Shown here: positions 1 to 64,000 of the stretch, piece by piece | Layout of the letters: each line of letters opens with the position of its first letter | Numbering within the stretch: position 1 is the first letter of the stretch | Origin: a phage | Reading direction: 5' to 3' (one strand) | DNA length: 64,000 nt | Assembly: GCA_012441205.1 (NCBI GenBank) | Contig: GCA_012441205.1_4705.1 | Program-made: the position numbers and the translations under genes | The notes under the pieces: generated by a model | The model's input: the letters and a program-made list of their open reading frames with translations, nothing else | What the model was told of the DNA's origin: nothing | Databases searched by the model: none

Positions 1-231
1 AATCCAAAAACGATTTCAACTGTTCACGGAGTAAGTATACCTCGCTATAATCGCTTCTTGCCGCGGCATACGTGTTTATGGTATCGGTAACCATTCTCCG
101 TGTACGAGGATCGCGTCGTTTCCTCAGATGCAAACAACGGTCTCGAAGGTAATGGCCGATAAGATGGGCAAATCGAAGTCCGTATCCGCTCAGCCTCATG
201 CCGTGCGAGAAGACGTCGATACGAGCTAACT

Positions 232-2238
232 TCATAACGTGATTACATCCTCCGGTTTAGGTTCTTTACGCGGTAAAAGCATGTAGTCGATCGGATGATC
301 TGGCTTCATGGTTGGGATATAACTGTTCGGGTTTTGGAACGCATCCAGTTGCTCTTGGTGAGCGAACTTCATACTCAAGGAGCGCATGTTCATGTTCTTC
401 TTGAAGGTACTGAAGTATCGTGTTGTTCCCTGTTTCGGCATGCGATAATCTTTCGTGTGTGGCGAACGAATCATGCTGGCGTAGAGAATAACATCGAGAT
501 GCGAAAGGTTCATTCGCAGACGCTGGGCACACAGACGATGCCAATAATACAGCACGTTTGCAACTTCTTCCGGCGTTGCTTCGTCTTCCGAAAGGAATCC
601 GGCACTGAAAGAACCTTTCCCGAATTTGAACTCACGTTCGATTTCTTTTGCGTATTCCATCATGTTTTTGTGGATTAACGGCATCTGGAATAACGTACGT
701 GAATTGTCCCAATGTTTCAAGTCGAAAATCACAATCCCGTCAGACGTCACTTCCCAGCTATGGCGTTTTAGATAACGGATAAACGCTTTACTCGGTACAA
801 CAGGACGACCGCAGAAATCGAAATTGACTTTGAGCTTACGATAGCTTTCATCTTTCCTGTCGTAAATCTCCATATCGCAAAGCGTCATGTTAAACAAACG
901 TTGCGGTATCAGCGAACTAATTTCTTCCGCTTCGGCTACGTCGTACAACATGTTCGCAAGACCTAACTTCATCTTAATCAGCACGTGTTTACCTTTCAGC
1001 TCACGTGCGAGTTTGATGTCGTTCATGTTCTGGCTGTAGCGAAGGATATGTTGATATTCCGGTGGGATTGGTGCTGTGGATACCGTTGACGAACCATCGT
1101 GGTGTTTGGTAGAAAGAATGTTCTGCGTTACCTGTTGCGAACAGGTACGCGCTGCGCCATCGCCGACATTATCGGTTAGTGCGAAGTTATGACTTAATTC
1201 ACCGTAACACGTTGTACATACCCCAGCAGGATCGGGATGATGGCAATAGTTAACGGAGCGCATGCGTACCGTCGTACCAATCAATTCTTTCATGTGTGGT
1301 TGTATCGCTACCAACGAACCGTCATCACGAATAATGAATCGACCATGGAAGCCACGCAGGTCGGTCTCATCACGGATTGGCATCGGGATGGTCTCTTTAC
1401 TACCACAATCACCAGGATGAAGTCGTTGTACAACCGCTGTCGCTATCTGAAGTTCACGACCGAAATATTCAGACTTTTTAATCTGCTCTTTGTTGAACAG
1501 CAACGATTTCGCCGCAGAACGACTTTCTTTCAAGCTGTCGGGAAGAGAGATCAAACCAGCTGCGTACGACCGCATTACTGGATCACGGAATATCTCGGAG
1601 TTAATATCAGTCAAGAATCCACGCATCCCAATACACTGTAGCACCTGCCCAATCGAAACGTGTTCGGTTCTTACCGCACGTGCAATAGGGTTTGCATGTA
1701 ACGTTTTATCGGTGCTCAGTACCTTGGTCAGTTTCTTGTATGCGCTTTCGATACCTTCACGGGTGGGTTCCGCTTCGGCGATGATTTTCTTAACTTCGGG
1801 GTGTACAGTAATCTGATAAAAATCATCCGCGCAAATCGTTGTTACGTATTCCTCCAACGCATACGTAAAGAAGTTATACACATTGTTAAACATATCGAAC
1901 AATGCTTTCCAGAGAACCTCACGATTCTCTTGTGGGTAAGCATACATGCATTGACGATACGCGGCGCTTTGCAACGCAACCGATGAACCCGCTGTGAACT
2001 TGCGTTTATCAACCAGGTTCTCTTTTGTCAGTGGTGTCTCAGGATACATGCGATGCACAGACCAGTGCATGTAACTAAAGAAAATGCGTCGCGCACGTAA
2101 TTCATGAACGCCATCGTCCATCTCGATATATACGCGGTCATTAGGCTGTGCCCACTCGAATACCTCATCAACCGGCCAGTGCATAAGCTCGCGTGCCCTC
2201 ACACGACGTTTCGTGGTGGTCGTCTGTGTTGTAGTCAT
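232..2238 (-). CDS. RNA polymerase beta-prime C-terminal-like subunit (split RNAP)
   Basis: 668 aa; ...AGVCTTCYGELSH...GAARTCSQQVTQNILSTKHHDGSS matches the bacterial beta-prime segment CAHCYGRDL...[27 protein letters not shown] RBS upstream. Confidence 0.7.
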   Translation of the reverse strand: MTTTQTTTTKRRVRARELMHWPVDEVFEWAQPNDRVYIEMDDGVHELRARRIFFSYMHWSVHRMYPETPLTKENLVDKRKFTAGSSVALQSAAYRQCMYAYPQENREVLWKALFDMFNNVYNFFTYALEEYVTTICADDFYQITVHPEVKKIIAEAEPTREGIESAYKKLTKVLSTDKTLHANPIARAVRTEHVSIGQVLQCIGMRGFLTDINSEIFRDPVMRSYAAGLISLPDSLKESRSAAKSLLFNKEQIKKSEYFGRELQIATAVVQRLHPGDCGSKETIPMPIRDETDLRGFHGRFIIRDDGSLVAIQPHMKELIGTTVRMRSVNYCHHPDPAGVCTTCYGELSHNFALTDNVGDGAARTCSQQVTQNILSTKHHDGSSTVSTAPIPPEYQHILRYSQNMNDIKLARELKGKHVLIKMKLGLANMLYDVAEAEEISSLIPQRLFNMTLCDMEIYDRKDESYRKLKVNFDFCGRPVVPSKAFIRYLKRHSWEVTSDGIVIFDLKHWDNSRTLFQMPLIHKNMMEYAKEIEREFKFGKGSFSAGFLSEDEATPEEVANVLYYWHRLCAQRLRMNLSHLDVILYASMIRSPHTKDYRMPKQGTTRYFSTFKKNMNMRSLSMKFAHQEQLDAFQNPNSYIPTMKPDHPIDYMLLPRKEPKPEDVITL

Positions 2239-2383
2239 TATTGCTTTCCGATTTAAATGGTTTTATCATACGGTTTACCAAATCCGTTGGACTTTACTAT
2301 CGTTGTGATAGCATCGGGAATCCCTTCCCTTAGGTTATGTAGGTGTTAATATATCTCCACTGCTGACCTTTATGTCGGCAGCA

Positions 2384-2869
2384 TTATCCAGCTTTCTGTT
2401 GTAAAGCGTATGGATCCATAGCGTCAGACATATCCGCAAAAACGGTGAGAATAAACCCCTTTATCTGTCTCACCTCGGTTACACGAAGCCCTTTATCATT
2501 ACGATATACGTTTTCTTCACCGACCAACTTCGGCCTGATAGCATAAACCCCATCAACAAACGGGAATGTCGGATACGGATAAATACCGATACGAATGATG
2601 TTTGGGTGATCGCCTAGAAGGTCACGTCCAAACTTATCGACTCGACCATAAATCGTTCCATCCACACCTTCCACTTCAATGAGATCATTTCGAATATCCT
2701 GAAATAGCTGCTCTAACGTGTCGGCGGGATACGCGTATGCGACGCCTAACGCTGGATCCTCAATGGTTTTGACACTGAATCCGTTAAGCCAAACAATCCG
2801 TTCGTCCGCCCATGTTTCTTCATATACCGTTAATCCATCGCCGTATATGTTGGCGTGTGCTATCTCCAT
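2384..2869 (-). CDS. hypothetical protein
   Basis: 161-aa ORF, GAGGAAA RBS upstream of ATG. Confidence 0.5.
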   Translation of the reverse strand: MEIAHANIYGDGLTVYEETWADERIVWLNGFSVKTIEDPALGVAYAYPADTLEQLFQDIRNDLIEVEGVDGTIYGRVDKFGRDLLGDHPNIIRIGIYPYPTFPFVDGVYAIRPKLVGEENVYRNDKGLRVTEVRQIKGFILTVFADMSDAMDPYALQQKAG

Positions 2870-2983
2870 AATCTCATTTCCTCTTATACGTTAGGATAGA
2901 TGACATGTTGGATATACGTTGCCTTTGCATATATTGCTTTATTTCCGTCAGAAATAACGGAAAATAAAAACAACGACATAGTT

Positions 2984-3013
2984 CCCTCCCACCTCCACAT
3001 GGGAGAGGGAGGG
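2984..3013 (-). terminator. hairpin CCCTCCC/GGGAGGG followed by U-run on minus strand
   Basis: 7-bp GC stem, T-rich tract downstream in transcript sense. Confidence 0.5.
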
Positions 3014-3026
3014 CTATTCGTGTTTA

Positions 3027-3389
3027 TTACTCTATGCTGTCTTCTTCAACACAATCCTCTTCGGAACCGTCGAACGTTTTCTGCACTGCGGTGGTATCCC
3101 AGTTGGCAGCGTAATCAGCCATCGCTTCGCGCAGTGCTTCTTCACCAGCATCACCAGCCAGGTCAAGCACAACCAACCCTTGCGCGACGTTTTGAGCGAC
3201 AGTATCAATAACGGTCGCATCTTCTTCAAAACTACGTACCGGTTCAATGGTGCCTACATCAACAGCATAGTTCGTGGTCGCTGTAAGCACGGCGACTTGT
3301 AGCGCGTCGCTATCTTCATCATGCAATGCTGCTTCAATACCGATTGGACGGGCCAGTTCTTGCAGTGTTAATTTGCGAATTAAGTTCAT
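3027..3389 (-). CDS. hypothetical acidic protein
   Basis: 120-aa ORF, GAGGAAA RBS, followed by hairpin and T-run. Confidence 0.5.
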   Translation of the reverse strand: MNLIRKLTLQELARPIGIEAALHDEDSDALQVAVLTATTNYAVDVGTIEPVRSFEEDATVIDTVAQNVAQGLVVLDLAGDAGEEALREAMADYAANWDTTAVQKTFDGSEEDCVEEDSIE

Positions 3390-3411
3390 TATGTTTTTCC
3401 TCAGGTGAATG

Positions 3412-3762
3412 TTAGCAATCGTTTAAAACTTTTTCGATACGATGGTTGACGAGTTCATTGAACGACTCTTCAACTTGTTCGATAATTTCATCAACGTCGA
3501 TATCTAATTGTTGGGGTTGGATAACATGCTCTTTCATGGTTTCTAGCCAGTATTCGGCTTTAACCATAACGTTAGCTACTTGTTCGACCTGGCTGCGTAT
3601 GTCGACGATCTGGCAGTCAGGATTTTTAATATCGATGATGTGCCCGTGCTGATTGATAAAGCCTAGCTTATTCGACGCCTTTACCGCATCGCGGGCAAGT
3701 TCTTGCAAGATTAAATTATTAACGTAGTTCACTGCTACGGAACGATTTTCGTTATCACTCAT
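3412..3762 (-). CDS. hypothetical protein
   Basis: start moved to internal ATG (MSDNEN...) preceded by AAGAGGA; the longer ORF N-terminus overlaps the upstream hairpin. Confidence 0.45.
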   Translation of the reverse strand: MSDNENRSVAVNYVNNLILQELARDAVKASNKLGFINQHGHIIDIKNPDCQIVDIRSQVEQVANVMVKAEYWLETMKEHVIQPQQLDIDVDEIIEQVEESFNELVNHRIEKVLNDC

Positions 3763-3840
3763 ACCAGGGATCCTCTTTAAGTCATCACATTCTAGTGTTA
3801 AGCAGTTAAAATAAACCGTCCCTTTAATCAGCATAAACAT

Positions 3841-3869
3841 CCTCCTCCCACCACAGGGGCAGGAGGAGG
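3841..3869 (-). terminator. hairpin CCTCCTCC/GGAGGAGG
   Basis: 8-bp stem immediately after gene stop. Confidence 0.45.
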
Positions 3870-3880
3870 CGTAATATGCA

Positions 3881-4291
3881 TCAGAAAGGAGGGCGATCTT
3901 TAAATTCTAGCAACGTGTCTTCGAAGCAAGCGATAAGTTCAGACTGCAATTCGGTACGGCCTTGTTCACCGAAGAGTTCCAGCAACATTAACCCCCGAGC
4001 GGTCTTCGTAGCAACCTCTTCGCAGATGCGGAGATCGCGAACTTCATCATCGCCGACATCTTTACGTAACTGCGCTGCAATGGGCTTAAGATTACCGTTT
4101 TCATCGTGTTCGTCACGAAATGCATCATAAGCCGCATCGATGTTCGCGATCCGTGTCAACCCTTCAGAATCCCGCCAGTCTCGATATAATCCAAGCAGAC
4201 GGTTATGATTCTTCGTTTTGACGTTCGGTGCTGGAAGGTTGCGCAACAGATGTGGTGTAATCATTGCTATCACGCTATCCGAATGATCCAT
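3881..4291 (-). CDS. hypothetical protein
   Basis: 136-aa ORF followed by CCTCCTCC/GGAGGAGG hairpin. Confidence 0.5.
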   Translation of the reverse strand: MDHSDSVIAMITPHLLRNLPAPNVKTKNHNRLLGLYRDWRDSEGLTRIANIDAAYDAFRDEHDENGNLKPIAAQLRKDVGDDEVRDLRICEEVATKTARGLMLLELFGEQGRTELQSELIACFEDTLLEFKDRPPF

Positions 4292-4302
4292 CGTATACCT
4301 CG

Positions 4303-6471
4303 TTAGCTTTCGCAGTCATCTGCGTCGATGATTTGTCCGCCAGCAACGTTCAGTTGATGATACAGAATCCTCAACGCACGGTTGCCGCCAATGGGATACT
4401 TCTCGAAGTTGGTCGCAATAGGAATCGCTGACGGTTTATCGGTCGCATAGATGCTTTCAGTGATGCTATCCACCTGTTTTGGATTGTTCGCATAATCCAT
4501 AAAGACGCTAGCAAACCATCCGCCAGCAAAGGCGGTAACTTCGCGATGTTCAGATTCACCGCAGTAACGAGTTGGTTGCTCTTTACCAGGAGAACTGTAT
4601 TTATCGCTATTACTGAGTTTCGACGGTAATCCATGCGCTTGCAGTTTAGGGATGCCCACCGCTGACCAGTCGTTCGCCGTCTTCTCCAACATCATGATGT
4701 ACGTGTCACCGATCGCAATATCGTTCTTGGTTGTCCGCCATTGCCCAGAACGTCCACGATACCGTACAGGACCTTTCTTCAACGGGAACTCACGAATCAG
4801 ATTCTCCATACGTTCTGAACCTGCTGCGATACTGTCCGTCGGGATATAAACTTCCGTACCGTGGCGCTGTACGTACCGTAAATGATCCCATTTATCCTCA
4901 TCCGTGATACAGTATTTTTCAACAACCTGTTCCACGAACTCAGGACTGACGATATAGTAGTAGCGCATCAGTGTGTTCCAAGCGGTCTCCAGATCGCCTG
5001 CATCCATCACCGGTTTCAGTTCACGCATGATCTGATCACCAACACCGTTGATGTATGGCGCATTAACACGACTTAAACTCATCCTTTTGATTACCGTGCT
5101 ATCGTCGAACATAAAGTCCGCAACGTTACCCCATTGGTCAACCGGCATTTCATCGTCTTCCATGATGTCGGTTACGACGAATTTATCACCCGCCATACCG
5201 GTGAATTTAAACCCGATACCCGGAACAACATCGTACGTGTATGTGATGGTCACACGCCAATCATCGAGATTCTCTTTACGGTAATCGCGGGTCGGTAACA
5301 CATGACGTAGCTGTCCGTTAGGATTGCGGATATCAATACCGTGTTCAGCATCAGCCAGGTTCAACCACCACATCACCGTTTGATGATGACGTATCGGCGT
5401 ACCAACGCGTTCACGTTCGTACTTACGAACAGCATCCTGAATTCGGGTGTAAAGCAAACCAATCGCGTTCTCGTATTTCAGGAATTGACGATACGGAGGA
5501 CGCATCTTCTCTTCCATCATAATCGCACGCTCGCGGGCTTGACGTCCAGAACGACGATGTCGGTCGCTGACAACATCGATATCCGTTACACGCGCATTCG
5601 GTTCCGCGTAAGTGAGATCATCGTAAACATAATCCACACGCTGAAGGTTACACGTCATCATGTCAACAACGCTGAGGATAGGATCGATTTCGCGCGTTGC
5701 TGCAAGTAACCCATCCTTACGAATACGCTCACCGTTCTCGGGTATTGCTTGATATACCTCATCATCACCGTAGAGATTGATTGGGTATCGTGATTTACCT
5801 GATGTGATCGTTCGCTTCTCAATGCCGGTACTGGTGAAATGCTTCAATACACCACGACGGGCAACACCACCATCCTCGATACACTGATAGAAGCTACCGA
5901 AACACACTTTGCAATCGCGACCGTAACCCCACTCGCGCGTTTCTTGATTGATCGCTGGGCTTTCCATCAAACGAGAATACCGCGGTACGATCTGGCCTCG
6001 ACGAAGGGAATGGAACAAGTTGGTTGGTCGAAAACGGAAACCATACTGCTGATGCATGATGTGATGCTCAGGCACTTCAAGCAAGCGTAGCTCGTGACGG
6101 TTACCATCCTCTTGGTTTTCATACAGCACGTAATGCATCGTGTTTGTTTTGATGCTGTTTGCTGTATGTCCTGGTTGAAACCGCGGAATGATATCTATGA
6201 TGCGAGATTCAACTGGAAACTCTACTGACCAAGTGTTCTGTCCGTACTGGTATTCAATCCCCGTCGTTAGTCGGGACGGTTTCGCATCTTTGATAACCAA
6301 CGCTTGGCTAAGATGTCCACCAAACATCGCAGCGCGCTGTGCTGAGTTATAATGCAGTAGCCCGTTAAGTCCAGTCCCTACGCCAGTATACTCCTGTTTA
6401 ATGGGAATGATTTTACCTTCAGCGATTGCCTGCTTCACAGATTCATAAAGAGGTTTTTCTTTATAATGCAT
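4303..6471 (-). CDS. RNA polymerase beta C-terminal-like subunit (split RNAP)
   Basis: AQRAAMFGGHLSQALVIKDAKPSRLTTGIE matches beta ANRALMGANMQRQAVP...KPLVGTGME; GMAGDKFVVTD...EDDEMPVD matches the GDKMAGRHGNKG...EDMPY region; C-terminal RYCGESEHREVTAFAGGW matches RFGEMEVWALEAYGAAY; start set at MHYKEKPL with AGGAAG RBS. Confidence 0.7.
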   Translation of the reverse strand: MHYKEKPLYESVKQAIAEGKIIPIKQEYTGVGTGLNGLLHYNSAQRAAMFGGHLSQALVIKDAKPSRLTTGIEYQYGQNTWSVEFPVESRIIDIIPRFQPGHTANSIKTNTMHYVLYENQEDGNRHELRLLEVPEHHIMHQQYGFRFRPTNLFHSLRRGQIVPRYSRLMESPAINQETREWGYGRDCKVCFGSFYQCIEDGGVARRGVLKHFTSTGIEKRTITSGKSRYPINLYGDDEVYQAIPENGERIRKDGLLAATREIDPILSVVDMMTCNLQRVDYVYDDLTYAEPNARVTDIDVVSDRHRRSGRQARERAIMMEEKMRPPYRQFLKYENAIGLLYTRIQDAVRKYERERVGTPIRHHQTVMWWLNLADAEHGIDIRNPNGQLRHVLPTRDYRKENLDDWRVTITYTYDVVPGIGFKFTGMAGDKFVVTDIMEDDEMPVDQWGNVADFMFDDSTVIKRMSLSRVNAPYINGVGDQIMRELKPVMDAGDLETAWNTLMRYYYIVSPEFVEQVVEKYCITDEDKWDHLRYVQRHGTEVYIPTDSIAAGSERMENLIREFPLKKGPVRYRGRSGQWRTTKNDIAIGDTYIMMLEKTANDWSAVGIPKLQAHGLPSKLSNSDKYSSPGKEQPTRYCGESEHREVTAFAGGWFASVFMDYANNPKQVDSITESIYATDKPSAIPIATNFEKYPIGGNRALRILYHQLNVAGGQIIDADDCES

Positions 6472-6502
6472 AGGACTTCCTATTATCGAATTGAGGTACG
6501 TC

Positions 6503-6856
6503 ATGTCTAACACGCCCCTGAACGACTTTCTTAAGACAAACCCCGATGACCTCATCCACGATCTTGATTTCAGGAACGTTGTTGAGATGCATCTGGAATA
6601 TTTCAAAAATGCCGGACTGGTCTCTACGATAGACATACCACCCGAACGCGCCTACGAATTCGATGGTAACTTTTATGGATTGTGTCGTGTTCTGCTCGGT
6701 GAGGGCAGTGAACCAATGCACTGGATAACCATGAGACTCAATGGTTATCGCGACCCTACGGAATACACCGCCGATGTTCTAACCATGAAGATTGTCGATA
6801 CAAGCGCAATCAACACATTAAAACAGCAGTATCGCACAATCCACTACAGCGCTTAA
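6503..6856 (+). CDS. hypothetical protein
   Basis: plus-strand ORF, ATG 7 nt after GAGG; divergent from the beta-C-like gene. Confidence 0.45.
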   Translation: MSNTPLNDFLKTNPDDLIHDLDFRNVVEMHLEYFKNAGLVSTIDIPPERAYEFDGNFYGLCRVLLGEGSEPMHWITMRLNGYRDPTEYTADVLTMKIVDTSAINTLKQQYRTIHYSA

Positions 6857-6861
6857 GATAA

Positions 6862-6890
6862 CCCTCCCACAGCGTAAAGCGTAGGGAGGG
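6862..6890. terminator. hairpin between convergent genes (CCCTCCC/GGGAGGG)
   Basis: 7-bp stem between plus-gene stop 6856 and minus-gene stop 6922. Confidence 0.45.
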
Positions 6891-6921
6891 CATTTATGCC
6901 GTCGTTCGATGACTTAATACA

Positions 6922-8202
6922 TCAGAAACGATTTACAGTACGTCCTGTCCACGCGCTCAGGATGTTGTTACGTTCCATCTCAGCACGACGACGTAAACCG
7001 TTTGGCGACTGCGGTGCTTGCGGCATCCCCCATCCAGCCGGTTGCATACCCATGCCCGGCCAAGCAGCGTTATTGAACATCGTACCGTTACGTTCCGCAA
7101 CACGGTTCATCAGCGCATCAAACGTGCTATTACCTGCCGGTTGGTTACCGCCGCTTTCCCACTGATTAGGTTGGACAGGTGCGGTTTTACCTAACAGGTT
7201 ATCGATCACACTGCCTGTTGAAGCAGGACGCGGTTGCATACCTTCATGTGCAGCTGCTGATGGATTTGGCTTAACCGTCGGCTGCGGACGACTGTTCAGC
7301 GTTACACCCATGTTGTATTTCGCTGGCGGAATCTGACCACGATGTTGATTGATCGGTTCAAAATCCTCAACCCAGGTAACATCACAGTAGCCGTTCTCTT
7401 TACCGTCGTACTTATCACCAAACAGTTTGATGAGATTGTTCAGCGGTTCCATCAGCTTAGCGAAGCTGTGGATAAGACAATCGAAATACGGAGCATGAGG
7501 ATCGCTTGACCCAGCGTTGTACGTTTCACTTACCTCACCCGCGTGTGGGATAACGTACTCAACCAGGTTTCTCAGCATGTTAAGATCTTTCTTGGAAATC
7601 TCAACACCACACCAGTACGTTTTCTTATCTTTCGTGCTGATATGTTCTTCTTCCATGAACGGGAAAGTAACGACCGCAACACGGGTCATCTTCTTACCCA
7701 TGTAGGTTGCACCAGTACGACGAAGATAAATTTTGGACAGTGTATACGGCGTATCACGTTTCAGCCAAACGGTGACCAGTTTACCCAGGGTCGTTAATGT
7801 TTTATCGCTGGCGTCCGCAAGGATGTTGAAGAACTCTTTTTGCTTCGGTCCGAAACGTTTTGCTTCTTTAGGATTGATTGCGGTTTCAACCATCCAAATC
7901 AGCATGGAGCATAGCGTGGCGTTAAAACGAACAACCATCGCACGACGCAGGAACTGAAGTACTTCCGATTCGCCGTTCATCACGTCTTCACTTAGCGGAT
8001 GGAACAGCACACGTTCAGCCAGCTGATTTCCGGTACGAACTTCAGAAACCGGCATCAGCAACGGCATGCTTTCCACGGTAGCGGCAACTGCAACAACTTT
8101 ACCATCCCCATCCGTAAAACGATATTCTAATTCGTGGGCGTCATTCTCAAAATAGTTAACGCTCTGTAGTGCTTTGCGATAAGCTTCGATAAGCTTCGAC
8201 AT
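6922..8202 (-). CDS. hypothetical protein with Pro/Gly/Gln-rich C-terminal low-complexity region
   Basis: 426-aa ORF. Confidence 0.5.
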   Translation of the reverse strand: MSKLIEAYRKALQSVNYFENDAHELEYRFTDGDGKVVAVAATVESMPLLMPVSEVRTGNQLAERVLFHPLSEDVMNGESEVLQFLRRAMVVRFNATLCSMLIWMVETAINPKEAKRFGPKQKEFFNILADASDKTLTTLGKLVTVWLKRDTPYTLSKIYLRRTGATYMGKKMTRVAVVTFPFMEEEHISTKDKKTYWCGVEISKKDLNMLRNLVEYVIPHAGEVSETYNAGSSDPHAPYFDCLIHSFAKLMEPLNNLIKLFGDKYDGKENGYCDVTWVEDFEPINQHRGQIPPAKYNMGVTLNSRPQPTVKPNPSAAAHEGMQPRPASTGSVIDNLLGKTAPVQPNQWESGGNQPAGNSTFDALMNRVAERNGTMFNNAAWPGMGMQPAGWGMPQAPQSPNGLRRRAEMERNNILSAWTGRTVNRF

Positions 8203-8229
8203 ATTGTATTTCCTTTTCTTTACGTCAAC

Positions 8230-8251
8230 GGTCCCCCTACAACAGGGGACC
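8230..8251 (-). terminator. hairpin GGTCCCC/GGGGACC
   Basis: 7-bp stem in intergenic gap. Confidence 0.4.
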
Positions 8252-8257
8252 TATGGA

Positions 8258-9844
8258 TTAGAAGTTGCCTTTGGTAGTTACCGCATCCACCAGGTTAAAC
8301 AAATCAACACTCAGCTTGTAAACCTCCTGCTGGCTACGGTTGAGCAGCGGGCTGTATGCAGATGGGTTGATGTTCGGCATGGTGTACGGAATCGGTGCGG
8401 AGCCGTCAACGCTGATCTTGAACTGGCTGTCCAGGAACAGGTTAATCGCGCCGCTCACCATAACCGCATTCGGGTTGTTACCCAACATGGAGGGTAGGAT
8501 ATTGGTAATCATGTCAGAACGCATTTGTTCAGCAGCACGGTTACAATCGTATCCTTTAATGAACGGTACAGCGTCGGTAACCGCAACCGCCCACTGACCT
8601 GGCATGATACCGAGTTCTGGGTGACCATGGTTGTCAGCAATGAAACGGAACGACTCCAACATGCGATACGTCATCGCAGCAGGCATCATTGCAGCAAGCG
8701 ATGAGCAATACAGCGTTGGATAATCGATCACGTCCCAGCTCTGGCTGTCGGTAGGCATCCAACCAAACTCGGTGGTTGCTGATGTACCACGACGAGCTTC
8801 CACATACGGGAATAACGTTAAGACGTCACGGATATGTTCACCGAACATCCGTTTCATGTCAGCCCAACTCAGGCTACCGCTGAAAGCGAATCCTTCATCA
8901 CGCATAATCGCACCGAATACCGGATGCGCAACCAGAGGTTCTTCACGAACAGCTTGAGCGGCTTCCACGTAAATATCCTCGTTCTCTGCGCTACCTGGAT
9001 GAGACCCGCTTTCGTACGTCTGACGAATAGCTCCAACATTATCGAAGGCTTTTCTCAGATAGATGGTTGGGATGTTCGTATCAGCACTAGCTGGTTTGAT
9101 TTTCTCTGTTGCGAAACACATAGCTGCTTCCACACCACGGAAAACCGGTTCCGGTTGCGGTGGATAGGATGTACGATGAACCACATCAGCGTAGGCTGGA
9201 TCGAACTGCTGCATCACGTTCTGCATGGCTGGGTCCATGAACTGGTTATCAAAACCACCATTACCTACCCAACGTGCTGTTGATGCATAGGTCAGCGTAT
9301 CCTGAACACGAGTACTGAACTGAACATCACGATTAACAGGGTCGTATGCGCCGGTCAACAGGTTCGTTGCGTCCATCGGGGTTGCACGAACGATTTGCTT
9401 ACCGAACATATCCGTCGTGGTTGTTTCGGTTACCTGGATTACGTTCGTGAAGAAGAACACCAGTTCGTTCGGCAGATCGATAGCACGCGTTGTAAACGCA
9501 TCGAGACTTACAGAATGGTCGGTGTATCCAGAAATGTAATGGACGCGCTTGGTTCCTGGTGCAAGGGCCAAGGATTCTTCTACAGCCATCATGAAATGGA
9601 AACGGCGTGTGCCCCAACCATTCGCAATCTCCGAAACCCCCTCAGGTTCTGCAGACTGCTGCAACAACCCGGTTGCAAGCTTATTGATTGCTGATGGTGT
9701 TGTTGCCGTACCGAACCGCGTCGTGTTAATAAAGTCTTCGATGCTACGCATGCTATCTGCGTGGAATCGTAGCGGACGACGCTGTACGTTGTTGTACGGT
9801 GCGGTTTCAACCATCAGGATTTCACGAACATTCATCGGGATCAT
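8258..9844 (-). CDS. hypothetical protein
   Basis: 528-aa ORF; its start abuts the stop of the upstream gene. Confidence 0.5.
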   Translation of the reverse strand: MIPMNVREILMVETAPYNNVQRRPLRFHADSMRSIEDFINTTRFGTATTPSAINKLATGLLQQSAEPEGVSEIANGWGTRRFHFMMAVEESLALAPGTKRVHYISGYTDHSVSLDAFTTRAIDLPNELVFFFTNVIQVTETTTTDMFGKQIVRATPMDATNLLTGAYDPVNRDVQFSTRVQDTLTYASTARWVGNGGFDNQFMDPAMQNVMQQFDPAYADVVHRTSYPPQPEPVFRGVEAAMCFATEKIKPASADTNIPTIYLRKAFDNVGAIRQTYESGSHPGSAENEDIYVEAAQAVREEPLVAHPVFGAIMRDEGFAFSGSLSWADMKRMFGEHIRDVLTLFPYVEARRGTSATTEFGWMPTDSQSWDVIDYPTLYCSSLAAMMPAAMTYRMLESFRFIADNHGHPELGIMPGQWAVAVTDAVPFIKGYDCNRAAEQMRSDMITNILPSMLGNNPNAVMVSGAINLFLDSQFKISVDGSAPIPYTMPNINPSAYSPLLNRSQQEVYKLSVDLFNLVDAVTTKGNF

Positions 9845-9845
9845 T

Positions 9846-11432
9846 TTATTTTTTTCCTCTTAAATTTACTACGTGTTCATTTAATCGAACAACTAATTGC
9901 ACAAGCTGCTGACGGATATCTGCTGGACAAAGCATCAATCCTTTACGGTCAGCTGGGACTTTCTCAAGGATTTCCGGGCCTGCTGCTGAAACATCCCAAT
10001 CCCATTCACAAAACGCATCGGCCACCATGTTAATACCGACAACCGGTAAAGTTGTACGTTCATCTTCATACATGGCGTGTGGATACAATTTATTGACAGT
10101 AATGATCTCCTGTGGTTTTAATTGGTGGATAATCTGATAAACATCGTCGCGTTTAACCTGGATACCTACGGTAAGCGCTGCCAGTTGAGGAAAACCCCAA
10201 TGGTCTAACAAGCACGCTGCGATGGCTAACGCTTTTGCCTGATGCACGGCTTCAATCGGTGCCAGACTTCTCGCCGGAAGATGGCTATCAAGCAACCATT
10301 GTGCCAGTGCTCGGCATCCGCGGTTGATTGGTTTTAACTCAACGGTGTCATCGTGTTTAGCGTACGTGTATCCATCGTAACGTTTTGCGATACGCGCATA
10401 CATGTCTTCAACTTTACCGTAAGGTGCCGTTTCGTCGACGTCGTGCAACACACGTTCCATCTGGGTAAGATAGGCGATGTCAAGAATGAGTACACGCGGT
10501 GAACGTTTATCTTTCACCATCAACGCATCGATCACGCCTTGACTGTCTTCATCTTGCGCGTTCCCTCGTGGGGTTTTCTCACGAATCGGTCCACTGAAAC
10601 GTCGTTCCGTACAAAGGTTATTCACATAGCTAAAGATTAACGTTACCAGATGCGTACAACTCACTAACACCCCATCTTTAACGACAGGCTGTACGGCTTG
10701 GTCCAAGTCGCGTACGGCGAGACGGCGGACGATGGCTTGTGAACGCAACCAGCCAGGCACTTTCTCCGTCGACATGTAATCCACGGTCATCGACAGCGTG
10801 ATCTTTTTATCACCCGTTTGTGCGCGGATATAGTCTTCCAGTCGGTCGTAAGCGGCGATATCGTGAATGCGTGTTTTATACATCAACGACATAGCCACTT
10901 CTTCTTTACGAACCGTTCCGTACGTTTTCCCTGCGTCAATCAGAAACTCTGCCCAAATCGGCACCATCAGACGGACGTAGATCGCTAACGCCGTTAACTC
11001 AACGTAATCATTTCGTAAATAGGTTTTCTCAGGAATATCATCCTCACCTAATGTTGTTTTCATGTCCGGCGGTAATTTTACCCAACCTGGGGTATTACAC
11101 AACGCCAGAATCTCTTCGTACACAACCGGTTTGTAAATTTCACCAACAGCGCGACTCAACTCCTCCATTTGTTGTTGTGGAGCAATGTAGTTATCCATCG
11201 CTTCACGTGCTTTAACGAACCCTTCGAAGATGTCGTCAATTCGACGTGGGTTCTTTTGTTCTATCCAGGCGAGATACTTGTTAATCTCCCGCATCTGATT
11301 GCTAGCCATATCCCCATCAATCTTGATGTAACCCTGGCCTGAAAATTCCACAGTACGTCCATCACGGTGTTTGATGAGATAGTGATCCAGCTTTTCTTTT
11401 CCTTGCGTCGTAATGACGGGCACTATGTGCAT
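9846..11432 (-). CDS. hypothetical protein (downstream of a TATATTACC promoter-like element)
   Basis: start moved to ATG at 11432 (MHIVPV...) preceded by AAGAGG; the annotated N-terminal extension runs into the structured intergenic region. Confidence 0.5.
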   Translation of the reverse strand: MHIVPVITTQGKEKLDHYLIKHRDGRTVEFSGQGYIKIDGDMASNQMREINKYLAWIEQKNPRRIDDIFEGFVKAREAMDNYIAPQQQMEELSRAVGEIYKPVVYEEILALCNTPGWVKLPPDMKTTLGEDDIPEKTYLRNDYVELTALAIYVRLMVPIWAEFLIDAGKTYGTVRKEEVAMSLMYKTRIHDIAAYDRLEDYIRAQTGDKKITLSMTVDYMSTEKVPGWLRSQAIVRRLAVRDLDQAVQPVVKDGVLVSCTHLVTLIFSYVNNLCTERRFSGPIREKTPRGNAQDEDSQGVIDALMVKDKRSPRVLILDIAYLTQMERVLHDVDETAPYGKVEDMYARIAKRYDGYTYAKHDDTVELKPINRGCRALAQWLLDSHLPARSLAPIEAVHQAKALAIAACLLDHWGFPQLAALTVGIQVKRDDVYQIIHQLKPQEIITVNKLYPHAMYEDERTTLPVVGINMVADAFCEWDWDVSAAGPEILEKVPADRKGLMLCPADIRQQLVQLVVRLNEHVVNLRGKK

Positions 11433-11489
11433 AACAACCTCTTTTCGCGGTTCCCTGTTAAAACGTCTTCTGTGACGTCTACCACAAAG

Positions 11490-11520
11490 GTAATATAAGC
11501 GTGAATAATTTTGGATTCCG
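11490..11520 (-). promoter_or_regulatory. candidate early promoter (minus-strand TATATTACC with A/T-rich upstream)
   Basis: plus-strand ggtaatata at 11489-11497, shared context with three other copies; about 55 nt upstream of the gene start at 11432. Confidence 0.45.
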
Positions 11521-11618
11521 GCTGAGTTATCGCTCAGCATGCAAGGCATCCCGCCGAAGCGAGACACCTTGCACTAACGGAAAATATTCGCGTTACCTTC
11601 TGAATCGAAGACTCAGAA
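11518..11618 (-). terminator. cluster of three stem-loops downstream of the SSB-like gene
   Basis: inverted repeats gctgag/ctcagc, gcaagg/ccttgc, ttctga/tcagaa. Confidence 0.35.
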
Positions 11619-11636
11619 TGCGATGCTAAAGCATGA

Positions 11637-12428
11637 TTAGAACGCTAAGCCATCAAAGGCTACGGACGGATCATCGTCGTCATTTGCGCTTGGCGCATCC
11701 CAACGGGTATCAGGGGCCGCTGAAGCCGAACTTGATGCGTTAGAGTTACCGTTGTACTGGCCGTTACCAGCATTACGGTTACCGCCGCCGTTGTTATTGT
11801 TACGGTTATAGCTATTGTTGCCACCATTACTTACGCTACGGCTTTCACCGTCGAAATTGGTTGCGAGGATGCTCGGCAACACTGCGCGATGAATACGTAC
11901 AAATTCCAACGCACAAAGCGGAGAAACAACCCCGATCTGTAAAGGTTGCCCAGACTCATCAACCAGAGCGTGGAAACGCGGTGGCTTGAATACGAATTGG
12001 ATGTTCGGTTTTTGGTACGCGGTTACAGCGATATATACCGAACCATCATCGTTCTTACCAACCCATGTTGTACTTTCGGTAATCTGTTTCTTCTTACCTG
12101 GATTATTGCGATCGTCGATAACCTTTTCGTTCTTCATCGCAAAACGTTGGCCTGGCTTACCCTTAGCAACCTGCTCGAGGATCGCAAGCAGGTTATAGAA
12201 CGCGTATGAACTCATGCGTGCCCAAATGCTTTCGGCGCGACCCTGCTGGTCTTTACGACCTGTATAAACCGTGATGCGCGGTTGATTCTTAGCAACGCTA
12301 ATTTTCAATGAGGGGATTGAATTACCGCCCTCAACCTTTTCGTCCGCCCACAGTTTCCAGTTGTTGTCGTCATACGCTGTAGGAATAATGTTTCCTTGTG
12401 GTTTACTGCCCGAATTCCAATTGCTCAT
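11637..12428 (-). CDS. hypothetical protein with SSB-like architecture (Gly/Asn-rich linker, acidic C-terminal tip DDDDPSVAFDGLAF)
   Basis: 263-aa ORF; architecture only, no motif proof. Confidence 0.3.
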   Translation of the reverse strand: MSNWNSGSKPQGNIIPTAYDDNNWKLWADEKVEGGNSIPSLKISVAKNQPRITVYTGRKDQQGRAESIWARMSSYAFYNLLAILEQVAKGKPGQRFAMKNEKVIDDRNNPGKKKQITESTTWVGKNDDGSVYIAVTAYQKPNIQFVFKPPRFHALVDESGQPLQIGVVSPLCALEFVRIHRAVLPSILATNFDGESRSVSNGGNNSYNRNNNNGGGNRNAGNGQYNGNSNASSSASAAPDTRWDAPSANDDDDPSVAFDGLAF

Positions 12429-12501
12429 TTTCAGCCTCGTTACGTAGTGTGAATCAATTTCTGGTTCAGATGATAGTCAATATTAGTTAAAAATTACAGC
12501 C

Positions 12502-13299
12502 TCAGCGGAACATGTCCAACAGAAAACGTTTTGCGAAGGGGTCACGTAACTGGTTGACACCAAAGCGTGTACGGTCTTCCGTTGTTAATGGATTCCACTG
12601 ACTCTGTTTCGCAAGATCTAACAGCATCCTTTTTATTTTCACCGGCCCGCTATTGAACTGTACGGCTTGGTCACCGAACGTTCCCAATGTCATCTTTGTA
12701 AATGGAAGGTTCGCAACCTCTGGACGATCCCCACCAGTAAGTTTGGTCGACCACTGATGTTTTCGTTTCAAGGTTCCGGTATGGCTTTCTACCAAAATAA
12801 GTTCACCAAAACCGGTTCTTGCCAACAAGTCAGAAACATAGTGCGTGGTGATATACGATGTCTTGGTTATCGTGGGTAATTTACAATCCATCGATTCGAT
12901 ATTAGGGAGTCGATCTACAGACGCCATCAACCCACGATAAAGTGTAGCGAGTCCTTTTTGTTTTTCGGTGTGTGGCTCCTTATGTATAGCGTGCGGATAA
13001 ACACGCTTTATTGACGCATAGGTTGGCGCATATATCCGCAAACGAATATGGGGAATGAGTTCATTCACCAACTGCCTTAGCTGCAGTAACTCGTTTTGAA
13101 AATCCCCTGTTATCATCGATAACGGTAATTTATGTTGTTCAACGTCTTCAAAGCTTTCAACGAAATTGCGTGCTAAAGTACGCAGGTTGAACAACCAATC
13201 CATCGGTGTTTCTGGCTGTTGCTGTACTGCTGATAGTGTTGCTGACGTCCCTACCGATAAAGGATAATCACCTAACGTGCGGGCGTACATATTGCTCAT
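12502..13299 (-). CDS. hypothetical protein
   Basis: start set at MSNMYA with AAGGAG RBS 9 nt upstream. Confidence 0.45.
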   Translation of the reverse strand: MSNMYARTLGDYPLSVGTSATLSAVQQQPETPMDWLFNLRTLARNFVESFEDVEQHKLPLSMITGDFQNELLQLRQLVNELIPHIRLRIYAPTYASIKRVYPHAIHKEPHTEKQKGLATLYRGLMASVDRLPNIESMDCKLPTITKTSYITTHYVSDLLARTGFGELILVESHTGTLKRKHQWSTKLTGGDRPEVANLPFTKMTLGTFGDQAVQFNSGPVKIKRMLLDLAKQSQWNPLTTEDRTRFGVNQLRDPFAKRFLLDMFR

Positions 13300-13318
13300 A
13301 CCCCACAACTCCTTCTTA

Positions 13319-14461
13319 TCATGGCAACGTATCAAGCCAAGCAGAAACCTTTAAGGCATCAACGTTCGGGTATTTATTACGAATGCGTTCGACCAACAAA
13401 CGCTTAACGTTGTCCTTTGTCAAGTCTCCACCTTTCTCGATAACGTTATTGACAAAACTGTTCTTTAATAGCGACTGGTTGTTCTTGGCGTCCGTTTTAA
13501 TTGACCAAACGAAGCCTGGATACAAAGAAGGGATAGAACGAAACGTTTTCGCCGCATCGTCTTCCTTATCGCAGCGTATTCGGATATGATCACCCTTCTT
13601 CAATGGAGCCAATTCCCGTTCCAACACACGGACAATTTCATCTCCAACAAGACCATGCAGTTTTATCGTCTTGTAGACATCTGCTTTCTTGTTTTCAACA
13701 AATTCCCACTGGTCGTTAAACGTTTCCGTTAACATATAACGGAGATACCCTTTTGGACCTTCTTCACCGTGCGCCAAGCGACCGAACGAACCGCCAACCA
13801 TGATACGTCCTTTCTGGGATTGTAAGTGAATATGTCCGCTCACGATCCATCCCTGGGTCTTCTCCACCATTGCGTTATACGCATCGCTGCTATGAACACA
13901 TGTCGCTTTTAACGCTTCTGGTGGAAGCTGATATTCAAACGCACCGTGCATCAGAATGAAGTCCGGCGATCCCTTCTCATCAATAAGTCGGTTCACGGCT
14001 GACAACGTCACATCCGGGTCGTGGCTGTAGTTATCTGGAAGATAAAGTACTTTTAAACCAAAGTCTTCATCAACCATGCAGAGGTCATCGTAATAACGAA
14101 CTTTCGCTCCTATCTCCATGACCTCGTTCTGTTCAACGAACCACTGACTTTGCTTCTGGTCGTGTAAGTTGGTACCCTCAAGAAAGATCAACGTAATATC
14201 GTGTTTTCTTGCATACCGTAACAACCAGGTACCCCAGGCACGAACAGCAACCACGTCACTCGTCACAAACGTCGTGATACGATCGAAGACATCACCACTG
14301 AACGTAATCACATCAAGCAGCGCAGGATCTTCTTTTGTAATGTAATAACGCAGCTGGCTAATCAGGTTTACTGTCGGTGTTTGACGATGGATAAAGTGAA
14401 TATCCGACAAGTTGATTCCACGTAATACCCCAGGCGTTTTATTTCGACTGAAGTCTCGCAT
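13319..14461 (-). CDS. calcineurin-like metallophosphoesterase, SbcD/Mre11-type nuclease
   Basis: ordered motifs LSDIH, FSGDVFD, GTNLHD, LMHGA, GHIH. Confidence 0.7.
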   Translation of the reverse strand: MRDFSRNKTPGVLRGINLSDIHFIHRQTPTVNLISQLRYYITKEDPALLDVITFSGDVFDRITTFVTSDVVAVRAWGTWLLRYARKHDITLIFLEGTNLHDQKQSQWFVEQNEVMEIGAKVRYYDDLCMVDEDFGLKVLYLPDNYSHDPDVTLSAVNRLIDEKGSPDFILMHGAFEYQLPPEALKATCVHSSDAYNAMVEKTQGWIVSGHIHLQSQKGRIMVGGSFGRLAHGEEGPKGYLRYMLTETFNDQWEFVENKKADVYKTIKLHGLVGDEIVRVLERELAPLKKGDHIRIRCDKEDDAAKTFRSIPSLYPGFVWSIKTDAKNNQSLLKNSFVNNVIEKGGDLTKDNVKRLLVERIRNKYPNVDALKVSAWLDTLP

Positions 14462-15243
14462 CAGAATTCCTCTAAGTTGCTGCTGCTAATAGTCCCCGTC
14501 GTAGACGGCATGTTTCTACTACCCACCGACGCAGTTGTTGAAGAGGTTCTGGCTAGATTCAATCCGTTTAATAACCCACACTCTTTTACCGTACGACGTG
14601 AACCATCACGAACGTCATAAAGAGGTACGTTATAATGGTCAAAAATCCGAAGCCATTGCACGTAATCAGCAACAACATGGTCTTTGCTTTCATTCGGGGC
14701 AAAGCGATCAAGCTGATGGTCGACGTAAGCTTTAGCGCTTTCAGGATTGAAGTTATACTGTCGACGTGCTTTGTCCACCATCGCGAGGAAACATGTATTG
14801 GGGTCACGATTGATGTATGAACGCGTCCGGATAAAGATAGCCGGTACCGTAAACAGAACCTTGTTGTTATTCCCATCAGCAACGATGTTAACCGCACGAT
14901 GCGGTTGGCCTGCTATCTTACACCAATCGTGAACAATGGTGCTATTACTCAGCATCTCCGCGTATTCAGGATCCTGGGAAAACATTCCTGCGAACGGATA
15001 CAAGAAATGTTTAACGAACAGCGATTCAGGCAGGATGTTGGGACGCGTCATCTCCTGTAAACCTTTTCGTAGAAGCTCGCTATTGTCTACCAGCTCCTGC
15101 CACATGTCCGGTCGTGTTTTCGGGATGGACGGATCCTGAGCGCGGCGAATGCGCTCTTCCTCATTTACAACCACTACCCCAGCCGGATACCCCAATAAAT
15201 CCGTTCCTTCGCTAACGTTGCTGTTAGTTTGGCGCGCCTTCAT
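14461..15243 (-). CDS. hypothetical protein
   Basis: 260-aa ORF, stop/start overlap with neighbour. Confidence 0.5.
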   Translation of the reverse strand: MKARQTNSNVSEGTDLLGYPAGVVVVNEEERIRRAQDPSIPKTRPDMWQELVDNSELLRKGLQEMTRPNILPESLFVKHFLYPFAGMFSQDPEYAEMLSNSTIVHDWCKIAGQPHRAVNIVADGNNNKVLFTVPAIFIRTRSYINRDPNTCFLAMVDKARRQYNFNPESAKAYVDHQLDRFAPNESKDHVVADYVQWLRIFDHYNVPLYDVRDGSRRTVKECGLLNGLNLARTSSTTASVGSRNMPSTTGTISSSNLEEF

Positions 15244-15631
15244 TTACTTCCTCCTGCCACTTGATAAAATTACCACGCTCGGATCGCAGAACACCACCCA
15301 GATCGTACGATATACCTTTCTCTGTGACAATCCCCCCAATCTGGAGATCAACACGTTCCGTCGTCGGATCGATATACTTGACACGGACTTTCAATTCCAC
15401 GCGATCGTAATAACGCATTAAATAATCATACAACATCCGGTACGTCGCATCTTCCAATTTGGGTGCGCTATACTGCGACGTTGCAATGAGGTACGGTAGT
15501 GAAACGATGGAACCTTGATAGCAATACGACTGGGAATAATTCGATATTGCGAAATTGGTCATTAACCCATCCAGCTTTTTACCCGACGCGGTTAAAAAGC
15601 TCGACAGTCCCGGTAACGGATTCGATGCCAT
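15224..15631 (-). CDS. hypothetical protein
   Basis: 135-aa ORF. Confidence 0.45.
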   Translation of the reverse strand: MASNPLPGLSSFLTASGKKLDGLMTNFAISNYSQSYCYQGSIVSLPYLIATSQYSAPKLEDATYRMLYDYLMRYYDRVELKVRVKYIDPTTERVDLQIGGIVTEKGISYDLGGVLRSERGNFIKWQEEVNEGAPN

Positions 15632-15644
15632 GAGGAACTCCTCT

Positions 15645-16094
15645 TTAAGCGTAATTCATTCCAACCAATCTATCGTAGTTAGGCATATGCCCTAACTCCA
15701 GTTCGACGGGCATGGATACATTGGTGCGTGGTGCGTAAAATGTTCGCGTATGCATATCGATATACCCACAGTCCAAATAAACAATATCGGACAACTCCGC
15801 TGGATGTTTAGGTGCGGGAATCTTTAAGCGATTGTAACACTCAAGCTGCCACCAGGCATGAAAAAAGTTATTGTAAGCGTACGATTTACTGTTAGCAACT
15901 TTAAGTCCGTAGATCACCCATAACGCCGCCATGAAGTTGGTCGCGTTAATTCGCATCGGTTGTTCATTATTGAGCATGTACGTGTAGGTAAACAACGGTG
16001 TGTTACCATCACCGAAACGTCCGACCAAGGTATTGTTTGTGCGTTCGACCTCAAAGGAAAAATGCTGGCTGCTATTGCCATCAAAATGGATCAT
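15645..16094 (-). CDS. hypothetical protein
   Basis: start moved to MIHFDG preceded by GAGGAG; the longer ORF overlaps a hairpin. Confidence 0.4.
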   Translation of the reverse strand: MIHFDGNSSQHFSFEVERTNNTLVGRFGDGNTPLFTYTYMLNNEQPMRINATNFMAALWVIYGLKVANSKSYAYNNFFHAWWQLECYNRLKIPAPKHPAELSDIVYLDCGYIDMHTRTFYAPRTNVSMPVELELGHMPNYDRLVGMNYA

Positions 16095-16213
16095 TCCGTT
16101 CTCCTCAAGCTTTTTCATTTCATAGAGTGGTGGAAATTCGTAGAAAGTTACAAAAATAAAAAAGAATGGGCAGCCCCTCCCCACCCGAAGGTAGGGAGAG
16201 ACCGCAAATATAC

Positions 16214-16678
16214 TTAAACCAAAGCTGCGATAACGTCGTTAACATTACGGCCTCGCAACTCTGCCGCTAAACGAATAACTTCATCCAGGGAACGGTTTGT
16301 ACGAATCTTGGCCACTTTCCAATTTTCAGGATACTGTTCGAAGTTAAGCAACCAAGTCATTACCTTTGCTTGTTCCATACCGTTGAGTTTGATTGTCGTG
16401 CGCGGATTGGCTTTGAACCACTTCTTGCTCAGCTGCGCCATACGGCGAACAGGGTAAGCGTAAGCGCGAGTCCAGTCTTTGGACAGATTGTCGAGTAATT
16501 CACAGTAGCTGTTGTCGTAGTCTTTGTTGATACGACGTAATAACCAGTTGGCGGTCATCTGATAAAGTTTATCATCTTCACGTAACCGCATACCCGCTAC
16601 TGCTAAATAAATGATAAGACCTGCGCCCAGGATGAGAGACAGGATAAACAGAATTTGGGTTTCTTGTGCTAAAGTCAT
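16214..16678 (-). CDS. hypothetical membrane protein (N-terminal hydrophobic helix)
   Basis: 154 aa, ILFILSLILGAGLIIYLAVAG segment; downstream of a TATATTAC element. Confidence 0.5.
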   Translation of the reverse strand: MTLAQETQILFILSLILGAGLIIYLAVAGMRLREDDKLYQMTANWLLRRINKDYDNSYCELLDNLSKDWTRAYAYPVRRMAQLSKKWFKANPRTTIKLNGMEQAKVMTWLLNFEQYPENWKVAKIRTNRSLDEVIRLAAELRGRNVNDVIAALV

Positions 16679-16771
16679 TTTACTATCCTCGGATTTCGTT
16701 AGGATTTAATTTCCAATATAAGGGCAATGTGATATGCCTTATACAGTCGATTGATGTTGTACATCACTTAA

Positions 16772-16800
16772 GTAATATAGCCGTGAAAAATGTTGGATTA
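16772..16800 (-). promoter_or_regulatory. candidate early promoter (TATATTAC element)
   Basis: plus-strand aagtaatatagccgtgaaaaatgttgg; about 95 nt upstream of the membrane-protein gene. Confidence 0.4.
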
Positions 16801-17595
16801 ACGTGTTCTCCTATCACGATGCGTATACGACTGAAGACCGATGTCCATATGCGGTAACGTCAGCGTCTGCCAGATCTGTCGTGCGTAGCGATCGAGCGTA
16901 TGATCGTCAGTAACACAATCGACGGGTTCGATGAGGTGGGTCGTATACTGGCTTTTCTCAGAGAAAGGTTCGATGTTAGCTGTATCGCCTAATCCGCTTT
17001 TCACGGTGAAGACAAGACGTGTGACGATCATCGCCTTATGCTGCTGTTCATTATAACGAAGGCTGCGGTATACGGCATAGCTTCCTCCTTTTAAGCTTCG
17101 GGTATAACGAAGGTCGGAGGTCGTCTCGGAAATCTGATACAGCATCCAGTCCAACGTATCACGCCAGTACGCATCATCCACATCAGGAACTGTAATACCA
17201 TACCGCGTAGGTAGCAGTTCTAAAAGCAATTTATAAAGTCCGCGACGCAGACCATGCTCTTCTGTTTCCGATAAACCGTTTCCAACGTAACGTGAAATAC
17301 GTGTACGTAAATACGTACGGATGAACATATTCGCCATCAGTGTTTTCACTCTGCTACTGGTATCCTCAAAGCGATCAACGCTGAAACTCGTTTCAATCAG
17401 CCGTCCATTAAAATACAATGCGGCAACATACATCGCGTTATTGCTATCACGTTCAATGTTTAAACGACCGCAGATATTAGCCGCGTCGTTCATGGTAAAT
17501 TCTAATTTATCGTGTTCGATACGATAGATAATATCCTCTTGGGTTGCCAGGCTCGCAATGCGACGGTAGCCCGGAGAAGTACGTTTTACACTCAT
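16798..17595 (-). CDS. hypothetical protein
   Basis: start set at MSVKRT with GAGGA RBS; the first ATG of the longer ORF sits directly after the terminator hairpin. Confidence 0.45.
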   Translation of the reverse strand: MSVKRTSPGYRRIASLATQEDIIYRIEHDKLEFTMNDAANICGRLNIERDSNNAMYVAALYFNGRLIETSFSVDRFEDTSSRVKTLMANMFIRTYLRTRISRYVGNGLSETEEHGLRRGLYKLLLELLPTRYGITVPDVDDAYWRDTLDWMLYQISETTSDLRYTRSLKGGSYAVYRSLRYNEQQHKAMIVTRLVFTVKSGLGDTANIEPFSEKSQYTTHLIEPVDCVTDDHTLDRYARQIWQTLTLPHMDIGLQSYTHRDRRTR

Positions 17596-17634
17596 GATTG
17601 TCCTCGTTTTCAATTTTAAGATTGCATGCGGCAT

Positions 17635-17659
17635 AAACCCTCCCCGCCTTATGCGGGGA
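17635..17659 (-). terminator. hairpin CCCTCCCCG/CGGGGAGGG
   Basis: 9-bp stem followed by UUUAUG. Confidence 0.5.
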
Positions 17660-17677
17660 GGGCAGCCATTAAATGGA

Positions 17678-18316
17678 TTAACCTAATTTACCACCGGCGA
17701 TATTGGTGAAATCTTCGCCATCAGGAACTTGCAGTAGGATACGTGCCATGTCCCAGTTGGTTAATGTAATTGCTTTATCATCGATACTCAGTTCTGGTAG
17801 GTCGAGTTCATGATCATCAAACTCGTAGGAAATACTCCACGTTTCATCTGTTTTAGGATCGGTTATCAACACACCGTCTGTTACACGCATGTAGTCCGGG
17901 TGCAGTTCATTACTGAACGTGCCGAACGGATCGGTGTAACATTCAGCATACCCCTCGATCTGCTGACGCTGTGCCTTCGTACGTAATTCAGGGCACGCCA
18001 TGATCAGTTGTCGAGATATGCCGTTTGCAGCTCGGAAATCCTCCACGGTGTTACATGGCATAACCACATCGTCATGGAAGATGTTCTCCGATTGTCTCAG
18101 CAAAGTCTTACGGAGTTCAGCATAGTTTATCTGATTGAATGCGTCGAACGTTGCTAACGATTCAGCGTAAAAATGCTTTACGTGTTCGCTTGCGCCGCCG
18201 AGGCTATTCATCAGCTTGTGGCCGTACTCCATAAAGCTTTTATCGAGACCGGAGGACATTTCTCCGAACCTCAGTGCACGATAACTGTCTCGTCCACCTG
18301 TAAATATTTGCGCCAT
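17678..18316 (-). CDS. hypothetical protein
   Basis: 212-aa ORF. Confidence 0.5.
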   Translation of the reverse strand: MAQIFTGGRDSYRALRFGEMSSGLDKSFMEYGHKLMNSLGGASEHVKHFYAESLATFDAFNQINYAELRKTLLRQSENIFHDDVVMPCNTVEDFRAANGISRQLIMACPELRTKAQRQQIEGYAECYTDPFGTFSNELHPDYMRVTDGVLITDPKTDETWSISYEFDDHELDLPELSIDDKAITLTNWDMARILLQVPDGEDFTNIAGGKLG

Positions 18317-18331
18317 TACAGGCGTCCTCCT

Positions 18332-18556
18332 TTAGCAATGGTTGTTAGTTGCTTCTATTTCGTCAAGATAAGGTTCTACGTCATCGCCCTCCACGAATTC
18401 GTTGAACCAACAGTCAATAGTGGAAATAACCGGTGACTGGTGTTCACATTTCTTAGATACCTTAAAAGGTACGTTATTATCCATCATACCGAGTTCGGGT
18501 CGAAAACGCCCGAAATGTTTCGCAGTCCAAATGTCTGGGACGATATGGTTGTTCAT
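18332..18556 (-). CDS. beta-prime N-like subunit, exon 3 (MNNHIVP...)
   Basis: MNNHIVP...GMMDNNVP...SPVISTID aligns with beta-prime QMAVHVP...LMMSTNNI...PIIVPSQD directly after DFDGD; in frame with the micro-exon. Confidence 0.55.
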   Translation of the reverse strand: MNNHIVPDIWTAKHFGRFRPELGMMDNNVPFKVSKKCEHQSPVISTIDCWFNEFVEGDDVEPYLDEIEATNNHC

Positions 18557-18916
18557 CAATATCTTCAATACGAATCGCTACTTCGTATCCGCAGCATTAC
18601 CTGCAGCTCCTGGTGTTACCAGGATGTTGAGAGTATATCATGTCCATATTCCAAATGGAACGTAGGACTTCCGCGCTGGATCTCGCTTGAGACCACTTAC
18701 TCGTTGAACGTTCTCCTAAAAGGAGCTTCGCTGCTGATTGGACATTGTTACGTACGGTAGGCGTCCCACTAAAGGGATTTTCATTGAAGCCGCGTACATC
18801 CGTTACCTTGTTTCTACCTTATCGGTTCCTCTTACGAGGCGTAACGGCTTTAGCCTATTCCAGCAATTCACGGAATGCATATTCTCCTTTTCAGGAGATA
18901 AGGCCATGGCTCTGGC
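18557..18916 (-). mobile_element. group I self-splicing intron 2 (ORF-less, about 360 nt; 5' boundary approximate)
   Basis: diverged tandem copy of intron 1 with the same P/Q/R/S order; P7 pairs compensate (GAGUA/UACUC versus GAUCA/UGAUC); 3' end GAAGATATTG| before ATGAAC. Confidence 0.6.
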
Positions 18917-18931
18917 ATCACCGTCAAAGTC
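18917..18931 (-). CDS. beta-prime N-like subunit, 15-nt micro-exon GACTTTGACGGTGAT (DFDGD)
   Basis: joins in frame to exon 1 to rebuild NADFDGD; the 5' splice site of the following intron is not resolved, so the exon could be a few codons longer. Confidence 0.55.
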
Positions 18932-19281
18932 CACGTATCTTCAGTATGAATCGCTACTTCATACCCGCAGCATTACCTGCAGCTCCTGGTGTTACCAGGA
19001 CGGAGAGATCATCTCATCACCCACGAAGGGTGTTCCGCGCTACCCTCAGCGAATTCGAGGGACATGATCGTTGAACCTTCCACCGATGATCGATGGCTAG
19101 GCTGCTGATTGGACATTGTGCGTTGGGGTGGCATCCTGGTTCAGGACTGTCATTGAAGCCTCCCAACATCCACTCACTTATTTCCGCCTCATCGGCTCCC
19201 ACAAGGGCAGAGTGGCTTTAGCCCGTCTCAGCAATTCACGGAATTCAAGCTCTTCCTTTCGGAAGGCAGGGCCTCATTTGA
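18932..19281 (-). mobile_element. group I self-splicing intron 1 (ORF-less, 350 nt)
   Basis: exon ends GCU| with a possible U.G pair in P1 (GCUUC/GAGGC); P-like GAATTGCTG, Q-like AATCAGCAGC, R-like GTTCAACGATCA, S-like GATGATCTC; 3' end GAAGATACGTG| before GAC. Confidence 0.7.
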
Positions 19282-20532
19282 AGCGTTGTATCCCTTAAGG
19301 ATCATCACGCTTAACCCGATGGTGTTATCCTGCGGATCGCGTTTAACCTTGGTGATTTCAAGACATTGGTTACTGCTTCGGTCAAGTGATGGGTTTCGAA
19401 CAAAGCCACACACAATCCCATCGAACGGTGTATCAGCAATAAGCTCATCGTGCAGCTCGCTCATCATTGGATGATAATTACGGACATGTTCCGCAACGAA
19501 CGCACGTGCTGCTCTTGGCGAATAACCACGATGGAATAACTTGGATTGGATATGTTCTTTATTGGTTAAAGTAAATGGTGCGTATGGGAAATGCAGATGA
19601 TAATAACGATGGTTTGCTGTTATCGAACTGATTACGGTACGCGTGGTGAATGGATGTAATGTACCTAATATGTTTTTACGTGTGATACCTTTCTTCTTAC
19701 CAATGAACTCATCGAAAATTGCTGCGTGGTATTGCAGTAGCTTCAATTGTACTTTCGCCATCCAGTTTTCTTTCTTTCTGGCGCTCAAAGGTGTTGTTGG
19801 GTGATAGATACTATTCAACGTACCGATAGCATCGATCGCACCTTCCATTTTGCTATCTGCATAACGACCGGTTGGCGTATTCTCGATAACGAACATCATG
19901 GCCGCAGGAAAGCTGATATACTGACTGAAGAACTTATCACGATGGATACGGATGAATTCTCGTAGCGTGTCAACTTTCTCCGTGTTCTTCGGTCCACGTA
20001 ACGTAGGTCCTTTATACAAGATCTCCATGATGCGATCGAAGTTCTGTATAAAGCTATTTACGCCACGTCGTATCCCGAATACATCGAATTGCTGCTCCAG
20101 ATAGTTCTTGAGTTCGATGGGTCGTTTTACATTTGGACGGTAACTGGCATCAATGAGCCACGTCATCGTTTCAAAGCTTTTGATATTCAACTCGCTTGCC
20201 AGCACGAGATGGACCAACGGGTTAATGAACGCATCAATTCCTTCAGGAACACGCGCCCAAACCGTCGAACGAATCTCTTGTTCTGCTGGATAGGTTACAA
20301 CCGTTTTACAGTTCGGACACACCGTACCGAGCAGCTCACCACGATTGTAGAAACCACAACCACATTGTGGTGTGATATCCAACGTATCGCTGGAGTAAAC
20401 ACGGGTGATAAAACTGTTTAATTTCTTCTTCTCTTCGACGACTTTTGTATCGTAATCATTCAACAAAATCGGCGTGAAAGGAAGTTCTGCGAGCTGTCTA
20501 TCGAAACTCACGATATCGAGCATGATGGCCAT
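19282..20532 (-). CDS. RNA polymerase beta-prime N-terminal-like subunit, exon 1 (ends ...KGYNA)
   Basis: zinc-finger CGCGFYNRGELLGTVCPNCKTVV matches beta-prime [41 protein letters not shown] matches NLLGKRVDYSGRSVI; the ORF runs to GYNA and then reads through into intron sequence. Confidence 0.75.
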
Positions 20533-20564
20533 GGGGTATCTCCTACAAATGAAAAAGAACGTTA

Positions 20565-20588
20565 GGACGTATAAGGGAGGGAGGTTGC
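20565..20588 (-). terminator. hairpin GGGAGGGAGG/CCTCCCTCCC after the chimallin-like gene
   Basis: 10-bp stem, 4-nt loop, then T-run in transcript sense. Confidence 0.55.
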
Positions 20589-20624
20589 CCTCCCTCCCGT
20601 CAGATTACATCGAACGTTCTTCCA

Positions 20625-22520
20625 TTAGAACAGGTTGAATGCCCCACCCATGTTGTTAACGCCAACATTCGGACGATCGCTACGTGCGTAGATGTTACCG
20701 GAGATGTTACCCAGACCACGAGCACGTGCTGCCATGTTACCACGAACAGCGGTACCTGCCAGATGCTGGATGTTCTCAGGACGGATGGTGAAGCCAGCAT
20801 CAGCAGCGGCCTCGATCAGCGCCTGCAGTGCTAACGGATCGAAGTCGTAACGCATTGCCCAGCCGGTTTGTTCCCAGCTACCAGACAGAACACGATCAAT
20901 GATTTCGTGACGAGCGACAACACGCTGAGACATCGTCATATCGGTACGGTCGAAGCTGTCTTCCCAAGCTTCTACGGTATCCGGGTTAGTGATGTTCATC
21001 ATGTACAGATCGTCCATATCACGAATATCGTGACGGTGACCATCCTGGTGGTTATAATGACCCAGCGGGATACGGTTACCGGTAGCGTAGACCAGTGGTG
21101 CGCCGTACTGATATTTCTTGCTGAAGCAACCCAGGGTAGTATCATCGAAGGCACGGAAGAGTGCTTTGTAACCTTCGGAGATTTCCCGGACTTCACCTTC
21201 AACTTTGCCCGTATAGATCTTCTCAGCCGCCGGGATCATACGCAGCAGCCAGCTGTATTCGCCTTCTTCCGGTACGTCGATAGAAATCAGCAGAGACGGA
21301 TACAGTACCTGTTGCAGGAACTTGTAAATCTGCTCGTTGGTTTGAGTAGACAGATCCAGCGGTGCGGTAACTTCCGGATCCAGTACCATCGCCAGAGCAC
21401 CCGGGTTATGCGGACCAATACCACGAGCAGCGTTGCTGATTAAAGACTGTGCCCACGCCATACCGCTGTTCAGCGTAGCGATGGTGCCAATCAGACCCAA
21501 CACGAAAGTGTTCGGCGTGAACGCATCCAGCTCCAGCGGGTAAGCGCTGGTCATCACGTAACGCGGTTGGTATTGTACAGTCGGCGGTACCGGATAACCG
21601 TTAACCAGAACAGGGCCTTGGTTGAAGGTCGGGTTCTGCGGGCTGTAGGTCAGGTCAATGTAACCGGTGGTTGCGACCAGACGCTGCTGACTATCGTAAT
21701 CGCTCATCGCTTGACGGATGCGGTTAGAGATAGTTACAGTGATGTCAGAACGCACAGGGTTACCAACAATATCGCTGTCCTGCATACCGCTGGTGTTGTA
21801 CTGAACGCTGCTGATTGGCTGATCGCTTGCCATCATGCCCAGGTTGAACTGCGGCAGACCCAGTTTATCGCCGAGACGGATTTCGATCGCGGTTTGGATT
21901 GCGTTATCTGCAGCAGACAGCAGGGTGGTTGCCAGATGCGCAGATTCAGCGGTGATTTCATTGGTCACCACAGCCAGACCAGCGATACGAGCAGTACCAT
22001 TAGACTTACCACCGATAGCTGCATACATTGCCGCCATGACTTCGTTGATGAACGTACCGTTCAGGTTATCAACCCAGGTACGCGGCACCAGAATGTTACC
22101 ATGCGGGCCTTGTTCTTCACGACGCGGCAGCGGAGCCAAACCGGCAACCAGTGGAAGCACATAACCGAAGAAGTGGTTATGGTCACCAACTTTTGCACCG
22201 CTCATAACAACCAGGGTCGGATACGGTACACTGTATTGGTTAGGATCGACGGTCACCATGATGAAGTCGTCTTTGAATCCTTTATCTTCCAGTTCTTTTT
22301 CCATCAGACGACGGAGATTCAGTACCTGCTCGGAGCCAGTATTACGGCTAATACGACGGCTCAGTGTACGGTTGATCGTACGCATCGTATGAGTTACTTT
22401 AGGCTGGCCAGCAAAATCTGCAGCGGTTTCCAGCGCCTCATCAGCACGTTGTGCGGTGCGGGTTTCAGCTGCACGAATTTCTACATTATCGTTACCGTTA
22501 TTACGTACGTCTAAGCCCAT
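20625..22520 (-). CDS. abundant early protein, candidate nuclear-shell (chimallin-like) protein
   Basis: 631 aa with flexible N/C tails, strong AAGAGGAA RBS, TATATTACC element about 75 nt upstream, lies directly upstream of the beta-prime-N gene; identity not verified. Confidence 0.35.
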   Translation of the reverse strand: MGLDVRNNGNDNVEIRAAETRTAQRADEALETAADFAGQPKVTHTMRTINRTLSRRISRNTGSEQVLNLRRLMEKELEDKGFKDDFIMVTVDPNQYSVPYPTLVVMSGAKVGDHNHFFGYVLPLVAGLAPLPRREEQGPHGNILVPRTWVDNLNGTFINEVMAAMYAAIGGKSNGTARIAGLAVVTNEITAESAHLATTLLSAADNAIQTAIEIRLGDKLGLPQFNLGMMASDQPISSVQYNTSGMQDSDIVGNPVRSDITVTISNRIRQAMSDYDSQQRLVATTGYIDLTYSPQNPTFNQGPVLVNGYPVPPTVQYQPRYVMTSAYPLELDAFTPNTFVLGLIGTIATLNSGMAWAQSLISNAARGIGPHNPGALAMVLDPEVTAPLDLSTQTNEQIYKFLQQVLYPSLLISIDVPEEGEYSWLLRMIPAAEKIYTGKVEGEVREISEGYKALFRAFDDTTLGCFSKKYQYGAPLVYATGNRIPLGHYNHQDGHRHDIRDMDDLYMMNITNPDTVEAWEDSFDRTDMTMSQRVVARHEIIDRVLSGSWEQTGWAMRYDFDPLALQALIEAAADAGFTIRPENIQHLAGTAVRGNMAARARGLGNISGNIYARSDRPNVGVNNMGGAFNLF

Positions 22521-22592
22521 TTGGGATTCCTCTTTTCTTAAACTTTATTAAATGACGTCATTGAATCAGCTTCTACTCGCTCATTCACCTAG

Positions 22593-22625
22593 GTAATATA
22601 ACCCTGAAATTTTTTTCAATATTGG
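22593..22625 (-). promoter_or_regulatory. candidate early promoter (TATATTACC element) for the chimallin-like gene
   Basis: plus-strand taggtaatataaccctgaaatttttttcaatatt; about 75 nt upstream of the ATG at 22520. Confidence 0.45.
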
Positions 22626-22747
22626 TGTAACCACATTGAACGATATAAACCCCTAGGCGAACGCTGCCGAGAAGCAACATTCTTTCTACATATAATCAGG
22701 ATATGTCTGTAAACTTTTACTTCTCTTATTGAGAGTAATGTCATATC

Positions 22748-22759
22748 CGTTTACCATCT
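22748..22759 (+). promoter_or_regulatory. conserved 12-mer CGTTTACCATCT in 5' leader
   Basis: identical 12-mer 15-16 nt upstream of two unrelated plus-strand genes. Confidence 0.35.
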
Positions 22760-22774
22760 TCTTACGGAGTTCGT

Positions 22775-23869
22775 ATGTTTCGTGTTTTAAATAACCTCCC
22801 GCGAACATCATCGGGTGTGCAACCCGTCCCTCAGAAAGACTATCTAATACGCGAAGTTCAAAGAAACCTACAGACAATCCAGAACCACTATCAAGGTTTT
22901 ACCTTCGCGGTTCAGAGCGATCACATCCTTGCGTTGCTGCTCGCACAGCTCCCTATGAGATACGACATCTCAGTACAAACTTACTACGACATGATTCTCG
23001 ATCTTACTCCAGAATTGGGTAATCGTGTTAAGTTGACAACATCAAGATACGCGGGTAAGTTATTCGACGGTGCTTTCTATCCGGGATTGCACGAAGCTAT
23101 TATCGCAACCGGTGAAAGTCGTCTTATTTCACGTGACGTTCTTGACAACTGGCGTAATTGGTCACCGGTTAGAATCGTGACGCACCCATACTCAAATCTT
23201 CGTTACATTCCTCTTCACCGAAAGCCGGTTGAAGAAGGACGAGGTTTTGCGGTCATTATGGTTGATGTACCTTTATTAGCGCTACAGTATCGAATGTGGT
23301 CTTTGGTCATGGGTCATAACGTCGACGGCAAATGGGTGGTTAAAGAACCGGTTACAAGCTTCCTTGCGAGTTTTCCGTTGGTTAACGCATTATACTCACA
23401 CAACGATGTTGTTATACGCAATCGTTGTTTGTGGGTATCTCCGGCTAAGAATCCACTCAAATCACCAATTTACGTTAACGACCTTGATAACGTATTCAGT
23501 CAAGTCGTTCTGTCCGTACAGCATCATTTATTACGAAGAAGACGAAGCTACACCGACATGCTTAAACAGATACCGAGTTTATACGGGGATCAGTACCAAG
23601 CAACCCGAATGGGTTACACCGTCGATCTTCGGCAAACGCGATGGGCAAGGGATCTGGGTTGTCTGTCATTATGGCAACAACTCGTCACGTTGCAAAACGT
23701 ATCTGAAAGCGTCGGGTTCAGCAGTCAAATCGATAATGACCTGTACCGTGCTGCCGACCGGAGTCTAAAAGAAGGTAACTGGGAGTCCTCTCCGTTACCT
23801 GGCGATTTAAGACGTGAAGTTATCGCACAGGTTGCCGACCTCTTAAAAATTCTTCCCGCTGGTGCATAA
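22775..23869 (+). CDS. hypothetical protein
   Basis: 364-aa plus-strand ORF, ACGGAG RBS, conserved 12-mer in leader. Confidence 0.5.
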   Translation: MFRVLNNLPRTSSGVQPVPQKDYLIREVQRNLQTIQNHYQGFTFAVQSDHILALLLAQLPMRYDISVQTYYDMILDLTPELGNRVKLTTSRYAGKLFDGAFYPGLHEAIIATGESRLISRDVLDNWRNWSPVRIVTHPYSNLRYIPLHRKPVEEGRGFAVIMVDVPLLALQYRMWSLVMGHNVDGKWVVKEPVTSFLASFPLVNALYSHNDVVIRNRCLWVSPAKNPLKSPIYVNDLDNVFSQVVLSVQHHLLRRRRSYTDMLKQIPSLYGDQYQATRMGYTVDLRQTRWARDLGCLSLWQQLVTLQNVSESVGFSSQIDNDLYRAADRSLKEGNWESSPLPGDLRREVIAQVADLLKILPAGA

Positions 23870-23897
23870 TAACCTCCCTCCTCCCTTGCATCCTCCC

Positions 23898-23929
23898 AAC
23901 CCGTAAGGGAAGGGAGGATGGGGTGGTGG
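23898..23929. terminator. hairpin between convergent genes
   Basis: 9-bp stem catcctccc/gggaggatg. Confidence 0.45.
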
Positions 23930-23935
23930 GTTATG

Positions 23936-26089
23936 TTACTCTGCGGTTTCTTGCTTCGGTAAATAACTTGCTGCGATGTCTTGGGCTAACAATGTATTGT
24001 TTTTATTCGAGATGAAAATACCATAACTTTCCATTAACGCGTAATACGAACGCACGAGCGTAGAGATCAATCGACGAATATCCATACCTTGAATAAAGAT
24101 ATCAGGAAGCCCGGAGGCTTCGATCACCGGTAATGGTATCGTTAAGTTGCTTATCGTTTTCTTATCGTTACGTACAATCCAATCACGGAAACGTTGTTGT
24201 AACCCTTTATCCTCCCAGGAATCAATCCAATCGTTAAGAAGCGTTTTGTTCTTCGTCGCCAACGGCACACGAACCCCAACATAGGGTGGTTCCTGGCAAT
24301 GGCCGTACGATTGAGCAAACACCTCTTCCCACATATCGTAAGACTGTTTCGTTACTGCAACATGCGGTTTCACTTTAACACGTGTTAAGAAATCAGGATC
24401 ACCACGTTTCATGGACTCAACGATTTCGTTTTCTAACGAGATAATATCGTCAAGAACCAATCGAATGCTGATCTTCTCGTTACGTAACAGCTTATCCATG
24501 ATACCACACATCATGCGTTCAACACGTTTGACGATCATTTTTGGTGCTGACGCATCGCGCATAACCGGACCTTTCAATTCCAGCTTCGGTGGATTGATGG
24601 GAACCCCTTCACGCATGGTCATGTATCCGTAATAGTTTTTACCCATCGAGGTTAACGACAGAATCAAGAACATATATTCGTTCTTCATTTCCATTACGTA
24701 CATATGCTCTTTCGCTACACCGATATTACCAGAACACATCGCCATCAGATGAACCGTAATCTGCGTAACCAGATAGATAAGCGTATTTGCTAAGCGCGTC
24801 GAAATTGGATTGATCTCCATATTTCCAAATCGCCACTGAACCCACTCCTGGCAGGTAAACACCGTCGAGTCGGTATCAGACAACACACCCACTTCACGGA
24901 TTGCTGACGGAAAAGCATAAACACCGGCCGGTTGGTTCTCGGTACGCCATAACGCCTTAATTAAATCAGCGTAGCTTTGGATGCGTTGCAACATTAATTT
25001 TGTCGTTGCTGCAGTAAGACGATAACCAAGTTCATTTCCTTTTTCCAGAGCTACGTAAATCGCTTCCCCGTTCAAGAACTCCGTGCATTGTGCCGTAATC
25101 CAAGCGACCGTGTTGTTATCCATGGAAGCAATAATGGCTTTAGCCTCTTCCATCGTTTCAACAGGTTCGGATGCCAGCTCGCATAACGAATCAAGAAAAT
25201 CTCGAACAAATTCAGGATTAAGCTCACGTAACGAGTACAGGTTATTGCTATACATGTAGCAGGCGCGTTCCAGTGGGGTTAAACCGGTAATTAACTCCCG
25301 GATAGTCAGTTCTTTCTCTGGGTCGAAAGTATACCGATGCAAGCATTTCGATACGTTAGCCCAAACCTCTTCCGGCGTAGGGTAATGTAGTTTGTATTTT
25401 ACCATTACCTGTTCAATGGCTTTACGATCGCTGTTGCGGACAATACTCACGATGTTTTCAATTGCGATATCACAATCGTAATAATGGAAATTGCCCGCAA
25501 GGAAGCGTTCGTTGTTCGCATTGGCTGAACCTGAAGCACAGCGACACGTTGTCGTTAAACTTGGATGCGCAATTGGATTATAAAAAGGGTTAAACTTGGA
25601 CGCCTGGGTTCCTGACAAACTGTTGTTATCTAACTTGGTGTTGGTTTGTCGTTTATCGTGTAACTCAGCTTCATCTTTACGTCCGTGTGCTTGCGCTATC
25701 GACATTTGTTTCTTTTGTTTCTTACGCAACTTACCGTTTTCAACCGCAAAGTCGCTTAGCACACTGGAACGTGTTTCACGTGGATAACAGTTAGCCCACA
25801 CCGGCGTGATAATTAAATTATTTTCTTTAATATCATTGAAGTATTGGCTGAACATGATGACTTCTTTTTCTCGATTTCCTTCGGTGCGCTGTGTTAATAC
25901 AAGGCAGTCGGGATCAACCATCCCGTATTTTCCACCAGGACGAACCGTATCAAGGACAAACTGCAACGCTTCCTGCTGTGATATCCCACGCATGCGCATT
26001 AAGAACAGGGTATAATCCTGTACCGCTTCTTTGGTCATATCCAACGTACGGCCATATCCGTTTTCATCGTAAAAGAACGGATTTTCCAT
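23936..26089 (-). CDS. large hypothetical protein with polymerase palm-like motifs (SDTDS then KNYYGY)
   Basis: 717 aa; DTDS and a K-x-Y motif about 80 aa later resemble family-B DNA polymerase motif C and KxY; motif A not clearly found. Confidence 0.3.
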   Translation of the reverse strand: MENPFFYDENGYGRTLDMTKEAVQDYTLFLMRMRGISQQEALQFVLDTVRPGGKYGMVDPDCLVLTQRTEGNREKEVIMFSQYFNDIKENNLIITPVWANCYPRETRSSVLSDFAVENGKLRKKQKKQMSIAQAHGRKDEAELHDKRQTNTKLDNNSLSGTQASKFNPFYNPIAHPSLTTTCRCASGSANANNERFLAGNFHYYDCDIAIENIVSIVRNSDRKAIEQVMVKYKLHYPTPEEVWANVSKCLHRYTFDPEKELTIRELITGLTPLERACYMYSNNLYSLRELNPEFVRDFLDSLCELASEPVETMEEAKAIIASMDNNTVAWITAQCTEFLNGEAIYVALEKGNELGYRLTAATTKLMLQRIQSYADLIKALWRTENQPAGVYAFPSAIREVGVLSDTDSTVFTCQEWVQWRFGNMEINPISTRLANTLIYLVTQITVHLMAMCSGNIGVAKEHMYVMEMKNEYMFLILSLTSMGKNYYGYMTMREGVPINPPKLELKGPVMRDASAPKMIVKRVERMMCGIMDKLLRNEKISIRLVLDDIISLENEIVESMKRGDPDFLTRVKVKPHVAVTKQSYDMWEEVFAQSYGHCQEPPYVGVRVPLATKNKTLLNDWIDSWEDKGLQQRFRDWIVRNDKKTISNLTIPLPVIEASGLPDIFIQGMDIRRLISTLVRSYYALMESYGIFISNKNNTLLAQDIAASYLPKQETAE

Positions 26090-26164
26090 AAATCCTCCAA
26101 AAGTTATTTAGTCTGTCTACATCATCTCGTATATCTGTTAAAAAAGAAGGACGGCATAAAAAAG

Positions 26165-26192
26165 AACCGATCCAGCCGAAGCCAGATCGGTT
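26165..26192 (-). terminator. hairpin aaccgatc/gatcggtt followed by U-run
   Basis: 8-bp stem, TTCTTTTTTAT downstream in minus sense. Confidence 0.45.
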
Positions 26193-26388
26193 AAAAAGGA
26201 TAATAACTGACAGAAAGATATCGATGATGTTCGTGAAACAAGATCTTCTCTCGTGTACAATGATGCTAGATCAGAGGGAGGTTGTAACACGAGAGGTGGT
26301 CCGCCAAAGAAGGAATAAAAAACACGAACCTATCTTATTTCACTGATGGCACTAACCACTCAAAATATATAGTACCGTATGTAAAAGT

Positions 26389-26802
26389 TTACTGATTAAT
26401 CAAGTCGTTAGCAACAATCTTGGTGTAACCCGCCTGATTAAGAATTTGATTAATTTTCGTCACGTCGGTCGCATCCTCAATAACGATGCTGGGTTTATAG
26501 ATCAGCGTCTTGGTAACGACGATTGTACTCTCCTTAATCCAAGGAATCCCTAGAATCACATACTCACCATCGGCTGTAATGACCTCGACGTAATTGTATT
26601 TCGTCGGATCGTTCGGTACACTAGACGGGAGCCGGGAATAAATCTGTTGGTGAATGGCGTCTACATCACGACCGTTACGTACAGCTGTGCGATAATTGTA
26701 CACAGCGCTAATTTCTACTCCGTTGAAGTTAACCCCAAGTTCTGGGGCGTACACATCAAAACTCACAACAGAGCCAATCTTTTCTAAATCAGAAGCTGGC
26801 AT
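26389..26802 (-). CDS. hypothetical protein
   Basis: 137-aa ORF. Confidence 0.45.
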   Translation of the reverse strand: MPASDLEKIGSVVSFDVYAPELGVNFNGVEISAVYNYRTAVRNGRDVDAIHQQIYSRLPSSVPNDPTKYNYVEVITADGEYVILGIPWIKESTIVVTKTLIYKPSIVIEDATDVTKINQILNQAGYTKIVANDLINQ

Positions 26803-27334
26803 AATAGCATCCTTTATTTAAAATGTATTCATATCCGAAAGTCGTCGCTGACCAGACCCGGATAGATGATAGTGTTCCGCCACGATAAAACGTTTTTGTG
26901 AATTCCATATCCTGGACAACACGATAATAAACACGTCCGATAATACGCACGATAAGGTTTCGTGATAACGATCTCTCCTCGCAGTATTCATCGATAAAGT
27001 CATCGTCGATATCCGATAAGACAACATCCGCAATTTCTTGCAGTAGATTCCTCATCAGCATCTGCCTTCCTTCGGTACCCCACCCAGACAAACAGTAATC
27101 GTCTTCTGCCTGACTATAGATGTCGTTAACCGCCTGTTCGAGCAGTTGCTCAAGATAGTAGTCATCGCGTTTTATAACGTGGCGACGGCGCTCAGTGGCG
27201 TATTTTTCCATCCTGTGTTTCTCTTGTTCGGCGTATGTATTAACGACGCCACAGTCTTTTCTGGATCGTCCCACAATGCGCGACGAAAACTGGATACTAC
27301 CATAACGGTAGGATAGATTTGTACAACCTCCCAT
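26789..27334 (-). CDS. hypothetical protein (start uncertain; overlaps next ORF in another frame)
   Basis: 181-aa ORF overlapping 27172..27660. Confidence 0.3.
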   Translation of the reverse strand: MGGCTNLSYRYGSIQFSSRIVGRSRKDCGVVNTYAEQEKHRMEKYATERRRHVIKRDDYYLEQLLEQAVNDIYSQAEDDYCLSGWGTEGRQMLMRNLLQEIADVVLSDIDDDFIDEYCEERSLSRNLIVRIIGRVYYRVVQDMEFTKTFYRGGTLSSIRVWSATTFGYEYILNKGCYYASF

Positions 27335-27660
27335 CCGTAACGATGTGCGTTAGTCGTACGTCCGACATTGAACAGACATAACTGATTTAAGAAACAGAGC
27401 TGCATCTTCGTAAACAACACCATATCTTCACGTTTAACGTATCCGAGGATATATGCATTCTCGAACGCCTCGCGTGACAAGACGGGACGATTAAGATACC
27501 GTAACGCTAATACCAACAACGTTGTTATGCGCAACGGATCTTCTGGGTCATTCATGGTGCTCAGCTCTGCTTGTAACCAGTCAGGGATAGTAACCGTCAG
27601 ACGATAGGTATCTGTTCCACGATCAACCACATTCAATGTTGAAAAAGGCAACATATCCAT
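27172..27660 (-). CDS. hypothetical protein
   Basis: 162-aa ORF. Confidence 0.4.
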   Translation of the reverse strand: MDMLPFSTLNVVDRGTDTYRLTVTIPDWLQAELSTMNDPEDPLRITTLLVLALRYLNRPVLSREAFENAYILGYVKREDMVLFTKMQLCFLNQLCLFNVGRTTNAHRYGWEVVQIYPTVMVVSSFRRALWDDPEKTVASLIHTPNKRNTGWKNTPLSAVATL

Positions 27661-28117
27661 GAATTCCTTCTAGCTCGAGGTTGTTCTCGCCGGTCTTCGG
27701 TAATAACCCACTGGCCGTTAACATCTGTGTCATCGAGTAGTCAAAGCACGGGAATATCAGGTTAACGGTTTCCTGGATCGCGTCAACATAACTATAAATG
27801 GCTTCATAATACTCACCGTCATGATCTACGCTAACCAGTTCCTGACACAGTTCTTCGCTTATCATTTCATATACCGGCGGATACCACGATTGAAATGGTC
27901 GCTGCATACGTAACGACCAATACTCGTACGTCGTATACTGAAGCACGTCGTAAGCCGATACGTTAATGCGGTCGAAGAAAGCATACTTGTCCATATGCTG
28001 ATACAACATCGCCAGCACGGTTTCCAAGCACACCGATATCCGCACGCCGTCATCTTTCCCGTTAAGAAAATTAGGTTTCTGCCGATAACGCACAAATGCC
28101 GACGGCTTTGATTGCAT
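27623..28117 (-). CDS. hypothetical protein
   Basis: start set at MQSKPS where ATG overlaps the upstream stop (TAATG). Confidence 0.4.
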   Translation of the reverse strand: MQSKPSAFVRYRQKPNFLNGKDDGVRISVCLETVLAMLYQHMDKYAFFDRINVSAYDVLQYTTYEYWSLRMQRPFQSWYPPVYEMISEELCQELVSVDHDGEYYEAIYSYVDAIQETVNLIFPCFDYSMTQMLTASGLLPKTGENNLELEGIHGYVAFFNIECG

Positions 28118-28800
28118 TATTCCACCACCAACCATAACGTCATACTCGTATCTAACGTAAAATTGAAATGCCACCAATCTTCTACACGTGGAATCCACGT
28201 ACGAAGGATTTGGTTAACTTCGCTTCGCATCACCGATAAACGACAACGAAAATCGAACTTCTCATCATGACCGTAGTCTTCATGCATGAAAACTTCATCC
28301 AAAACGAACTCAAGTTGCATGTCGACATCACGACCAGAGATATTCCGTTTGTACAGATACAGTTCAATCGTGTCGTAAAGCAACGTATGAATATCATAAT
28401 TTCCGTTCGGTGAGAAATAAGGTAATCGCTCATCGAGCATCGAAAACAGATATTCACTGTAGTTTAATAACGGGATGATGTACCGACGTCCGGTCTGTGG
28501 TGCGCGAATATGTATCGAAACCTGACTTGGACGCGGAATAGCCGACGGCTTAGAATCGTCTCTCTGAAATTGCTCTAAAGATCGCAACAAAGGTGGCCGC
28601 ATTGTAACTCTCCAACGCCCAATTGTAAGGCCCTTCCAACATGTGTTCCCATACGTGAATAAACTCGCTACCGAAGACAGGCTCCAGCGCCATGGTGAGA
28701 TTCGTAAGTTCTGACGCGGCCGCATGGTAAGCATCAACATGTCTTTCCATTGACGGATCGTCTTCATTGAAAATACGTTCTGTGTCGCCAGCCCGCTCAA
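28117..28800 (-). CDS. hypothetical protein (N-terminal extent uncertain)
   Basis: 227-aa ORF; N-terminal part overlaps 28550..29179 in another frame. Confidence 0.35.
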   Translation of the reverse strand: MSGLATQNVFSMKTIRQWKDMLMLTMRPRQNLRISPWRWSLSSVASLFTYGNTCWKGLTIGRWRVTMRPPLLRSLEQFQRDDSKPSAIPRPSQVSIHIRAPQTGRRYIIPLLNYSEYLFSMLDERLPYFSPNGNYDIHTLLYDTIELYLYKRNISGRDVDMQLEFVLDEVFMHEDYGHDEKFDFRCRLSVMRSEVNQILRTWIPRVEDWWHFNFTLDTSMTLWLVVE

Positions 28801-29179
28801 TAAGTTCGGTAATGAGATCTGTCCATGTCTCGTGACACGTCATCATTTCCTGTTCTCGACTTAGTATGCCGATGTCTGCGTGGACGCTGGACTCGAACCG
28901 GTCTAAAAGGACCCGAAGAACGTGCACCTTGTCGATGTATTTCACCGTTATCCAAGAAAGCGGTTGCCACCGACTCAGCATCCATCCGGTACTCGGGAAC
29001 CCCAAACTCATATAGTACGGGTTGCACCGGACCGAAGACGGAGCGACGTTGTTTAAATCGTTCCTTAAGGGCAAGGCCTTGTTTAATATAAACGGGTTCA
29101 TTGGCGAGTTGTTCCGCTTTTCGTTTTGCGTGAGCCAATCGAAGTTCTTCCAATTGCCCAAGCCATTCAAATTGTTCAT
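28550..29179 (-). CDS. hypothetical protein (frame conflict with neighbours)
   Basis: 209-aa ORF with protein-like C-terminal half. Confidence 0.3.
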   Translation of the reverse strand: MNNLNGLGNWKNFDWLTQNEKRNNSPMNPFILNKALPLRNDLNNVAPSSVRCNPYYMSLGFPSTGWMLSRWQPLSWITVKYIDKVHVLRVLLDRFESSVHADIGILSREQEMMTCHETWTDLITELIERAGDTERIFNEDDPSMERHVDAYHAAASELTNLTMALEPVFGSEFIHVWEHMLEGPYNWALESYNAATFVAIFRAISERRF

Positions 29180-29774
29180 CTGTTAGCTCCTGGGGACGTT
29201 CAACAATCGCGCCAGACGGGCAGATATTGATCGTAATGTTAATTGACGGCATCGCCATCACTCGAGGATTACTATTACGTACGCGGACAACGTGTTCGGT
29301 TGCTGATTTACGATCGACGCAATACTCTGTTTCTTGGAACTCAAATGCTTTTAACGGTGTTGGTTTTGTTTGACGTTTAGGAACGCGGCCAAGATCGACA
29401 ATATAGGCATAATCGCACACACGTTCTATTCCGTAAATACGGTTATCCGACCAGTTCTTACCAAACAGCTTATTGTGGTGATAAGACAGATATTCGGTTA
29501 CCATACCCTGGACAACATCGAAGTCTTCTCGAAATTCAGGTTGGTACCAAATCGGACCGAGAATATCTGCGAACGATTCATGACGATATCGAGGATCATG
29601 TCGAGTCCAGGTCATTCTCTGATTAAGATCGAAATCCACCAACAACTCGGTTAATTGCAATTTTTCCTTCGGAGAAAGCTGGCGTTGATGATGCAAACTC
29701 AGGCAATCGATAAGCGGTAATGAAACCCACGATGCTAATGTGTACAAATCGATCCTGGCTAATCTCTTGGTCAT
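28797..29774 (-). CDS. hypothetical protein (3' end uncertain)
   Basis: 325-aa ORF; Arg-rich tail looks non-coding. Confidence 0.4.
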   Translation of the reverse strand: MTKRLARIDLYTLASWVSLPLIDCLSLHHQRQLSPKEKLQLTELLVDFDLNQRMTWTRHDPRYRHESFADILGPIWYQPEFREDFDVVQGMVTEYLSYHHNKLFGKNWSDNRIYGIERVCDYAYIVDLGRVPKRQTKPTPLKAFEFQETEYCVDRKSATEHVVRVRNSNPRVMAMPSINITINICPSGAIVERPQELTDEQFEWLGQLEELRLAHAKRKAEQLANEPVYIKQGLALKERFKQRRSVFGPVQPVLYEFGVPEYRMDAESVATAFLDNGEIHRQGARSSGPFRPVRVQRPRRHRHTKSRTGNDDVSRDMDRSHYRTY

Positions 29775-29865
29775 ACTCTTTTCCTAAGTCCCCATTGTTT
29801 ATACACACGATATCTGGGAATAGTTAAAATATACGGCGTAAAACGAAGCAGGAGAGTTTCTGACG

Positions 29866-30186
29866 TCATTTTCTCCCTCTTCGAATACCACCGATACCTC
29901 TTTCGTCTAAGACGTCCCAGGCACGCTTTATTTCATCCTCTGTTGCTCTGGTATCTGGAGGGACAACCATAACACAGTCGTGGAATGGCCAATGTGTAGG
30001 TCTGGGGTTAGCGAACAAATCATCCCATTCAAATGTCCATTCTTTCTTTGAGCGGTTGTAGTAGAACGTAAGATACGTATTGGTGTATGCTAGATAACCG
30101 TGCATAACCTCAATATTCTTACGATCCAGCCGTTCCTGATTCCAATCGTTAAACCGCTTTCTTATTTTCTCCCACCATTTTCCCAT
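29866..30186 (-). CDS. hypothetical protein
   Basis: 106-aa ORF, AGGAGAAAGC RBS, follows a UUCG-loop terminator. Confidence 0.5.
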   Translation of the reverse strand: MGKWWEKIRKRFNDWNQERLDRKNIEVMHGYLAYTNTYLTFYYNRSKKEWTFEWDDLFANPRPTHWPFHDCVMVVPPDTRATEDEIKRAWDVLDERGIGGIRRGRK

Positions 30187-30209
30187 GCTTTCTCCTACAC
30201 GGCATAAAA

Positions 30210-30229
30210 GCCTGCCCCGAAGGACAGGC
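30210..30229 (-). terminator. hairpin with UUCG tetraloop followed by UUUUAU
   Basis: 8-bp stem GCCTGTCC/GGGCAGGC in transcript sense. Confidence 0.5.
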
Positions 30230-30239
30230 TCGATAGAAC

Positions 30240-30440
30240 TTAACGACCATCCAATTTCAATGAAGGATGGTTGACGATATGTGCGTGTTTTGCTGGGTCA
30301 TATAGCTGATATGGAAAATAGCCATGCCATTGACGGCCTTGGCATTTCGTACACAGGAACTGACCAACACCTTGTCGATTCTCGTAAGCGAGTTCGGTAC
30401 TATCAACATGACCGCAACGTTCGCAGATAAACAGCGACAT
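30240..30440 (-). CDS. small zinc-ribbon protein
   Basis: 66 aa with CxxC...CxxC (CERCGH...CTKCQG). Confidence 0.5.
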   Translation of the reverse strand: MSLFICERCGHVDSTELAYENRQGVGQFLCTKCQGRQWHGYFPYQLYDPAKHAHIVNHPSLKLDGR

Positions 30441-30477
30441 AGCGCATCCCCATTCACTTGAACCTTTTGGTTCGGCA

Positions 30478-31458
30478 TTAGAAAAGCAAGAAACCGCTAT
30501 TCTTCGCTTCCGCTACAGTTTCGTCACCAACTTTCGGCGCTTGTTGACGTGCGTTACGATGTTCGATGTAACGTTTCGCTTCGTCCGCGATCTGTTTGAT
30601 AATACCCCCTAAACGATCGGTACTTAAAACAAACGACGTCGCTTCACGAATTGGGCTGCTTTCAGGCACAAAACCATCGCAGCTGTAAATAGCGCTAACG
30701 CCCATGACTTTTGTCGCGTCTTTCGGATAAAGCGTACAGAAAGCAATCGGGCTATCGTTCTCTTTCGTCCAATCGTATCCCATGAACGTATTCAGTTCGG
30801 TGATCGTTGGTTCCAAACCGGTAACACGTGGATGGTTTAAGAAGTTTTCCAGGTCGGCGCTGTCAAGACGACGGTTCTCGCCAGAAAACAGAACACAAAG
30901 CTGGCTAATAACAACCTGCACGTCCAGGTTGACATCCTGCTCCGATTTCCCATTTTCGCCATTCATGTGATAGCTAACAATCACTGGACGTTTCAACCCT
31001 TCTGCAGCCGCCATCAGTCCTTTGAAGGTGCGATCGGCGTTGATCGTTTGACGCTCGTCATCGAACGAGGCAACGATGCAACACACCACACGTTCACCAC
31101 GTTCCAGCAGGTTAGCAACCAACGCAGGACCTGCAACAGAACCTGAACCACCGCTCAGACTAAAGACCACGATATTAAATTTACCTGGCGTATGCTTATT
31201 CAGAATACCCGGGATTTGTGAACAGATCAGTTCAGCGTTCTCATCACGCTTCTTACCAGAACCGTCTAACTCACGACCGGCTACATCTTTAAAGATGTAA
31301 ATATGATCGTCACCCAGTGTGCTATCGCGTAGGTTAGCGCGGCTGGTATCGACATACGTCATGCTGTGTAATCCTTTCGCGACTTCGCCTTCAAATGCTG
31401 AGCCGATTTCGCCACCACAACCACCGACAGCCCAAATATGTACTTGGTTCTCTTGCAT
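30478..31458 (-). CDS. phuZ: tubulin/FtsZ-like GTPase, PhuZ-like
   Basis: N-terminal IWAVGGCGGEIG (T1 loop-like) and FSLSGGSGSVAG (tubulin signature GGGTGSG-like); 326 aa. Confidence 0.65.
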   Translation of the reverse strand: MQENQVHIWAVGGCGGEIGSAFEGEVAKGLHSMTYVDTSRANLRDSTLGDDHIYIFKDVAGRELDGSGKKRDENAELICSQIPGILNKHTPGKFNIVVFSLSGGSGSVAGPALVANLLERGERVVCCIVASFDDERQTINADRTFKGLMAAAEGLKRPVIVSYHMNGENGKSEQDVNLDVQVVISQLCVLFSGENRRLDSADLENFLNHPRVTGLEPTITELNTFMGYDWTKENDSPIAFCTLYPKDATKVMGVSAIYSCDGFVPESSPIREATSFVLSTDRLGGIIKQIADEAKRYIEHRNARQQAPKVGDETVAEAKNSGFLLF

Positions 31459-31522
31459 GTGAACTCCTAACTTAATATGTATTTAACGTACAATGAATCT
31501 TTCTTTGCTAAAGGGGTGACCC

Positions 31523-32365
31523 ATGGGTGCTATTGACTACAGTGTAGATCGTATCTGTCGTACAATACCGGCAGATATCCTACAGTATTGCTATATCGAT
31601 CGTTACGACTGGCGTAATCGCTATCCTCGTTCCGTAGAAGACATCATTACCGATTGGGTAATCCGTAAACGGGTTATCGGCGACATCGATATCTACGGGG
31701 GACTACAAACCGTTATTCCCCTTGATGATGCAGGTGTCACAATCGAAGAAGTCACCATTAACTGTTATGTTTTCCACATTCCGTTGGAAGCCACACAGGG
31801 ACGTTATATCACGTCCGCATTATCCATTATTTCAGGGAGCGTGAACAACTACGGAATAAACTATAACGGGCAATGGGGCGCTTTCAACCAAACCCAATTT
31901 CAACGTCAGCTTTGTGGGTGGAACCCCGCAAGCAACACGTTACAGCAAGGGATGAACGCGTTCGGTCCCATGAACGTTCTTAGTACAGCCAACGTTGATA
32001 TCATCGCCCCTAACACCATCATGGTGAACAACGTCACGCCTGTACAATTTCCCCTGAGCCTACGCTGTTTCCTTGCCCACGATCCGGAACTTACCAACCT
32101 CAGCATGGAGGTTTGGAACGACTTCTACAAACTCTGTTTATACGCCACGCAAAGTGACATCTACAACAGAACCGTTATCCGTCTCGATAGAGGTGTTACA
32201 GCACAAGGACAAGAAGTCGGTGCATTCAAGGAATACATCGATCGCTTTGCTGATGCTGAAAACACATATCAGGAATTCCTGAACGAAACGTGGGCTGGCG
32301 TTGCTGCCTGGAACGATCCACAAACTAAACGTCGCGCCATTCGACTACAAACCGGTTACTTCTGA
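31523..32365 (+). CDS. hypothetical protein
   Basis: 280-aa plus-strand ORF, AAAGGGGTG RBS. Confidence 0.5.
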   Translation: MGAIDYSVDRICRTIPADILQYCYIDRYDWRNRYPRSVEDIITDWVIRKRVIGDIDIYGGLQTVIPLDDAGVTIEEVTINCYVFHIPLEATQGRYITSALSIISGSVNNYGINYNGQWGAFNQTQFQRQLCGWNPASNTLQQGMNAFGPMNVLSTANVDIIAPNTIMVNNVTPVQFPLSLRCFLAHDPELTNLSMEVWNDFYKLCLYATQSDIYNRTVIRLDRGVTAQGQEVGAFKEYIDRFADAENTYQEFLNETWAGVAAWNDPQTKRRAIRLQTGYF

Positions 32366-32892
32366 TTAACGACAGCTTCCTCCCTCGGTGTTTTCGAGGG
32401 AGGTATTTGCCGTTTAAACACTTTCAGCACGTTCGCAAATTCAGCGGCAATAATACAGGCCGAGGTTGATAGCTTATTACTGAAAATGAGATCGTCCGGT
32501 AAACAATCGAACTGAATACCGTATTGCGTCTTTGTCTCATCAACGATCAATGACGGTGTCGATCTTGTCTTCGCGATGTCGGTGATATACAAACGTAGAA
32601 ATAATTCACCGTCTTCGCTATCCATAAAACGATAGGCGTTACCAGAAAACGCAACACATGGCGTAACGATAAATTGAACACGATCGTCGGTCGGATGGAT
32701 ATTTAACCAACGTTCGATATCATTACTACTCACATTTCGCATATTTACTACGGTAAAAGCAAATAGCGTATCGTGATGTTTGGAATAATGCAGCACGTAC
32801 GCCGCACCTTTCTTTCTGTGAATCCCTTCAATGTATTCTATTGTCGTATAGCCGGATTTATATAGCTTTACTTGCGGTTTATCACTCATCAT
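32356..32892 (-). CDS. hypothetical protein
   Basis: start set at ATGATG overlapping the upstream stop (ATGA), GGAAGGG RBS. Confidence 0.45.
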   Translation of the reverse strand: MMSDKPQVKLYKSGYTTIEYIEGIHRKKGAAYVLHYSKHHDTLFAFTVVNMRNVSSNDIERWLNIHPTDDRVQFIVTPCVAFSGNAYRFMDSEDGELFLRLYITDIAKTRSTPSLIVDETKTQYGIQFDCLPDDLIFSNKLSTSACIIAAEFANVLKVFKRQIPPSKTPREEAVVNQK

Positions 32893-33188
32893 AACAACCC
32901 TTCCCGTTTCATCGCAGCACGCATACTTGCGTAAAGCGCATTCTTCATCGCACCTGGACGCAACGGATAACAAATCTCATATCGACGTCCTTGTTTTACA
33001 GCAATTTTCCTTCCATTCAGAAACAACGTGCCATTATCCAGCAACAACTCACCTTGTAGTACCATGAGTCCTGCTTTAACATGACGTCCTTCTTCTTTCG
33101 TTAAGACCTTATAGCCGTGTTTATCCAATAACCACAATTCGTAGATACCATGCGCAGCCTTCGGCATTACTTTCTTCTTCGTCGTCAT
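32889..33188 (-). CDS. hypothetical protein
   Basis: 99-aa basic ORF. Confidence 0.45.
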   Translation of the reverse strand: MTTKKKVMPKAAHGIYELWLLDKHGYKVLTKEEGRHVKAGLMVLQGELLLDNGTLFLNGRKIAVKQGRRYEICYPLRPGAMKNALYASMRAAMKREGLL

Positions 33189-33200
33189 GGAAGATCCTCC

Positions 33201-33575
33201 TTAAACTCCTTGTCGGATCATCACCAACCGGAGCATGTTGTATTCCAATGTAGCGCTTTCTAATTCGAATTCATATCGATACCAGAAATTCGGCTCTAAT
33301 TGACCTACAACACATTTACGAACATCTGTCTGCACCTTCCTCGACAACACCTGTAACAGTTGTGTTATCTCCGGCTTGAAGTAATGCGCCAAACCTAACT
33401 GATCAGAATAAAACAGGCCACAATCAAAGATGGCCTGTAAAATAACATATTCAACCATCAGGTGACGCGCATCGGGGTCAGGGAATGGCGAACGTAAAGC
33501 GAGATCTAACACATCGACGATTGGGCCGACATAAATGGCGGCACGGTACTCACGAATAACACTGATGTTATCCAT
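33201..33575 (-). CDS. hypothetical protein
   Basis: 124-aa ORF. Confidence 0.45.
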   Translation of the reverse strand: MDNISVIREYRAAIYVGPIVDVLDLALRSPFPDPDARHLMVEYVILQAIFDCGLFYSDQLGLAHYFKPEITQLLQVLSRKVQTDVRKCVVGQLEPNFWYRYEFELESATLEYNMLRLVMIRQGV

Positions 33576-33588
33576 GATAACCTATTCG

Positions 33589-34413
33589 TTAACTATCGCT
33601 TTCTGACGTATCGACGTAGTTGAAAATACGATCCCGTAAACACTCGTAACGAGGCAACGCGCTAAGAATGATCATCTTCAACTGCATCGCGATCGATACA
33701 CGTTCTTCATTCGATGCATCGTCTCCCCATTTACCCGGCTTAACCTGAATGGGTTCGTGCGGATCCTGCGGGAATATAAAACTTAACAACAGATAATCTG
33801 TGCGGAACTCCCACACTTCTCGACCGTCGTTATCGGTTTCCTTACGCAACGTGAAGAGTTGACGTTCGGTGGTTGGATCCAACATCAGCGGTCGGCCACG
33901 AACAATCTCCAGTTTACGTGGGCTGACGAACGTCGTACGTTCAGGAAGGTATTTTTCAACATCATCCGTATCCAACAAGAACAAAATGATGTCGTCGAAA
34001 TACTTCGGTGCGTACGTGTGTATCGGTTCACCGTCGCTATACGAAGAGATCTCTTGAAGTATTGGTGTCTTACACGAAAAGTTCTGGCATGAGCCGCGGG
34101 TGATCGGTAAGGTGGTCCATTGATGTTCTGTAGACAATTCAACAGGCACTAACGGATAGTCATCAATGAAAACCACACACGTTGTACTAATGGGTATTCT
34201 TCCATCATTACCGGGTTCAAAAACCAAACGTATCTTACCGGTAATCAACGCCATCTCATCTGGCATTAAATGGCTTGCTGAACGGGCAAGTCTGAAACCG
34301 CTCGCCTGTTTATAAGGTTCGGGTTTATAGCCACGGACAATAAGAGACACATCCGCAAGTTCAACGCTCACGAATGCATCTTTGATGTCTTCATTGTTCG
34401 TCGTTAACGTCAT
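33589..34413 (-). CDS. hypothetical protein
   Basis: 274-aa ORF. Confidence 0.5.
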   Translation of the reverse strand: MTLTTNNEDIKDAFVSVELADVSLIVRGYKPEPYKQASGFRLARSASHLMPDEMALITGKIRLVFEPGNDGRIPISTTCVVFIDDYPLVPVELSTEHQWTTLPITRGSCQNFSCKTPILQEISSYSDGEPIHTYAPKYFDDIILFLLDTDDVEKYLPERTTFVSPRKLEIVRGRPLMLDPTTERQLFTLRKETDNDGREVWEFRTDYLLLSFIFPQDPHEPIQVKPGKWGDDASNEERVSIAMQLKMIILSALPRYECLRDRIFNYVDTSESDS

Positions 34414-35428
34414 TGTTCATTTTCTCCATTGCAACGAATCGTTCAAGCTCGCGTAATAAACGCTCTTTTAACGCAGGATCAACTTCCGGAGCATGTTTAT
34501 CACGATACCACTCTGTCCCGTTGTATTGCAGGCTAACATGCCATGTTCCTAACGGGCTTTCCTCTGCAGCGGCGATGAAATTCTTAACGCCGGTTTTGGT
34601 AGGATACTCCATGATAGGAATAGCCTGCTTCAGATCCATTACGGTAAGATCCTGGAAGTTATAATCCAGGAGCGTTAATGCACGTTTGTCGCGTAACAGT
34701 AACCCGCAATCCAAGATAGTGAAATCGATACCCCAAAATTGTAGCTTACCGCCCGTACTGATAGGAATATGACCGCGATAAACCGCGAGATAAATCTCAC
34801 CTTTATCGGTTTCTTTATTGTATCCTGCGATGAATGCTGCGGTAATTAACGGCTGATCGCCTTTCGCAAAGAAAACAGGATGCGTACGATAAAGCCAATC
34901 ATTACGGATTAAATCGGATACCTGACCTAAACGTGCCGTGGGCACCATTGTCGATCCTAAGTCACTATTACTAACTTCGAATTGGTAATATTCAAACAGA
35001 ACACCGTCGACTTCTTCTTTAGCGTATGGTTCACGATCCGGATTAGCGAGTATATAACGCAACTTATTATCGATTTCGGCTACGCGTTCCTCATGGGTAT
35101 CCATAAGGCTAGTGACGACGAAAGCAGCCAGATTACGTACGCTAAGGAACACGTCGTCTTTCTCCTGGTCGCTTAGTCCTTCTTCATCTGCTAGCGTTGT
35201 CCAATGCAGTGGTCCCTCCACCATTTTCAACCATTTGTCTTCACGCTCTGGGTAAACAAAGGGCTTGTGTACAGGAACGCTGGTATGCTGCACACGCAAT
35301 AGTAACGAACAAGGGGATTGCATTATCGACTCCCATGGCACTATACCACTCGTGACAGCGATGACGTGACGATTAAGAACAAGAGAAGCTGAATAAGTAA
35401 TGTTATCTAATCCTGGTAATTGATCCAT
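34391..35428 (-). CDS. hypothetical protein
   Basis: 345-aa ORF, first gene after the AT-rich intergenic region. Confidence 0.5.
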   Translation of the reverse strand: MDQLPGLDNITYSASLVLNRHVIAVTSGIVPWESIMQSPCSLLLRVQHTSVPVHKPFVYPEREDKWLKMVEGPLHWTTLADEEGLSDQEKDDVFLSVRNLAAFVVTSLMDTHEERVAEIDNKLRYILANPDREPYAKEEVDGVLFEYYQFEVSNSDLGSTMVPTARLGQVSDLIRNDWLYRTHPVFFAKGDQPLITAAFIAGYNKETDKGEIYLAVYRGHIPISTGGKLQFWGIDFTILDCGLLLRDKRALTLLDYNFQDLTVMDLKQAIPIMEYPTKTGVKNFIAAAEESPLGTWHVSLQYNGTEWYRDKHAPEVDPALKERLLRELERFVAMEKMNNDVNDEQ

Positions 35429-35683
35429 GATAGAAATCCTTAGTATGTTTGATATGTTGTTTAATTAACATATTAAGTTTAAAAGAGGTTATGTTTTACG
35501 TATTGTTAATAACGTATTCTTATCTCTATTAAGTTATGTTCTATCTAAAGATAGTAAACAGATATAATGCTCCCCACCTCCCCATTCTCCCAAGTAATAC
35601 TGGCCTACCGGCCCTCTCCTTTTTAAGGGAGAGAGTAAGCATTCAGTATTGCTCAAATGAATAAGCAAAACAGTATAAACTTA

Positions 35684-35707
35684 CCGTCTCGAGTTATCTC
35701 GAGACGG
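35684..35707 (-). terminator. hairpin CCGTCTCGAG/CTCGAGACGG
   Basis: 10-bp perfect stem followed by a U-rich tract. Confidence 0.5.
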
Positions 35708-35736
35708 CGTAGTAGTATCTGTTTATCTCTTTTATG

Positions 35737-36090
35737 CTAACAGCCTATTTCTGCATGAACCTTTAACGATTCGAATACATCTTGCTTCTTTATCATCGTC
35801 TTGTATAAACGTGATTGAGCAATGATCTTTATCCATTGTTGTGGATCGCGTAAATTCACATTTTCAAAACGGGGTGGGGTATTATCTCCGTCGAGTCGGA
35901 TATACCCTAAGAGCAATCCTTCATGGTCTCCTCGACGGATTTCGATATGCGGTTTGAGGAAGACATGATTGTCTGGTGGATACCAGCTTACGGTGTAGTA
36001 ATGGTTTCCTGAAACAACGAATTCGTGAACGGCTTTTGTCTCATCGTCAATGACCGCATTTACGCTGGGAATCATTAATTTTTGAAGCAT
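35737..36090 (-). CDS. hypothetical protein
   Basis: 117-aa ORF followed by a 10-bp-stem terminator. Confidence 0.45.
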   Translation of the reverse strand: MLQKLMIPSVNAVIDDETKAVHEFVVSGNHYYTVSWYPPDNHVFLKPHIEIRRGDHEGLLLGYIRLDGDNTPPRFENVNLRDPQQWIKIIAQSRLYKTMIKKQDVFESLKVHAEIGC

Positions 36091-36674
36091 GGGACATAAA
36101 CCTCCATCAACATCGCATAAAGCGCACCAAGCCCATGCAGGACTTGGTTAGGTGCAAAGGTCGGAGTGTAGCATACTTGTTCGGTTGGTGCTTGTTGACG
36201 TAAGTCTAACGGATCTCCGTTGATAAGCATCTGCAGGAGATCAGCATCATCTTGCAATGTGTCTTCATCGATATACGCATCAACACAAAGCAGTCGGTGT
36301 AACTGTTCTGGTTTAATTGAAATACCTACAACCATGCAGTTGTTGTAGGTGGCGTTGTCCAGAAAGAAGTGAATGACGCCCGCTTGAGGATCGCCACCGT
36401 AGTGGAGCCAACGCGTAAAACCAGCCGACATCATCCATAGCGGGTTGTGTTGTAACGCACTGACGACGCGGGTCTCGAAATCCAAACCAAACTTCTGGAA
36501 GATTGCGCCCATCTGGAAACGATCTTCATCGAGACGGTAACGGAATATACAGGCATCCGATCCCGTTGAGTTATCATACACCGAAAGATACCCACGATGG
36601 ATTTCCACGGTAACATTGTTGTCGTCAAGCGTGGCGCTCGCAACGCCGTTAGAAAAGGTTGGAACAAAGCTCAT
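36075..36674 (-). CDS. hypothetical protein
   Basis: 199-aa ORF, overlapping starts/stops with neighbours. Confidence 0.5.
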   Translation of the reverse strand: MSFVPTFSNGVASATLDDNNVTVEIHRGYLSVYDNSTGSDACIFRYRLDEDRFQMGAIFQKFGLDFETRVVSALQHNPLWMMSAGFTRWLHYGGDPQAGVIHFFLDNATYNNCMVVGISIKPEQLHRLLCVDAYIDEDTLQDDADLLQMLINGDPLDLRQQAPTEQVCYTPTFAPNQVLHGLGALYAMLMEVYVPCFKN

Positions 36675-37222
36675 CTTGTAATCCTTAATTTACCTGAATG
36701 AATTATCGTTGATGGGTCCACGACGCGACCGTATTTCGCGTTACGTAATACACGATGCCCAAAGAAGTCAGCGGTTTCCAAAACAACCGTGTAACAACCC
36801 AGCTGATGTTGATGTCCCCAAAACCGTTCAATGGGAATCCAGCAGGGCGACATGCCTTTGTGTCGCCAATCCGTAACACAGCCGAATTCAGCAAACTGTT
36901 CAGTAAACCACTCGTCAATGTCGGTATCCGTAAAGAGAAACACGTGGTTTTTAACCAGATAAGCGAACCCAGGATAAAAAAGCTGAGGGTCATCTGGGTC
37001 ACGGAGATAAACACGAAGTTTGTCTAGCGTACCCTCGACAACGATTGTATCGGGTAATCCTGGCGGCGTGAACCGAAGTTGGAAGTTATCCTCGTTTGCC
37101 GAGGCGTTAACCAAATACCCCAGTTGAAGGGGTCGATGCAATTCGAAAAGGTTAAACGTTAATGCATATTCGATATACTCTAATCCTATATTCATGTCTG
37201 ACCTATGTGGTATGGACGGCAT
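36671..37222 (-). CDS. hypothetical protein
   Basis: 183-aa ORF. Confidence 0.5.
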   Translation of the reverse strand: MPSIPHRSDMNIGLEYIEYALTFNLFELHRPLQLGYLVNASANEDNFQLRFTPPGLPDTIVVEGTLDKLRVYLRDPDDPQLFYPGFAYLVKNHVFLFTDTDIDEWFTEQFAEFGCVTDWRHKGMSPCWIPIERFWGHQHQLGCYTVVLETADFFGHRVLRNAKYGRVVDPSTIIHSGKLRITR

Positions 37223-37307
37223 TGCATTGCCTTCCGCGAGTGTAATCAGGAAGGTAATGTAGGTTTATTTTAATCTCCATTTCGCGATGATATGACAGTC
37301 TTTATTA

Positions 37308-37319
37308 CGTTTACCATCT
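37308..37319 (+). promoter_or_regulatory. conserved 12-mer CGTTTACCATCT in 5' leader
   Basis: second copy, same spacing to ATG. Confidence 0.35.
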
Positions 37320-37333
37320 GAGGGAGCATGCTC

Positions 37334-38572
37334 ATGTCTTCTATTTTACAGGTGTTTAATGCGCATGCGGAAGGCATTGACATCGACGAGTATTTTGTTA
37401 ATCAGGTTATCCGTTACGCGACACGCTTCCGTACGCAAGACCAAGAACACATGCGTTTTTTCGGTGGGGTTCTGTTAGGTGTACAGAAAATCCGATTCAC
37501 AACAAGACATAACGATACATGGTTTTCCGACGTCTTGATGATGGATGAAGAAAGCTTACGGCGCGATTTGAGTAAACTACCCTTCTACAATACGCAGACC
37601 AACCGTGTTGCCTCAAACGCCTTTAACCTAAGTTGCTGTTGGTTGCTTTATGCGATCTTCCACAGCAAACAAATCAAAAAAGAAAAGGTTCGTGAAGCCG
37701 GGATGCTTGCAGCAATGCAAGTCCTCCATTATAAATTCATTTGCGGTCTGGTAGCACGACGTTATCCTTATAACGCCGATCCGGCTATCGCCATTAAGGC
37801 GTACGATGAGTTAACCCTCAAATCAGGCATCAAGCGCATGAATAGCTGGAATGAGTACATCGACGAACGCTGTAACGCCATCATTGCGCGCAATAGCACG
37901 CATTTCAGTCGCTGGTCAACCCTGGAACCAGATAGTGTCGCCGAACGTTTTGTGCGTGATGTGAATACCGGAATCCGTAAGGTTATCAACCGTATCACCG
38001 ATACGTACTATGCGATGTATGAAGAGGGTAAGAAGATAGGCACGTCCTCTCAAACTGTAGAATTAGACGACGGCCTCGCTGTTCGCGATATCAAACGCAA
38101 CGAAACCACTTATCGTCAATATCTGTTCGAAATCGCTTATGACCGAACAAGTTTCGTTAAACGTGAACTCATGGTCGTCATCCTCGACGTGCATCATACT
38201 ACCAATCTTTTATCCCTTGAGCGAGCGTTAAGCTATATCAGCGCTAACGTAGAACGACCGACAAGAGACGGAAAACAGGTCTCTCAGATGTTGCGGCTTG
38301 TAATGGAGCATGCTATCGAGTATATCATCTTGAATAAGGTCGATATGCGCGATCTTACGTTCTTATTCTACATGCGTAACGTGTACACGTCCAACCGTAC
38401 CAGCAACCCGAAACTGTTAGAACTGCGTAAACTTGGCTCTGAAGTCATTAAGAAAGCAACCAACGCGAGAAACGACGCTGAAGCTGCAGCGACACGTACC
38501 GGTGTCTTTCTGTATATCCTGCTTCGTGTGTTTAGCCGTAACTATTACGTTCGACGTGCGATGTCACGTTAA
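37334..38572 (+). CDS. hypothetical protein
   Basis: plus-strand ORF; ATG at 37334 is 7 nt after GAGGGAGC; conserved 12-mer in leader. Confidence 0.5.
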   Translation: MSSILQVFNAHAEGIDIDEYFVNQVIRYATRFRTQDQEHMRFFGGVLLGVQKIRFTTRHNDTWFSDVLMMDEESLRRDLSKLPFYNTQTNRVASNAFNLSCCWLLYAIFHSKQIKKEKVREAGMLAAMQVLHYKFICGLVARRYPYNADPAIAIKAYDELTLKSGIKRMNSWNEYIDERCNAIIARNSTHFSRWSTLEPDSVAERFVRDVNTGIRKVINRITDTYYAMYEEGKKIGTSSQTVELDDGLAVRDIKRNETTYRQYLFEIAYDRTSFVKRELMVVILDVHHTTNLLSLERALSYISANVERPTRDGKQVSQMLRLVMEHAIEYIILNKVDMRDLTFLFYMRNVYTSNRTSNPKLLELRKLGSEVIKKATNARNDAEAAATRTGVFLYILLRVFSRNYYVRRAMSR

Positions 38573-38720
38573 CAATGTAACGGTAAAACTTTACTGACGT
38601 TGGTTATTATTTGAAGCATAGGGCTTCACCCAGGAGTACCATCCCTTTAAGTCGTTTGTCCTCTCCTGGTTAACTGTCGTTCTCTCACAGTGCTCGACAG
38701 ACCAAAAATGCTCAGGCCTC

Positions 38721-38757
38721 ATAGCCTCCTCTGGGAATGGAACCCAGAGGAGGACTA
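38721..38757. terminator. hairpin between convergent genes (cctcctctggg/cccagaggagg)
   Basis: 11-bp stem. Confidence 0.45.
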
Positions 38758-38765
38758 TGTTTGCC

Positions 38766-39074
38766 TTAAAATTCAACGCGACCTTTTGTCGTAAACAATA
38801 CACCTCTTTGCCAACAGAAAAGATCCTCCGATTGAGCGCAAACACGAATACCCGCATCGAATAGATGTTTTGTTCTAGCGCTTAAACAATCAGGATCTTC
38901 TACATACAACAGAAGACGTTGGCATTTATTTTGAATGCGTTCGACAAGGATGTTCTTATCGCTTAAAATAAAATGCGCGTTATCTGTTAAGTTATCGTCG
39001 GTTTCCAGCTGCTTGACAAGTTTGATTAAAATACGTAATTGCTCAAGTGTGTCATGATCAAGTGAATCACCCAT
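38766..39074 (-). CDS. hypothetical protein
   Basis: start set at MGDSLD with GAGG RBS. Confidence 0.4.
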   Translation of the reverse strand: MGDSLDHDTLEQLRILIKLVKQLETDDNLTDNAHFILSDKNILVERIQNKCQRLLLYVEDPDCLSARTKHLFDAGIRVCAQSEDLFCWQRGVLFTTKGRVEF

Positions 39075-39159
39075 GGCGTACCTCAACGTTATACGTCGTT
39101 TGTATTATAATACGCTATCGTCTCCCCGCCAGTATTAACGGGGAGTCTGCAGACTACTC

Positions 39160-41391
39160 TTAGAAAAAACCGCCCGGGCGGTATTGGCCCATCGTCATCC
39201 ACGCATTACGAGAAATATTCCGTTCATTCGAAGAGCGGCTTATTTGACGATAAGTATTCGCTCGTTCCTCCCTTGCTTTCGTGATCATCGCATCAATAGA
39301 AACAGCCGCTGAATCCTCCCCACGTATTTTTCCTTTATACGTAAGAAGCTCTGCCTCCAATCGATCCAAGATAAGGCCGTTGGTTTCGGTCTTAAGCAAC
39401 TCATAGATTTCAGCAACGCGTTGACGTAGCTTCGCCTGCTGTTGGTTAAGATACGCTTCATACGGATCGATTTCACCCGTTACAGATGCTGGTAAACGAC
39501 TCATGACTTTAAGTGGATCGATACCGTAATGGATCTGTTTCTTAGCACGCTTGATGAACCACATCGCTAACATCCATGCGAACGTCATGTCATCGTGCAT
39601 TCCATCCTGGTGATCGACACGCCCATCTTTGATAACCAATCCGAGGATCTCGGAACACAGCATCTTGTCACGTAACTGCCCGCGGGTTTCTACAATACCT
39701 TCCATCAAGATGTCGGAATACAACTCCATACGTTTGCGCGCATCCGTTGTGAAGCCTAAATGCCGTTTACGTTGAGCATACCAACTTTCATCACGCATGC
39801 TCAATGGTAATTTCAGGTCTTCGAACATCGCTGGATTATCAGCATGCCTGTCTACAATCGTGTTGTATACGCGTTTGAACACGTCGATGCCCGCTTGCCG
39901 CAAGAACTCTTCAATTGCGTCTAACAGCATGATTGCACTGCTTTTACGTTCAGGAATCAACGTAACGTTCTTAAAACGCATCATGAAGTTGGCCATCCAA
40001 CGAGCAAAAGAAAGCAGACTCAGTTTATTAAAACGTCCTGTCGCAACAACTTCTGCTGTTTCTACATCCACCATCACCAAACCGATAGCGTCACGACCTA
40101 TTGCATCGCTGGTGTCTAAACCAGCAACCACCTTATTGTTCTGCATGTATGTCTCGATTTTACCTCGAGGTATATACCAGTTAATGCAGTAGCCTTCAGG
40201 TGAGATCTCGATATGGTCGATTTCACGTTGTCCCGCCATGATCATCTCAACCATCTCAGCGGTTAACGGGCTTTCTGCTGAACCGTTGGTCCAGATGTTC
40301 ATGTAGTCGCGGTCTTTCTGAAGTTTATCACCTTCCGTTTCGTTCATGGTTTTTGCTAACCATTCATCACTGAAGCCCAGCTGAGCGTGGTTCCATTGTG
40401 CCCCGATCCTGACGGTTGCTTTGCTGAGCTCGCACGGCACGTTGTTCAATACCGTCTGATGCAGATGCTTTTCATTACGGCAGTCAAAGAAACTTTCAGA
40501 GAACGGCGCTGAACGCATGAAAACTTCATAAGCCCATTTGCCTTCGCGTTTATCCAATTCACCTGCTGTTGTCGTATAGATGATACTCGTCAGGTCGCCG
40601 TTGCTTAATGCTTCATCGCGTGCCGCACCCATCGCACCGATACCAGCAGGAACAATGATTTCGATGTATTTCGTAAACGCGGTTTCGTCGCTATGGAATA
40701 GCGGGGTTGTTAGACCACGGCCGATGTTTGTTGCTTGTTTCTTATCCGAACGTGGAATCTTTACCGATAACTTGTTCTTGAAACGTGTGTAGGTTACGTT
40801 CTCTTTGTTCGATGAATCACGGCTATCCAGCGTCCAGAGATACGCAGGCAGCAGATCACGTATACTACGCACATCTTCTACTGTTTTCGTACGGGCATCA
40901 CCGTCTTTTGTTAACTGAATAACCTCGGTGTTTCGACTACGAACATAGGTTAGATAGCAGAACAATCCTAACATGGTCATGGATTTACCCGTCTGACGTA
41001 TCTGTATCTGATACCAGTTCGTTCGGGTAAATATTCCCCAGAGCATCGGAATGTTACCGCGGTTAGCACGGAATGAAATTTTGTTATCACCCGCTTTAGC
41101 CGGAACACGCATCACTTCACGGAAGAAGTACCATGGATTAAGATAGCATTCCGCACTGATCATCTGAATCTGTTCTGACGTCAAATTCGGTGCATGAGGA
41201 TCAACACCAATCAATCTTGGGTTTAATAACGCCATGAAAAACGCAGAGTTTCGGACACCGAATTCACGACGATACAAGATCGCTAAATCACGCCAACTTG
41301 TGTTTGTTGTTTCCCAGTGTGGAACAGCCTGAGGAAAATAATCCCAATCTTCCTCAAACAGGATGATTTTCTTCGGATCGACAATCGACAT
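39160..41391 (-). CDS. terminase large subunit (ATPase plus nuclease)
   Basis: 743 aa; Walker A-like IRQTGKSM near the N-terminus and a C-terminal acidic nuclease-like HQDGMHDDMTFAWMLAMW; GGAGGA RBS. Confidence 0.55.
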   Translation of the reverse strand: MSIVDPKKIILFEEDWDYFPQAVPHWETTNTSWRDLAILYRREFGVRNSAFFMALLNPRLIGVDPHAPNLTSEQIQMISAECYLNPWYFFREVMRVPAKAGDNKISFRANRGNIPMLWGIFTRTNWYQIQIRQTGKSMTMLGLFCYLTYVRSRNTEVIQLTKDGDARTKTVEDVRSIRDLLPAYLWTLDSRDSSNKENVTYTRFKNKLSVKIPRSDKKQATNIGRGLTTPLFHSDETAFTKYIEIIVPAGIGAMGAARDEALSNGDLTSIIYTTTAGELDKREGKWAYEVFMRSAPFSESFFDCRNEKHLHQTVLNNVPCELSKATVRIGAQWNHAQLGFSDEWLAKTMNETEGDKLQKDRDYMNIWTNGSAESPLTAEMVEMIMAGQREIDHIEISPEGYCINWYIPRGKIETYMQNNKVVAGLDTSDAIGRDAIGLVMVDVETAEVVATGRFNKLSLLSFARWMANFMMRFKNVTLIPERKSSAIMLLDAIEEFLRQAGIDVFKRVYNTIVDRHADNPAMFEDLKLPLSMRDESWYAQRKRHLGFTTDARKRMELYSDILMEGIVETRGQLRDKMLCSEILGLVIKDGRVDHQDGMHDDMTFAWMLAMWFIKRAKKQIHYGIDPLKVMSRLPASVTGEIDPYEAYLNQQQAKLRQRVAEIYELLKTETNGLILDRLEAELLTYKGKIRGEDSAAVSIDAMITKAREERANTYRQISRSSNERNISRNAWMTMGQYRPGGFF

Positions 41392-41399
41392 ATAAACTC

Positions 41400-41426
41400 C
41401 TCCGATGGAGGGTGCCGAGCACCCTC
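41400..41426 (-). terminator. hairpin immediately upstream of the terminase RBS
   Basis: 12-bp stem gatggagggtgc/gcaccctccatc, then GGAGGA and ATG. Confidence 0.45.
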
Positions 41427-41441
41427 CATCGTTGTATTACC

Positions 41442-43181
41442 TTATGCGACTTTACTAATAACGACTGCTGTGATACCGAGATGTAGGTCGACGCCATTCT
41501 GTACTTTAATCCAGCGGATATACAGGTTAGCGTTATCCTGTCCCGTACCACCTGGGACGTTATTGTTCCTATTCCATTGCGAGATTTCGAAACGTTTCTG
41601 CACGTTAGGACCAACCATGATTTCAAAGTGGGTCGGTTCTGGTGCTTTCGATTCCGTTTTCTCAAGATAGAGCGGATGTGTCGCGTAGTAAAGTTGGTTC
41701 AACCATTCACCCAGATCTGAGTGTTTGTTCGTCAAGTCAACATACGCGTTACCAGCAACATCGTAAGTAAACAACGCTTTCGTGTTACGACCGTACACAT
41801 CCGTTGTCGTCGGCGTTGTTTGCGAGCTGAACGTTACTGTCCAGTAATCACCGGATGTTGCCGAACCTGCTTGCAATAGCGTCATTCGAATAGTCTGCGT
41901 ATGACGTACGCGTTTGTAAACGGTAGGATCGACTTCATCTAACCAGATGTTGTACGCAAATTCCTGAGGTTGTCCGTATTTCTTCGGATTAAACTCAGGG
42001 CTGTTCAGCGCCAATTGTACTTTATCGGTTACGTTGTAGTAACGTTCACGGTCGACGTTGTACAACCAGAACACCAGCTCGTATCCCACAGCATCAGATA
42101 CCCATTGCGGATAGCAGAACAGTTTAACACTGTAAGCCCCTTTCGCTTCTTTAGAAACGACGGTATAAGGCACACTGATGTGTTTCACCGCTCCTGGTAA
42201 CGCGTAGGATGTGTCCTCATCGTCGTCCAGGTAGTAGTGTAACGCCAGCGGATGTTTGCTGTTGATGACCTGGGACGTGAAGACGTTAAGGCCGTCCAAC
42301 ACAACCTTGTTACCAGTAACCGGCCAATGTTTAATGGAACCATCACTGTAAGTGACTTCAGCCTGAAGGTCGACGGAATCCAGGTTGACGTTGATCGGTA
42401 ACTCAAGCAGTTTGGTATCGCTGCTGCTCAGCCACGTTGATTTCAGTCGTACCCCGTCTTCCAGAATATATTTAATACCCTGGTCTGGGGTGCGTACATA
42501 GTCAGTGATACGAACGATCATGCGTTTCATGGATAGCGGCTGCGGACCGTCACCATAACCTACTACCATCACCTGCTCAAAATCTTCGACAGGCTTAATG
42601 CAGTAACCTTCACGAGGTGCCCAGATAGCTTTATTCGTTCCGTCTTTGTAAGCGATAAGCTGACACGGAATGAAATCGCTGATCTTATTCCCGCTGTTGT
42701 CATACATCGCACTGATGATTTCGCCTTTGGCGCTGATATCAGAACCGCGGAACACTGCGATACGTCGAATATCCGAGCCATGCAGATGGAAACGACGATC
42801 GATGTTCATTGTAGCAGGGATCGTGTTCGTATTAATCAATACACGCCATGTATCGTACGACCACGTCGGGTCAATACCTTCAAAGGTTGTCGTCCCATCG
42901 CCCTGACCATCGAACGGAGCAGACAGCTGACCGATAAGTTTAAGGGTACTTAGTTTTGTGCGATCGTCTACGGCGATAACACGGTACACCGCATTCGTAT
43001 CCCAGTCTTCAACTTTATCGTCCACGTTGGGGACGTAAAGTTTCCAGTCTTCTTCAACGCCATTATAGATCTCTTTATACGCATAGGTGGTATAGCGTCT
43101 GTCGAGATCCTGAATAGCGAGTTTATCCGGATGCTGTTGTGCATAAAGCACCGGATTGGTAATCTCTCTTCCCATTATCAC
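41442..43181 (-). CDS. hypothetical protein, possibly virion-associated
   Basis: 579-aa ORF upstream of the terminase gene. Confidence 0.45.
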   Translation of the reverse strand: MIMGREITNPVLYAQQHPDKLAIQDLDRRYTTYAYKEIYNGVEEDWKLYVPNVDDKVEDWDTNAVYRVIAVDDRTKLSTLKLIGQLSAPFDGQGDGTTTFEGIDPTWSYDTWRVLINTNTIPATMNIDRRFHLHGSDIRRIAVFRGSDISAKGEIISAMYDNSGNKISDFIPCQLIAYKDGTNKAIWAPREGYCIKPVEDFEQVMVVGYGDGPQPLSMKRMIVRITDYVRTPDQGIKYILEDGVRLKSTWLSSSDTKLLELPINVNLDSVDLQAEVTYSDGSIKHWPVTGNKVVLDGLNVFTSQVINSKHPLALHYYLDDDEDTSYALPGAVKHISVPYTVVSKEAKGAYSVKLFCYPQWVSDAVGYELVFWLYNVDRERYYNVTDKVQLALNSPEFNPKKYGQPQEFAYNIWLDEVDPTVYKRVRHTQTIRMTLLQAGSATSGDYWTVTFSSQTTPTTTDVYGRNTKALFTYDVAGNAYVDLTNKHSDLGEWLNQLYYATHPLYLEKTESKAPEPTHFEIMVGPNVQKRFEISQWNRNNNVPGGTGQDNANLYIRWIKVQNGVDLHLGITAVVISKVA

Positions 43182-45772
43182 TCACCTTTGATTGTGTAAA
43201 ACTTCGTGAAGTCCACGCGATCTTTCAAGAACTCACGACTGACGCGTTCTAAGAACCGCAGTTGTTTAACCGTAACTTCAAGCGGCGTCCAACTGTCGTG
43301 TGGATGAATAGAGACCATCCGCCAATCGTAATTACGTAACGCAGGATCGTAGTCATAGAACCATTTATACGGCTCCATGAAATCCATCAGTTTAACGTCC
43401 TGCATATCAGGATCGGGATCGATAACACCATTGATAAGATCGTACGTTACCGCCATCAACGTTGGGCTGATAAGCTGGTATTTGTTTTCAATCGTTACCG
43501 GCGTATCGTACTTCACACGAGGGAAATACAAGGACATATAGTCTTCAACGCGTTTATCGGTTTCAAGACTTTTGTCGCGTAGATAATACGTGTCTGTGTT
43601 CACGAGACCACGGATAGGGGCAATAACATGGTAAATCGCATAAGGCACCCCATCGTTGACTTTGATGTCGGCAGGGTATTGCGTGTCCTCTGCGGTAACC
43701 ACTTCGCTACGATCGTAAATACGTCCACCAACCACAATACGAACAACATGGTCGTCACGAACATTAAACACGTCGTCGTAAGAAAGCTGATTATGCATCG
43801 TCCAACCGGTATCGTAAACGGTTTCACCGGTTAAGTCCGTACGTGGAAAACCAGTACATCTCACGGTAACCGTGTGCGTGTTCCCTTCACTGAAATACCG
43901 TTTCGCGTTGATCATGATCGTTGGCCATTTTACGATATAATCGATATCGCGTACCAAGCTGTAGCTTTTGGTTGCTCGCTCGTCACCTAACCATACTTCG
44001 ATTTGACCAGGTTCGAAAGGCAGCGGATATTCAACATCAATACCCGTCGTAACATCCAACCATACGGTGTGGTTACGATGTTGTATTGTGGTCTTATACG
44101 CTAAGAAGTAGGTGTCGAACAATACTAAACCGGTTTGCTTTCTTCCATCCAACGACCATTTTATTACCCCGTTCTCTTCCGTTACCACAGAAGCATCGTC
44201 GGTAACATCCTTCCATGTGTTCGCGACAGGTTGTCCGTTACGAAGATTTACGCTATAACAGCGGTAACTCGCCCATTCACGGATTGGGACGTCGGCAACA
44301 CCCATCACGTAATCAAGCGTTCTCCCACCAACACCCGATCGACCCTCAACATAGGACGTGGTTTCATATTGCGGATAAAAATGTCGGCCTGCCGGATGTT
44401 GCGTGATACCCAATAATAGACCGTCACTGTCGTACTCAAAGAACGTCGCATTTGCACGTAAACCCCATGGTACTTCAGCGGTAGGGGTACCCATATCGTC
44501 AGTAACGCGTTGTGGACTATCTGCAACCAGTTTTGCCATCGCGTTATACCCGTAAGCGGAGGTCACCATGTCGATCGTGATATTGCTTTCCTTATTACGC
44601 ATGATGCGTGTATAATCACTGGCTTCAAGCGTGCGTGCAAAGAACTCGGGTATATTAGCGTTCTGTTCTAACATCGCACCGACGATGACGTCGTCTGGAA
44701 GTTTATACAGTTCGTGGATGCGGTTATGTTCGAAGGTTAACTGCGTTTTCAAACCGCTATCACGGACAACCACTTCCAGGGTTAAATCACGAAGCGATTC
44801 TGCTCCATCAACCCGTTCAACGAAGTAGCTGACATAATCAACAGGAATCCCGTAATCACGATGCGTGAGCATGCGGATACTATTTTCCTGGTTGGTATGG
44901 TAATAACGTCCTTTTCCGTTAGGCCCTTTCACGTAGATATCAACGTCATCACGATACCGGATTTTAGTATCCGCTTCATCTTTCGGCGGATGAATAAGAT
45001 ACTTCACTTTTTTGTCCAGATCGCCGTTGTACGTTTTAAGATCTTCTACACGGAAGCTGTACCGATGAACAACGGTACCGTCATAGACGACCTGAATGCT
45101 ATCACCGATCTTAAAACTTGTCGGCGGAATGTCTTCAACCGCTTCACCATTGATACTGCAGTGCGTCCAGCCGATACCGGTTTCCTGAATCTTTTTACGC
45201 CAGGCGTATAGCTGACGCTGCCACTGTAGAACCTGTGTCGAGCTGGTTACAATCCCCCCAAGGACATGCACTTCACGCCCCGTCGGTTTCGTGTATGACG
45301 GATAGCCTTCTGCGAAGTCGGCGTTGAGATAGGTGCGCCAGTAATAATCACCAACGCCAAGGTCAGCGATATTCGGTTGGTCGAGCACACAGACCAGCAT
45401 CGTTTCGTTTTCCAGATTACCCGTCCACGTTAATGTCAACGGGAATTCTTTACCGTCCTCGGTATAGATATTGTAATACGATCCCTTCACCTCACAGAAC
45501 TTGCTGAGTTCTCGCCACCACAACCGACCCGCCCCGACATTAAAATCCTCCCCCATATGTCGTCCAATAACAAACACATGGAACGTATTGGTATCATCAG
45601 GAAGATTGAATGTACGATGCCAAGCCGTAAAGTTTTTTACTGCGCCGGTCTTTCCGGTAATACGACGCATCTTGATACGATGCTGGTTGTCCATTAATGG
45701 ACGGCAGTTCACATTCAGCGCAGCATGATTTATCAAGTATTGCGCTGTAGGATTAGAAGCGTTCAACACCAC
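43178..45772 (-). CDS. large hypothetical protein, possibly structural
   Basis: 864-aa ORF, ATGA overlap with downstream gene. Confidence 0.45.
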   Translation of the reverse strand: MVLNASNPTAQYLINHAALNVNCRPLMDNQHRIKMRRITGKTGAVKNFTAWHRTFNLPDDTNTFHVFVIGRHMGEDFNVGAGRLWWRELSKFCEVKGSYYNIYTEDGKEFPLTLTWTGNLENETMLVCVLDQPNIADLGVGDYYWRTYLNADFAEGYPSYTKPTGREVHVLGGIVTSSTQVLQWQRQLYAWRKKIQETGIGWTHCSINGEAVEDIPPTSFKIGDSIQVVYDGTVVHRYSFRVEDLKTYNGDLDKKVKYLIHPPKDEADTKIRYRDDVDIYVKGPNGKGRYYHTNQENSIRMLTHRDYGIPVDYVSYFVERVDGAESLRDLTLEVVVRDSGLKTQLTFEHNRIHELYKLPDDVIVGAMLEQNANIPEFFARTLEASDYTRIMRNKESNITIDMVTSAYGYNAMAKLVADSPQRVTDDMGTPTAEVPWGLRANATFFEYDSDGLLLGITQHPAGRHFYPQYETTSYVEGRSGVGGRTLDYVMGVADVPIREWASYRCYSVNLRNGQPVANTWKDVTDDASVVTEENGVIKWSLDGRKQTGLVLFDTYFLAYKTTIQHRNHTVWLDVTTGIDVEYPLPFEPGQIEVWLGDERATKSYSLVRDIDYIVKWPTIMINAKRYFSEGNTHTVTVRCTGFPRTDLTGETVYDTGWTMHNQLSYDDVFNVRDDHVVRIVVGGRIYDRSEVVTAEDTQYPADIKVNDGVPYAIYHVIAPIRGLVNTDTYYLRDKSLETDKRVEDYMSLYFPRVKYDTPVTIENKYQLISPTLMAVTYDLINGVIDPDPDMQDVKLMDFMEPYKWFYDYDPALRNYDWRMVSIHPHDSWTPLEVTVKQLRFLERVSREFLKDRVDFTKFYTIKGE

Positions 45773-46700
45773 GGCATGCCTCCAGGAGGTATTTCATGTT
45801 GGCTTGGAAATCATTGACGTCACGCGCCATACGACGCTGATCCGCCATGAGACGAGCCAACACGGTATCACGGTAACCACGATCGTGGTCAGCAGCAGAG
45901 CATAAAAGAATAAATGTTGGTGGATGCTCTAAAGCAATCCCAGCAACTTCTTTACTATAACCCCCAACCCAGCTGTAAGCGGTGATTTCAAACAACAACG
46001 CTTGGGTTAACGTGTTCAAACGGGGACTAATATTACTTTCTTTTAATGCTGTTACGAAAGCTGCCATGTTAGGGATATAACCCAGGTTTTCGGTTACGAT
46101 ACCGATGCTCGCAAAATCGTAACGAAGCGTTGTCTGGATGGTGCGCACCATAGTTAGTCTTTCATTATTTGTAAGGCTATCTTTAAACAGGCAAAGATAA
46201 TACCATGCTGTTATGATGGCAACATCACGACGTTGTTGAAGGTCCAGCCCTAAACGTTGTGTGATTTGTCCGCTAATCCAATCACAAAAGACACGCATCG
46301 GGATAGGGCCAAGACGTTCAAAAGGACGTGTGCCCAAGGATTCCCATCCTACCTGAAGATACGCACGTGATTGAAGAAAGTTATATTCACGTTCGTTAAC
46401 AACGGTAGTACGCGATCCTGGGCGTGAAGTATCTGTTGGGGTGCGCGCGTAAGCGCGTTGGTCGATAACAACGCGCTGTCCGTCCATCACTGTTTTAATG
46501 ACCAACGGATGACCAAAAGAAGGGATATCGTCCAACGTATTTTTGTTGCCGATGACTTCGAGAACGGGAGTGTTTACGCCACTTTCTTCACCGGGTGCAC
46601 TTAACAATCCGCCGACGTAAGCAACTTCGATAGCGGTTCGGATACGGTCAATGCCTTTTAGTTTTGTTCCAACAGTTGTGTCGTAAGGAGAGATGAACAT
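45753..46700 (-). CDS. hypothetical protein
   Basis: 315-aa ORF divergent from the sheath gene. Confidence 0.5.
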   Translation of the reverse strand: MFISPYDTTVGTKLKGIDRIRTAIEVAYVGGLLSAPGEESGVNTPVLEVIGNKNTLDDIPSFGHPLVIKTVMDGQRVVIDQRAYARTPTDTSRPGSRTTVVNEREYNFLQSRAYLQVGWESLGTRPFERLGPIPMRVFCDWISGQITQRLGLDLQQRRDVAIITAWYYLCLFKDSLTNNERLTMVRTIQTTLRYDFASIGIVTENLGYIPNMAAFVTALKESNISPRLNTLTQALLFEITAYSWVGGYSKEVAGIALEHPPTFILLCSAADHDRGYRDTVLARLMADQRRMARDVNDFQANMKYLLEACRGVERF

Positions 46701-46843
46701 ATGTAATTCCTTTATTACGGCATATAAGAAAACGGGTTAAGCACACAGATTTACGCATAATTGTAATATTTTACGTTATGCCTATGACATTGTGTCACGT
46801 GTGCAATTATGTCATACAATTTCCTTAAATTAAGGAGAGTTCC

Positions 46844-48916
46844 ATGAGGCTTAAGAATAGCACGCCTCGCGCGATTTTTACGGGCTTTAAAGAGGGTCTT
46901 ACCACGGATCCGGTTACAGCCCCAGAGATCACGCCCATTCACCTCCCGTATGTTTTCATTCAGGGTGGTCGTGGTAAAGAGGACACCTTGCTGTTAACAG
47001 GGGACGCCCTGTCTACAGTCTACGGTGAAGATATGCTGAACTACCGCAGTAAGTACGCTTCTCCAGCAACACTGATTGCTCGCCAGGCGGCTTCTACAGG
47101 TAGCGCGATCTTCACAAAACGTTTGGTTGCGCCGGATGCAACGGCAGCACGCATCCGTATCGGTGTTGAAGTGGTCGCCGATAAACTGGTCGTTTACCAG
47201 CGTAACGCTGACGGGTCCTTTATGAAGGACACCGACGGCAACAAAATCCCTGACGGCGATAAAACCGTTGACGGGGTGAAAATGCGTTGGATTGTTAACC
47301 ACGACAAAGATGCCGTAGCGCCTAACGCCTTCGGTAAAGATGAAGTGGTTATCGGACAAATGACCGCAGCTGATGGTACCCAGAGCAACTACTATCCTAT
47401 TCTGGATGGAATGGTGAGCTGGCGTGGTGCTGAAGGGGACAACATCGGCTTACGTCTGGAAGCACCGACCGCGCTGAGCAGCAACCCTACCCGTACCGAT
47501 ATCATCGAACGTATCGGTGCTTTCCTGTACCGCATTCAGTTCGTGGAACGTAAGTCTTCACGAACTGCGCCGACGGTCATTCGTACGATCAGCGGTATGG
47601 AACAAGAAACCTTCGCGTTGCAGGAAGGTGTTATCCAGCCTGATGACGAAACCGATCTGTCCTTCGGTAAAGTGGTCGTTGATGCCTACGAGTATAATGA
47701 AACGGGTAACACCCCGATCTTTGCTCCGATGGATCAGATGCATCTTTATCAGAAGAACATCGATGAAGTCGTCAAGAAGCTGTACGAATCTGAAAGCAAA
47801 GTTAACAAAGATCTGTTAACCGACGTTGAATTCGTCGAAGGTCAGATGAACATCTTCACCGGTGTCGATTACAACGGCATCCCGTATCAAACCATCGAAG
47901 TTCTCGATGCGGATCAGGGCGGCGTCATCTTTGATGGTACCAGCACCTTCTACGCAATTGATGGTAGCGACGGTGACGTCGACTGGGATACCTTCGACGC
48001 GTTAGCGAAACAGCAGTTCGAATCGTTCGGCAGAATGGGCGAAGATCTGGAAGACATGGCTTTCTATCCGTTCTCCATCGTGTATGATATTGGTTACAAA
48101 GTCGACACGAAGAAAGCGATGGCAAACGTCTTGTCTCTGCGTCCGGATGTCATGATCATTGCGTCAACCCATACCTGGAAGGGTGTGGAACTGAATGTCG
48201 ATGAAGAAAGCTCCATGGGCGCGATGCTGCGTAACTACTATCGTCTGCATCCAGAAAGCGTGCTTTACAATACCCCAGCTTGCCGTGCTGCGGTATTCAT
48301 GCAATACGGTGAAAGCATCGAAGCGCCAAGCCTGGGTAAAGTTCCGTTGACGCTGGAAGTTGCTAATAAACTTGCAACTTACATGGGTGCTTCGGATGGT
48401 GTTATCCGCGGTACCCGCATCGATAACAACCCTGGTAACGTTGTCACAACGATGCGTAAAATCAACAAGACGTATCGTAACGCAACGGTCCGCGATCGTG
48501 ATTGGGAAAACGGCTTGAACTATGTTCAGACCTACAACCGTAATTCCAACTTCTTCCCGGCTTGGGGCACGATCTACAATAACGACCGTTCGGTATGGCG
48601 TTCGTTGATCAACGTGATCATCGGTTGCGATCTGACTCGCGTGTGCTATCGTCTCTGGGCAGAAACCACCGGTACTACAGGAATGGATGAAACCCTGTTC
48701 CTGAAACTGATGGGCGAACGCTTCCTGGAATACACCACGGGCCGTTACAACGACCATGTGACTGTTAAGGGACGTTTCTACCTGGATAAAGAAGACGGTT
48801 ACAACGGCTTCAGCTATCACGGCGATATCAGCCTGATCGGCGATCCAGGCATGACCGTGGGTACGTTTACCATCACCGGGCTGCGTCGTAACACCGAAGC
48901 AGCAGAAGCGGCGTAA
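46844..48916 (+). CDS. tail sheath protein (phiKZ-like, about 690 aa)
   Basis: size, high-expression codon style, strong AAGGAGAG RBS, followed by tube-sized gene; assignment by size and context rather than motif. Confidence 0.55.
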   Translation: MRLKNSTPRAIFTGFKEGLTTDPVTAPEITPIHLPYVFIQGGRGKEDTLLLTGDALSTVYGEDMLNYRSKYASPATLIARQAASTGSAIFTKRLVAPDATAARIRIGVEVVADKLVVYQRNADGSFMKDTDGNKIPDGDKTVDGVKMRWIVNHDKDAVAPNAFGKDEVVIGQMTAADGTQSNYYPILDGMVSWRGAEGDNIGLRLEAPTALSSNPTRTDIIERIGAFLYRIQFVERKSSRTAPTVIRTISGMEQETFALQEGVIQPDDETDLSFGKVVVDAYEYNETGNTPIFAPMDQMHLYQKNIDEVVKKLYESESKVNKDLLTDVEFVEGQMNIFTGVDYNGIPYQTIEVLDADQGGVIFDGTSTFYAIDGSDGDVDWDTFDALAKQQFESFGRMGEDLEDMAFYPFSIVYDIGYKVDTKKAMANVLSLRPDVMIIASTHTWKGVELNVDEESSMGAMLRNYYRLHPESVLYNTPACRAAVFMQYGESIEAPSLGKVPLTLEVANKLATYMGASDGVIRGTRIDNNPGNVVTTMRKINKTYRNATVRDRDWENGLNYVQTYNRNSNFFPAWGTIYNNDRSVWRSLINVIIGCDLTRVCYRLWAETTGTTGMDETLFLKLMGERFLEYTTGRYNDHVTVKGRFYLDKEDGYNGFSYHGDISLIGDPGMTVGTFTITGLRRNTEAAEAA

Positions 48917-48931
48917 TGAGAGGAGTCCATA

Positions 48932-49822
48932 ATGCGTCCTGATAATACCCTACTCGGTGAACAGGGTGTTGGTGCTCTTAGCAACGCGGCTATGGTCGAT
49001 ATTCGTGCAGGTGCCCAAAACGGGTACATCAGCAATATCGGTACGTACGTTGCTAACGCCAACTACATTCCGAACCAAATGTTCTGTCTCCTGCTGGAGG
49101 CACCACGTGGTTTCAACTATCTACCTAACCCGGATGTACAGATTGGTTATCTGAAGGCGTTGGTAGAAGAAGTTGCGCATTCGATTACCGGTCTGCAACG
49201 CGGATTGGAAGTTGAATTCGTTAGCGTCCCGGTTTCTGGTTCCGGTGAAATCCAGGAAGAAGTCTCTGACGTTAAACGTCCTCGCTCTAACCCGACTTTC
49301 GGGATCTATGAGAAAGAAGGTCGTTCCGTTAGTTACTTCCTGGAACAATGGATCACGTATCTGTTGATGGATCCGGATGCCAAATACCCGATGTTGTCGT
49401 CTATCGTATCCACTGGTGGTCCAACCGACCTGCTGGCGGATTATCGTAGCGCAACAATGCTGTTCGTTGAGCCAGACCGCCAACACAAAAAAGTGGTTAA
49501 CGCCTGGCTGTGCACGAACATGATGCCTCACGGTACCGGTGACTGGACATCACGTCGTAACAAGAACGATGCGCCAAACGTGGTAGAATTGAGCATTCAG
49601 TTCACAGCGTTAACACAGACCAACTACGGCGTGCGTGCTTTTGCACAACGTCTGCTGGATAAGATGAACCTGCTCAAAGTGAACCCGGATTTCCGTCCGG
49701 CTTATCTGAGCGACATCGATCCGGCTGTGGCAGCGCAGAAGGTTGGCTACACCTTCGACTTTGATAACAACGATACCTTTGAGGTACCGAATACTTATCA
49801 AAACGTAACACCTCGCGTGTAA
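48932..49822 (+). CDS. tail tube protein
   Basis: 296-aa ORF immediately after the sheath gene, GAGAGGAG RBS, strong terminator after it. Confidence 0.5.
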   Translation: MRPDNTLLGEQGVGALSNAAMVDIRAGAQNGYISNIGTYVANANYIPNQMFCLLLEAPRGFNYLPNPDVQIGYLKALVEEVAHSITGLQRGLEVEFVSVPVSGSGEIQEEVSDVKRPRSNPTFGIYEKEGRSVSYFLEQWITYLLMDPDAKYPMLSSIVSTGGPTDLLADYRSATMLFVEPDRQHKKVVNAWLCTNMMPHGTGDWTSRRNKNDAPNVVELSIQFTALTQTNYGVRAFAQRLLDKMNLLKVNPDFRPAYLSDIDPAVAAQKVGYTFDFDNNDTFEVPNTYQNVTPRV

Positions 49823-49847
49823 CGTAAAAAAAAAGCATATTAACCTC

Positions 49848-49884
49848 CCTTCCTTCCCCGGCCTTGACGGCTAGGGAAGGAAGG
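49848..49884. terminator. bidirectional terminator after the tube gene
   Basis: 11-bp stem ccttccttccc/gggaaggaagg flanked by an A-run on one side and a T-rich tract on the other. Confidence 0.55.
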
Positions 49885-49896
49885 TTTATGGTTTAT

Positions 49897-50436
49897 TTAC
49901 TGTTTGTTCGTGGCTTCACGAATGAAAATGACATCAGGATATTCTTGAGATTCAATGAATTCAGGATTACGATAACGACGAATATGACGCATCGTTGTAC
50001 AAGCAAGTTTGTAAAGATGTTCCTCCTCACGTTGTGTTAATAACATCAGTTGCGCGTCTGGAATCACGAATGGGAGTCTTTCATTCACGTATTCCCGAAG
50101 GTCATCGAGATCATCGTGATGAATGCCCTCTGAGAGCTTATATAACGCTTCCAGCAATTCTAATCCACCGAACTGGTAACTTCCTATTGTCGTCTTAAAC
50201 AATGCGCCAGAACGCGTGGTGGATGCTCTATCGGCGACATCGTATTGTTCTAACATATATCCGTAGACCATGCTACGTCGATCCAGTGTATCCGTAACGA
50301 GATTACGCCACCGTTCCAGTCTTTCGAGCGCTTTGTCGATAGAGTAAACGATCATGCCATGTTCATCCAACTCTTCCGCAATACCCAATAGTTCATTGTT
50401 GTTAGGTTTTGCTGCACCGATAAGAAAAACACTCAT
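49897..50436 (-). CDS. hypothetical protein
   Basis: 179-aa ORF. Confidence 0.5.
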   Translation of the reverse strand: MSVFLIGAAKPNNNELLGIAEELDEHGMIVYSIDKALERLERWRNLVTDTLDRRSMVYGYMLEQYDVADRASTTRSGALFKTTIGSYQFGGLELLEALYKLSEGIHHDDLDDLREYVNERLPFVIPDAQLMLLTQREEEHLYKLACTTMRHIRRYRNPEFIESQEYPDVIFIREATNKQ

Positions 50437-50897
50437 TACTCAAACTCCTTATTCCAAAACTCGATTAATGAATCGAGCTGTTCCTTACTGGTTATCTCAC
50501 CTCCCCTAACAAAATGAAATCGTTCTTGAATGGCGATCTTTTCAAGGATATCGGTAAGCAAATGACGGTGACAGAAATTTCCTGCAGGACAATAACACCC
50601 TAACACCACAACCGGATGGGAGAATAAAGCCAACCATTCCGGTGTATGATCAACAAAGCTTTTGCGCATAAGCGCGTAGTAGCCTATGGTATATTCATCC
50701 TCGGTTAACGTTTTTGATTTGATTCCTGTAACAAGTTCCCATGAAGGTGCGAAGAGTGGGTTACCTGTTTTCACCGTCGTGTCCAGTAGAAACGCTCGTG
50801 TGTCTGAAAGCCAACGATATTTGGCTAATTGAAGGGTGTATAAAAACACAGCGCTAACCCCAAAGGATAAAAAATAAAACCTTGACATAACCACCAC
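50436..50897 (-). CDS. hypothetical protein with CYCPAGNFCHRH motif (DUF488-like)
   Basis: 153-aa ORF; motif resemblance only. Confidence 0.4.
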   Translation of the reverse strand: MVVMSRFYFLSFGVSAVFLYTLQLAKYRWLSDTRAFLLDTTVKTGNPLFAPSWELVTGIKSKTLTEDEYTIGYYALMRKSFVDHTPEWLALFSHPVVVLGCYCPAGNFCHRHLLTDILEKIAIQERFHFVRGGEITSKEQLDSLIEFWNKEFE

Positions 50898-50953
50898 CGC
50901 AACCCCATACAGGGCTACGGTGGGGTCATACAGAGAGACGTGTTAAGTTACAA

Positions 50954-51433
50954 TCAGTCTTTCAGCAGCTCAGCTGCATACGCACTGATGTTGTCGCGAA
51001 TATGCTTAACCTGAGTTGTTGGGAAAGATTTCTTATACGCGGTGGTCAGGCGTCCGTAAACCTGTTTCTTCTCGTTAGAGCCGAAACCAACTTCAGCGCT
51101 ACGTTGAACCGTTGCGGACACAACGTCTTTGCCCAGCGGCAGGGTTACAGAAACAACGTCAACCTGCTTGTTATCCGCCATGAACTGCGCGCCAACGCGA
51201 CCTACCGCCAGACCATGAGCCAGACCGATATCGGTGGTCAGTTTCTGTGCTTTTTCCAGGATTTCTTTTTCTTCCGGCGTTACCAGAGTACCCAGGAAAT
51301 CACTGCCTAACTTCTGGCTACCAGATTCGTCCAGTTTAATACCAGCGGCGATTTTATCAGAAAGAGCCTGAACTTCCGGACGTACGTTAGAAGTGGTTTC
51401 AGTCGCTACGGTGGTTTCTACAGCTTCAGACAT
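50954..51433 (-). CDS. hypothetical protein downstream of a TATATTACC element
   Basis: 159-aa ORF, high-expression codon style. Confidence 0.5.
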   Translation of the reverse strand: MSEAVETTVATETTSNVRPEVQALSDKIAAGIKLDESGSQKLGSDFLGTLVTPEEKEILEKAQKLTTDIGLAHGLAVGRVGAQFMADNKQVDVVSVTLPLGKDVVSATVQRSAEVGFGSNEKKQVYGRLTTAYKKSFPTTQVKHIRDNISAYAAELLKD

Positions 51434-51556
51434 GTTAATACTCCAATTAGTTTTTTCGATCGATCAAAAGGATAAAATCAGAAGATTCTTTCTTCATAGG
51501 GAAAACACAAGTCGGTTAAGGTTTACTTCTTAAACTCCTTGCGTTCTATCAGTTAG

Positions 51557-51590
51557 GTAATATAGACCTCAACTTTTTTCCAATAATGCT
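51557..51590 (-). promoter_or_regulatory. candidate early promoter (TATATTACC element)
   Basis: plus-strand ttaggtaatatagacctcaacttttttccaataat; about 125 nt upstream of the start at 51433. Confidence 0.45.
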
Positions 51591-52369
51591 GCAACGTTCC
51601 GCGCGAAACGAATTACCTTGTAATTGCGGGTCTGTTTGATATCTTCTTCCCCATCACTGTCACCTTCAGACGGATCTTCCCACATGAAGTCTTGTTCGTC
51701 CGCTTTCTGTAAGTAGCGGTATAACTGCACCATGCTGCGTGCGGTCGGAGAGATAGCGCGAAGCTCATCCAATTCTTCATCCGTGAGCAGAACATGCGGT
51801 GAACGCAGTGGTTCCATTGTTGTATTACACAACAGACGAATCAGCAGATCGACGCACGGAATAACCGAACCTGGTGAGGCGATTTCTGGGTGTAATGTAT
51901 AACCCCAATATACGGTGTTAAAATACGTCAAAACAGCAGGTAGTGACGGATGTTCCATCGCACGGCCAATTTGCTGTCTTACGATAGATGCACGATCGTT
52001 CAATACATCGAAAGTAATCTGCTGCGGTTCCATAACCGCAAGTGAAATACCGTATGCGTCAGCCACACCCAGGATTTCATGAAGGGCCGAACGTTCTTCT
52101 TCGGTGGATATTGTCCCGATTGCCTTACGCCCTGCAAGGTCAATCAGCATCGGTGAAACAGCTTCTTTAACCGCATTAAAAGAAGCCTGGTAAGCGTGTT
52201 TGTGAATATACAGTGTCCACGCTAATGCGCGCTCAGCCGCATGAAGCAGATCGACATAAGACAGTTCTTGATGGCATGGGCCATACACACTCACAGCAAG
52301 CTTGGTGGCTTTCTCAGAGGCTTGCATAATAACATCTGGTGATTTAGGCATATCGCGTTCTTCTTGCAT
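51569..52369 (-). CDS. hypothetical protein
   Basis: 266-aa ORF. Confidence 0.5.
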   Translation of the reverse strand: MQEERDMPKSPDVIMQASEKATKLAVSVYGPCHQELSYVDLLHAAERALAWTLYIHKHAYQASFNAVKEAVSPMLIDLAGRKAIGTISTEEERSALHEILGVADAYGISLAVMEPQQITFDVLNDRASIVRQQIGRAMEHPSLPAVLTYFNTVYWGYTLHPEIASPGSVIPCVDLLIRLLCNTTMEPLRSPHVLLTDEELDELRAISPTARSMVQLYRYLQKADEQDFMWEDPSEGDSDGEEDIKQTRNYKVIRFARNVAALLEKS

Positions 52370-52471
52370 CTTTTAAATTCCTACTTAACAATAAAGTTCA
52401 TATACGGCGTATGTATCCGTAGAATAATGGGTTCTGGTAAGATCTTACATCAAAATGACGGCATAAAAAGT

Positions 52472-52499
52472 ACCTCCTTACCCACATGGGTAAGGAGGT
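52472..52499 (-). terminator. hairpin acctccttaccc/gggtaaggaggt
   Basis: 12-bp stem, 4-nt loop. Confidence 0.5.
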
Positions 52500-52651
52500 T
52501 CGTCCATCACGACGAAAGGACGTTATGTGACGCGGTGTCCATAACGGCCCTGGTAGCAGGCATCAAAGATAACAAAAAGGATGTAAGTTGAGCTAAACCA
52601 CCTAAATACGGTAACGATTACTTCCGTACACAATATAACGCAACATCTTTT

Positions 52652-53461
52652 TTACCAATGATTAAAGCTGCCCGCTTTAACGACATCACAACGTAGGTGG
52701 TTACGTAACTGATCCAGGAAGACAACCGGACTGTCGCCAGACAACATAGCCAGCGCGTGTTGGCCACCGGAACGAACAACAAGCTCATCGACCATTGGTG
52801 CTGTAATCGGGAGATCATACGCATCCATGATTGCTTTGGCTTCCTGTTCTACGTCTTTCTGGAACCCTTCCATCGTCGGAGAGTCATATTTGGTTGCAAA
52901 CTCGATCCCAGGCAAGTTAACGTAATCGTAAGTCATGACACGGGTCATAACACGACGGCGCTCACGTTGCCAGATCTGAGGATCGGTTAACGCGCGAACC
53001 GAAAAACACACGTTCACCAACGGCGTTTCAAAATCTTTACGTAATGGATCACCGTACGGCCCGCAAGGAATAACATCCCCCATCACCATCACGACAGGAC
53101 GACCACGACGATCGCGTCCCGCTTCTTCTAACCAAATCTTAGAAAAGCAATGGCTTACCTTCGTTTCTTCGATTCGTAACGCTCGCTGCAAAAAGCTGGT
53201 TGCATCCTGACCGATCTCTGGTTTAGGGTGACCGTATTCACCTTTCAACGAACGATTGCGTGCGTTTGTTTGCAGTAAGCTGTTTTCCAGAAACAGCGGT
53301 TTCGAACGCTCAAGTTCGTAATATTCTTCGGTATTGTTAAAACAGTTAAATCCGCCGATAACACAGGTGTAGGCACCGTCAGCATTAGGACGGATAATAC
53401 CTTTCTTATTCACACCAAGATAACTGGTGCAAACAAGATTACTAATTGGTGGTTGCATCAT
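52652..53461 (-). CDS. hypothetical protein
   Basis: 269-aa ORF. Confidence 0.5.
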   Translation of the reverse strand: MMQPPISNLVCTSYLGVNKKGIIRPNADGAYTCVIGGFNCFNNTEEYYELERSKPLFLENSLLQTNARNRSLKGEYGHPKPEIGQDATSFLQRALRIEETKVSHCFSKIWLEEAGRDRRGRPVVMVMGDVIPCGPYGDPLRKDFETPLVNVCFSVRALTDPQIWQRERRRVMTRVMTYDYVNLPGIEFATKYDSPTMEGFQKDVEQEAKAIMDAYDLPITAPMVDELVVRSGGQHALAMLSGDSPVVFLDQLRNHLRCDVVKAGSFNHW

Positions 53462-53539
53462 AACCCCTTTATAAGCAACTGAATGAAAAAAGCGTTACAT
53501 TCCCGCTTTTACGTCAGAAGGTGACGCGTAAGCGTTATA

Positions 53540-54271
53540 TCACCATTCATACGATCCGGCGCACTGATGCCCCAACAGTACCAACGCGTCGTCTTTGGCA
53601 GCTAGGTATTTCTCTAACGTTATCCGTGAAACAGACACATTAGAGAAATCCATCACACCTAAGCGATGATCGTAATGGTTAATTTGCATCCGGTAATAAC
53701 CTTTCTTTACCACCAGAAACTCGCCTTGACGCAACCATAGCGGAACGTTATCAACCTCCGCATGGATATAAAACACCGGACATTCTGTCGTAACGGAGTT
53801 TTCCTTCCCATCGCTATCTGTAATCTTCCCTTTGGGAACAGCCGCGATAAAACATTCTCCGATACGCTCGGTTTGATACCCGTTTGGATAGCGCGGATCG
53901 TGAAATAACCAGTGCTCATCGCTAATATCAACATCGGATAATAACGTACGATGTGGACGTAAGGCGATATCAAACGGAACACGATAAATAACGTACCCGC
54001 CTAACCAATGGGCTAAGTGACCGCCAGAAAAATACTGCTTGATTGCGGTACTGTAACCGTATATACAACCCATCAAACTGCTGGACACACAGATCCTTGG
54101 AAACGACCCGTCTTCCATACGCAAGGTACGTTGAGGGATACGTGGCATCATCGTTTTCAGTTCGGTATCGGTGCTAATATGCAATAAACCGAAAGGAAGC
54201 GTTTTGCTCGGCACCCACACACAACGTTCCATAATCGCTCTTGGGACAATAGTCTCGATAGACGATAACAT
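53540..54271 (-). CDS. hypothetical protein
   Basis: 243-aa ORF in a tightly coupled operon. Confidence 0.5.
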   Translation of the reverse strand: MLSSIETIVPRAIMERCVWVPSKTLPFGLLHISTDTELKTMMPRIPQRTLRMEDGSFPRICVSSSLMGCIYGYSTAIKQYFSGGHLAHWLGGYVIYRVPFDIALRPHRTLLSDVDISDEHWLFHDPRYPNGYQTERIGECFIAAVPKGKITDSDGKENSVTTECPVFYIHAEVDNVPLWLRQGEFLVVKKGYYRMQINHYDHRLGVMDFSNVSVSRITLEKYLAAKDDALVLLGHQCAGSYEW

Positions 54272-54272
54272 A

Positions 54273-54983
54273 TCACCCCCTCAGAATCGCTTCTGTTTCG
54301 CTGATCGTATCCGCAGGATAAACCAAACTACTATCGATTGCGTTATTCACGTAACCACCCATTAAGTTGGTGATGGTGTTTGTACCACTATCGATAATGT
54401 TTCGTAATCCGATATCGATGGCTTTTAACGTGCTGCGTTCCTCATCCGAAAGCAAACGCCATGCTCGACGACGATCGTTGGGGTCACGTGTGGTGATAGA
54501 AGCCAGAACAGAATAGATGCTGCTATCCGCATTCAGTTTAACGCCTGCCAATTTCGCTGACGTGTAGAGCAGCTGATATTTTTCTTTCTCAGTGTACCAC
54601 CATGGCACTTTACCGAGCGTATAGATCTCGTTATACATCAGCCATGGGAAAGAGTTTCGCATCACGACATCGGTTGACACCAACACCGTGTCACCGGGAA
54701 GAAACACAAACTCATAAAACGGCTGGCCATCCATGGTAATTTCACGGATGTCAGACGGGTCGATATGGAGCTGGGTCAATGCGTGGCTGACACCATACTG
54801 ACCATCGGGAAGAATAATCGGGCAGCACGCACAAACCCGGTTCTCACTCCCGATGATAGATAAACCCAATCCCTCGTAACGGACGGGTGTCAGAATCGAA
54901 CACCCGCCACGAGTAACAACAGATTTATCTTCTTGTATGTCCCAGTCCGCAAGCACCGCAGCACCGTTGCGGACAAGCGCCAT
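54273..54983 (-). CDS. hypothetical protein
   Basis: 236-aa ORF. Confidence 0.5.
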   Translation of the reverse strand: MALVRNGAAVLADWDIQEDKSVVTRGGCSILTPVRYEGLGLSIIGSENRVCACCPIILPDGQYGVSHALTQLHIDPSDIREITMDGQPFYEFVFLPGDTVLVSTDVVMRNSFPWLMYNEIYTLGKVPWWYTEKEKYQLLYTSAKLAGVKLNADSSIYSVLASITTRDPNDRRRAWRLLSDEERSTLKAIDIGLRNIIDSGTNTITNLMGGYVNNAIDSSLVYPADTISETEAILRG

Positions 54984-56507
54984 TTACACCTCGCTAATCT
55001 GGATAACGTAAAGCTGCTGGGCCACGTAATCGGTGGTCAGATGCATCGTTGCGATGGTCGCTGCTTCGAACACCGTGAGTTCAGGACGTTCACGCATAAT
55101 CAAATCGATCTCATCGATGAGACGGTTAACGCCTTGAGCGTCTTCGTGATGCATGGTTTTCACGTACAGCGTACGGAAATACTGCTGGAAGTTAGCTACG
55201 TCGGTATCGGTAAGGGTAGCAACTTCACCACGTACGATTTCCATAACCTTCTTACGGGTATCTTCATCGAGGTCCACTGTAATCAGGTCAGCAAATACGC
55301 CCTGCAATGCCAACGCGTATGCACGTAAGCGGTTTGCGGCCTGCTGACTGGCTTTCATGTTGATGTAGTTACGGTAATGCTGCATGAAGCCTGCACCGTT
55401 AGCCAACAGCTCATCTTTACTGATGAGTTCACGTTCTAACAGGACAGCTGCGGTCAGTGCTTCCGGCGAACCACCTTCTTGCAGATAACCCATGTAGACA
55501 TCTGCGTTAACGAAAATCGTCATCGTTGACGCATCTTCAGCACGTTGAATCTGAGAAGCCGACGGTGCAGAAAGAATCAGCTCACCACGCTCCATACGCA
55601 GGATACGATCACGACCGACGCGGGCCATCCCGTTGATCGCCGCAGCGCGAGCTTGTTGCATTTTAGCGCGGTAGTTTTCAAGCATCATGTCGTTGCCGTC
55701 CTGGATATCTTCCAGCAGGTTAACGGCCCACATATAGCAGAGGAATGCAGGAGTTGCCGCAGCGCGGGAACCGTGGAATGCAACGTTATCGCTATCCGGA
55801 TATGTAATCAGATAAGCGGTGTTGTTCGAAGAAGGAGCGGAACCACGGAAGAAATAGTTGTAGATGTCTTCCAGTGCCTGATCGCTCATCCCTTCCGTTG
55901 CTTGCTGTACAAAACGATCCAGGTTTTCATTACCGGTATACAGCAACGTACGCAGCTTATCACCGGTGATAAACGCAAGCTTTCCGGTTGGAGTGAAATC
56001 GTTATTAATCGAAATCAAGCCATTGAGGTCATAATCGCTAACTAAGGCCTGGTACTCTTCGGAGTTATAAAACTCAGGATAGTAACTCAGACTTACTGTC
56101 GGGATCAGTTTCGGTGCCAGGATGATCGAATCGATGCGTTTTTCCAGTTCCGGGTACAGCGCACGGCATTTCGGCAGGATGGTATTACGCGCCAACTCTT
56201 TGGCATACACCACTTTTTCCACCACGTCTTGAACTGCGGTCTGTAAAACTTCATCGTGGATATAAACCTCGCGTTCGCTGGCAGGTGCTACAACGCCATC
56301 TTCGGTTTCATCAAGTGTTTCAGCAACAACCATACGTTCAGCACTAAGCTGCACCAACGCATCCGCGTCTTCCGGCGGCTGGTTCCAGTGCATGGTTTCA
56401 CAAACCGCGGCTAACGGCGTGCCCGGAATGGCTGCGACGATTTGGTTACGTTTGATAAACCCTTCGACAATAGGCTCAACAGCATAAACGGTTTTATTGG
56501 TGATCAT
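54984..56507 (-). CDS. hypothetical protein
   Basis: 507-aa ORF. Confidence 0.5.
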   Translation of the reverse strand: MITNKTVYAVEPIVEGFIKRNQIVAAIPGTPLAAVCETMHWNQPPEDADALVQLSAERMVVAETLDETEDGVVAPASEREVYIHDEVLQTAVQDVVEKVVYAKELARNTILPKCRALYPELEKRIDSIILAPKLIPTVSLSYYPEFYNSEEYQALVSDYDLNGLISINNDFTPTGKLAFITGDKLRTLLYTGNENLDRFVQQATEGMSDQALEDIYNYFFRGSAPSSNNTAYLITYPDSDNVAFHGSRAAATPAFLCYMWAVNLLEDIQDGNDMMLENYRAKMQQARAAAINGMARVGRDRILRMERGELILSAPSASQIQRAEDASTMTIFVNADVYMGYLQEGGSPEALTAAVLLERELISKDELLANGAGFMQHYRNYINMKASQQAANRLRAYALALQGVFADLITVDLDEDTRKKVMEIVRGEVATLTDTDVANFQQYFRTLYVKTMHHEDAQGVNRLIDEIDLIMRERPELTVFEAATIATMHLTTDYVAQQLYVIQISEV

Positions 56508-56740
56508 TACTGCGCTCCCTCCAACGCATTACTACCTACGGGTTCTTTGGTTTCCAGACGGCTGTTTAAGCGCGCAGCAACCGCATCTTCCAATCCCAAC
56601 GGCATAACCTTTTTGTTCACGTCAGGATCGGCGGCATCATTACCAACGGTTTGACGTACGACCTCAGCAACCAACGTTACCGCGTTCGTCAGCGCAACAA
56701 AGCTCGCTGCCCGAGCCGTGTTAAGTTGTTCTTGGTTCAT
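56507..56740 (-). CDS. hypothetical small protein
   Basis: 77-aa ORF, first gene of the operon, downstream of a 20-bp palindrome. Confidence 0.4.
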   Translation of the reverse strand: MNQEQLNTARAASFVALTNAVTLVAEVVRQTVGNDAADPDVNKKVMPLGLEDAVAARLNSRLETKEPVGSNALEGAQ

Positions 56741-56771
56741 TCACTTTTCCTTTTAATGTCAGAGCATCGCA

Positions 56772-56791
56772 TTCTTGACGTACGTCAAGAA
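56772..56791. promoter_or_regulatory. 20-bp perfect palindrome TTCTTGACGTACGTCAAGAA
   Basis: exact inverted repeat between a terminator and the first gene of the 53.5-56.7 kb operon. Confidence 0.4.
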
Positions 56792-56815
56792 GGTACTGCG
56801 TTCAGCGAAATAAAC

Positions 56816-56841
56816 GAGCAGGGGCATGAAGCCCCCTGCTC
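56816..56841 (-). terminator. hairpin after the beta-N-like gene
   Basis: 10-bp stem gagcaggggc/gccccctgctc followed by GUUUAUUUCG. Confidence 0.5.
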
Positions 56842-59800
56842 TTATTTGGCGTCGTTAAAATAAATATCAACAGCTCGTTCCGTTGCGTAGAGGAGACCAA
56901 GATTCACAGTCCCAACCACTTCCGGTGAACCGATGATACGGTTAGCGATACTGGTGCCACTGAAGATAGCATCAAGGGTGTGCCCGTCTTCGGTTTTGTT
57001 CACACCATGACCCACGGAAGAGACAACGGATTTCGCTTGAGCTGCGAAGGTACCTTTATCGCCCATCCCCGCACCAAGGTCGTAACGCATGAAAATACGG
57101 ATTGCGATCTGGTTCTCGCCTAACGGATTACCGTCTATTCTCACGTTACTGTTATTGATACGCCCCGTAGTTGCTTCGTTGAGTTTCAGTTCCTTAACGC
57201 GTTTAGCTCGCGCTTTATCTGCATCACCGACGAGCGCCGCCATGGTTTCACTCATATCCTCAATCTGAGCGCGGTACAGCACATCGATCTGTACAACTTC
57301 ACCATGAACGTCAGCACGTGGGTTATACTGACTCATACGACGTAATGCTTCAACGGCTTCCTGACTCTCATCACTCAGATCGGTCGCAATCGGTTCTTCC
57401 AGTGTTGCAAGGATCGTTCGTGGTTCAACATGATCGCCGATTTTCACGAGACCACGAATGTTGAGATGGGCGTCAACGATGAGCGTACGGCTCTTAATCG
57501 ATGGTGTTACGAGACGATCGGCAAGATTGTCGAAGATATACGAACTGTCCTCGTGAGTCTCTGGAATATCCAGAATACCGACAAGAGACAGAACACCTGC
57601 GCGCCAAACAACCTGACCTGGGTTCCACCAATCGCGTTTAAAATAAAGACGATGGAAGACCACCACATCCTGATCCTTAACGCGATCCCCGACTTTATAA
57701 TCGGTAATGAGATCGTGAGGATAATACTTACCTGGTCCTTTCCCGATTATCGTACCGAGCTGGAAAACCTCTTCCCCTAACTCTGGATCGTCGTATTGTA
57801 TCGTCAGCGCAGTTTTGGTGACCTTCTTAACAACACCGTCACCTTGGGCGGCAGCTGCAAAGAGTTTACCAACACGATGCGCGATGACAGTCTCACCGCC
57901 GGTGCGCCACGGTTGTACATCGTAACCCTCAGCGGCAATCATGCGGTTGTGTTGGATCCCGACGAAGACCAGACGTTTTCCATCATCACGGTCTACAGCC
58001 GGAACAGCTAACGCTGACGTACTCATTACCGATGAGATGCCGTCTGTCTTTTCATCGAATGGTCGTGTTTCACCATACACCGACACGATATTAGCATTAG
58101 GTGCAAGGTAAGCAGAGATACCCACATCCCCACTATCTTTCGTACCCTCTGACACAATACCAACATCGGACTTGTCGTATTCACGATCACGTGCGCGTCG
58201 AAGCGATGTCTTTGAACGACCCCCGATACCGGTCATCGTTGCTTCTTCACCCTGCTTGATATCCAGCATCGGGTTGGTTTCATCGATCACGATGGACGCG
58301 CTGTCGTCGAGAATTTGGTTCCAGACACTTACCGGACTGATTGAGATTTTCTGGCGGTTTCCTTGACTGCTGTTCTCATTCTGACGAATAGCGCCAACCA
58401 GATCCTTATACACCAATTCAGCGAACTTATCGTACGTTTTAAAACGTTGGTAGTTCACATCGTTCGTGTTAGGTGCCCAATCATCCAGAAGCAGTTCAAC
58501 AGCACGCAGTAACAACATGGCGAAATCGGTAGGTTCTCCCATGTTCTGTAGCAACGTACGGCTTACCGGATCAACGAAAAGACGCTCCATGAGTTCAAGT
58601 TCGCGTAAATGGCGAACCTTAAGTCCGGCACCATCGACAACGTTAAAATAGATATCTCGATTGTCGAAAGCACCGCGAGCGTAACCGATGTAGTTACGGT
58701 ACTCGTTAAATCCGCCCAGCAACAACGTCGTCATGCGATCGTCTTTACTGAAGATCAAACTTTCGTCATCAAAGCTCACCGCGAATTCATCGGGTGCTAG
58801 ACCCATACGAGAACCGCGAGGTACCGTACGATAGTTCGCTTTAAGATGTTCTAATAACGGGGTAAGTCCACCCAGATAACTTAGAACAACACCAACCGGA
58901 ATACGTACACCCATGAATTCAAGATCGGCGGCTTCGATCGGCATCTTAGCCGCATTGATACCGAAGAAATCAGGGAACGTCCCTACAGGTGTTGGTGTTT
59001 GTCCTGACTGACAGATATAGAGCTGATTGCGTTTATCGATTGCTAAGAATTCACCCAGCGTGTTACGCGCAAACGTCAGGAGCCCTTCGGCTAACTGTTC
59101 GTTGAACCGATCTTCCCCGATGAACTCCGGTAGCGTTTTTATATCGAGACGTATATCCCAATCAGCAAATTGGATTTGGGTATAGTTGCGTGCAAGCACA
59201 GCGAAGTAATACGGGACTTTGACGGCCGGATCAAAGACGTTACCACGTTTTAACGTGGTTAAGGGTGAGGACTTATCGTAATACATCGCTGTAAGTTGGC
59301 GTGTTAACCAACGACCGGCGTTATTAACGACACGCTCTGAACGTTTAACAAACACCTTACCGTAGGCGGTACTCAACGCAACTTCGGATGATGATACCTT
59401 TCTAATAGGTTTATCAACACGTTGTTTACGCATCCGGTATTTGATGCCGTTAACGACATAAATGCCGTCCTTACGAACCTTCGGCAACATCACCGGGAAC
59501 GTGGTTGGGACACCGCCTACAGGGGCCAGTTTAATCGTGATGACTTGATAATCCCCCATCACGTCAACAACATCTTCAACTTTATATCCCGTGACAGGGT
59601 AACCTGCCTGTTGTACGGCAACAACAGCGGCTGCGATGTCCTTTTGCATCACGTGTTCAACGTAATGTTTATCCCACACCGCAAGCGTCGATTTACATAG
59701 GCTCTTATCGACGATAACATCCGCTTCCGGCATAACCTTTGCTGGCGCTAATTTCGCGGCTTTTGGTTTAACTTCAACATACTCAGCAAGTGTTAATCCA

Positions 59801-61188
59801 GAACCGTCGGGTGCTTCGATTTCATGGATGGCGTCAGCATTACGCATCGCTGCTTTATATTGGACGCCGCTTAACTGACCCGCATCAGCCAGATCGCTCG
59901 CGCGTACCAACACCGCATCCGATAACGACTGAATATATTCACCGTGCGTTTTTGGTAACGTTGCCGCGTCAAAGACATCAACCTTTTCTTCTTCGGTATC
60001 GTCGGTAACGACTTCGAAGAGATCGTCGGTAATGTCCTGATCTTCATCAGGTTGAAAATCCGGCTGTACTTCTACCCCGGGTACTTCACGGACATCTTCG
60101 AACGAGCGTTCTACAATGGCGTTCCACGCATCAGCGTCATCGTCTTCATCCGACCCACCAACCAACTCCGCTTCTAACTCATCGGAATCAAGAACAGTGG
60201 CCAGATCCTCACCGTTAGGAAGCACGACGTCGCGATCATCGTACTCTGCATCCGGGCTGTCCGCAAGAATATCTCGCTCTTGACGAAGAACCTGTTCCTC
60301 TTCTTGTTTCTGTTCTTCTTCATTCGCGCTCTGCGACCATAGACGTGTTACCGCCATCATCCAACGACGCTGGAAGGTTTCGAGTGTCGTTTTATCGAGT
60401 TCTTCCCCTTCCTTTACAAGCCCGGTACGCCATTCTTCCAACAGGCCGAGATTCAGCGTAAAGAAGTACACACCGTCTGTAAATACAACGTTAAGCTTAT
60501 CCAGCGTGGCTCTGTCTAACGAAGCCATTGTGCTGTTCTCACGATCGGTTCCCAACCAGCGGAAGAAGTCAAAGAACGACAGCTCCTCCGGCGTGGCGAA
60601 ATTCATGAGGTTGTTACGGGTCGGTGCCTGTTGCGTGGTACGCATCAACGAAATCTTCGGCAATGTTGACGGTATACGGAACAACAAAAAGTGTTGGCGA
60701 TCGCTTTGCTGCGCGATTTCGTTGGCTTTCGACCAAATTGTTTTACGTACGTTGAACCATTCATCATACCAACGGGTGAGCGTTGGACGATAGATGTACA
60801 TGTGGTTAAGATGTGCGTAGTTAGCAACGATCTGAGCGTTGATGTTTTTCTCCACCGTACTTAGATCGGTAACCAAACGAAAACGACGATGTGACGCACG
60901 ATAATCCAATTTCGCTCGTGGGAGCTGGAATCGCTGATCACGTCGAGGTGCACCCTGTTTGGTTGCGAGATCATCAGCAAACGAAATCCATAGTTGAGCA
61001 CTTTCTTTACTCAACATGTATTCGTTTTCTGGAGGACCTATCAATGAAGGATCCGTTGCGGTGTAATGATAGACAGCATAACGTGGCAGCTGCAATAGCT
61101 GCACTAAACGTAATCTCGGTGACAATAGCTCTTGGTATCGTCTGACGCCAAACTGTCGGTAGTAATCAAGGTATTTAAGTTTTGCCAT
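56842..61188 (-). CDS. RNA polymerase beta N-terminal-like subunit with about 500-aa acidic N-terminal extension
   Basis: [14 protein letters not shown]...AGRWL matches beta [20 protein letters not shown]...RGSWL; [32 protein letters not shown] matches [43 protein letters not shown] matches LIPFLEHDDANRAL; ends after a GDK...GHTLDAIFS segment matching GDKMAGRHGNKG...GTPVDIVLNP. Confidence 0.65.
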   Translation of the reverse strand: [1448 protein letters not shown]

Positions 61189-61191
61189 GGG

Positions 61192-61371
61192 TTAGGCTCC
61201 ACGAGGTCCCGTTAAGTTGCGTAATAGGAACGCAACCGTATCGTAACCAATATCGATGTTGAATTTATTTTTACCACTTACCCAGAAAGCTCGCTTCTTG
61301 TGCGAGTTGGTAATTTCGTCAATAGCTTCCATGGAATAAAGAACGTTAACCGAGACCGTATCACCGTCGAA
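61192..61371 (-). CDS. second beta-prime N-like subunit, exon 2 (FDGDTVSVNV...)
   Basis: in-frame continuation after the intron; FDGD-TVSVNVLYSMEA matches FDGD-QMAVHVPLTLEA; stop lies 3 nt before the beta-N-like start. Confidence 0.55.
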   Translation of the reverse strand, partial: FDGDTVSVNVLYSMEAIDEITNSHKKRAFWVSGKNKFNIDIGYDTVAFLLRNLTGPRGA

Positions 61372-63353
61372 CCTTATCTTCGCCTCAGGTCGCTACGCTG
61401 AGACCGCCTGCATGGATACGTACATCACAGGCTGCTTGCACTTTCATGCAAGAGGAGACTATATCAAACCGGCAGCACAACCTGCTACGGTAACCTACAC
61501 TTCGAAGACGCTCGTCCTCTACAGGGTGGTAAATCCCTTAGTCGTTGAACCTGCGTTGTTTCCCATTCTTGCAAACAAGAATGCCGTATTGCTACGCAAC
61601 AACCAGGCTGCTGATTGCCCATTGTTTCGCACCTTAGCACCGCTTACGCGGCTTTTCTTTCAGCCTAAGCCTCTTACGGAGTTAGTGCATCTCAACTGTT
61701 GTTTCTGCCTTTCGGCACCTCATGGGTCGTTGAGCTTTAGGGGTTCCCAGCAATTCGTAGGTTTTTCAAGCACTCCCTTTCGGGAATACCGGACTCATTA
61801 TTAGCTTATTTATTCAAGTATCTGAAATCCCACTTATCTTTACGTCGTTTATCGCACTTAATGTCAGGATGATTAACACGATGCCTAATAGTTGTTGCCG
61901 ATAGCTGGCTGAGATTCTCAGCAGATCGTGCGCCAAGAACAACGAGTTTTGTGTCGTCTGGACGCGTAACTTCTACTGCCCGATAATGCTTACGTAACAC
62001 ATCACGCCAATATTCACGACGTTCTGGTTCAGCATACTCAAGCATGTAACCGTTAACATCTACTAAACCGTAGCTTTCGTTTAATCGAGAGGTAGCGGCT
62101 GGTTTACTAATACCGATTGCTTTAGCCGCATCGACCACGGTTTTATACGGGGTCTCATTACCGTCTCTATCTACAACCACAATGAAATCTGGACGTGAAT
62201 CGAGTAGCTGCTGTCTGCGTTCGACGGCTTGTTGATGAAGCACCATGTTAACGTGTTCGAACCCGTAACCTTCTGGGCCACGCCATCCTGGATTGTTGTT
62301 CGCTCGATAAAGTATCGTCGATGATTTCACTCCAGTCTGACGCGATGCCTCGTTTGCGCTATGAACAACCGTGGTAGAGCCATCAGGATGATATATCCGT
62401 ATCTGGTTCATTATACCGGAACCAATGAAGTTACCATCGGCTGATTTAATGTCCGGCCATGGTTGCGGGTCATCTTTGAATTTAACCACCCAGCGGTTGT
62501 TAAACAGCTTAACTTTTCGAACATGTTTGCCTAATGTCGTATCCGTAACACCTGCGACCACTGACGCTTGTGTAATGCTCAGGTACTCAGTAACGGTATC
62601 GTTCCAAGTATCCCAGAGCAGAACCGGTTTATTGTCGTCACGTAAACCATGTTCGATAGCATGCAGGACATTACGACTTCTGGTTGCCCATTCCAGATTG
62701 TCAAGAGAATAGTTCCACTTATCAGCATCAAGATGATTAACGTCCATCTTATCGACATTAGCCGGATATTCCCGCCACGCCAACATCAAGCAGCGATGTA
62801 AAACCTTAGTTCTCGTTGTATCTCGACAATCGTGACGTAGACTAATGAATACGTAGTTATCCTTTTTCGGATACGATCTGCATTCCTGTCCATCCTTGCG
62901 GGAGATAACTCGCCCTTTCTCATTTATCAGATAACGAGTATGTCCAGGAATAACACGATAACCAGGGTACTTAGCGATCTCATAAGCAGGCTCGAAACGA
63001 TAGGATAAGTTATCAACATCCCAATTAGATTCGTCGCCGTCAACAAACATCGCTTTGACGTACTTCTGTGTTTCAATATCAACCAGGATGTTTTTGTGTG
63101 CGATACAAATCAATGCTGGGATATTGAATTCGCGACCAGCTAAAGTAACAGTGTCGCCGTTTCTCGGTATCGCGACGTGGGTATCACGATACCGTAAGTT
63201 TCCATAGCCGTCTATTTCAATCCAGCTCAGAAACGGAATAGATATAAATTCTTTTTCAGATACTCGCCATTTAAACATATTAACACCTATTAAATAGGAA
63301 ACATCATATTAATAGGTTTAAAAGTTAAAAATGACAGAAAATGGCTAAATTGA
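61372..63353 (-). mobile_element. group I intron 3 (about 1.98 kb) carrying an HNH endonuclease ORF
   Basis: 5' end GAU|UCAAUUUAG... with a 6-bp P1 candidate (GAUUCA/UGAGUC) that includes U.G at the splice site; core after the ORF has P GAATTGCTGGG, Q AATCAGCAGC, R GTTCAACGACTA, S GATATAGTCTCC with P7 GACUA/UAGUC; GNRA-loop P9-like hairpin; 3' end GAAGATAAGG| before TTC. Confidence 0.65.
61806..63278 (-). CDS. HNH homing endonuclease (intron-encoded)
   Basis: VNHLDADKWNYSLDNLEWATRSRNVLHA is a classic HNH motif; own AGGTG RBS; lies between the intron 5' splice site and the ribozyme core. Confidence 0.7.
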   Translation of the reverse strand: MFKWRVSEKEFISIPFLSWIEIDGYGNLRYRDTHVAIPRNGDTVTLAGREFNIPALICIAHKNILVDIETQKYVKAMFVDGDESNWDVDNLSYRFEPAYEIAKYPGYRVIPGHTRYLINEKGRVISRKDGQECRSYPKKDNYVFISLRHDCRDTTRTKVLHRCLMLAWREYPANVDKMDVNHLDADKWNYSLDNLEWATRSRNVLHAIEHGLRDDNKPVLLWDTWNDTVTEYLSITQASVVAGVTDTTLGKHVRKVKLFNNRWVVKFKDDPQPWPDIKSADGNFIGSGIMNQIRIYHPDGSTTVVHSANEASRQTGVKSSTILYRANNNPGWRGPEGYGFEHVNMVLHQQAVERRQQLLDSRPDFIVVVDRDGNETPYKTVVDAAKAIGISKPAATSRLNESYGLVDVNGYMLEYAEPERREYWRDVLRKHYRAVEVTRPDDTKLVVLGARSAENLSQLSATTIRHRVNHPDIKCDKRRKDKWDFRYLNK

Positions 63354-63983
63354 ATCACCACCAAGTCCGGCGAGGTATGGCGCAGGGACAATAGTCGTTT
63401 CTACGAACGAAGCATTAGGTAACCAGTCGGGGTATTCCCATGCGATAAATCGTTCATCCGTTATTGGTTCCCAGTTACTATCCAGTTCGGTTTTCGGTTT
63501 TGCGGCGACGGTTGTACGTGCGTAACAGGTTAACGGGATAACGGATTGCATACCTGATACCGGATAACGTGTTACCATCGCAGCCAGGTTATTCCAGTAC
63601 TTATATCCGGCAATATAGATAAGCTCGGTGTAAGTAATGGGGTGAACATCCGCGCCAGGTTTATTCAACATCTCCGGGGGTAATTCACTCATGTCACGGA
63701 ATAACCGAAACGAATCGTTGTTCACATAGACGAGGCAAAGATATCGTCCATTGACCATGATAGGCTCGTTACGCACGCCAGGATCGCTTAAGGTGTTCAG
63801 TAAACGTTCTATTCCGTCCCATGTTGTAAAGTCATCGATGGTGTCTGGATCAAGCGTGACGCGCTCACGTTCCATCGTTTCGGTATCAATAAGTTCAACT
63901 TCTGTAACATCACGGACAAATATTTCCTGCAAAATACCGGTACGTAACGCATGTTGCGTTACTGGGAGAGCGGCTTTACTCAT
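63354..63983 (-). CDS. second beta-prime N-like subunit, exon 1 (ends ...YLAGLGGD; 5' end may be incomplete)
   Basis: TRYPVSGMQSVIPL matches beta-prime RVDYSGRSVITVGP; the terminal D supplies the first Asp of DFDGD; the last two codons and stop of the raw ORF are intronic. Confidence 0.5.
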
Positions 63984-64000
63984 CTGGTATAACCCTAACT

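Follow-up and report, generated by a model that had tools for sequence, protein, structure and literature searches.

We conclude with high confidence that the window (the whole stretch of DNA analysed, 64,000 nt) encodes parts of two split multisubunit RNA polymerases (RNAPs) of a Goslar-like jumbo phage, and that both of the beta'-N genes are interrupted by introns. Escherichia phage Goslar (vB_EcoM_Goslar, NC_048170.1) is 96-98% identical in nucleotides across the whole window, with the exception of one replaced intron, and contains the same genes in the same order (gp165, gp171, gp175, gp247/gp185, gp207 and gp205). This similarity places the window in the genome of a Goslarvirus, a phiKZ-like jumbo phage that forms a nucleus and is closely related to the E. 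coli phage Goslar. A search of complete E. coli genomes with the window gave no match, and no tRNAs were found in it. Two self-encoded split RNAPs, which make infection independent of the host enzyme, are an already known hallmark of phiKZ-like phages (Chimalliviridae). The finding is correct yet ordinary, because both enzymes are already known from these phages, and it brings no new biology.

Subunits of the non-virion and virion RNA polymerases

Five stretches had been listed as RNAP fragments in the initial annotation. All five encode RNAP-like proteins on the minus strand, and PDB, PHROG and profile searches assigned every piece to RNAP beta or beta', not to unrelated families. The list itself missed a gp68-like component, the introns and the cut-off of one gene at the window end. 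Apart from the two interrupted beta'-N genes, the features are as follows:

232-2238, minus strand: beta'-C subunit of the non-virion RNAP (nvRNAP), phiKZ gp74 homologue, 668 aa (Goslar gp165)
4303-6471, minus strand: nvRNAP beta-C subunit, phiKZ gp71-73 homologue, 722 aa (Goslar gp171)
9846-11432, minus strand: fifth nvRNAP subunit, phiKZ gp68 homologue, the sixth RNAP component in the window
56842-61188, minus strand: beta-like subunit of the virion RNAP (vRNAP), phiKZ gp178 homologue, 1448 aa

The beta'-C label proposed for 232-2238 is borne out by matches to gp74 in the PDB (7ogp_D, 1.3e-86), to phrog_3015 in PHROGs (4.7e-170) and to bacterial beta' residues about 733-947. The beta-C label of 4303-6471 also holds, start included. 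The product of 4303-6636 matches gp71-73 (7ogp_C, 1e-85) and phrog_3295 (2e-180), with a weak match to Pfam PF00562, and residues 420-601 of the subunit align to E. coli beta 1063-1241, with GDK at residue 428. A longer, mechanical ORF from 6636 was rejected, as the start at 6471 has an AGGA ribosome-binding site and agrees with Goslar gp171 and phiKZ. This gene is uninterrupted, whereas the phiKZ gp71-73 gene has an intron. The gp68-like product (sigma-like in phiKZ; PMC8287921) matches PHIKZ068 (9rjs_B/7ogp_B, E about 5e-28 over residues 68-563) and its gene matches phrog_3209; the mechanical ORF reaches a GTG at 11567, and the start near 11432 is taken from Goslar gp175.

Homologues of four of the five nvRNAP subunits (gp55-, gp68-, gp71-73- and gp74-like) were thus found within the window. 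They lie in a block with the gene order of phiKZ gp50-gp75, inverted, in which the gp68-gp74 order is kept, and the chimallin family of Pfam (PF25677) was matched by an adjacent gene. The remaining large ORFs of the window are not RNAP-like and include no homologue of gp123; this subunit presumably lies elsewhere in the genome. The phiKZ nvRNAP (PDB 7OGP/7OGR) has the same split sites, the same chimallin-adjacent block and the same DFDGD and GDK motifs, at about 30-35% identity between subunits.

The 1448-aa protein had been described as beta-N-like. Its assignment to beta stands, but the restriction to an N-terminal piece does not. The protein is 32% identical to gp178 over its full length (blastp, 1465 columns, 726 bits) and matches phrog_3148 (E=0). 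A word-indexed homologue search returned just 4 matches and a single-sequence PDB search none, so an exhaustive representative search (2200 family representatives) and a profile were needed. The profile, built from 43 homologues, matched bacterial beta (1iw7_C, 2.7e-16) and aligned in four collinear pieces to T. thermophilus beta (1119 residues), spanning residues about 118-870, GDK included. The GDK motif stands at residue 1376, and DDGKRLVF occupies the place of the DDANRAL motif. For the first ~500 residues no cellular counterpart was detected. By this alignment the protein is most of beta, extending from the N-terminal part up to and including GDK.

The vRNAP genes sit among head genes in an order matching phiKZ gp175-gp181, and the phiKZ record annotates gp178 and gp180 as structural head proteins. 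Identity to the phiKZ vRNAP is 32-36%, with the same gp178/gp180 order, and packaging of the enzyme in the window phage would follow from phiKZ. The homologues of gp149 and gp80 lie outside the window. Published peptide fingerprinting of Goslar covers only about 10 abundant virion proteins, among which RNAP subunits are not resolved.

Could these be unrelated protein families in which DFDGD, GDK and NRAL occur by chance? Pfam was nearly silent on single fragments (one sub-threshold Rpb2_6 match), the 1448-aa protein had no single-sequence PDB match, and the literal NRAL of beta-C is indeed a chance match in the wrong position, 25 residues from the C-terminus, and not the DDANRAL motif. Against this, PDB, PHROG and profile searches put every piece in RNAP beta or beta' with E values of 1e-15 to 1e-180, which leaves a chance origin of the motifs with next to no probability. 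The near-silence of Pfam is put down to the splitting of the active-site domain by introns and to the strong divergence of the proteins. All five PHROGs families matched by the five stretches are described as 'RNA polymerase beta subunit', and the corresponding Goslar genes already carry the label "RNA polymerase beta subunit" in RefSeq.

All of the fragments are RNAP-like and lie on one strand, and the window has just one piece of beta'-C and one clear piece of beta-C, as would also be seen if a single, highly fragmented RNAP comprised all five. However, there are two beta'-N paralogues, each with its own catalytic DFDGD motif, and two beta-like proteins, both with GDK, which are therefore overlapping and not complementary. 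The initial annotation had based this overlap on both NRAL and GDK; the GDK part is upheld by the alignment of beta-C to E. coli beta, and the NRAL part falls away. In pairwise phmmer comparisons of vRNAP and nvRNAP paralogues only the motif neighbourhoods were seen. Moreover, phiKZ has two enzymes that are separate biochemically, and every piece has its orthologue among the subunits of one or the other, the nvRNAP purifying as gp55/68/71-73/74/123 and the vRNAP consisting of gp178/149/180/80 (PMC4666361, PMC8287921). A single enzyme is consequently very improbable. The proposal that the pieces come from two enzymes, as known for phiKZ-like phages, was right: three are nvRNAP homologues and two are vRNAP homologues (gp178 and gp180).

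In the two-enzyme reading, each enzyme would have its beta and beta' split into separate polypeptides. By homology and from the phiKZ literature, the nvRNAP, with four of five subunits in a conserved block adjoining the nuclear-shell protein chimallin, would be made after infection and would transcribe middle and late genes. The vRNAP, with two of at least four subunits in the window among the head genes, would be carried inside the capsid, enter the cell with the injected DNA and transcribe early genes. Virion packaging, these temporal roles and independence of the host RNAP are all what we infer for the window phage by analogy with phiKZ.

Group I introns in both beta'-N genes

Neither beta'-N stretch is one ORF. 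The label given to 18332-20532 was correct, as the spliced product matches gp55/56.1 in the PDB (7ogp_A, 1.1e-74), but its description as a single stretch was not: it consists of three exons separated by two group I introns in tandem, neither of which has an endonuclease gene. The label of 61192-63983 is likewise supported, by AR9 beta'-N (7s01_d, 1.6e-15) and by 36% identity to phiKZ gp180. Its continuity and end coordinate are not, since an intron interrupts it, 63983 is not a start, and the frame stays open as far as the window reaches; exon 1 of the Goslar gene reaches about 0.8 kb further than the window end. The parts of the two genes are as follows:

19282-20532, minus strand: nvRNAP beta'-N exon 1, 417 codons, ending ...ILKGYNA
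18932-19281, minus strand: group I intron I1, 350 nt, no ORF
18914-18931, minus strand: nvRNAP beta'-N exon 2, a mini-exon of 18 nt (GACTTTGACGGTGATGCC) encoding DFDGDA, the catalytic Mg-binding aspartates
18557-18913, minus strand: group I intron I2, 357 nt, no ORF
18332-18556, minus strand: nvRNAP beta'-N exon 3, 74 codons and stop, MNNHIVPD... (Goslar gp185)
63354-64000+, minus strand: vRNAP beta'-N exon 1, 3' part only, ending ...AGLGGD; the gene begins about 0.8 kb beyond the window
61372-63353, minus strand: group I intron I3, 1982 nt, inserted at GAU|UUC (D|FDGD), with its ribozyme core at 61435-61821
61806-63278, minus strand: intron-encoded HNH homing endonuclease (predicted), phiKZ gp179 homologue, 490 aa, inside I3
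61192-61371, minus strand: vRNAP beta'-N exon 2, FDGDTVSVNVLYS..., 59 codons and stop

In the nvRNAP gene, 19228-20532 matches phrog_2987 (4.3e-115), the exon 1 protein is 100% identical to Goslar gp247 over residues 1-419, and exon 3 aligns to the phiKZ gp56.1 part of 7ogp_A. The spliced product also matches AR9 beta'-N (3.6e-14) and bacterial beta' (about 1e-4 to 3e-3). In the vRNAP gene, 63345-63998 matches phrog_2986 (7.2e-62), and the profile that found AR9 beta'-N, built from 42 homologues of the 61192-64000 product, matched bacterial beta' at about 1e-6. Splicing creates the motif YNADFDGDA in the nvRNAP subunit (NADFDGDQLN in phiKZ gp55) and GGDFDGDT in the vRNAP subunit, both of which align to E. 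coli beta' 455-477 and phiKZ gp55 417-421. Uninterrupted beta'-N homologues carry Pfam PF00623, the Rpb1 active-site domain.

The window contains three matches to the Rfam family RF00028, all at DFDGD codons, and no other Rfam match even at E up to 0.1. I3 scores 57.8 bits, above the gathering threshold of 50 bits. I1 (30.1 bits; E=1.6e-5 in a local search, 9.5e-4 window-wide) and I2 (30.4 bits; E=1.3e-5 locally, about 1e-3 window-wide) are below it. All three end in a G at the 3' splice site. A U.G pair at the 5' splice site is near-universal in group I introns, and it is present in I1, where exon 1 joins the intron at AAC GCU|U with the U.G pair in P1, and in I3, where GAU|UCA pairs with UGAGUC. 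I2 has C-G instead. An alignment of 7 I1/I2-type sequences contains compensatory double changes in 30 of 90 predicted pairs, with a covariation term of -12.5 kcal/mol, and at the splice-site columns (6/15) it has U.G in 5 sequences and C-G in 2. One of the two window introns of this type, I2, thus appears to tolerate C-G at its splice site.

Two other boundaries were considered for exon 2 and rejected. With a 5' splice site of I2 after GAU (DFDGD|MNNH), the product would lack one residue compared with phiKZ and Goslar, and the U has nothing to pair with. A longer exon 2, DFDGDARAMALF, goes against the homology of I2 to I1, against I2 of Goslar and against the intron-free allele.

Neither frame is continuous, stops follow the exon ends and I1 and I2 are under the Rfam gathering score, as might be expected of pseudogenes or assembly errors. 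The interruptions, however, are group I introns, complete with P1, the terminal G and helices that covary, and their removal restores the frame exactly at the catalytic motif. For the nvRNAP this was seen directly: the predicted 497-aa spliced protein is exactly the one encoded by an intron-free allele in public assemblies. The vRNAP junction was validated on the Goslar sequence, where the equivalent spliced product (548 aa) equals the intron-free protein P0155 with 100% identity and coverage. Furthermore, the same two-intron allele is present in 8 independent contigs of ~235-240 kb at 97.6-99.3% identity, and the exon 1 protein is fully conserved with Goslar. It is therefore most unlikely that these genes are non-functional or misassembled. 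As the codons of the catalytic (N/G)xDFDGD motif are broken up by group I introns, both beta'-N genes are predicted to need RNA splicing for expression.

Splicing of the window introns in vivo is what we infer from sequence. In the phiKZ long-read transcriptome, splicing of homologous introns was undetected under the conditions used (PMC10914365), while purified phiKZ nvRNAP contains a fused gp71-73 polypeptide (PMC4666361). The practical value is for annotation: the coding sequences of both beta'-N genes should be joined across their introns, the 1448-aa protein should be given as most of beta and not only its N-terminal half, and the gp68-like fifth subunit should be recorded as present. In RefSeq, the exons of the Goslar nvRNAP beta'-N are given as separate CDSs and only one intron is marked in the gene.

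In I3, the HNH gene separates the 5' splice site from the P1 guide sequence. Its product is predicted to be an HNH homing endonuclease on the basis of matches to Pfam HNH_3 (PF13392, 5.7e-9, 35.9 bits, cutoff 24.8) and phrog_59 (1.5e-28), and of 32% identity to phiKZ gp179; weak NUMOD1-like DNA-binding repeats fall below the cutoff. A homologous arrangement is found in phiKZ, where a group I intron (92 bits) with the HNH gene gp179 occupies the same D|FDGD site of gp180.

Intron positions around the catalytic motif

Less expected is that predicted self-splicing introns interrupt the genes of both catalytic subunits, inside active-site codons. When alleles of the nvRNAP beta'-N were compared, five insertion positions were found within about 26 nt, and the vRNAP beta'-N supplies a sixth:

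GGG T|AT, nvRNAP beta'-N: Logan contig L007
AAT|GCT, nvRNAP beta'-N: phiKZ
GCT|GAC, nvRNAP beta'-N: window
GAC TT|C, nvRNAP beta'-N: Goslar, with an endonuclease gene; L007, without
GCx|ATG, nvRNAP beta'-N: window, Goslar and L007
GAT|TTC, vRNAP beta'-N

Alleles range from intron-free to three introns split by 13-nt exons. Intron number, position and endonuclease content vary among phage genomes that are otherwise 96-99% identical. Whereas phiKZ gp55 has one endonuclease-carrying intron, the window has two ORF-less introns at other positions. Goslar shares with the window the vRNAP beta'-N intron with its HNH gene and also I2, except for a diverged P1/P2 region in which the 5' splice-site pair is U.G in Goslar and C-G in the window. 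However, Goslar is without I1. Instead, a 1.45-kb intron with an HNH gene (gp186) is inserted at GAC TT|C, 5 nt downstream of the site of the ORF-less 350-nt I1 of the window, and the mini-exon is 13 nt long, compared to 18 nt in the window.

I1 and I2 are paralogues, about 70-72% identical. As both 5' exons end in AC GCU, this is consistent with ectopic spread of an intron to a neighbouring site matching its guide sequence. The codons of the chimallivirus beta'-N catalytic motif (G-Y-N-A-D-F-D-G-D-A-M) may be a hot spot for repeated insertion, duplication and sequence exchange of related group I introns. We regard this modestly novel side observation as evenly poised between true and false. 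No description of this intron arrangement was found in the literature searched. The closest known cases differ from it. In Staphylococcus phage Twort, nrdE is an example of a multi-intron phage gene, with two group I introns (PMC113830); in the window, by contrast, the introns are separated by only 18 nt (13 nt in relatives) and fall within a single active-site motif, and the two copies are paralogues exchanging sequence. In PhiPA3, gp210 is an HNH intron endonuclease, and its group I intron is inserted into a vRNAP gene of this chimallivirus, at conserved aspartates of the catalytic region (Birkholz et al. 2024, PMC11620839). That intron lies in the vRNAP beta gene (gp211/209, the gp178 homologue), whereas in the window it is the beta'-N gene that has an intron and the beta gene has none.

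That introns of this kind mediate competition between co-infecting chimalliviruses has been demonstrated (PMC11620839). If the hot spot is real, it could be a natural system for intron competition and homing immunity among co-infecting jumbo phages. The side observation, three group I introns in the active-site codons of two essential genes, could matter more than the main finding.

Phage identity and setting

At 56842-61188 lies a 4.3-kb gene with 96.1% identity to its counterpart in Escherichia phage vB_EcoM_Goslar. Goslar is a phiKZ-like, nucleus-forming jumbo phage of 237 kb (genus Goslarvirus). By blastn, the window aligns with Goslar 148-218 kb in three collinear blocks of 96-98% identity, and the sole part outside these blocks is 18906-19282, in whose place Goslar has 1467 bp. 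The window has a GC content of 44-49%, and the minus strand carries nearly all genes. Two features jointly mark this phage as nucleus-forming, the first directly upstream of the non-virion RNA polymerase (nvRNAP) beta'-N gene and the second near it:

20625-22520, minus strand: chimallin, nuclear shell protein (Pfam PF25677 on identical contigs)
30478-31458, minus strand: PhuZ tubulin (Goslar annotation)

Goslar-like genomes had no match among complete E. coli RefSeq genomes. Near-complete ones (contigs of ~235-243 kb; L008-L015 and a protein cluster) were found in metagenomes and in assemblies of isolates designated Salmonella enterica, E. coli, Shigella and Enterobacter hormaechei. Frequent carriage of a Goslar-like virulent jumbo phage by isolates, or contamination of them, is indicated.

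Subunits of two split RNA polymerases

The five stretches initially annotated as RNA polymerase (RNAP) fragments are confirmed as such, far above chance. All fall into PHROGs families labelled "RNA polymerase beta subunit" (E-values 4.7e-170, 2e-180, 4.3e-115, 0 and 7.2e-62), a label the five matching genes already carry in Goslar RefSeq. Against solved structures, 232-2238 matched chain D (gp74) of the phiKZ nvRNAP (1.3e-86), 4303-6636 chain C (gp71-73; 1e-85) and the spliced product of 18332-20532 chain A (gp55 + gp56.1; 1.1e-74). Cellular subunits were also aligned: bacterial beta' around residues 733-947, E. coli beta 1063-1241 and bacterial beta' 330-471, respectively, the last product also matching AR9 beta'-N (3.6e-14). 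The start assigned to the beta-C gene, 6471, holds, having an AGGA ribosome-binding site and agreeing with Goslar and phiKZ; the 777-codon ORF from 6636 is a mechanical call. A sixth component had been overlooked:

9846-11567, minus strand, probable start near 11432: gp68 homolog (PDB 7ogp_B/9rjs_B, E ~5e-28)

In phiKZ, gp68 is the sigma-like fifth nvRNAP subunit (PMC8287921). No further RNAP-like proteins were found among the window's other large ORFs.

The 1448-aa protein (56842-61188) of the virion enzyme (vRNAP) is 32% identical to phiKZ gp178 over its full length (726 bits). As a single sequence it had no match in the PDB. When its C-terminal 949 residues were used for an exhaustive search, 2200 family representatives were returned, and a 43-sequence profile of the family matched Thermus thermophilus beta (2.7e-16) along four collinear segments:

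Profile 525-541: T. thermophilus beta 118-134
Profile 925-992: T. thermophilus beta 394-462
Profile 1001-1132: T. thermophilus beta 529-656
Profile 1315-1361: T. thermophilus beta 822-870, holding GDK

The protein, previously described as beta-N-like, is thus of the beta family but is more than a beta-N piece, as the alignment reaches GDK. It covers about four fifths of beta, after ~500 residues in which no similarity to cellular beta was detected. Residues 1-500 (59700-61188, minus strand) are conserved across the phage family, and an acidic low-complexity stretch lies at about residues 290-400. Directly after the stop of this gene is a strong GC-rich hairpin of 9 pairs with a T-run (56816-56841), corresponding to an annotated terminator in Goslar.

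The product of 61192-64000 shares 36% identity with phiKZ gp180, and its family profile matched AR9 beta'-N (1.6e-15) and bacterial beta' (~1e-6). The start proposed at 63983 is not retained, as the frame stays open up to the window end; given that exon 1 of the Goslar gene has 502 codons, ~274 N-terminal codons lie beyond the window.

With corrections, the view that these fragments form two different enzymes is supported. The beta'-N subunit occurs as two paralogs, both with a DFDGD motif of their own. Overlap of the two beta-like proteins had been argued from a shared NRAL/GDK region; GDK is present in both but the NRAL half fails, since the literal NRAL of the beta-C protein lies 25 residues before its C-terminus and the 1448-aa protein reads DDGKRLVF at the position of E. 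coli DDANRALM. Moreover, both blocks keep the phiKZ gene order: helicase, gp74, gp71-73, gp70, gp69, gp68, ..., gp55, chimallin (gp54), gp52 and DNA polymerase (gp50) in one, head protease (gp175), gp176, gp177, gp178, gp179, gp180 and tail fibre (gp181) in the other. In phiKZ, gp55/68/71-73/74/123 co-purify as the non-virion enzyme, whilst gp178/149/180/80 form the virion enzyme, which is injected and transcribes early genes (PMC4666361, PMC8287921, PMC11077065). Gene order and subunit sets together therefore bear out the two-enzyme reading. A pair of split RNAPs is already known as the transcription machinery that defines phiKZ-like phages (PMC4666361, PMC7598289, PMC8287921).

Group I introns at the catalytic codons

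Although initially treated as single genes (18332-20532 and 61192-63983), both beta'-N genes lack a continuous ORF. Rfam, run over the whole window at a permissive threshold, gave exactly three hits, each a Group I intron located at the DFDGD codons of one or other beta'-N gene. Two of these, in the nvRNAP gene, are under the Rfam gathering threshold and are therefore missed by a default scan:

18932-19281, minus strand: I1, ORF-less group I intron (30 bits, E ~1e-5 in local search)
18557-18913, minus strand: I2, ORF-less group I intron (30 bits, E ~1e-5 in local search)

I1 and I2 are paralogous (70-72% identical) and stand in tandem, separated by an 18-nt exon, GACTTTGACGGTGATGCC, coding only the catalytic DFDGDA. 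An RNAalifold consensus of seven I1/I2-type sequences has 90 pairs, a third of them (30/90) with compensatory double changes, P1 being among these. In P1, group I introns near-universally have U.G at the 5′ splice site, and C-G is unusual. The I2 site (18911-18916, minus strand) is GCC|A with a C-G pair in the window and GCU|U with U.G in Goslar. The C-G variant is fixed in 8/8 independent contigs; compensation may come from an extended exon-guide pairing of 9 bp.

The third intron, I3 (61372-63353), in the vRNAP gene, scores 57.8 bits, over the gathering score. Exon 1 ends ...GGT GAT (63354) and exon 2 starts TTC GAC GGT GAT (61371), giving GGD|FDGD; in P1, GAU|UCA pairs with UGAGUC, with U.G at the splice site. 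A 490-aa HNH ORF (Pfam HNH_3, 5.7e-9) lies between splice site and guide sequence. At the identical position, GAD|FDGD, phiKZ carries a group I intron (92 bits), whose HNH gene, gp179, is homologous to that of I3 (32% identity). The first ~50 nt of I3, from splice site to HNH start, differ between the window (GAT|TCAATTTAGCC...) and Goslar (GAT|CAAGGAAAGGC...), whilst the rest is about 96% identical (61372-63353 against 28750-30760 of the Goslar piece L002).

Intron polymorphism and splicing

The nvRNAP catalytic codons vary in intron content (Goslar piece L001, 19855-21661; Logan contig L007, 1447-2590; phiKZ, L006, 11186-12560), and the value of the finding lies mainly in this proposed intron hot spot within catalytic-motif codons. 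Goslar RefSeq has one Intron_gpI feature per beta'-N gene. Where the window has I1, Goslar has an intron of 1.45 kb that carries the HNH gene gp186, at GAC TT|C, 5 nt further 3′, followed by a 13-nt exon and then I2. L007 contains three introns separated by two 13-nt exons: one at GGG T|AT, one of the Goslar type but lacking the HNH gene at GAT TT|C, and one at GCT|ATG. The phiKZ gp55 intron is at AAT|GCT. The 5′ part (P1-P2) of window I1 is almost identical to that of Goslar I2 and the 5′ exons of both end AC GCU, as would fit an I2-like intron having spread to a neighbouring site that its guide sequence matches. In some contigs (L010 and L012) the 3′-terminal hairpins of I1 and I2 are swapped with stem pairing preserved, a sequence pattern suggestive of gene conversion between the two intron copies.

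The two-intron allele as an assembly artefact is ruled out by its recurrence in independent contigs. Its 434-aa read-through ORF is indexed in 151 collection blocks, and the 821-nt two-intron segment is shared by eight contigs (~235-240 kb, 97.6-99.3% identity), taken from NCBI assemblies of isolates and from ENA metagenomes. Splicing of the nvRNAP beta'-N gene is predicted to give a 497-aa protein; this protein and its Goslar counterpart occur letter-for-letter in a public protein collection, encoded there by uninterrupted genes on Logan contigs. Fully intron-free alleles (P0276, P0277) exist. Likewise, P0155 (235 member sequences, contigs up to 236 kb) shows 100% identity and coverage against the 548-aa product predicted from splicing of the Goslar vRNAP beta'-N gene. 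Pfam PF00623, the Rpb1 active-site domain, was found on uninterrupted homologs.

In the literature searched, of incomplete coverage and thus not proof of novelty, no account was found of Goslar-like phages having two or three introns in tandem with micro-exons between them. In PhiPA3, an HNH endonuclease encoded in an intron of a vRNAP beta gene mediates competition with phiKZ (PMC11620839; see the review PMC12908238). Endonuclease-bearing group I introns were predicted in 2002 for phiKZ gp56, gp72 and gp179 (as cited in PMC10914365), and a long-read transcriptome gave no evidence for their splicing (PMC10914365). Yet purified phiKZ nvRNAP contains the fused gp71-73 polypeptide (PMC4666361), and its PDB chain joins gp55 with gp56.1.

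Follow-up and report, generated by a model that had tools for sequence, protein, structure and literature searches.

The stretch of phage DNA analysed here, 64,000 nt in length (the window), is 96.7–97.0% identical to the E. coli jumbo phage Goslar. Judged by its sequence the source phage is a Goslar-like chimallivirus, i.e., a nucleus-forming jumbo phage, and the presence of genes for chimallin, PhuZ, and a split RNA polymerase supports this identity. An earlier note on this DNA described a family of intergenic hairpins, built from a CCCTCC-type 5' arm and a GGGAGG-type 3' arm, that extends to position 56841. The family is real. With a locus defined as a pyrimidine 6-mer with at least four C followed 3–30 nt later by its exact reverse complement, 12 pyrimidine-first loci were found in the window, while 200 dinucleotide-preserving shuffles gave a mean of 0.46 (sd 0.68, maximum 3); three loci had the reverse order with the purine arm first. 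The strict pattern CCCTCC-N3-20-GGAGGG was matched three times (0.00 expected) and the composite CCYCC...GGRGG...TATG nine times (0.06 expected). The CCCTCC hexamer by itself is not enriched in the window (19 vs 13.4 expected), and the non-random feature is therefore the pairing of the arms. All eight positions originally given as examples were recovered to within a few bases (2984–3013, 3841–3869, 6862–6890, 17638–17662, 20575–20598, 23889–23920, 49848–49884, and 52472–52499), and additional members were found at 16170–16205, 32379–32403, 35614–35633, 37225–37259, 38725–38753, and 39122–39145. The description nevertheless needs narrowing. The order from pyrimidine to purine arm holds for most members and is reversed at 20575–20598 and 41403–41431, the members are mostly intergenic with the exception of 32379–32403, and the hairpin that closes the range, 56816–56841 (GAGCAGGGG/CCCCTGCTC), does not have CCCTCC-type arms.

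The hairpins described first all belong to the minus strand. Of these, a pyrimidine-first CCCTCCC...GGGAGGG hairpin (2984–3013; dG −20.4 sense vs −18.9 antisense) lies 13 nt past the gp168 stop codon and has the minus-strand tail aacTATG. At 3829–3869 the pyrimidine-first hairpin CCTCCTCC...GGAGGAGG (3841–3869; −21.6 sense vs −16.9 antisense), with the tail atgTTTATGCTG, begins 11 nt past the gp170 stop and ends 78 nt ahead of the annotated gp169 start. The hairpin at 16170–16205, CUCUCCCUACC-UUCG-GGUGGGGAGGG, is located 8 nt past the gp182 stop, contains G-U pairs, and is followed by ccattcTTTTTTATTTTTG (−30.5 sense vs −12.9 antisense). Behind gp184 (15 nt past its stop) is the pyrimidine-first CCCTCCCCGC...GCGGGGAGGG (17638–17662, within 17628–17662), and the ATG of its tail, TTTATGCCGC, is the annotated gp183 start. 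Purine-first hairpins are found 26 nt past the chimallin stop (GGGAGGGAGG...CCTCCCTCCC, 20575–20598, tail TTATACGTCC) and 10 nt past the gp221 stop (13 bp, CGATGGAGGGTGC...GCACCCTCCATCG, 41403–41431). The gap between gp227 and gp228 (35614–35707) holds two hairpins, CTCTCC...GGAGAG at 35614–35633 and CCGTCTCGAG...CTCGAGACGG at 35684–35707. A strand-specific hairpin followed by ATG, ACCCCACCGUAGCCC...GGGGUUGCGGUGGUGGUU (50886–50930; −29 to −32 sense vs about −18 on the opposite strand), lies 26 nt past the gp214 stop, and ACCTCCTTACCC...GGGTAAGGAGGT (52472–52499, within 52457–52499, tail acTTTTTATGCCGTC) ends 102 nt ahead of the gp213 start. Members without a TATG box in the tail are GGTCCCC...GGGGACC (8230–8251, 6 nt past the gp174 stop), CTCCCCG...CGGGGAG (39122–39145, 14 nt past the stop of the terminase gene gp222), and a strand-specific 16-bp stem with a UUCG loop that is not of the CCTCC type (11539–11574, 62 nt past the stop of gp176 (ChmC); −26.5 sense vs −15.7 on the opposite strand). 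The minus strand also carries hairpins that are annotated as terminators in Goslar, i.e., a UUCG-loop hairpin with arms that are not of the CCTCC type, 75 nt ahead of the DNA polymerase start (26165–26192, within 26150–26192, tail cTTTTTTATGCCGTC), GAGCCTGTCC-UUCG-GGGCAGGCTT followed directly by TTATGCCGT (30199–30231), with the gp236 Shine-Dalgarno (SD) sequence and start 21 nt past the stem, and the closing hairpin at 56816–56841, right after the gp207 stop and with the tail gTTTATTTCG.

Other hairpins are bidirectional and lie between convergent genes, a placement that had been noted earlier for several. These are CCCTCCC...GGGAGGG between gp172(+) and gp173(−) (6862–6903; tails caTTTATGCCGTC on the plus and TTATC on the minus strand), CATCCTCCC-AA-CCC gtaa GGG-AA-GGGAGGATG between gp245(+) and the DNA polymerase gene gp244(−) (23889–23920), which belongs to a stereotyped Goslar subfamily, CCTCCTCTGGG...CCCAGAGGAGG between gp224(+) and gp223(−) (38725–38753), with a cTATG tail on both strands, and CCTTCCTTCCC...GGGAAGGAAGG between gp217(+) and gp216(−) (49848–49895, plus-strand tail TTTATGGTTTA), in which the innermost 15 nt are the reverse complement of those in Goslar. 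On the plus strand the pyrimidine-first CCTCCCTCG...CGAGGGAGG (32379–32403, tail TATTTGCCGT) lies 13 nt past the gp233(+) stop, in the 3'-terminal part of gp232, a gene convergent with gp233. Altogether a hairpin is present at all five convergent junctions of the window and at one of its five divergent junctions. The latter, CCTTCC...GGAAGG in the gp225/gp224 gap (37219–37264, both strands, followed on the minus strand by cAATGCCGTCC), is more stable on the plus strand (−21.1 vs −11.9) and is the only strong hairpin or family member that does not lie behind a stop codon of the coding strand. There is no gene for it to terminate, and this copy counts against a role of the hairpins as terminators.

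The distance from stop codon to hairpin is 0–31 nt in most cases in the window and 62–196 nt in three. Among the 15 hairpins in one-directional gene runs the sense strand folds more stably in 12 of the 13 that are not ties, and over the whole of Goslar stability favours the sense strand at 53 loci and the opposite strand at 19 (Wilcoxon p = 6e-5); the sense-strand stability in such gene runs comes from G-U pairs. Where stems of the window and Goslar clearly differ by substitution (16170, 17638, and 50889), the sense strand still pairs as G-C or G-U. A set of 16 paralogous copies shows two-sided changes in nine of 16 pairs, including C-G to U-A covariation, and 33 cells are changed on both sides, compared with 11.9 ± 3.2 in shuffles (none of 500 reaches 33). 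In this set 88.7% of cells are paired, while at most 60.5% are paired when the partners are slid. Near-identical Goslar copies, such as those at 27740, 71983, and 237240, share the loop and an internal UU/UU mismatch, and in two hairpins the interior has exactly the opposite orientation in the window and in Goslar; these observations are also compatible with a repeat spread by recombination.

The hairpins were originally said to be followed in several cases by U-runs, and this was borne out only in part. The conserved tail behind most of them is (T)TTATGCYGT rather than a U-tract, and a scan of positions 1–20000 for a canonical stem with a T-run gave 20 sites vs 18.4 expected, with just two family members flagged. 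When the sense-strand 3' flanks of 68 strong hairpins in Goslar were compared, 17 contained TTATGC (0.37 expected; p = 1e-23), and in these flanks the consensus of the tail box is TATG-C-Y-G-T. Goslar has 32 intergenic TATGCYG sites, and about 30 of them lie directly behind a hairpin with a dG of −17 or below, while TATGCYG copies in Goslar coding regions are not behind such hairpins. The box contains TATG, the late-promoter core of the phiKZ nvRNAP, and is also found where two genes converge and no gene lies downstream. In a divergent gap, a TATGCCG without a hairpin is located ~20 nt upstream of the gp219 start. This site and the TATG core within the box count against a purely terminating function, and some copies may have a promoter role.

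Hairpins of this kind have been mapped in distant relatives. In phiKZ, with a chimallin only ~25% identical to that of the present phage over 60% of its length, 61 terminators share the motif 5'-BCCYCCCCHWWDGGGRRGGBYTTATKYYGT-3' (Putzeys et al., 2024, microLife, PMC10914365), which was defined from mapped RNA 3' ends at sites called by a drop in read-through; mapped terminators such as ACATAATGCCCTCCCGCAATGGGAGGGCTTATGCTGTT have their RNA ends ~3–8 nt past the G+C core. Both phages are chimalliviruses with their own RNA polymerases, and both have a pyrimidine (CCYCC) 5' arm, a purine (GGRGG) 3' arm, a TTAT(G/T)YYGT tail directly 3', an upstream CATAA that often completes the palindrome, and a placement after genes and between convergent genes. 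The present hairpins, which come from a phage of E. coli, differ in having stems of 9–16 bp (7–9 bp in phiKZ), loops that range from 4 to 15 nt and are frequently accompanied by a second, inner helix or by a UU/AA internal loop (2x2), and a tail more sharply defined as TTATGC(C/T)GT. For 201phi2-1 the authors describe motif A (n = 59) as strongly similar to that of phiKZ, and eight terminators, motif-bearing ones included, gave a strong drop in expression downstream when placed in a terminator trap in uninfected P. chlororaphis (Microb Biotechnol 2024, PMC11512511). There motif A, alone or with motif B, is likewise common to many mapped terminators and includes bidirectional cases. Five motifs were separated in that phage, whereas here one continuum and a few UUCG-loop hairpins are seen, and the likeness follows the authors' description rather than a base-by-base comparison. 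The hairpin followed by TTATGCCG is also found in Klebsiella phage Eowyn, Erwinia phage RAY, and Salmonella phage SA002; the arms are usually in purine-first order in Eowyn and RAY. With canonical bacterial Rho-independent terminators, among which bidirectional ones at convergent genes are known, the hairpins share a G+C-rich stem just past the stop codon and A-rich/T-rich flanks that let symmetric versions serve both directions, and the 201phi2-1 examples stop host polymerase; the present hairpins differ in having UUUAUGCYGU in place of a U-tract of 7–9 nt and in the strong bias of the arms to homopyrimidine/homopurine. Vaccinia early UUUUUNU and T7 class II ATCTGTT are likewise short, conserved, virus-specific stop signals for a virus-encoded RNA polymerase. 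These functional analogues act without a hairpin, whereas the tail box follows one.

The position past stop codons, the hairpins at all convergent junctions, the sense-strand stability, and the match to mapped phiKZ and 201phi2-1 terminators together support the earlier reading of the hairpins as terminators. The lack of a canonical U-tract in most of them, the standard scan without enrichment, and the members with no TATG box speak against this reading, and it is because of the phiKZ data that they are called terminators. They are very probably the transcription terminators of this phage, i.e., local instances of a conserved phiKZ-type module. In the proposed mechanism the nascent RNA would fold the G+C-rich stem by pairing a pyrimidine arm of the CCYCC type with a purine arm of the GGRGG type, and with (T)TTATGCYGT directly 3' of it transcription would stop in or just past the box. 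Between convergent genes the palindrome is symmetric, (ACG)GCATAA-hairpin-TTATGC(CGT), and could serve both strands, while G-U pairs may restrict the module to the sense strand of one-directional genes.

It was also proposed earlier that in some hairpins the purine arm could double as the SD of the next gene, masked by the pyrimidine arm, and translational control of this type is known from phage T4, where hairpins sequester the SD in the mRNAs for lysozyme (e) and soc. The hairpins here similarly pair an SD-like GGAGG to an anti-SD-like CCUCC. Taken literally, one arm is an SD and the other an anti-SD sequence, as in ACCUCCUUA/UAAGGAGGU at 52472, where the 5' arm presumably resembles the 3' end of 16S rRNA and the 3' arm a perfect SD, and an ATG comes 0–4 nt past the purine arm at 17638, 2984, and 3841. 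These ATGs are however those of the conserved TATG box, found also at convergent ends, and, different from T4, the GGAGG in the stem does not act as SD for the gene that follows, and its spacing and position are wrong. The SD of the genes downstream is separate from the hairpin: a distinct GAGG, AGGA, or GGAG, 7–14 nt before the annotated start and clear of the hairpin, is present in 13 of 18 hairpin/downstream-gene pairs, with no SD-like motif before two genes, and the terminase (TerL) SD, GAGGAG, is outside the hairpin at 41403–41431, just 3' of the stem. Only gp183 and the 32-aa gp167 have annotated starts abutting the purine arm, in both cases the TATG-box ATG 3–4 nt from the arm, a spacing too short for an SD, and gp183 has a better start 39 nt downstream, an in-frame ATG that has a GAGGA of its own. 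Distances from hairpin to start, mostly 20–255 nt, and the reversed arms in Eowyn and RAY also argue against masking. The proposal is thus largely refuted, and such control is highly improbable.

A role in RNA processing or stability, in which an endonuclease cuts in UUAUGCYGU or an exonuclease trims to the stem so that the hairpin protects exported mRNA, would fit the absence of a U-tract and a sequence-specific tail whose conservation across distant genera suggests recognition by a macromolecule, and 3'-end mapping alone cannot separate termination from processing. It is nevertheless unlikely, as the 201phi2-1 terminators cut expression in uninfected cells and need no phage nuclease (PMC11512511), the phiKZ sites were called from a drop in read-through (PMC10914365), and phiKZ early promoters lie 20–40 nt behind such hairpins, as expected at boundaries of transcription units. 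Alternatively the hairpin and TATGCCGT could form a combined terminator and promoter at which transcription begins anew for the following gene. TATG, with G as +1, is the nvRNAP start signal in phiKZ, necessary and not sufficient, the Goslar box lies 20–205 nt (mostly 20–130) upstream of the next start in one-directional genes, and the hairpin-less site before gp219 fits as well. We consider this very unlikely since seven of the boxes in Goslar are directed into a convergent gene at its 3' end, the box is often on both strands as part of the palindrome, and, in the portion of the phiKZ start-site table covered here, mapped starts are not at the terminator TTATG: P012, P016, P017, and P054 start ~20–40 nt further downstream and P049 at a second TATG. 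Finally, the near-identical copies and inverted interiors might suggest selfish or neutral palindromes (REP- or MITE-like) that spread between genes with no role in transcription. This is scarcely credible given the strict placement just past stop codons and at every convergent junction, the sense-strand specific G-U pairing, the compensatory changes, a tail conserved across genera with chimallins ~23% identical, and the terminator function shown experimentally for the same motif in related phages (PMC10914365; PMC11512511).

By analogy, transcription in this phage would probably end in the same way as in phiKZ and 201phi2-1, and we infer that the tail box would be read in a sequence-specific way. 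The kind of hairpin is already known as the mapped terminator signal of phiKZ, and this phage carries its own version of it.

Support for the CCCTCC/GGGAGG hairpins of the window as transcription terminators comes from where they lie, from strand asymmetry and covariation, and from their homology to terminators mapped in related phages, and on these grounds the terminator reading of the earlier note is upheld. The DNA is that of a Goslar-type phage. Positions 1–20000 are 96.9% identical to Escherichia phage vB_EcoM_Goslar, and no phage record other than Goslar matched when the first 20 kb was used as query. In the full alignment positions 1–18905 and 19283–64000 correspond to approximately 149.3–214.4 kb of Goslar at 96.7–97.0% identity. 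Goslar is a chimallivirus, a jumbo phage that forms a nucleus. The gene for chimallin is found at 20625–22520 on the - strand, which carries nearly all genes of the window, and tubulin PhuZ, DNA polymerase, terminase, tail sheath and several split RNA polymerase beta/beta' genes are also encoded. The identity to Goslar along with chimallin, PhuZ and the split beta/beta' genes is as expected of a chimallivirus with multisubunit RNA polymerases of the virion and the non-virion kind. Sigma-70-like promoter matches were fewer than in shuffled sequence (19 vs. 32.1 ± 6.3; positions 1–20000), a deficit that fits a phage which does not use the host polymerase. Genes were placed by carrying the Goslar annotation across by alignment, a greedy longest-ORF map having been dropped as too error-prone. 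Hairpins were sought by exhaustive folding of all 38 intergenic gaps together with a table of their context; this replaced a sliding 48-nt fold with a threshold of -13 kcal/mol, which had returned 306 hairpins, mostly meaningless and inside genes. Degenerate patterns were scored against dinucleotide-preserving shuffles, and as a larger sample the complete Goslar genome (247 coding sequences) was used.

Every hairpin listed as an example in the earlier note is present. When a locus is defined as a pyrimidine 6-mer with at least four C followed 3–30 nt later by its exact reverse complement, 12 loci with the pyrimidine arm first were found in the window against 0.46 ± 0.68 in 200 shuffles (maximum 3), and three with the purine arm first against 0.51 expected. 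The stricter pattern CCCTCC-N3-20-GGAGGG matched three times with none expected, while the CCCTCC hexamer by itself is not enriched in the window. The same order prevails in the whole Goslar genome, where 41 loci are pyrimidine-first and 8 purine-first; among strong hairpins the numbers are 48 and 10 (p = 4.5e-7) and among the most stable ones 22 and 1. As an inverted repeat is identical on both strands, arm order is independent of the strand transcribed, and the bias is therefore a real property of the family. It is not without exceptions, as the CCCTCC-first order had been claimed for all examples but the hairpins at 20575 and 41403 have the purine arm first, and the one at 56816–56841, with which the proposed range closed, is not of the CCCTCC type. 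No Rfam family matches the hairpins at gathering score.

The sole Rfam match in the window at gathering score is a group I intron at 61435–61821 (-), which scores 57.8 bits, lies between the gp207 and gp206 reading frames and is the same one that is annotated in Goslar. Two further tandem group I intron-like copies of about 370 nt each are found at 18609–19292 (-), between gp185 and an RNA polymerase beta' gene; against RF00028 the copies reach 30 bits each (E ~1e-5), below the gathering score, and their direct repeats are spaced 368–376 nt. At this place Goslar has an HNH endonuclease gene and an annotated group I intron (NC_048170 168235–169645) that are absent from the window.

The hairpins are located where terminators would be expected. 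On the coding strand strong hairpins of the window start mostly 0–31 nt after a stop codon and in a few cases 62–196 nt after it. The location between convergent genes that had been proposed for several of them holds for all five convergent junctions of the window (gp172/173, gp245/244, gp233/232, gp224/223, and gp217/216), while only one of five divergent gaps is occupied. Among the Goslar loci with dG <= -14, 93 of 105 lie 3' of a gene, 76 of them in a one-directional and 17 in a convergent context. Folding energies follow the same division. Hairpins between convergent genes are equally stable on either strand, as at 49848 (-27.3 and -28.2) and 23889 (-22.0 and -23.0), whereas in one-directional loci G-U pairs favour the sense strand, as at 16170 (-30.5 vs. 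-12.9), 50889 (-29.1 vs. -18.7), 11539 (-26.5 vs. -15.7) and 26165 (-17.8 vs. -11.9). Overall, 12 of the 13 non-tied cases of the window have their more stable fold on the sense strand, and throughout Goslar the sense strand is more stable at 53 loci and less stable at 19 (Wilcoxon p = 6e-5). The sole family hairpin in a divergent gap (37219–37264) lies about 70 nt upstream of gp224 and is favoured on the + strand (-21.1 vs. -11.9). It could be a 5'-UTR attenuator similar to what gives rise to the short premature transcripts reported for phiKZ (PMC10914365), or it could stop antisense read-through before gp225.

Sequence changes also respect the fold. Where stems of the window and of Goslar clearly differ by substitution (16170, 17638, and 50889), G-C or G-U pairing is preserved on the sense strand alone, and the remaining differences are mostly in loops or inner loops. 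In the most stereotyped subfamily, of which 16 paralogous copies align well, 9 of 16 pairs have changed on both sides; cells with both-sided changes number 33 compared to 11.9 ± 3.2 in shuffled alignments, a value reached in none of 500 shuffles, and 88.7% of cells are paired compared to at most 60.5% when partners are slid by 1–3 columns. Compensatory changes in the main stem are mostly from C-G to U-A, so that the 5' arm is still largely pyrimidine and the 3' arm purine. Readings at the level of DNA, such as a cruciform or a triplex, were rejected, as the arms are inverted and not mirror repeats and as G-U wobble stabilises many stems on one strand only. A REP- or MITE-like repeat, which would have no fixed link to gene ends or strand, was likewise rejected because the copies are fixed after stop codons and their G-U pairing is sense-specific. 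The interiors of two hairpins are flipped: at 49848–49884 a block of 15 nt is exactly reverse-complemented between the window and Goslar (CGGCCTTGACGGCTA vs. TAGCCGTCAAGGCCG), and at 52472–52499 so is the loop (ACAT vs. ATGT). Both cases point to an inversion, or to a template switch, across the inverted arms.

The U-runs that the earlier note saw behind several stems are only partly right as a description of what follows, which is mostly a specific box. A scan for canonical Rho-independent terminators, i.e., a stem directly followed by a U-tract with at least 5 T in 8, gave 20 sites at positions 1–20000 compared to 18.4 ± 4.5 expected, and only two family members (16170 and 3841) were among them. 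What follows the stems is (T)TTATGCYGT. On the sense (-) strand the tails read TTTATGCCGC at 17638, TTTTTATGCCGTC at 52472, TTTTTTATGCCGTC at 26165 and TTATGCCGT at 30208; the tail at 6862 is TTTATGCCGTC on the + strand and that at 3841 is TTTATGCTG on its sense strand. Exact TTATGCCGT or TTATGCCGC stands behind 6862(+), 17638(-), 26165(-), 30208(-), and 52472(-), a shorter cTATG behind 2984 and, on both strands, 38725, and the box is missing from 8230, 11539, and 39122. The composite CCYCC...GGRGG...TATG occurs at 9 loci of the window with 0.06 expected. In an unbiased count TTATGC is the top 6-mer in the sense 3' flanks of strong Goslar hairpins (17 of 68 flanks vs. 0.37 expected, p = 1e-23), and the aligned flanks give the consensus TATG-C-Y-G-T. 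Goslar has 86 TATGCYG sites, of which 32 are intergenic; about 30 of these 32 lie directly behind a hairpin with dG <= -17, mostly 27–60 nt after a stop codon, while the copies in coding regions have no hairpin. Between convergent genes both strands carry the box, and the module becomes a long palindrome, e.g., GCATA-TTCCCTCCTCCTTCCC-ttac-GGGTTGGAGGAGGG-TTATGC. One-directional modules keep the downstream copy only, and the box is thus more than an extension of the stem. The deposited linear Goslar record carries the same terminator module followed by TTATGCCGTCAAGCAAAAAA at both ends (1–40 and 237240–237290), which suggests that the record was opened in or beside a terminator or has a short terminal repeat.

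The architecture of hairpin plus box is already described, and the Goslar-type phage adds another case. In phiKZ, mapping of transcript ends by nanopore sequencing defined 133 termination regions (PMC10914365), and individual terminators closely resemble the modules of the window, e.g., T012 (ACATAATGCCCTCCCGCAATGGGAGGGCTTATGCTGTT) and T018 (GACATAATGCCCTCCCATTGCGGGAGGGCTTATGCCATT; preprint supplement of PMC10914365), although stem and loop lengths differ considerably. The arms of the phiKZ motif, CCYCC(CC) on the 5' side and GGGRRGG on the 3' side, are found in the hairpins of the window, as are the location behind genes or between convergent genes and, though not in every member, the tail YTTATKYYGT right after the stem. 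For 12 phiKZ terminators the nominal RNA ends lie about 3–8 nt beyond the G+C core, either within the box or shortly behind it; these offsets are approximate because the terminator table (bioRxiv supplement) was machine-read from a PDF, with small errors, T013 garbled and positions good to about 2 nt. In 201phi2-1, a second chimallivirus, 132 terminators were mapped, the main motif (n = 59) "strongly resembles" that of phiKZ, and in a terminator trap in uninfected P. chlororaphis eight terminators showed strong activity (PMC11512511). A study of transcript ends in Goslar was not found in the literature; the Goslar annotation marks three hairpins of the window as putative terminators, all with arms other than CCTCC, and the region has about twenty such sites.

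Chimallin searches returned no close Goslar relative in the phage collection, the next best being about 23% identical, and three distant phages were compared over stretches of about 41 kb around chimallin. Of the GGGAGG/CCCTCC hairpins in Klebsiella phage Eowyn 11 are purine-first and 3 pyrimidine-first, many with GGCATAA upstream and TTTATGCCG downstream; in Erwinia phage RAY the respective numbers are 5 and 1, with TTATGCCGT behind the hairpins. In Salmonella phage SA002 G+C-rich hairpins with other arms are followed by TTATGCCG or TTATGCTG. Eowyn and RAY are thus mostly purine-first, opposite to Goslar and phiKZ, whereas the TTATGCCG tail is kept in all. Judged from these sequences, arms of purine/pyrimidine composition are frequent without being universal, and their order is lineage-specific; the tail box, kept in Eowyn, RAY, and SA002, is the most conserved part of the module.

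It had also been suggested that the purine arm doubles as a sequestered Shine-Dalgarno (SD) sequence. This does not hold, as 13 of 18 pairs of hairpin and downstream gene have a separate GAGG, AGGA, or GGAG outside the hairpin, 7–14 nt ahead of the annotated start, and a paired purine arm as the only SD about 5–13 nt before the true start was not found. The same box is, furthermore, present at sites with no gene behind it, and the 5' arm in Eowyn and RAY is mostly the purine one. Annotated starts abut the purine arm only for gp183 (17634) and the 32-aa gp167 (2884–2979), and in both the start is the ATG of the box, 3–4 nt from the arm; this ATG within the terminator box explains the impression of a sequestered SD. 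In gp183 an in-frame ATG 39 nt downstream has its own SD, ACGAGGACAATC, ahead of it. Two Goslar genes, ending at 49772 and 117666, also have the ATG of a TTATGC box as annotated start. The starts of gp183 and of these two genes are probably mis-called, and gp167 is probably either a mis-called start or a spurious small ORF.

As the late-promoter core of phiKZ is TATG with G as +1 (Yakunina 2015; 2026 IUCrJ structure paper), there is a weak possibility that a few copies of the box are promoters. A TATGCCG with no hairpin, at 46718–46724 (-), precedes the gp219 start by about 20 nt in the gap that separates gp219 from the divergent tail sheath gene, and it may represent genuine promoter use of the core. 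However, in the part of the phiKZ promoter data consulted, promoters behind such terminators (P012, P016, P017, and P054) start 20–40 nt further downstream, P049 starts at a second TATG, and no start that was checked lies at the terminator's own TTATG. In addition, seven Goslar boxes point into the convergent gene. The lack of such starts, together with boxes that face convergent genes, indicates that the box belongs to the terminator. A role as binding site for ChmC was rejected, as no motif emerged from the ChmC eCLIP study, in which the binding maximum lay downstream of start codons.

As a terminator, the module presents in its sequence a stable RNA hairpin on the correct strand right after genes, with the conserved box next to it. 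Judging from the related phages, the RNA would end at the box and transcription downstream would drop. Presumably the polymerase is stalled, as the hairpin forms, by the short weak hybrid UUUAU with G+C-rich DNA (GCCG) downstream of it; homopurine and homopyrimidine arms cannot self-pair and so may fold fast, without alternative structures. The base-by-base conservation of the box in very distant phages suggests recognition by a conserved macromolecule, for which the phage RNA polymerases are the simplest candidates. It is tempting to speculate that TTATGCYGT is a sequence-specific stop signal for the phage's own multisubunit RNA polymerases, although we consider this unlikely. The non-virion RNA polymerase of phiKZ binds the late-promoter TATG in a pocket of the beta-lobe with the G at +1 (Yakunina 2015; 2026 IUCrJ structure paper). 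An elongating enzyme from which the hairpin has just been extruded would, by analogy, recapture the non-template TATG in the register of initiation, pause with the RNA end near UUAU and terminate without a U-tract. The approximate phiKZ RNA 3' ends in or just after the box are in agreement with such recapture, as is the persistence of the box in Goslar, phiKZ, Eowyn, RAY, and SA002 despite chimallins that are only about 23% identical. On the other hand such terminators are also found next to early genes, whose transcription is the task of the virion polymerase, and the terminators of 201phi2-1 stop the host polymerase.

The hairpins would map the boundaries of transcription units in Goslar-type phages, a main model of the phage nucleus in E. 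coli, and the box flags the probable mis-called starts of gp183, gp167, and the two Goslar genes. The module of hairpin plus TTATGCYGT is conserved in chimallivirus genera with Escherichia, Klebsiella, Erwinia, Salmonella, and Pseudomonas as hosts. With a conserved box and an arm order that varies between genera, it offers a case for how unusual RNA polymerases terminate and for whether TATG has a second role.

Follow-up and report, generated by a model that had tools for sequence, protein, structure and literature searches.

Repeated TATATTACC elements as probable phiKZ-type early promoters in a Goslar-type chimallivirus

The window and its repeated upstream element

The window, which denotes the entire 64,000-nucleotide stretch of phage DNA analysed here, is 97% identical to Escherichia phage Goslar (Chimalliviridae) and represents a Goslar-type chimallivirus; the genome has a G+C content of 46.5%. 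The genes in the window include chimallin and four RNA polymerase beta/beta'-like proteins. PHROGs were used in place of Pfam for the polymerase-like proteins; Pfam returned essentially nothing for these and for the promoter-proximal proteins, with one sub-threshold Rpb2 match.

The sequence TATATTAC occurs in four exact copies in the window, all on the minus strand and all in gaps upstream of minus-strand genes. Read on the plus strand, GGTAATATA is found at 11489-11497, 22592-22600 and 51556-51564, and GTAATATA is also present at 16772-16779, where the preceding base gives AGTAATATA at 16771. The preliminary description of this DNA had placed copies at 11489, 16771, 22592 and 51556, some 55-125 nt upstream of minus-strand genes; all four were recovered as minus-strand cores, and between the 3' end of the core and the ATG that follows, the measured distances are 58 nt (ATG at 11432), 94 nt (16678), 73 nt (22520) and 124 nt (51433). 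Its count of four holds for the exact copies but overlooked a fifth site, with a TACATTAC core, at 37261-37247. The shared flanking context that it had noted is visible as a common upstream context in the alignment, and the four exact copies have in common an element of ~35 bp, TAAT-N2-AAAA-N-ATTTCACG-N-C-TATATTAC-CTA-N-GTGA. The sites are listed here; nvRNAP stands for the non-virion RNA polymerase.

11483..11517, minus strand: probable early promoter of the gp175 homologue, with the core TATATTAC (11497-11490), a G at 11483 as predicted start and a leader of 51 nt before the ATG at 11432
16765..16799, minus strand: probable early promoter of the gp182 homologue, with the core at 16779-16772, a start predicted for 16765 and a leader of 87 nt before the ATG at 16678
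22586..22620, minus strand: probable early promoter of the nuclear shell gene chmA, with the core at 22600-22593, a start predicted for 22586 and a leader of 66 nt before the ATG at 22520
37247..37281, minus strand: fifth probable early promoter, upstream of the gp225 homologue, with the core TACATTAC (37261-37254), a start predicted for 37247 and a score of 29.7 bits (18.7 at most in shuffles)
51550..51584, minus strand: probable early promoter of the gp214 homologue, with the core at 51564-51557, a start predicted for 51550 and a leader of 117 nt before the ATG at 51433
2327..2361, minus strand: weak, degenerate candidate upstream of the gp165 homologue (nvRNAP beta-like subunit); core TACATAAC at 2341-2334, followed by N5-GG, not N5-TG

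In Goslar, the predicted starts at 11483, 16765, 22586, 37247 and 51550 correspond to positions 160777, 166055, 172964, 187625 and 201930. Two of the elements reach into the preceding gene: the gene before the 16765..16799 site ends within the TAAT box of that site (stop codon 16800-16798), and the upstream half of the 51550..51584 site overlaps the last codons of the late gp213 homologue, the stop TGA of which lies at 51571-51569. The site at 37247..37281 is without the TTTCACG box. The promoter at 11483..11517 drives an operon that includes the homologues of the nvRNAP subunits gp171 and gp165, and the next gene after chmA encodes the nvRNAP beta' subunit. Stable hairpins lie near several of these sites:

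16170..16205, minus strand: intrinsic terminator, a 16-pair stem followed by a T run; -31.3 kcal/mol, z = -5.1
20574..20598, minus strand: strong hairpin GGGAGGGAGGG-caac-CCTCCCTCCC in the gap between chmA and the nvRNAP beta' gene; -28.6 kcal/mol, z = -5.3
11540..11575 (approximate), minus strand: strong UUCG-loop hairpin after the gp176 homologue and just upstream of the first promoter; -29.4 kcal/mol, z = -5.0

The terminator at 16170..16205 closes a single-gene early unit that consists of the promoter at 16779, the gp182 homologue and the terminator itself.

Conserved positions and motif statistics

In an alignment of 17 sequences, T, A, A, T, A and C of the core (six of its eight positions) never vary, nor do a TG 6-7 nt downstream and two upstream A's; the upstream tract TAAT-N2-AAAA-N-ATTT can be seen as well. 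The 16 nt upstream of the core have an A+T fraction of 0.75-0.94 at the four exact sites, compared with 0.25-0.81 at one-mismatch matches. In 17 of 17 aligned sequences the TG stands at the distance expected from the AR9/phiKZ start rule; we infer from this rule ("6N then G+1" in AR9) that +1 would be the G of the downstream TG, seven nt past the core, the RNA-seq data being resolved per gene.

Taken by itself the bare 8-mer is not significant (four in the window against 2.23 expected, with at least four in 18 of 100 shuffles), and the 9-mer is borderline (three against 0.41 expected, a number reached in 1 of 100 shuffles). The extended pattern TAYATTAC-N5-TG has five matches in the window, each on the minus strand, where 0.40 would be expected; none of 100 shuffles reaches five. 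Weight-matrix scans place the four exact sites at 50-61 bits versus 6.5 bits for the best match in shuffled genomes; the highest score in these scans (52-61 bits) belongs to the gp182 site. Across the Goslar genome, a pattern search yielded 13 sites that match the slightly looser TAYATTAY-N5-TG, all on the minus strand (shuffles: mean 2.6, maximum 8), five of them with the TACATTAC core variant. The weight matrix sets these 13 sites apart, with 29.7-52 bits, from the next match at 22.3 bits, from all others at 17.3 bits or less, and from a shuffle maximum of 18.7 bits. No credible plus-strand site came out of the weight-matrix scan: the best match on that strand scores 17.3 bits, below the shuffle maximum, and is located in a late gene. 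Two exact TATATTAC matches in Goslar coding regions (225862 and 1608) were not counted as members, as they have neither the flanking context nor the N5-TG.

Among close relatives, IMG/VR contained only three Goslar-like contigs, and the 205-nt region upstream of chmA is 100% identical among them; in the phage collection, no chimallin identities fell between 96-99% and ~30%.

Expression of the downstream genes in Goslar

In published Goslar RNA-seq under chimallin (ChmA) knockdown, only the early programme of the virion RNA polymerase (vRNAP) is kept. The expression values are per-gene densities from Goslar and not from the window phage; the sites are conserved between the two. The library kit was NEB E7770, which we take to be non-directional, and the strand of the RNA-seq signal was for this reason assigned from gene orientation. 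The knockdown data resolve into nine early gene blocks, each of which (9/9) has a motif site at its upstream end; with 13 sites distributed at random among ~250 upstream slots, the probability of such a match is ~8e-14. Read density rises 24-383-fold at the nine block starts, and 1.4-6.8-fold at the four sites within blocks.

Among the window sites, the one at gp225 heads an early block of ~41 kb from gp225 to gp162; here knockdown density increases 132-fold, from 0.006 in gp224 to 0.82 in gp225. The increase is 39-fold at the gp214 site, 6.8-fold at chmA, 2.1-fold at the gp175 site (from 0.49 in gp176 to 1.03 in gp175) and 1.4-fold at the gp182 site, where density past the terminator drops to 0.18 of that level. 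Across the hairpin between chmA and beta', gp247 retains 0.48 of the chmA density, and this hairpin is probably a partial terminator or attenuator. At the degenerate candidate 2327..2361 (22.3 bits, slightly above the shuffle maximum of 18.7), density rises only 1.6-fold, and its standing as a promoter is uncertain. A 5-minute Goslar RNA-seq panel marks a chmA start, without a coordinate, and the sequence displayed opens 91 nt upstream of the ATG.

The agreement between sites and block boundaries bears on the possibility that the elements match by chance or are relics, without function, of intergenic cassettes that were duplicated. The count of the 8-mer would permit the former, and the near-identity over ~38 nt of the sites upstream of gp004 and gp182 suggests duplication; the probability of this explanation is nevertheless negligible, as chance is contradicted by the statistics of the extended pattern, the single-strand bias, the 9/9 block boundaries and the conservation across genera. 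Alternatively, the motif could act in RNA and not as a DNA promoter, with transcripts initiated at a more distant upstream point and the motif serving as their leader, processing or stability element. Per-gene RNA-seq does not place the 5' end relative to the motif, and would accommodate this reading; it is exceedingly improbable given that the upstream neighbours at nine sites are near-silent in the knockdown (densities of 0.003-0.04), that the silent gene upstream of the site at 51564 ends 5 nt ahead of the core, and that mapped starts in phiKZ, AR9 and 201phi2-1 lie downstream of the same element (PMC8244752, PMC5312081, PMC11512511).

A further alternative concerns the enzyme: nvRNAP might read these sites as middle promoters, instead of or alongside vRNAP. 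Phage phiKZ gp054 has both an early and a middle promoter (PMC8244752), and genes downstream of the Goslar sites are still expressed at 30 minutes in control cells. Under ChmA knockdown, however, the second transcription programme is off, yet transcription from the sites proceeds at full level; moreover, neither the phiKZ late motif (TATG, with G at +1) nor the middle motif (an A run and then TACT near -22), as described in PMC8244752 and PMC7598289, appears in the alignment. This makes a role of nvRNAP at the sites very unlikely.

The knockdown data contain two density rises without a motif, from gp185 to gp184 (window positions ~18316-18332) and from gp177 to gp176 (~12428-12502), and the motif may therefore not be the sole early signal; these rises may instead mark a second, undescribed class of early promoters. 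Likewise, with 13 promoters for ~175 early genes, either very long transcripts or unrecognised promoters are implied.

Known early promoters, the virion polymerase and implications

The core had been named in the preliminary description as that of the phiKZ early promoters, and Table 2 of PMC7058600 indeed gives "phiKZ TATATTAC". Early (vRNAP) promoters of phiKZ number 28-32 sites with the core TATATTAC (Ceyssens 2014, as cited in PMC8244752, PMC10914365 and PMC7058600), and vRNAP promoters are described as AT-rich and extended, with their centre near -10 and transcription beginning 6 nt downstream (PMC5312081, PMC7598289). The phiKZ promoters and the elements in the window share the 8-nt core, the upstream A/T tract, the position at early operons and, probably, a virion-packaged multisubunit polymerase as the reading enzyme; in contrast to phiKZ, the Goslar type has fewer sites (13-14 per 237 kb, all on one strand), a distinct TTTCACG box, the TACATTAC variant core and a genome of 46.5% G+C. 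The chmA site resembles the upstream region of phiKZ gp054 (GAAAAAAATTTGAGATTTATATTAC) almost base for base, with 73 nt between core and ATG in both; PHIKZ054 carries the early motif and a primary start site (PMC8244752). The motif is also recognisable upstream of chmA in RAY, PhiPA3 and Eowyn.

The published consensus sequences of 201phi2-1, OBP, N1M2, phiKZ and AR9 fit the element, the "6N then G+1" rule included. The closest extended match is the 201phi2-1 consensus, TTAWTAVAA_HYWTTTRARR_BTATATTACDWHDGTG (PMC7058600, Table 2; PMC11512511), which combines a TTAAT/A-rich tract, a TTTRARR box, the TATATTAC core and a GTG equally far downstream; its TTTRARR_BTATATTACDWHDGTG part fits the window sites, whereas its host is Pseudomonas and its box differs in detail (CACGGC here). 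Predicted early promoters of OBP and N1M2 (ATATTAT...AAGTG) have a like architecture, with AWWWWWTTTCARR upstream and GTG downstream, but their core ends in T where the core in the window ends in C. The AR9 early promoter, AAATATATATTAT-(6N)-G+1, which the virion polymerase reads without new protein synthesis (PMC5312081), has the core TATATTAT and a start G after six variable bases; unlike the Goslar type, AR9 has a uracil-containing genome, no nucleus, a Bacillus host and no upstream box.

One gene in the window is a candidate for a subunit of the enzyme involved:

56842..61188, minus strand: homologue of Goslar gp207, annotated as a 1448-aa RNA polymerase beta-like protein; phrog_3148, 1390 bits

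In the Goslar knockdown, gp207 shows a log2 fold change of -3.8 to -4.1, and is on this account regarded as expressed late. Its homologue in the window is presumed to be a subunit of the virion RNA polymerase, and thus of the enzyme that would read these promoters. Goslar virions carry the vRNAP subunit gp196, as seen with the tagged protein, which after injection colocalises with the phage DNA; this DNA resides in a vesicle together with vRNAP.

Such a compartment is also relevant to the proposal that the sites are host sigma-70 promoters, with TATATT as the -10 box, used by E. coli RNA polymerase right after injection. Like the bacterial -10 element, the core is an AT-rich sequence with its hexamer near -10; TATATT agrees with TATAAT at 5/6 positions, and the predicted start lies at a compatible distance. 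The sites differ from sigma-70 promoters in their conserved flanks and in the missing -35 partner: a sigma-70 consensus scan called none of the five sites, with no -35 box at a spacing of 16-18 nt and no TG extension, and sigma-70-like sites are rarer across these regions than in shuffles (11 versus 19.0 and 14 versus 25.1). Features foreign to sigma-70 promoters (AC after TATATT, the TTTCACG box and N5-TG) are common to phages of Pseudomonas, Erwinia and Klebsiella, and phiKZ-type phages carry out early transcription with their own injected polymerase (review, PMC13282480). Together with the enclosure of the injected Goslar DNA with vRNAP, these observations render the host polymerase a most improbable reader.

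The preferred interpretation is that in this Goslar-type chimallivirus the TATATTACC elements serve the injected vRNAP as early promoters of the phiKZ type; to this interpretation we assign a probability of roughly 0.9. The virion polymerase had already been proposed in the preliminary description; the RNA-seq blocks, the match between the chmA site and phiKZ gp054 and the encoded subunits of a multisubunit polymerase now lend support to this proposal. The vRNAP, a multisubunit polymerase that would travel in the virion and enter the cell along with the DNA, would recognise an element of ~35 bp on its own. Numbered on the coding strand from the putative start, the G of the invariant TG, this element has its TAAT/A-rich tract at about -34 to -25; next comes a box resembling TTTCACG (about -24 to -18), then TA(T/C)ATTAC as the near-invariant core (-14 to -7), which five variable bases separate from the TG. 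The required melting of the DNA would take place where the AT-rich core sits. We know of no sigma-like specificity factor for vRNAP. From these sites the enzyme would transcribe leftward into chmA, the nvRNAP genes and many small early genes, and the transcripts would range from one terminator-closed gene to tens of kilobases.

This type of signal is well known in phiKZ-type phages, and no new mechanism is revealed; here the signal is written out for the Goslar lineage and checked against published expression data. No description of a Goslar early-promoter consensus was found in literature searches. A broader proposition, which we advance tentatively and with more doubt than confidence, is that 13-14 promoters on one strand launch the entire early programme (~175 of 249 genes), with an element nearly unchanged between chimalliviruses of E. 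coli and Pseudomonas, the shell proteins of which are only ~25% identical. If this is true, early transcripts of up to ~29 kb would be made within the injection vesicle, promoter recognition by vRNAP would be one of the best-conserved traits of these phages as a family, and its target element could find use as a portable early-expression signal in phage engineering.

For the Goslar lineage, the E. coli model of nucleus-forming jumbo phages, the analysis provides a concrete promoter map in which a start nucleotide is predicted for all five sites of the window and all 13 of Goslar. Its sequences can also be used in vitro to study promoter recognition by a multisubunit polymerase that works without a sigma factor, which the field treats as an open question (PMC13282480). 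The map accounts for the early and late block structure of the published RNA-seq, and it puts chmA and the nvRNAP genes directly under the control of the virion polymerase.

Copies of the element in the window

A megablast search with positions 10000-24000 of the window returned Escherichia phage Goslar as its sole match (97% identity, 98% of the query covered), a nucleus-forming jumbo phage of the Chimalliviridae; by the Goslar annotation, window position 1 corresponds to approximately Goslar 149,294. Four RNA polymerase beta/beta'-like proteins are encoded in the window, together with the nuclear shell protein chimallin. The four copies listed in the preliminary description, GGTAATATA at 11489, 22592 and 51556 and AGTAATATA at 16771, all read TATATTAC on the minus strand, and they are placed upstream of genes as described, the copies in ascending order lying 58, 94, 73 and 124 nt 5' of the ATG in the homologues of the Goslar genes gp175, gp182, chmA (gp246) and gp214. 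The count of four was incomplete; a fifth site with the variant core TACATTAC had been overlooked and was found with the extended pattern TAYATTAC-N5-TG. The bare 8-mer is not significantly enriched in the window (4 vs. 2.23 expected; at least four in 18 of 100 shuffles); significance comes from the context common to the copies, since the extended pattern has five matches, on the minus strand only, vs. 0.40 expected, and five was attained in no shuffle.

Features of the window (gp numbers denote homologues of Goslar genes; rises and drops are in Goslar knockdown read density)
11497, minus strand: site upstream of gp175; predicted +1 at 11483; 2.1-fold rise
16779, minus strand: site upstream of gp182; predicted +1 at 16765; 1.4-fold rise
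22600, minus strand: site upstream of chmA; predicted +1 at 22586; 6.8-fold rise
37261-37247, minus strand: fifth site, TACATTAC core, upstream of gp225; predicted +1 at 37247; 132-fold rise
51564, minus strand: site upstream of gp214; predicted +1 at 51550; 39-fold rise
2341-2334 (Goslar 151634), minus strand: degenerate weak candidate upstream of the gp165 polymerase subunit; 22.3 bits
16205-16170, minus strand: terminator-like 16-pair hairpin and T run after gp182; density drops to 0.18
~20598-20574, minus strand: strong hairpin between chmA and the non-virion RNA polymerase (nvRNAP) beta' gene; density drops to 0.48
20625-22520, minus strand: chimallin gene

Promoters at 51564 and 16779 extend into the 3' end of the gene upstream. 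The first shares 51569-51584 with the late gp213 homologue, whose stop codon stands 5 nt before the core; in the second, the TAA of the gp183 homologue (16798-16800) lies inside the TAAT box. Window positions 18877-19282 are apparently an intron-less allele of the Goslar nvRNAP beta' region (Goslar 168165-169660); the group I intron gs001 and the HNH endonuclease gene gp186 are missing, and the region measures 406 nt vs. ~1.5 kb in Goslar. The group I intron at 61435-61821 (minus strand; Rfam RF00028, 57.8 bits) is the counterpart of Goslar gs002 and separates the homologues of gp207 and gp206. Positions 61473-64000, which take in this intron, the HNH-like homologue of gp206 and the beginning of the gp205 polymerase subunit, are only 86% identical to Goslar, vs. 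~97% for the remainder of the window.

The element in Goslar and related phages

For pattern and weight-matrix scans, the whole Goslar genome was assembled from five pieces. All ten exact copies of TATATTAC are on the minus strand; the extended context surrounds eight of them, and the two without it lie inside coding regions. The slightly looser TAYATTAY-N5-TG had 13 matches, again confined to the minus strand (mean 2.6 and maximum 8 in shuffled genomes). In a weight matrix derived from these 13 sites, they scored 29.7-52 bits, one candidate reached 22.3 bits, and all others scored at most 17.3 bits (shuffle maximum 18.7). One Goslar site, 49732-49725 (L002), falls within the annotated 62-aa ORF gp047, with its predicted start downstream of the ORF start codon; this ORF may be mis-annotated, or its true start may lie further downstream.

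Alignment of the 13 Goslar sites and the sequences upstream of chmA in four other phages gave the consensus TAAT-N2-AAAA-N-ATTTCACG-N-C-TATATTAC-CTA-N-GTGA, in which T, A, A, T, A and C of the core, a TG six to seven nt past the core, and two upstream A's are invariant. The preliminary identification of the core as that of phiKZ early promoters agrees with the published phiKZ form, TATATTAC (PMC7058600, Table 2). The same table gives predicted early promoters for 201phi2-1 (TTAWTAVAA_HYWTTTRARR_BTATATTACDWHDGTG), which fits the window consensus best, and for OBP and N1M2 (...TTTCARRYAKATATTATYWAAGTG), and a related, shorter predicted consensus for EL. The early consensus of AR9 is AAATATATATTAT-(6N)-G+1, and transcription in phiKZ and phiR1-37 starts 6 nt past the consensus (PMC5312081); such a motif, centred near -10, is stated to be present in all jumbo phages that have polymerases of their own and to have been confirmed by transcript profiling wherever tested (PMC7598289). 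The +1 positions were predicted from the invariant TG by the 6N-then-G rule; relative to them, the core would span -14 to -7, and the TTTCACG box would span about -24 to -18. Host sigma-70 promoters would be an alternative identity, yet a sigma-70 consensus scan called none of the five window sites, and sigma-70-like matches were rarer than in shuffles (11 vs. 19.0 +/- 4.3 in 11000-23000; 14 vs. 25.1 +/- 4.6 in 36500-52500), a shortfall that may reflect avoidance of host-polymerase promoters.

Upstream of chmA, the window reads GAAAAAAATTTCAGGGTTATATTAC-ctaggt-G, and phiKZ gp054 is preceded by GAAAAAAATTTGAGATTTATATTAC-taaatt-G; the core-to-ATG distance is 73 nt in both. Recognisable versions occur in RAY (AAAAAAATTACAAGTCTATATTAC), PhiPA3 (GAAAAAAATCTCACATCTATATCAC) and Eowyn (TATATTAC-ttaggt-G), phages whose chimallins are only ~22-25% identical to that of the window. 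Since an early motif and a primary start site were reported at PHIKZ054 (Wicke et al.) and the position matches, the window chmA site corresponds in position to a phiKZ early promoter that has experimental support. The ~200 nt 5' of the chmA ATG (22521-22720), in the spacer that separates chmA from the divergent gp245 homologue, show 100% identity among the window, Goslar and two IMG/VR contigs; these genomes differ by ~3% overall, and chimallin is 96% identical in one of the contigs.

Transcription under ChmA knockdown

ChmA knockdown halts Goslar at the injection-vesicle stage, in which the vesicle holds the virion polymerase and the early programme alone is transcribed (Armbruster et al., bioRxiv 10.1101/2023.09.20.558163; read counts from Supplementary Table 2). 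These counts have per-gene resolution and describe Goslar, not the window phage; they separate genes kept in the knockdown (log2 fold change ~ -1.3 to +1.4) from genes lost (~ -3 to -8). The kept genes are grouped in nine blocks (gp001-004, gp014-021, gp037-040, gp044-047, gp070-075, gp094-159, gp162-225, gp214-216 and gp200-201), and one of the 13 sites stands at the upstream end of every block, a match with a chance probability of ~8e-14 for 13 sites placed randomly in ~250 upstream slots. Chance matches are thus excluded by the pattern, weight-matrix and block-boundary statistics. Knockdown read density rises 24-383-fold across the nine block-start sites, and 2.0-fold (gp105), 2.1-fold (gp175), 1.4-fold (gp182) and 6.8-fold (chmA) across the four within-block sites. 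The hairpin and density drop after the gp182 homologue therefore delimit a self-contained promoter-gene-terminator unit.

Reading of the sites by the non-virion polymerase is unlikely; their activity is undiminished in the knockdown, and they have neither the middle nor the late motif that has been published. Action of the motif at the RNA level is likewise unlikely, given silent upstream neighbours at nine sites in the knockdown, including the gene that stops just before the core at 51564.

Density also rises from ~0.29 to 0.65 reads per nt from gp185 to gp184 and from ~0.22 to 0.49 from gp177 to gp176 (hand calculation, replicate A knockdown counts); the corresponding window junctions, ~18316-18332 and 12428-12502, have no TAYATTAC site. 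Another early promoter class, unequal mRNA stability or an effect of introns could be the cause. The knockdown library (kit NEB E7770) was, we presume, non-directional; early-like reads on the plus-strand gp172, gp245 and gp233 homologues (window 6491-6856, 22775-23869 and 31523-32365), within minus-strand early blocks, are probably antisense read-through counted by such a library.

Thirteen promoters for ~175 early genes imply very long transcripts or further promoters. No description of the Goslar early-promoter consensus was found in the searchable literature; the kind of element is already well established, and the Goslar-lineage sites are an addition to it, with practical value as a map of promoters and transcription units in the chimallivirus that serves as the E. 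coli model.
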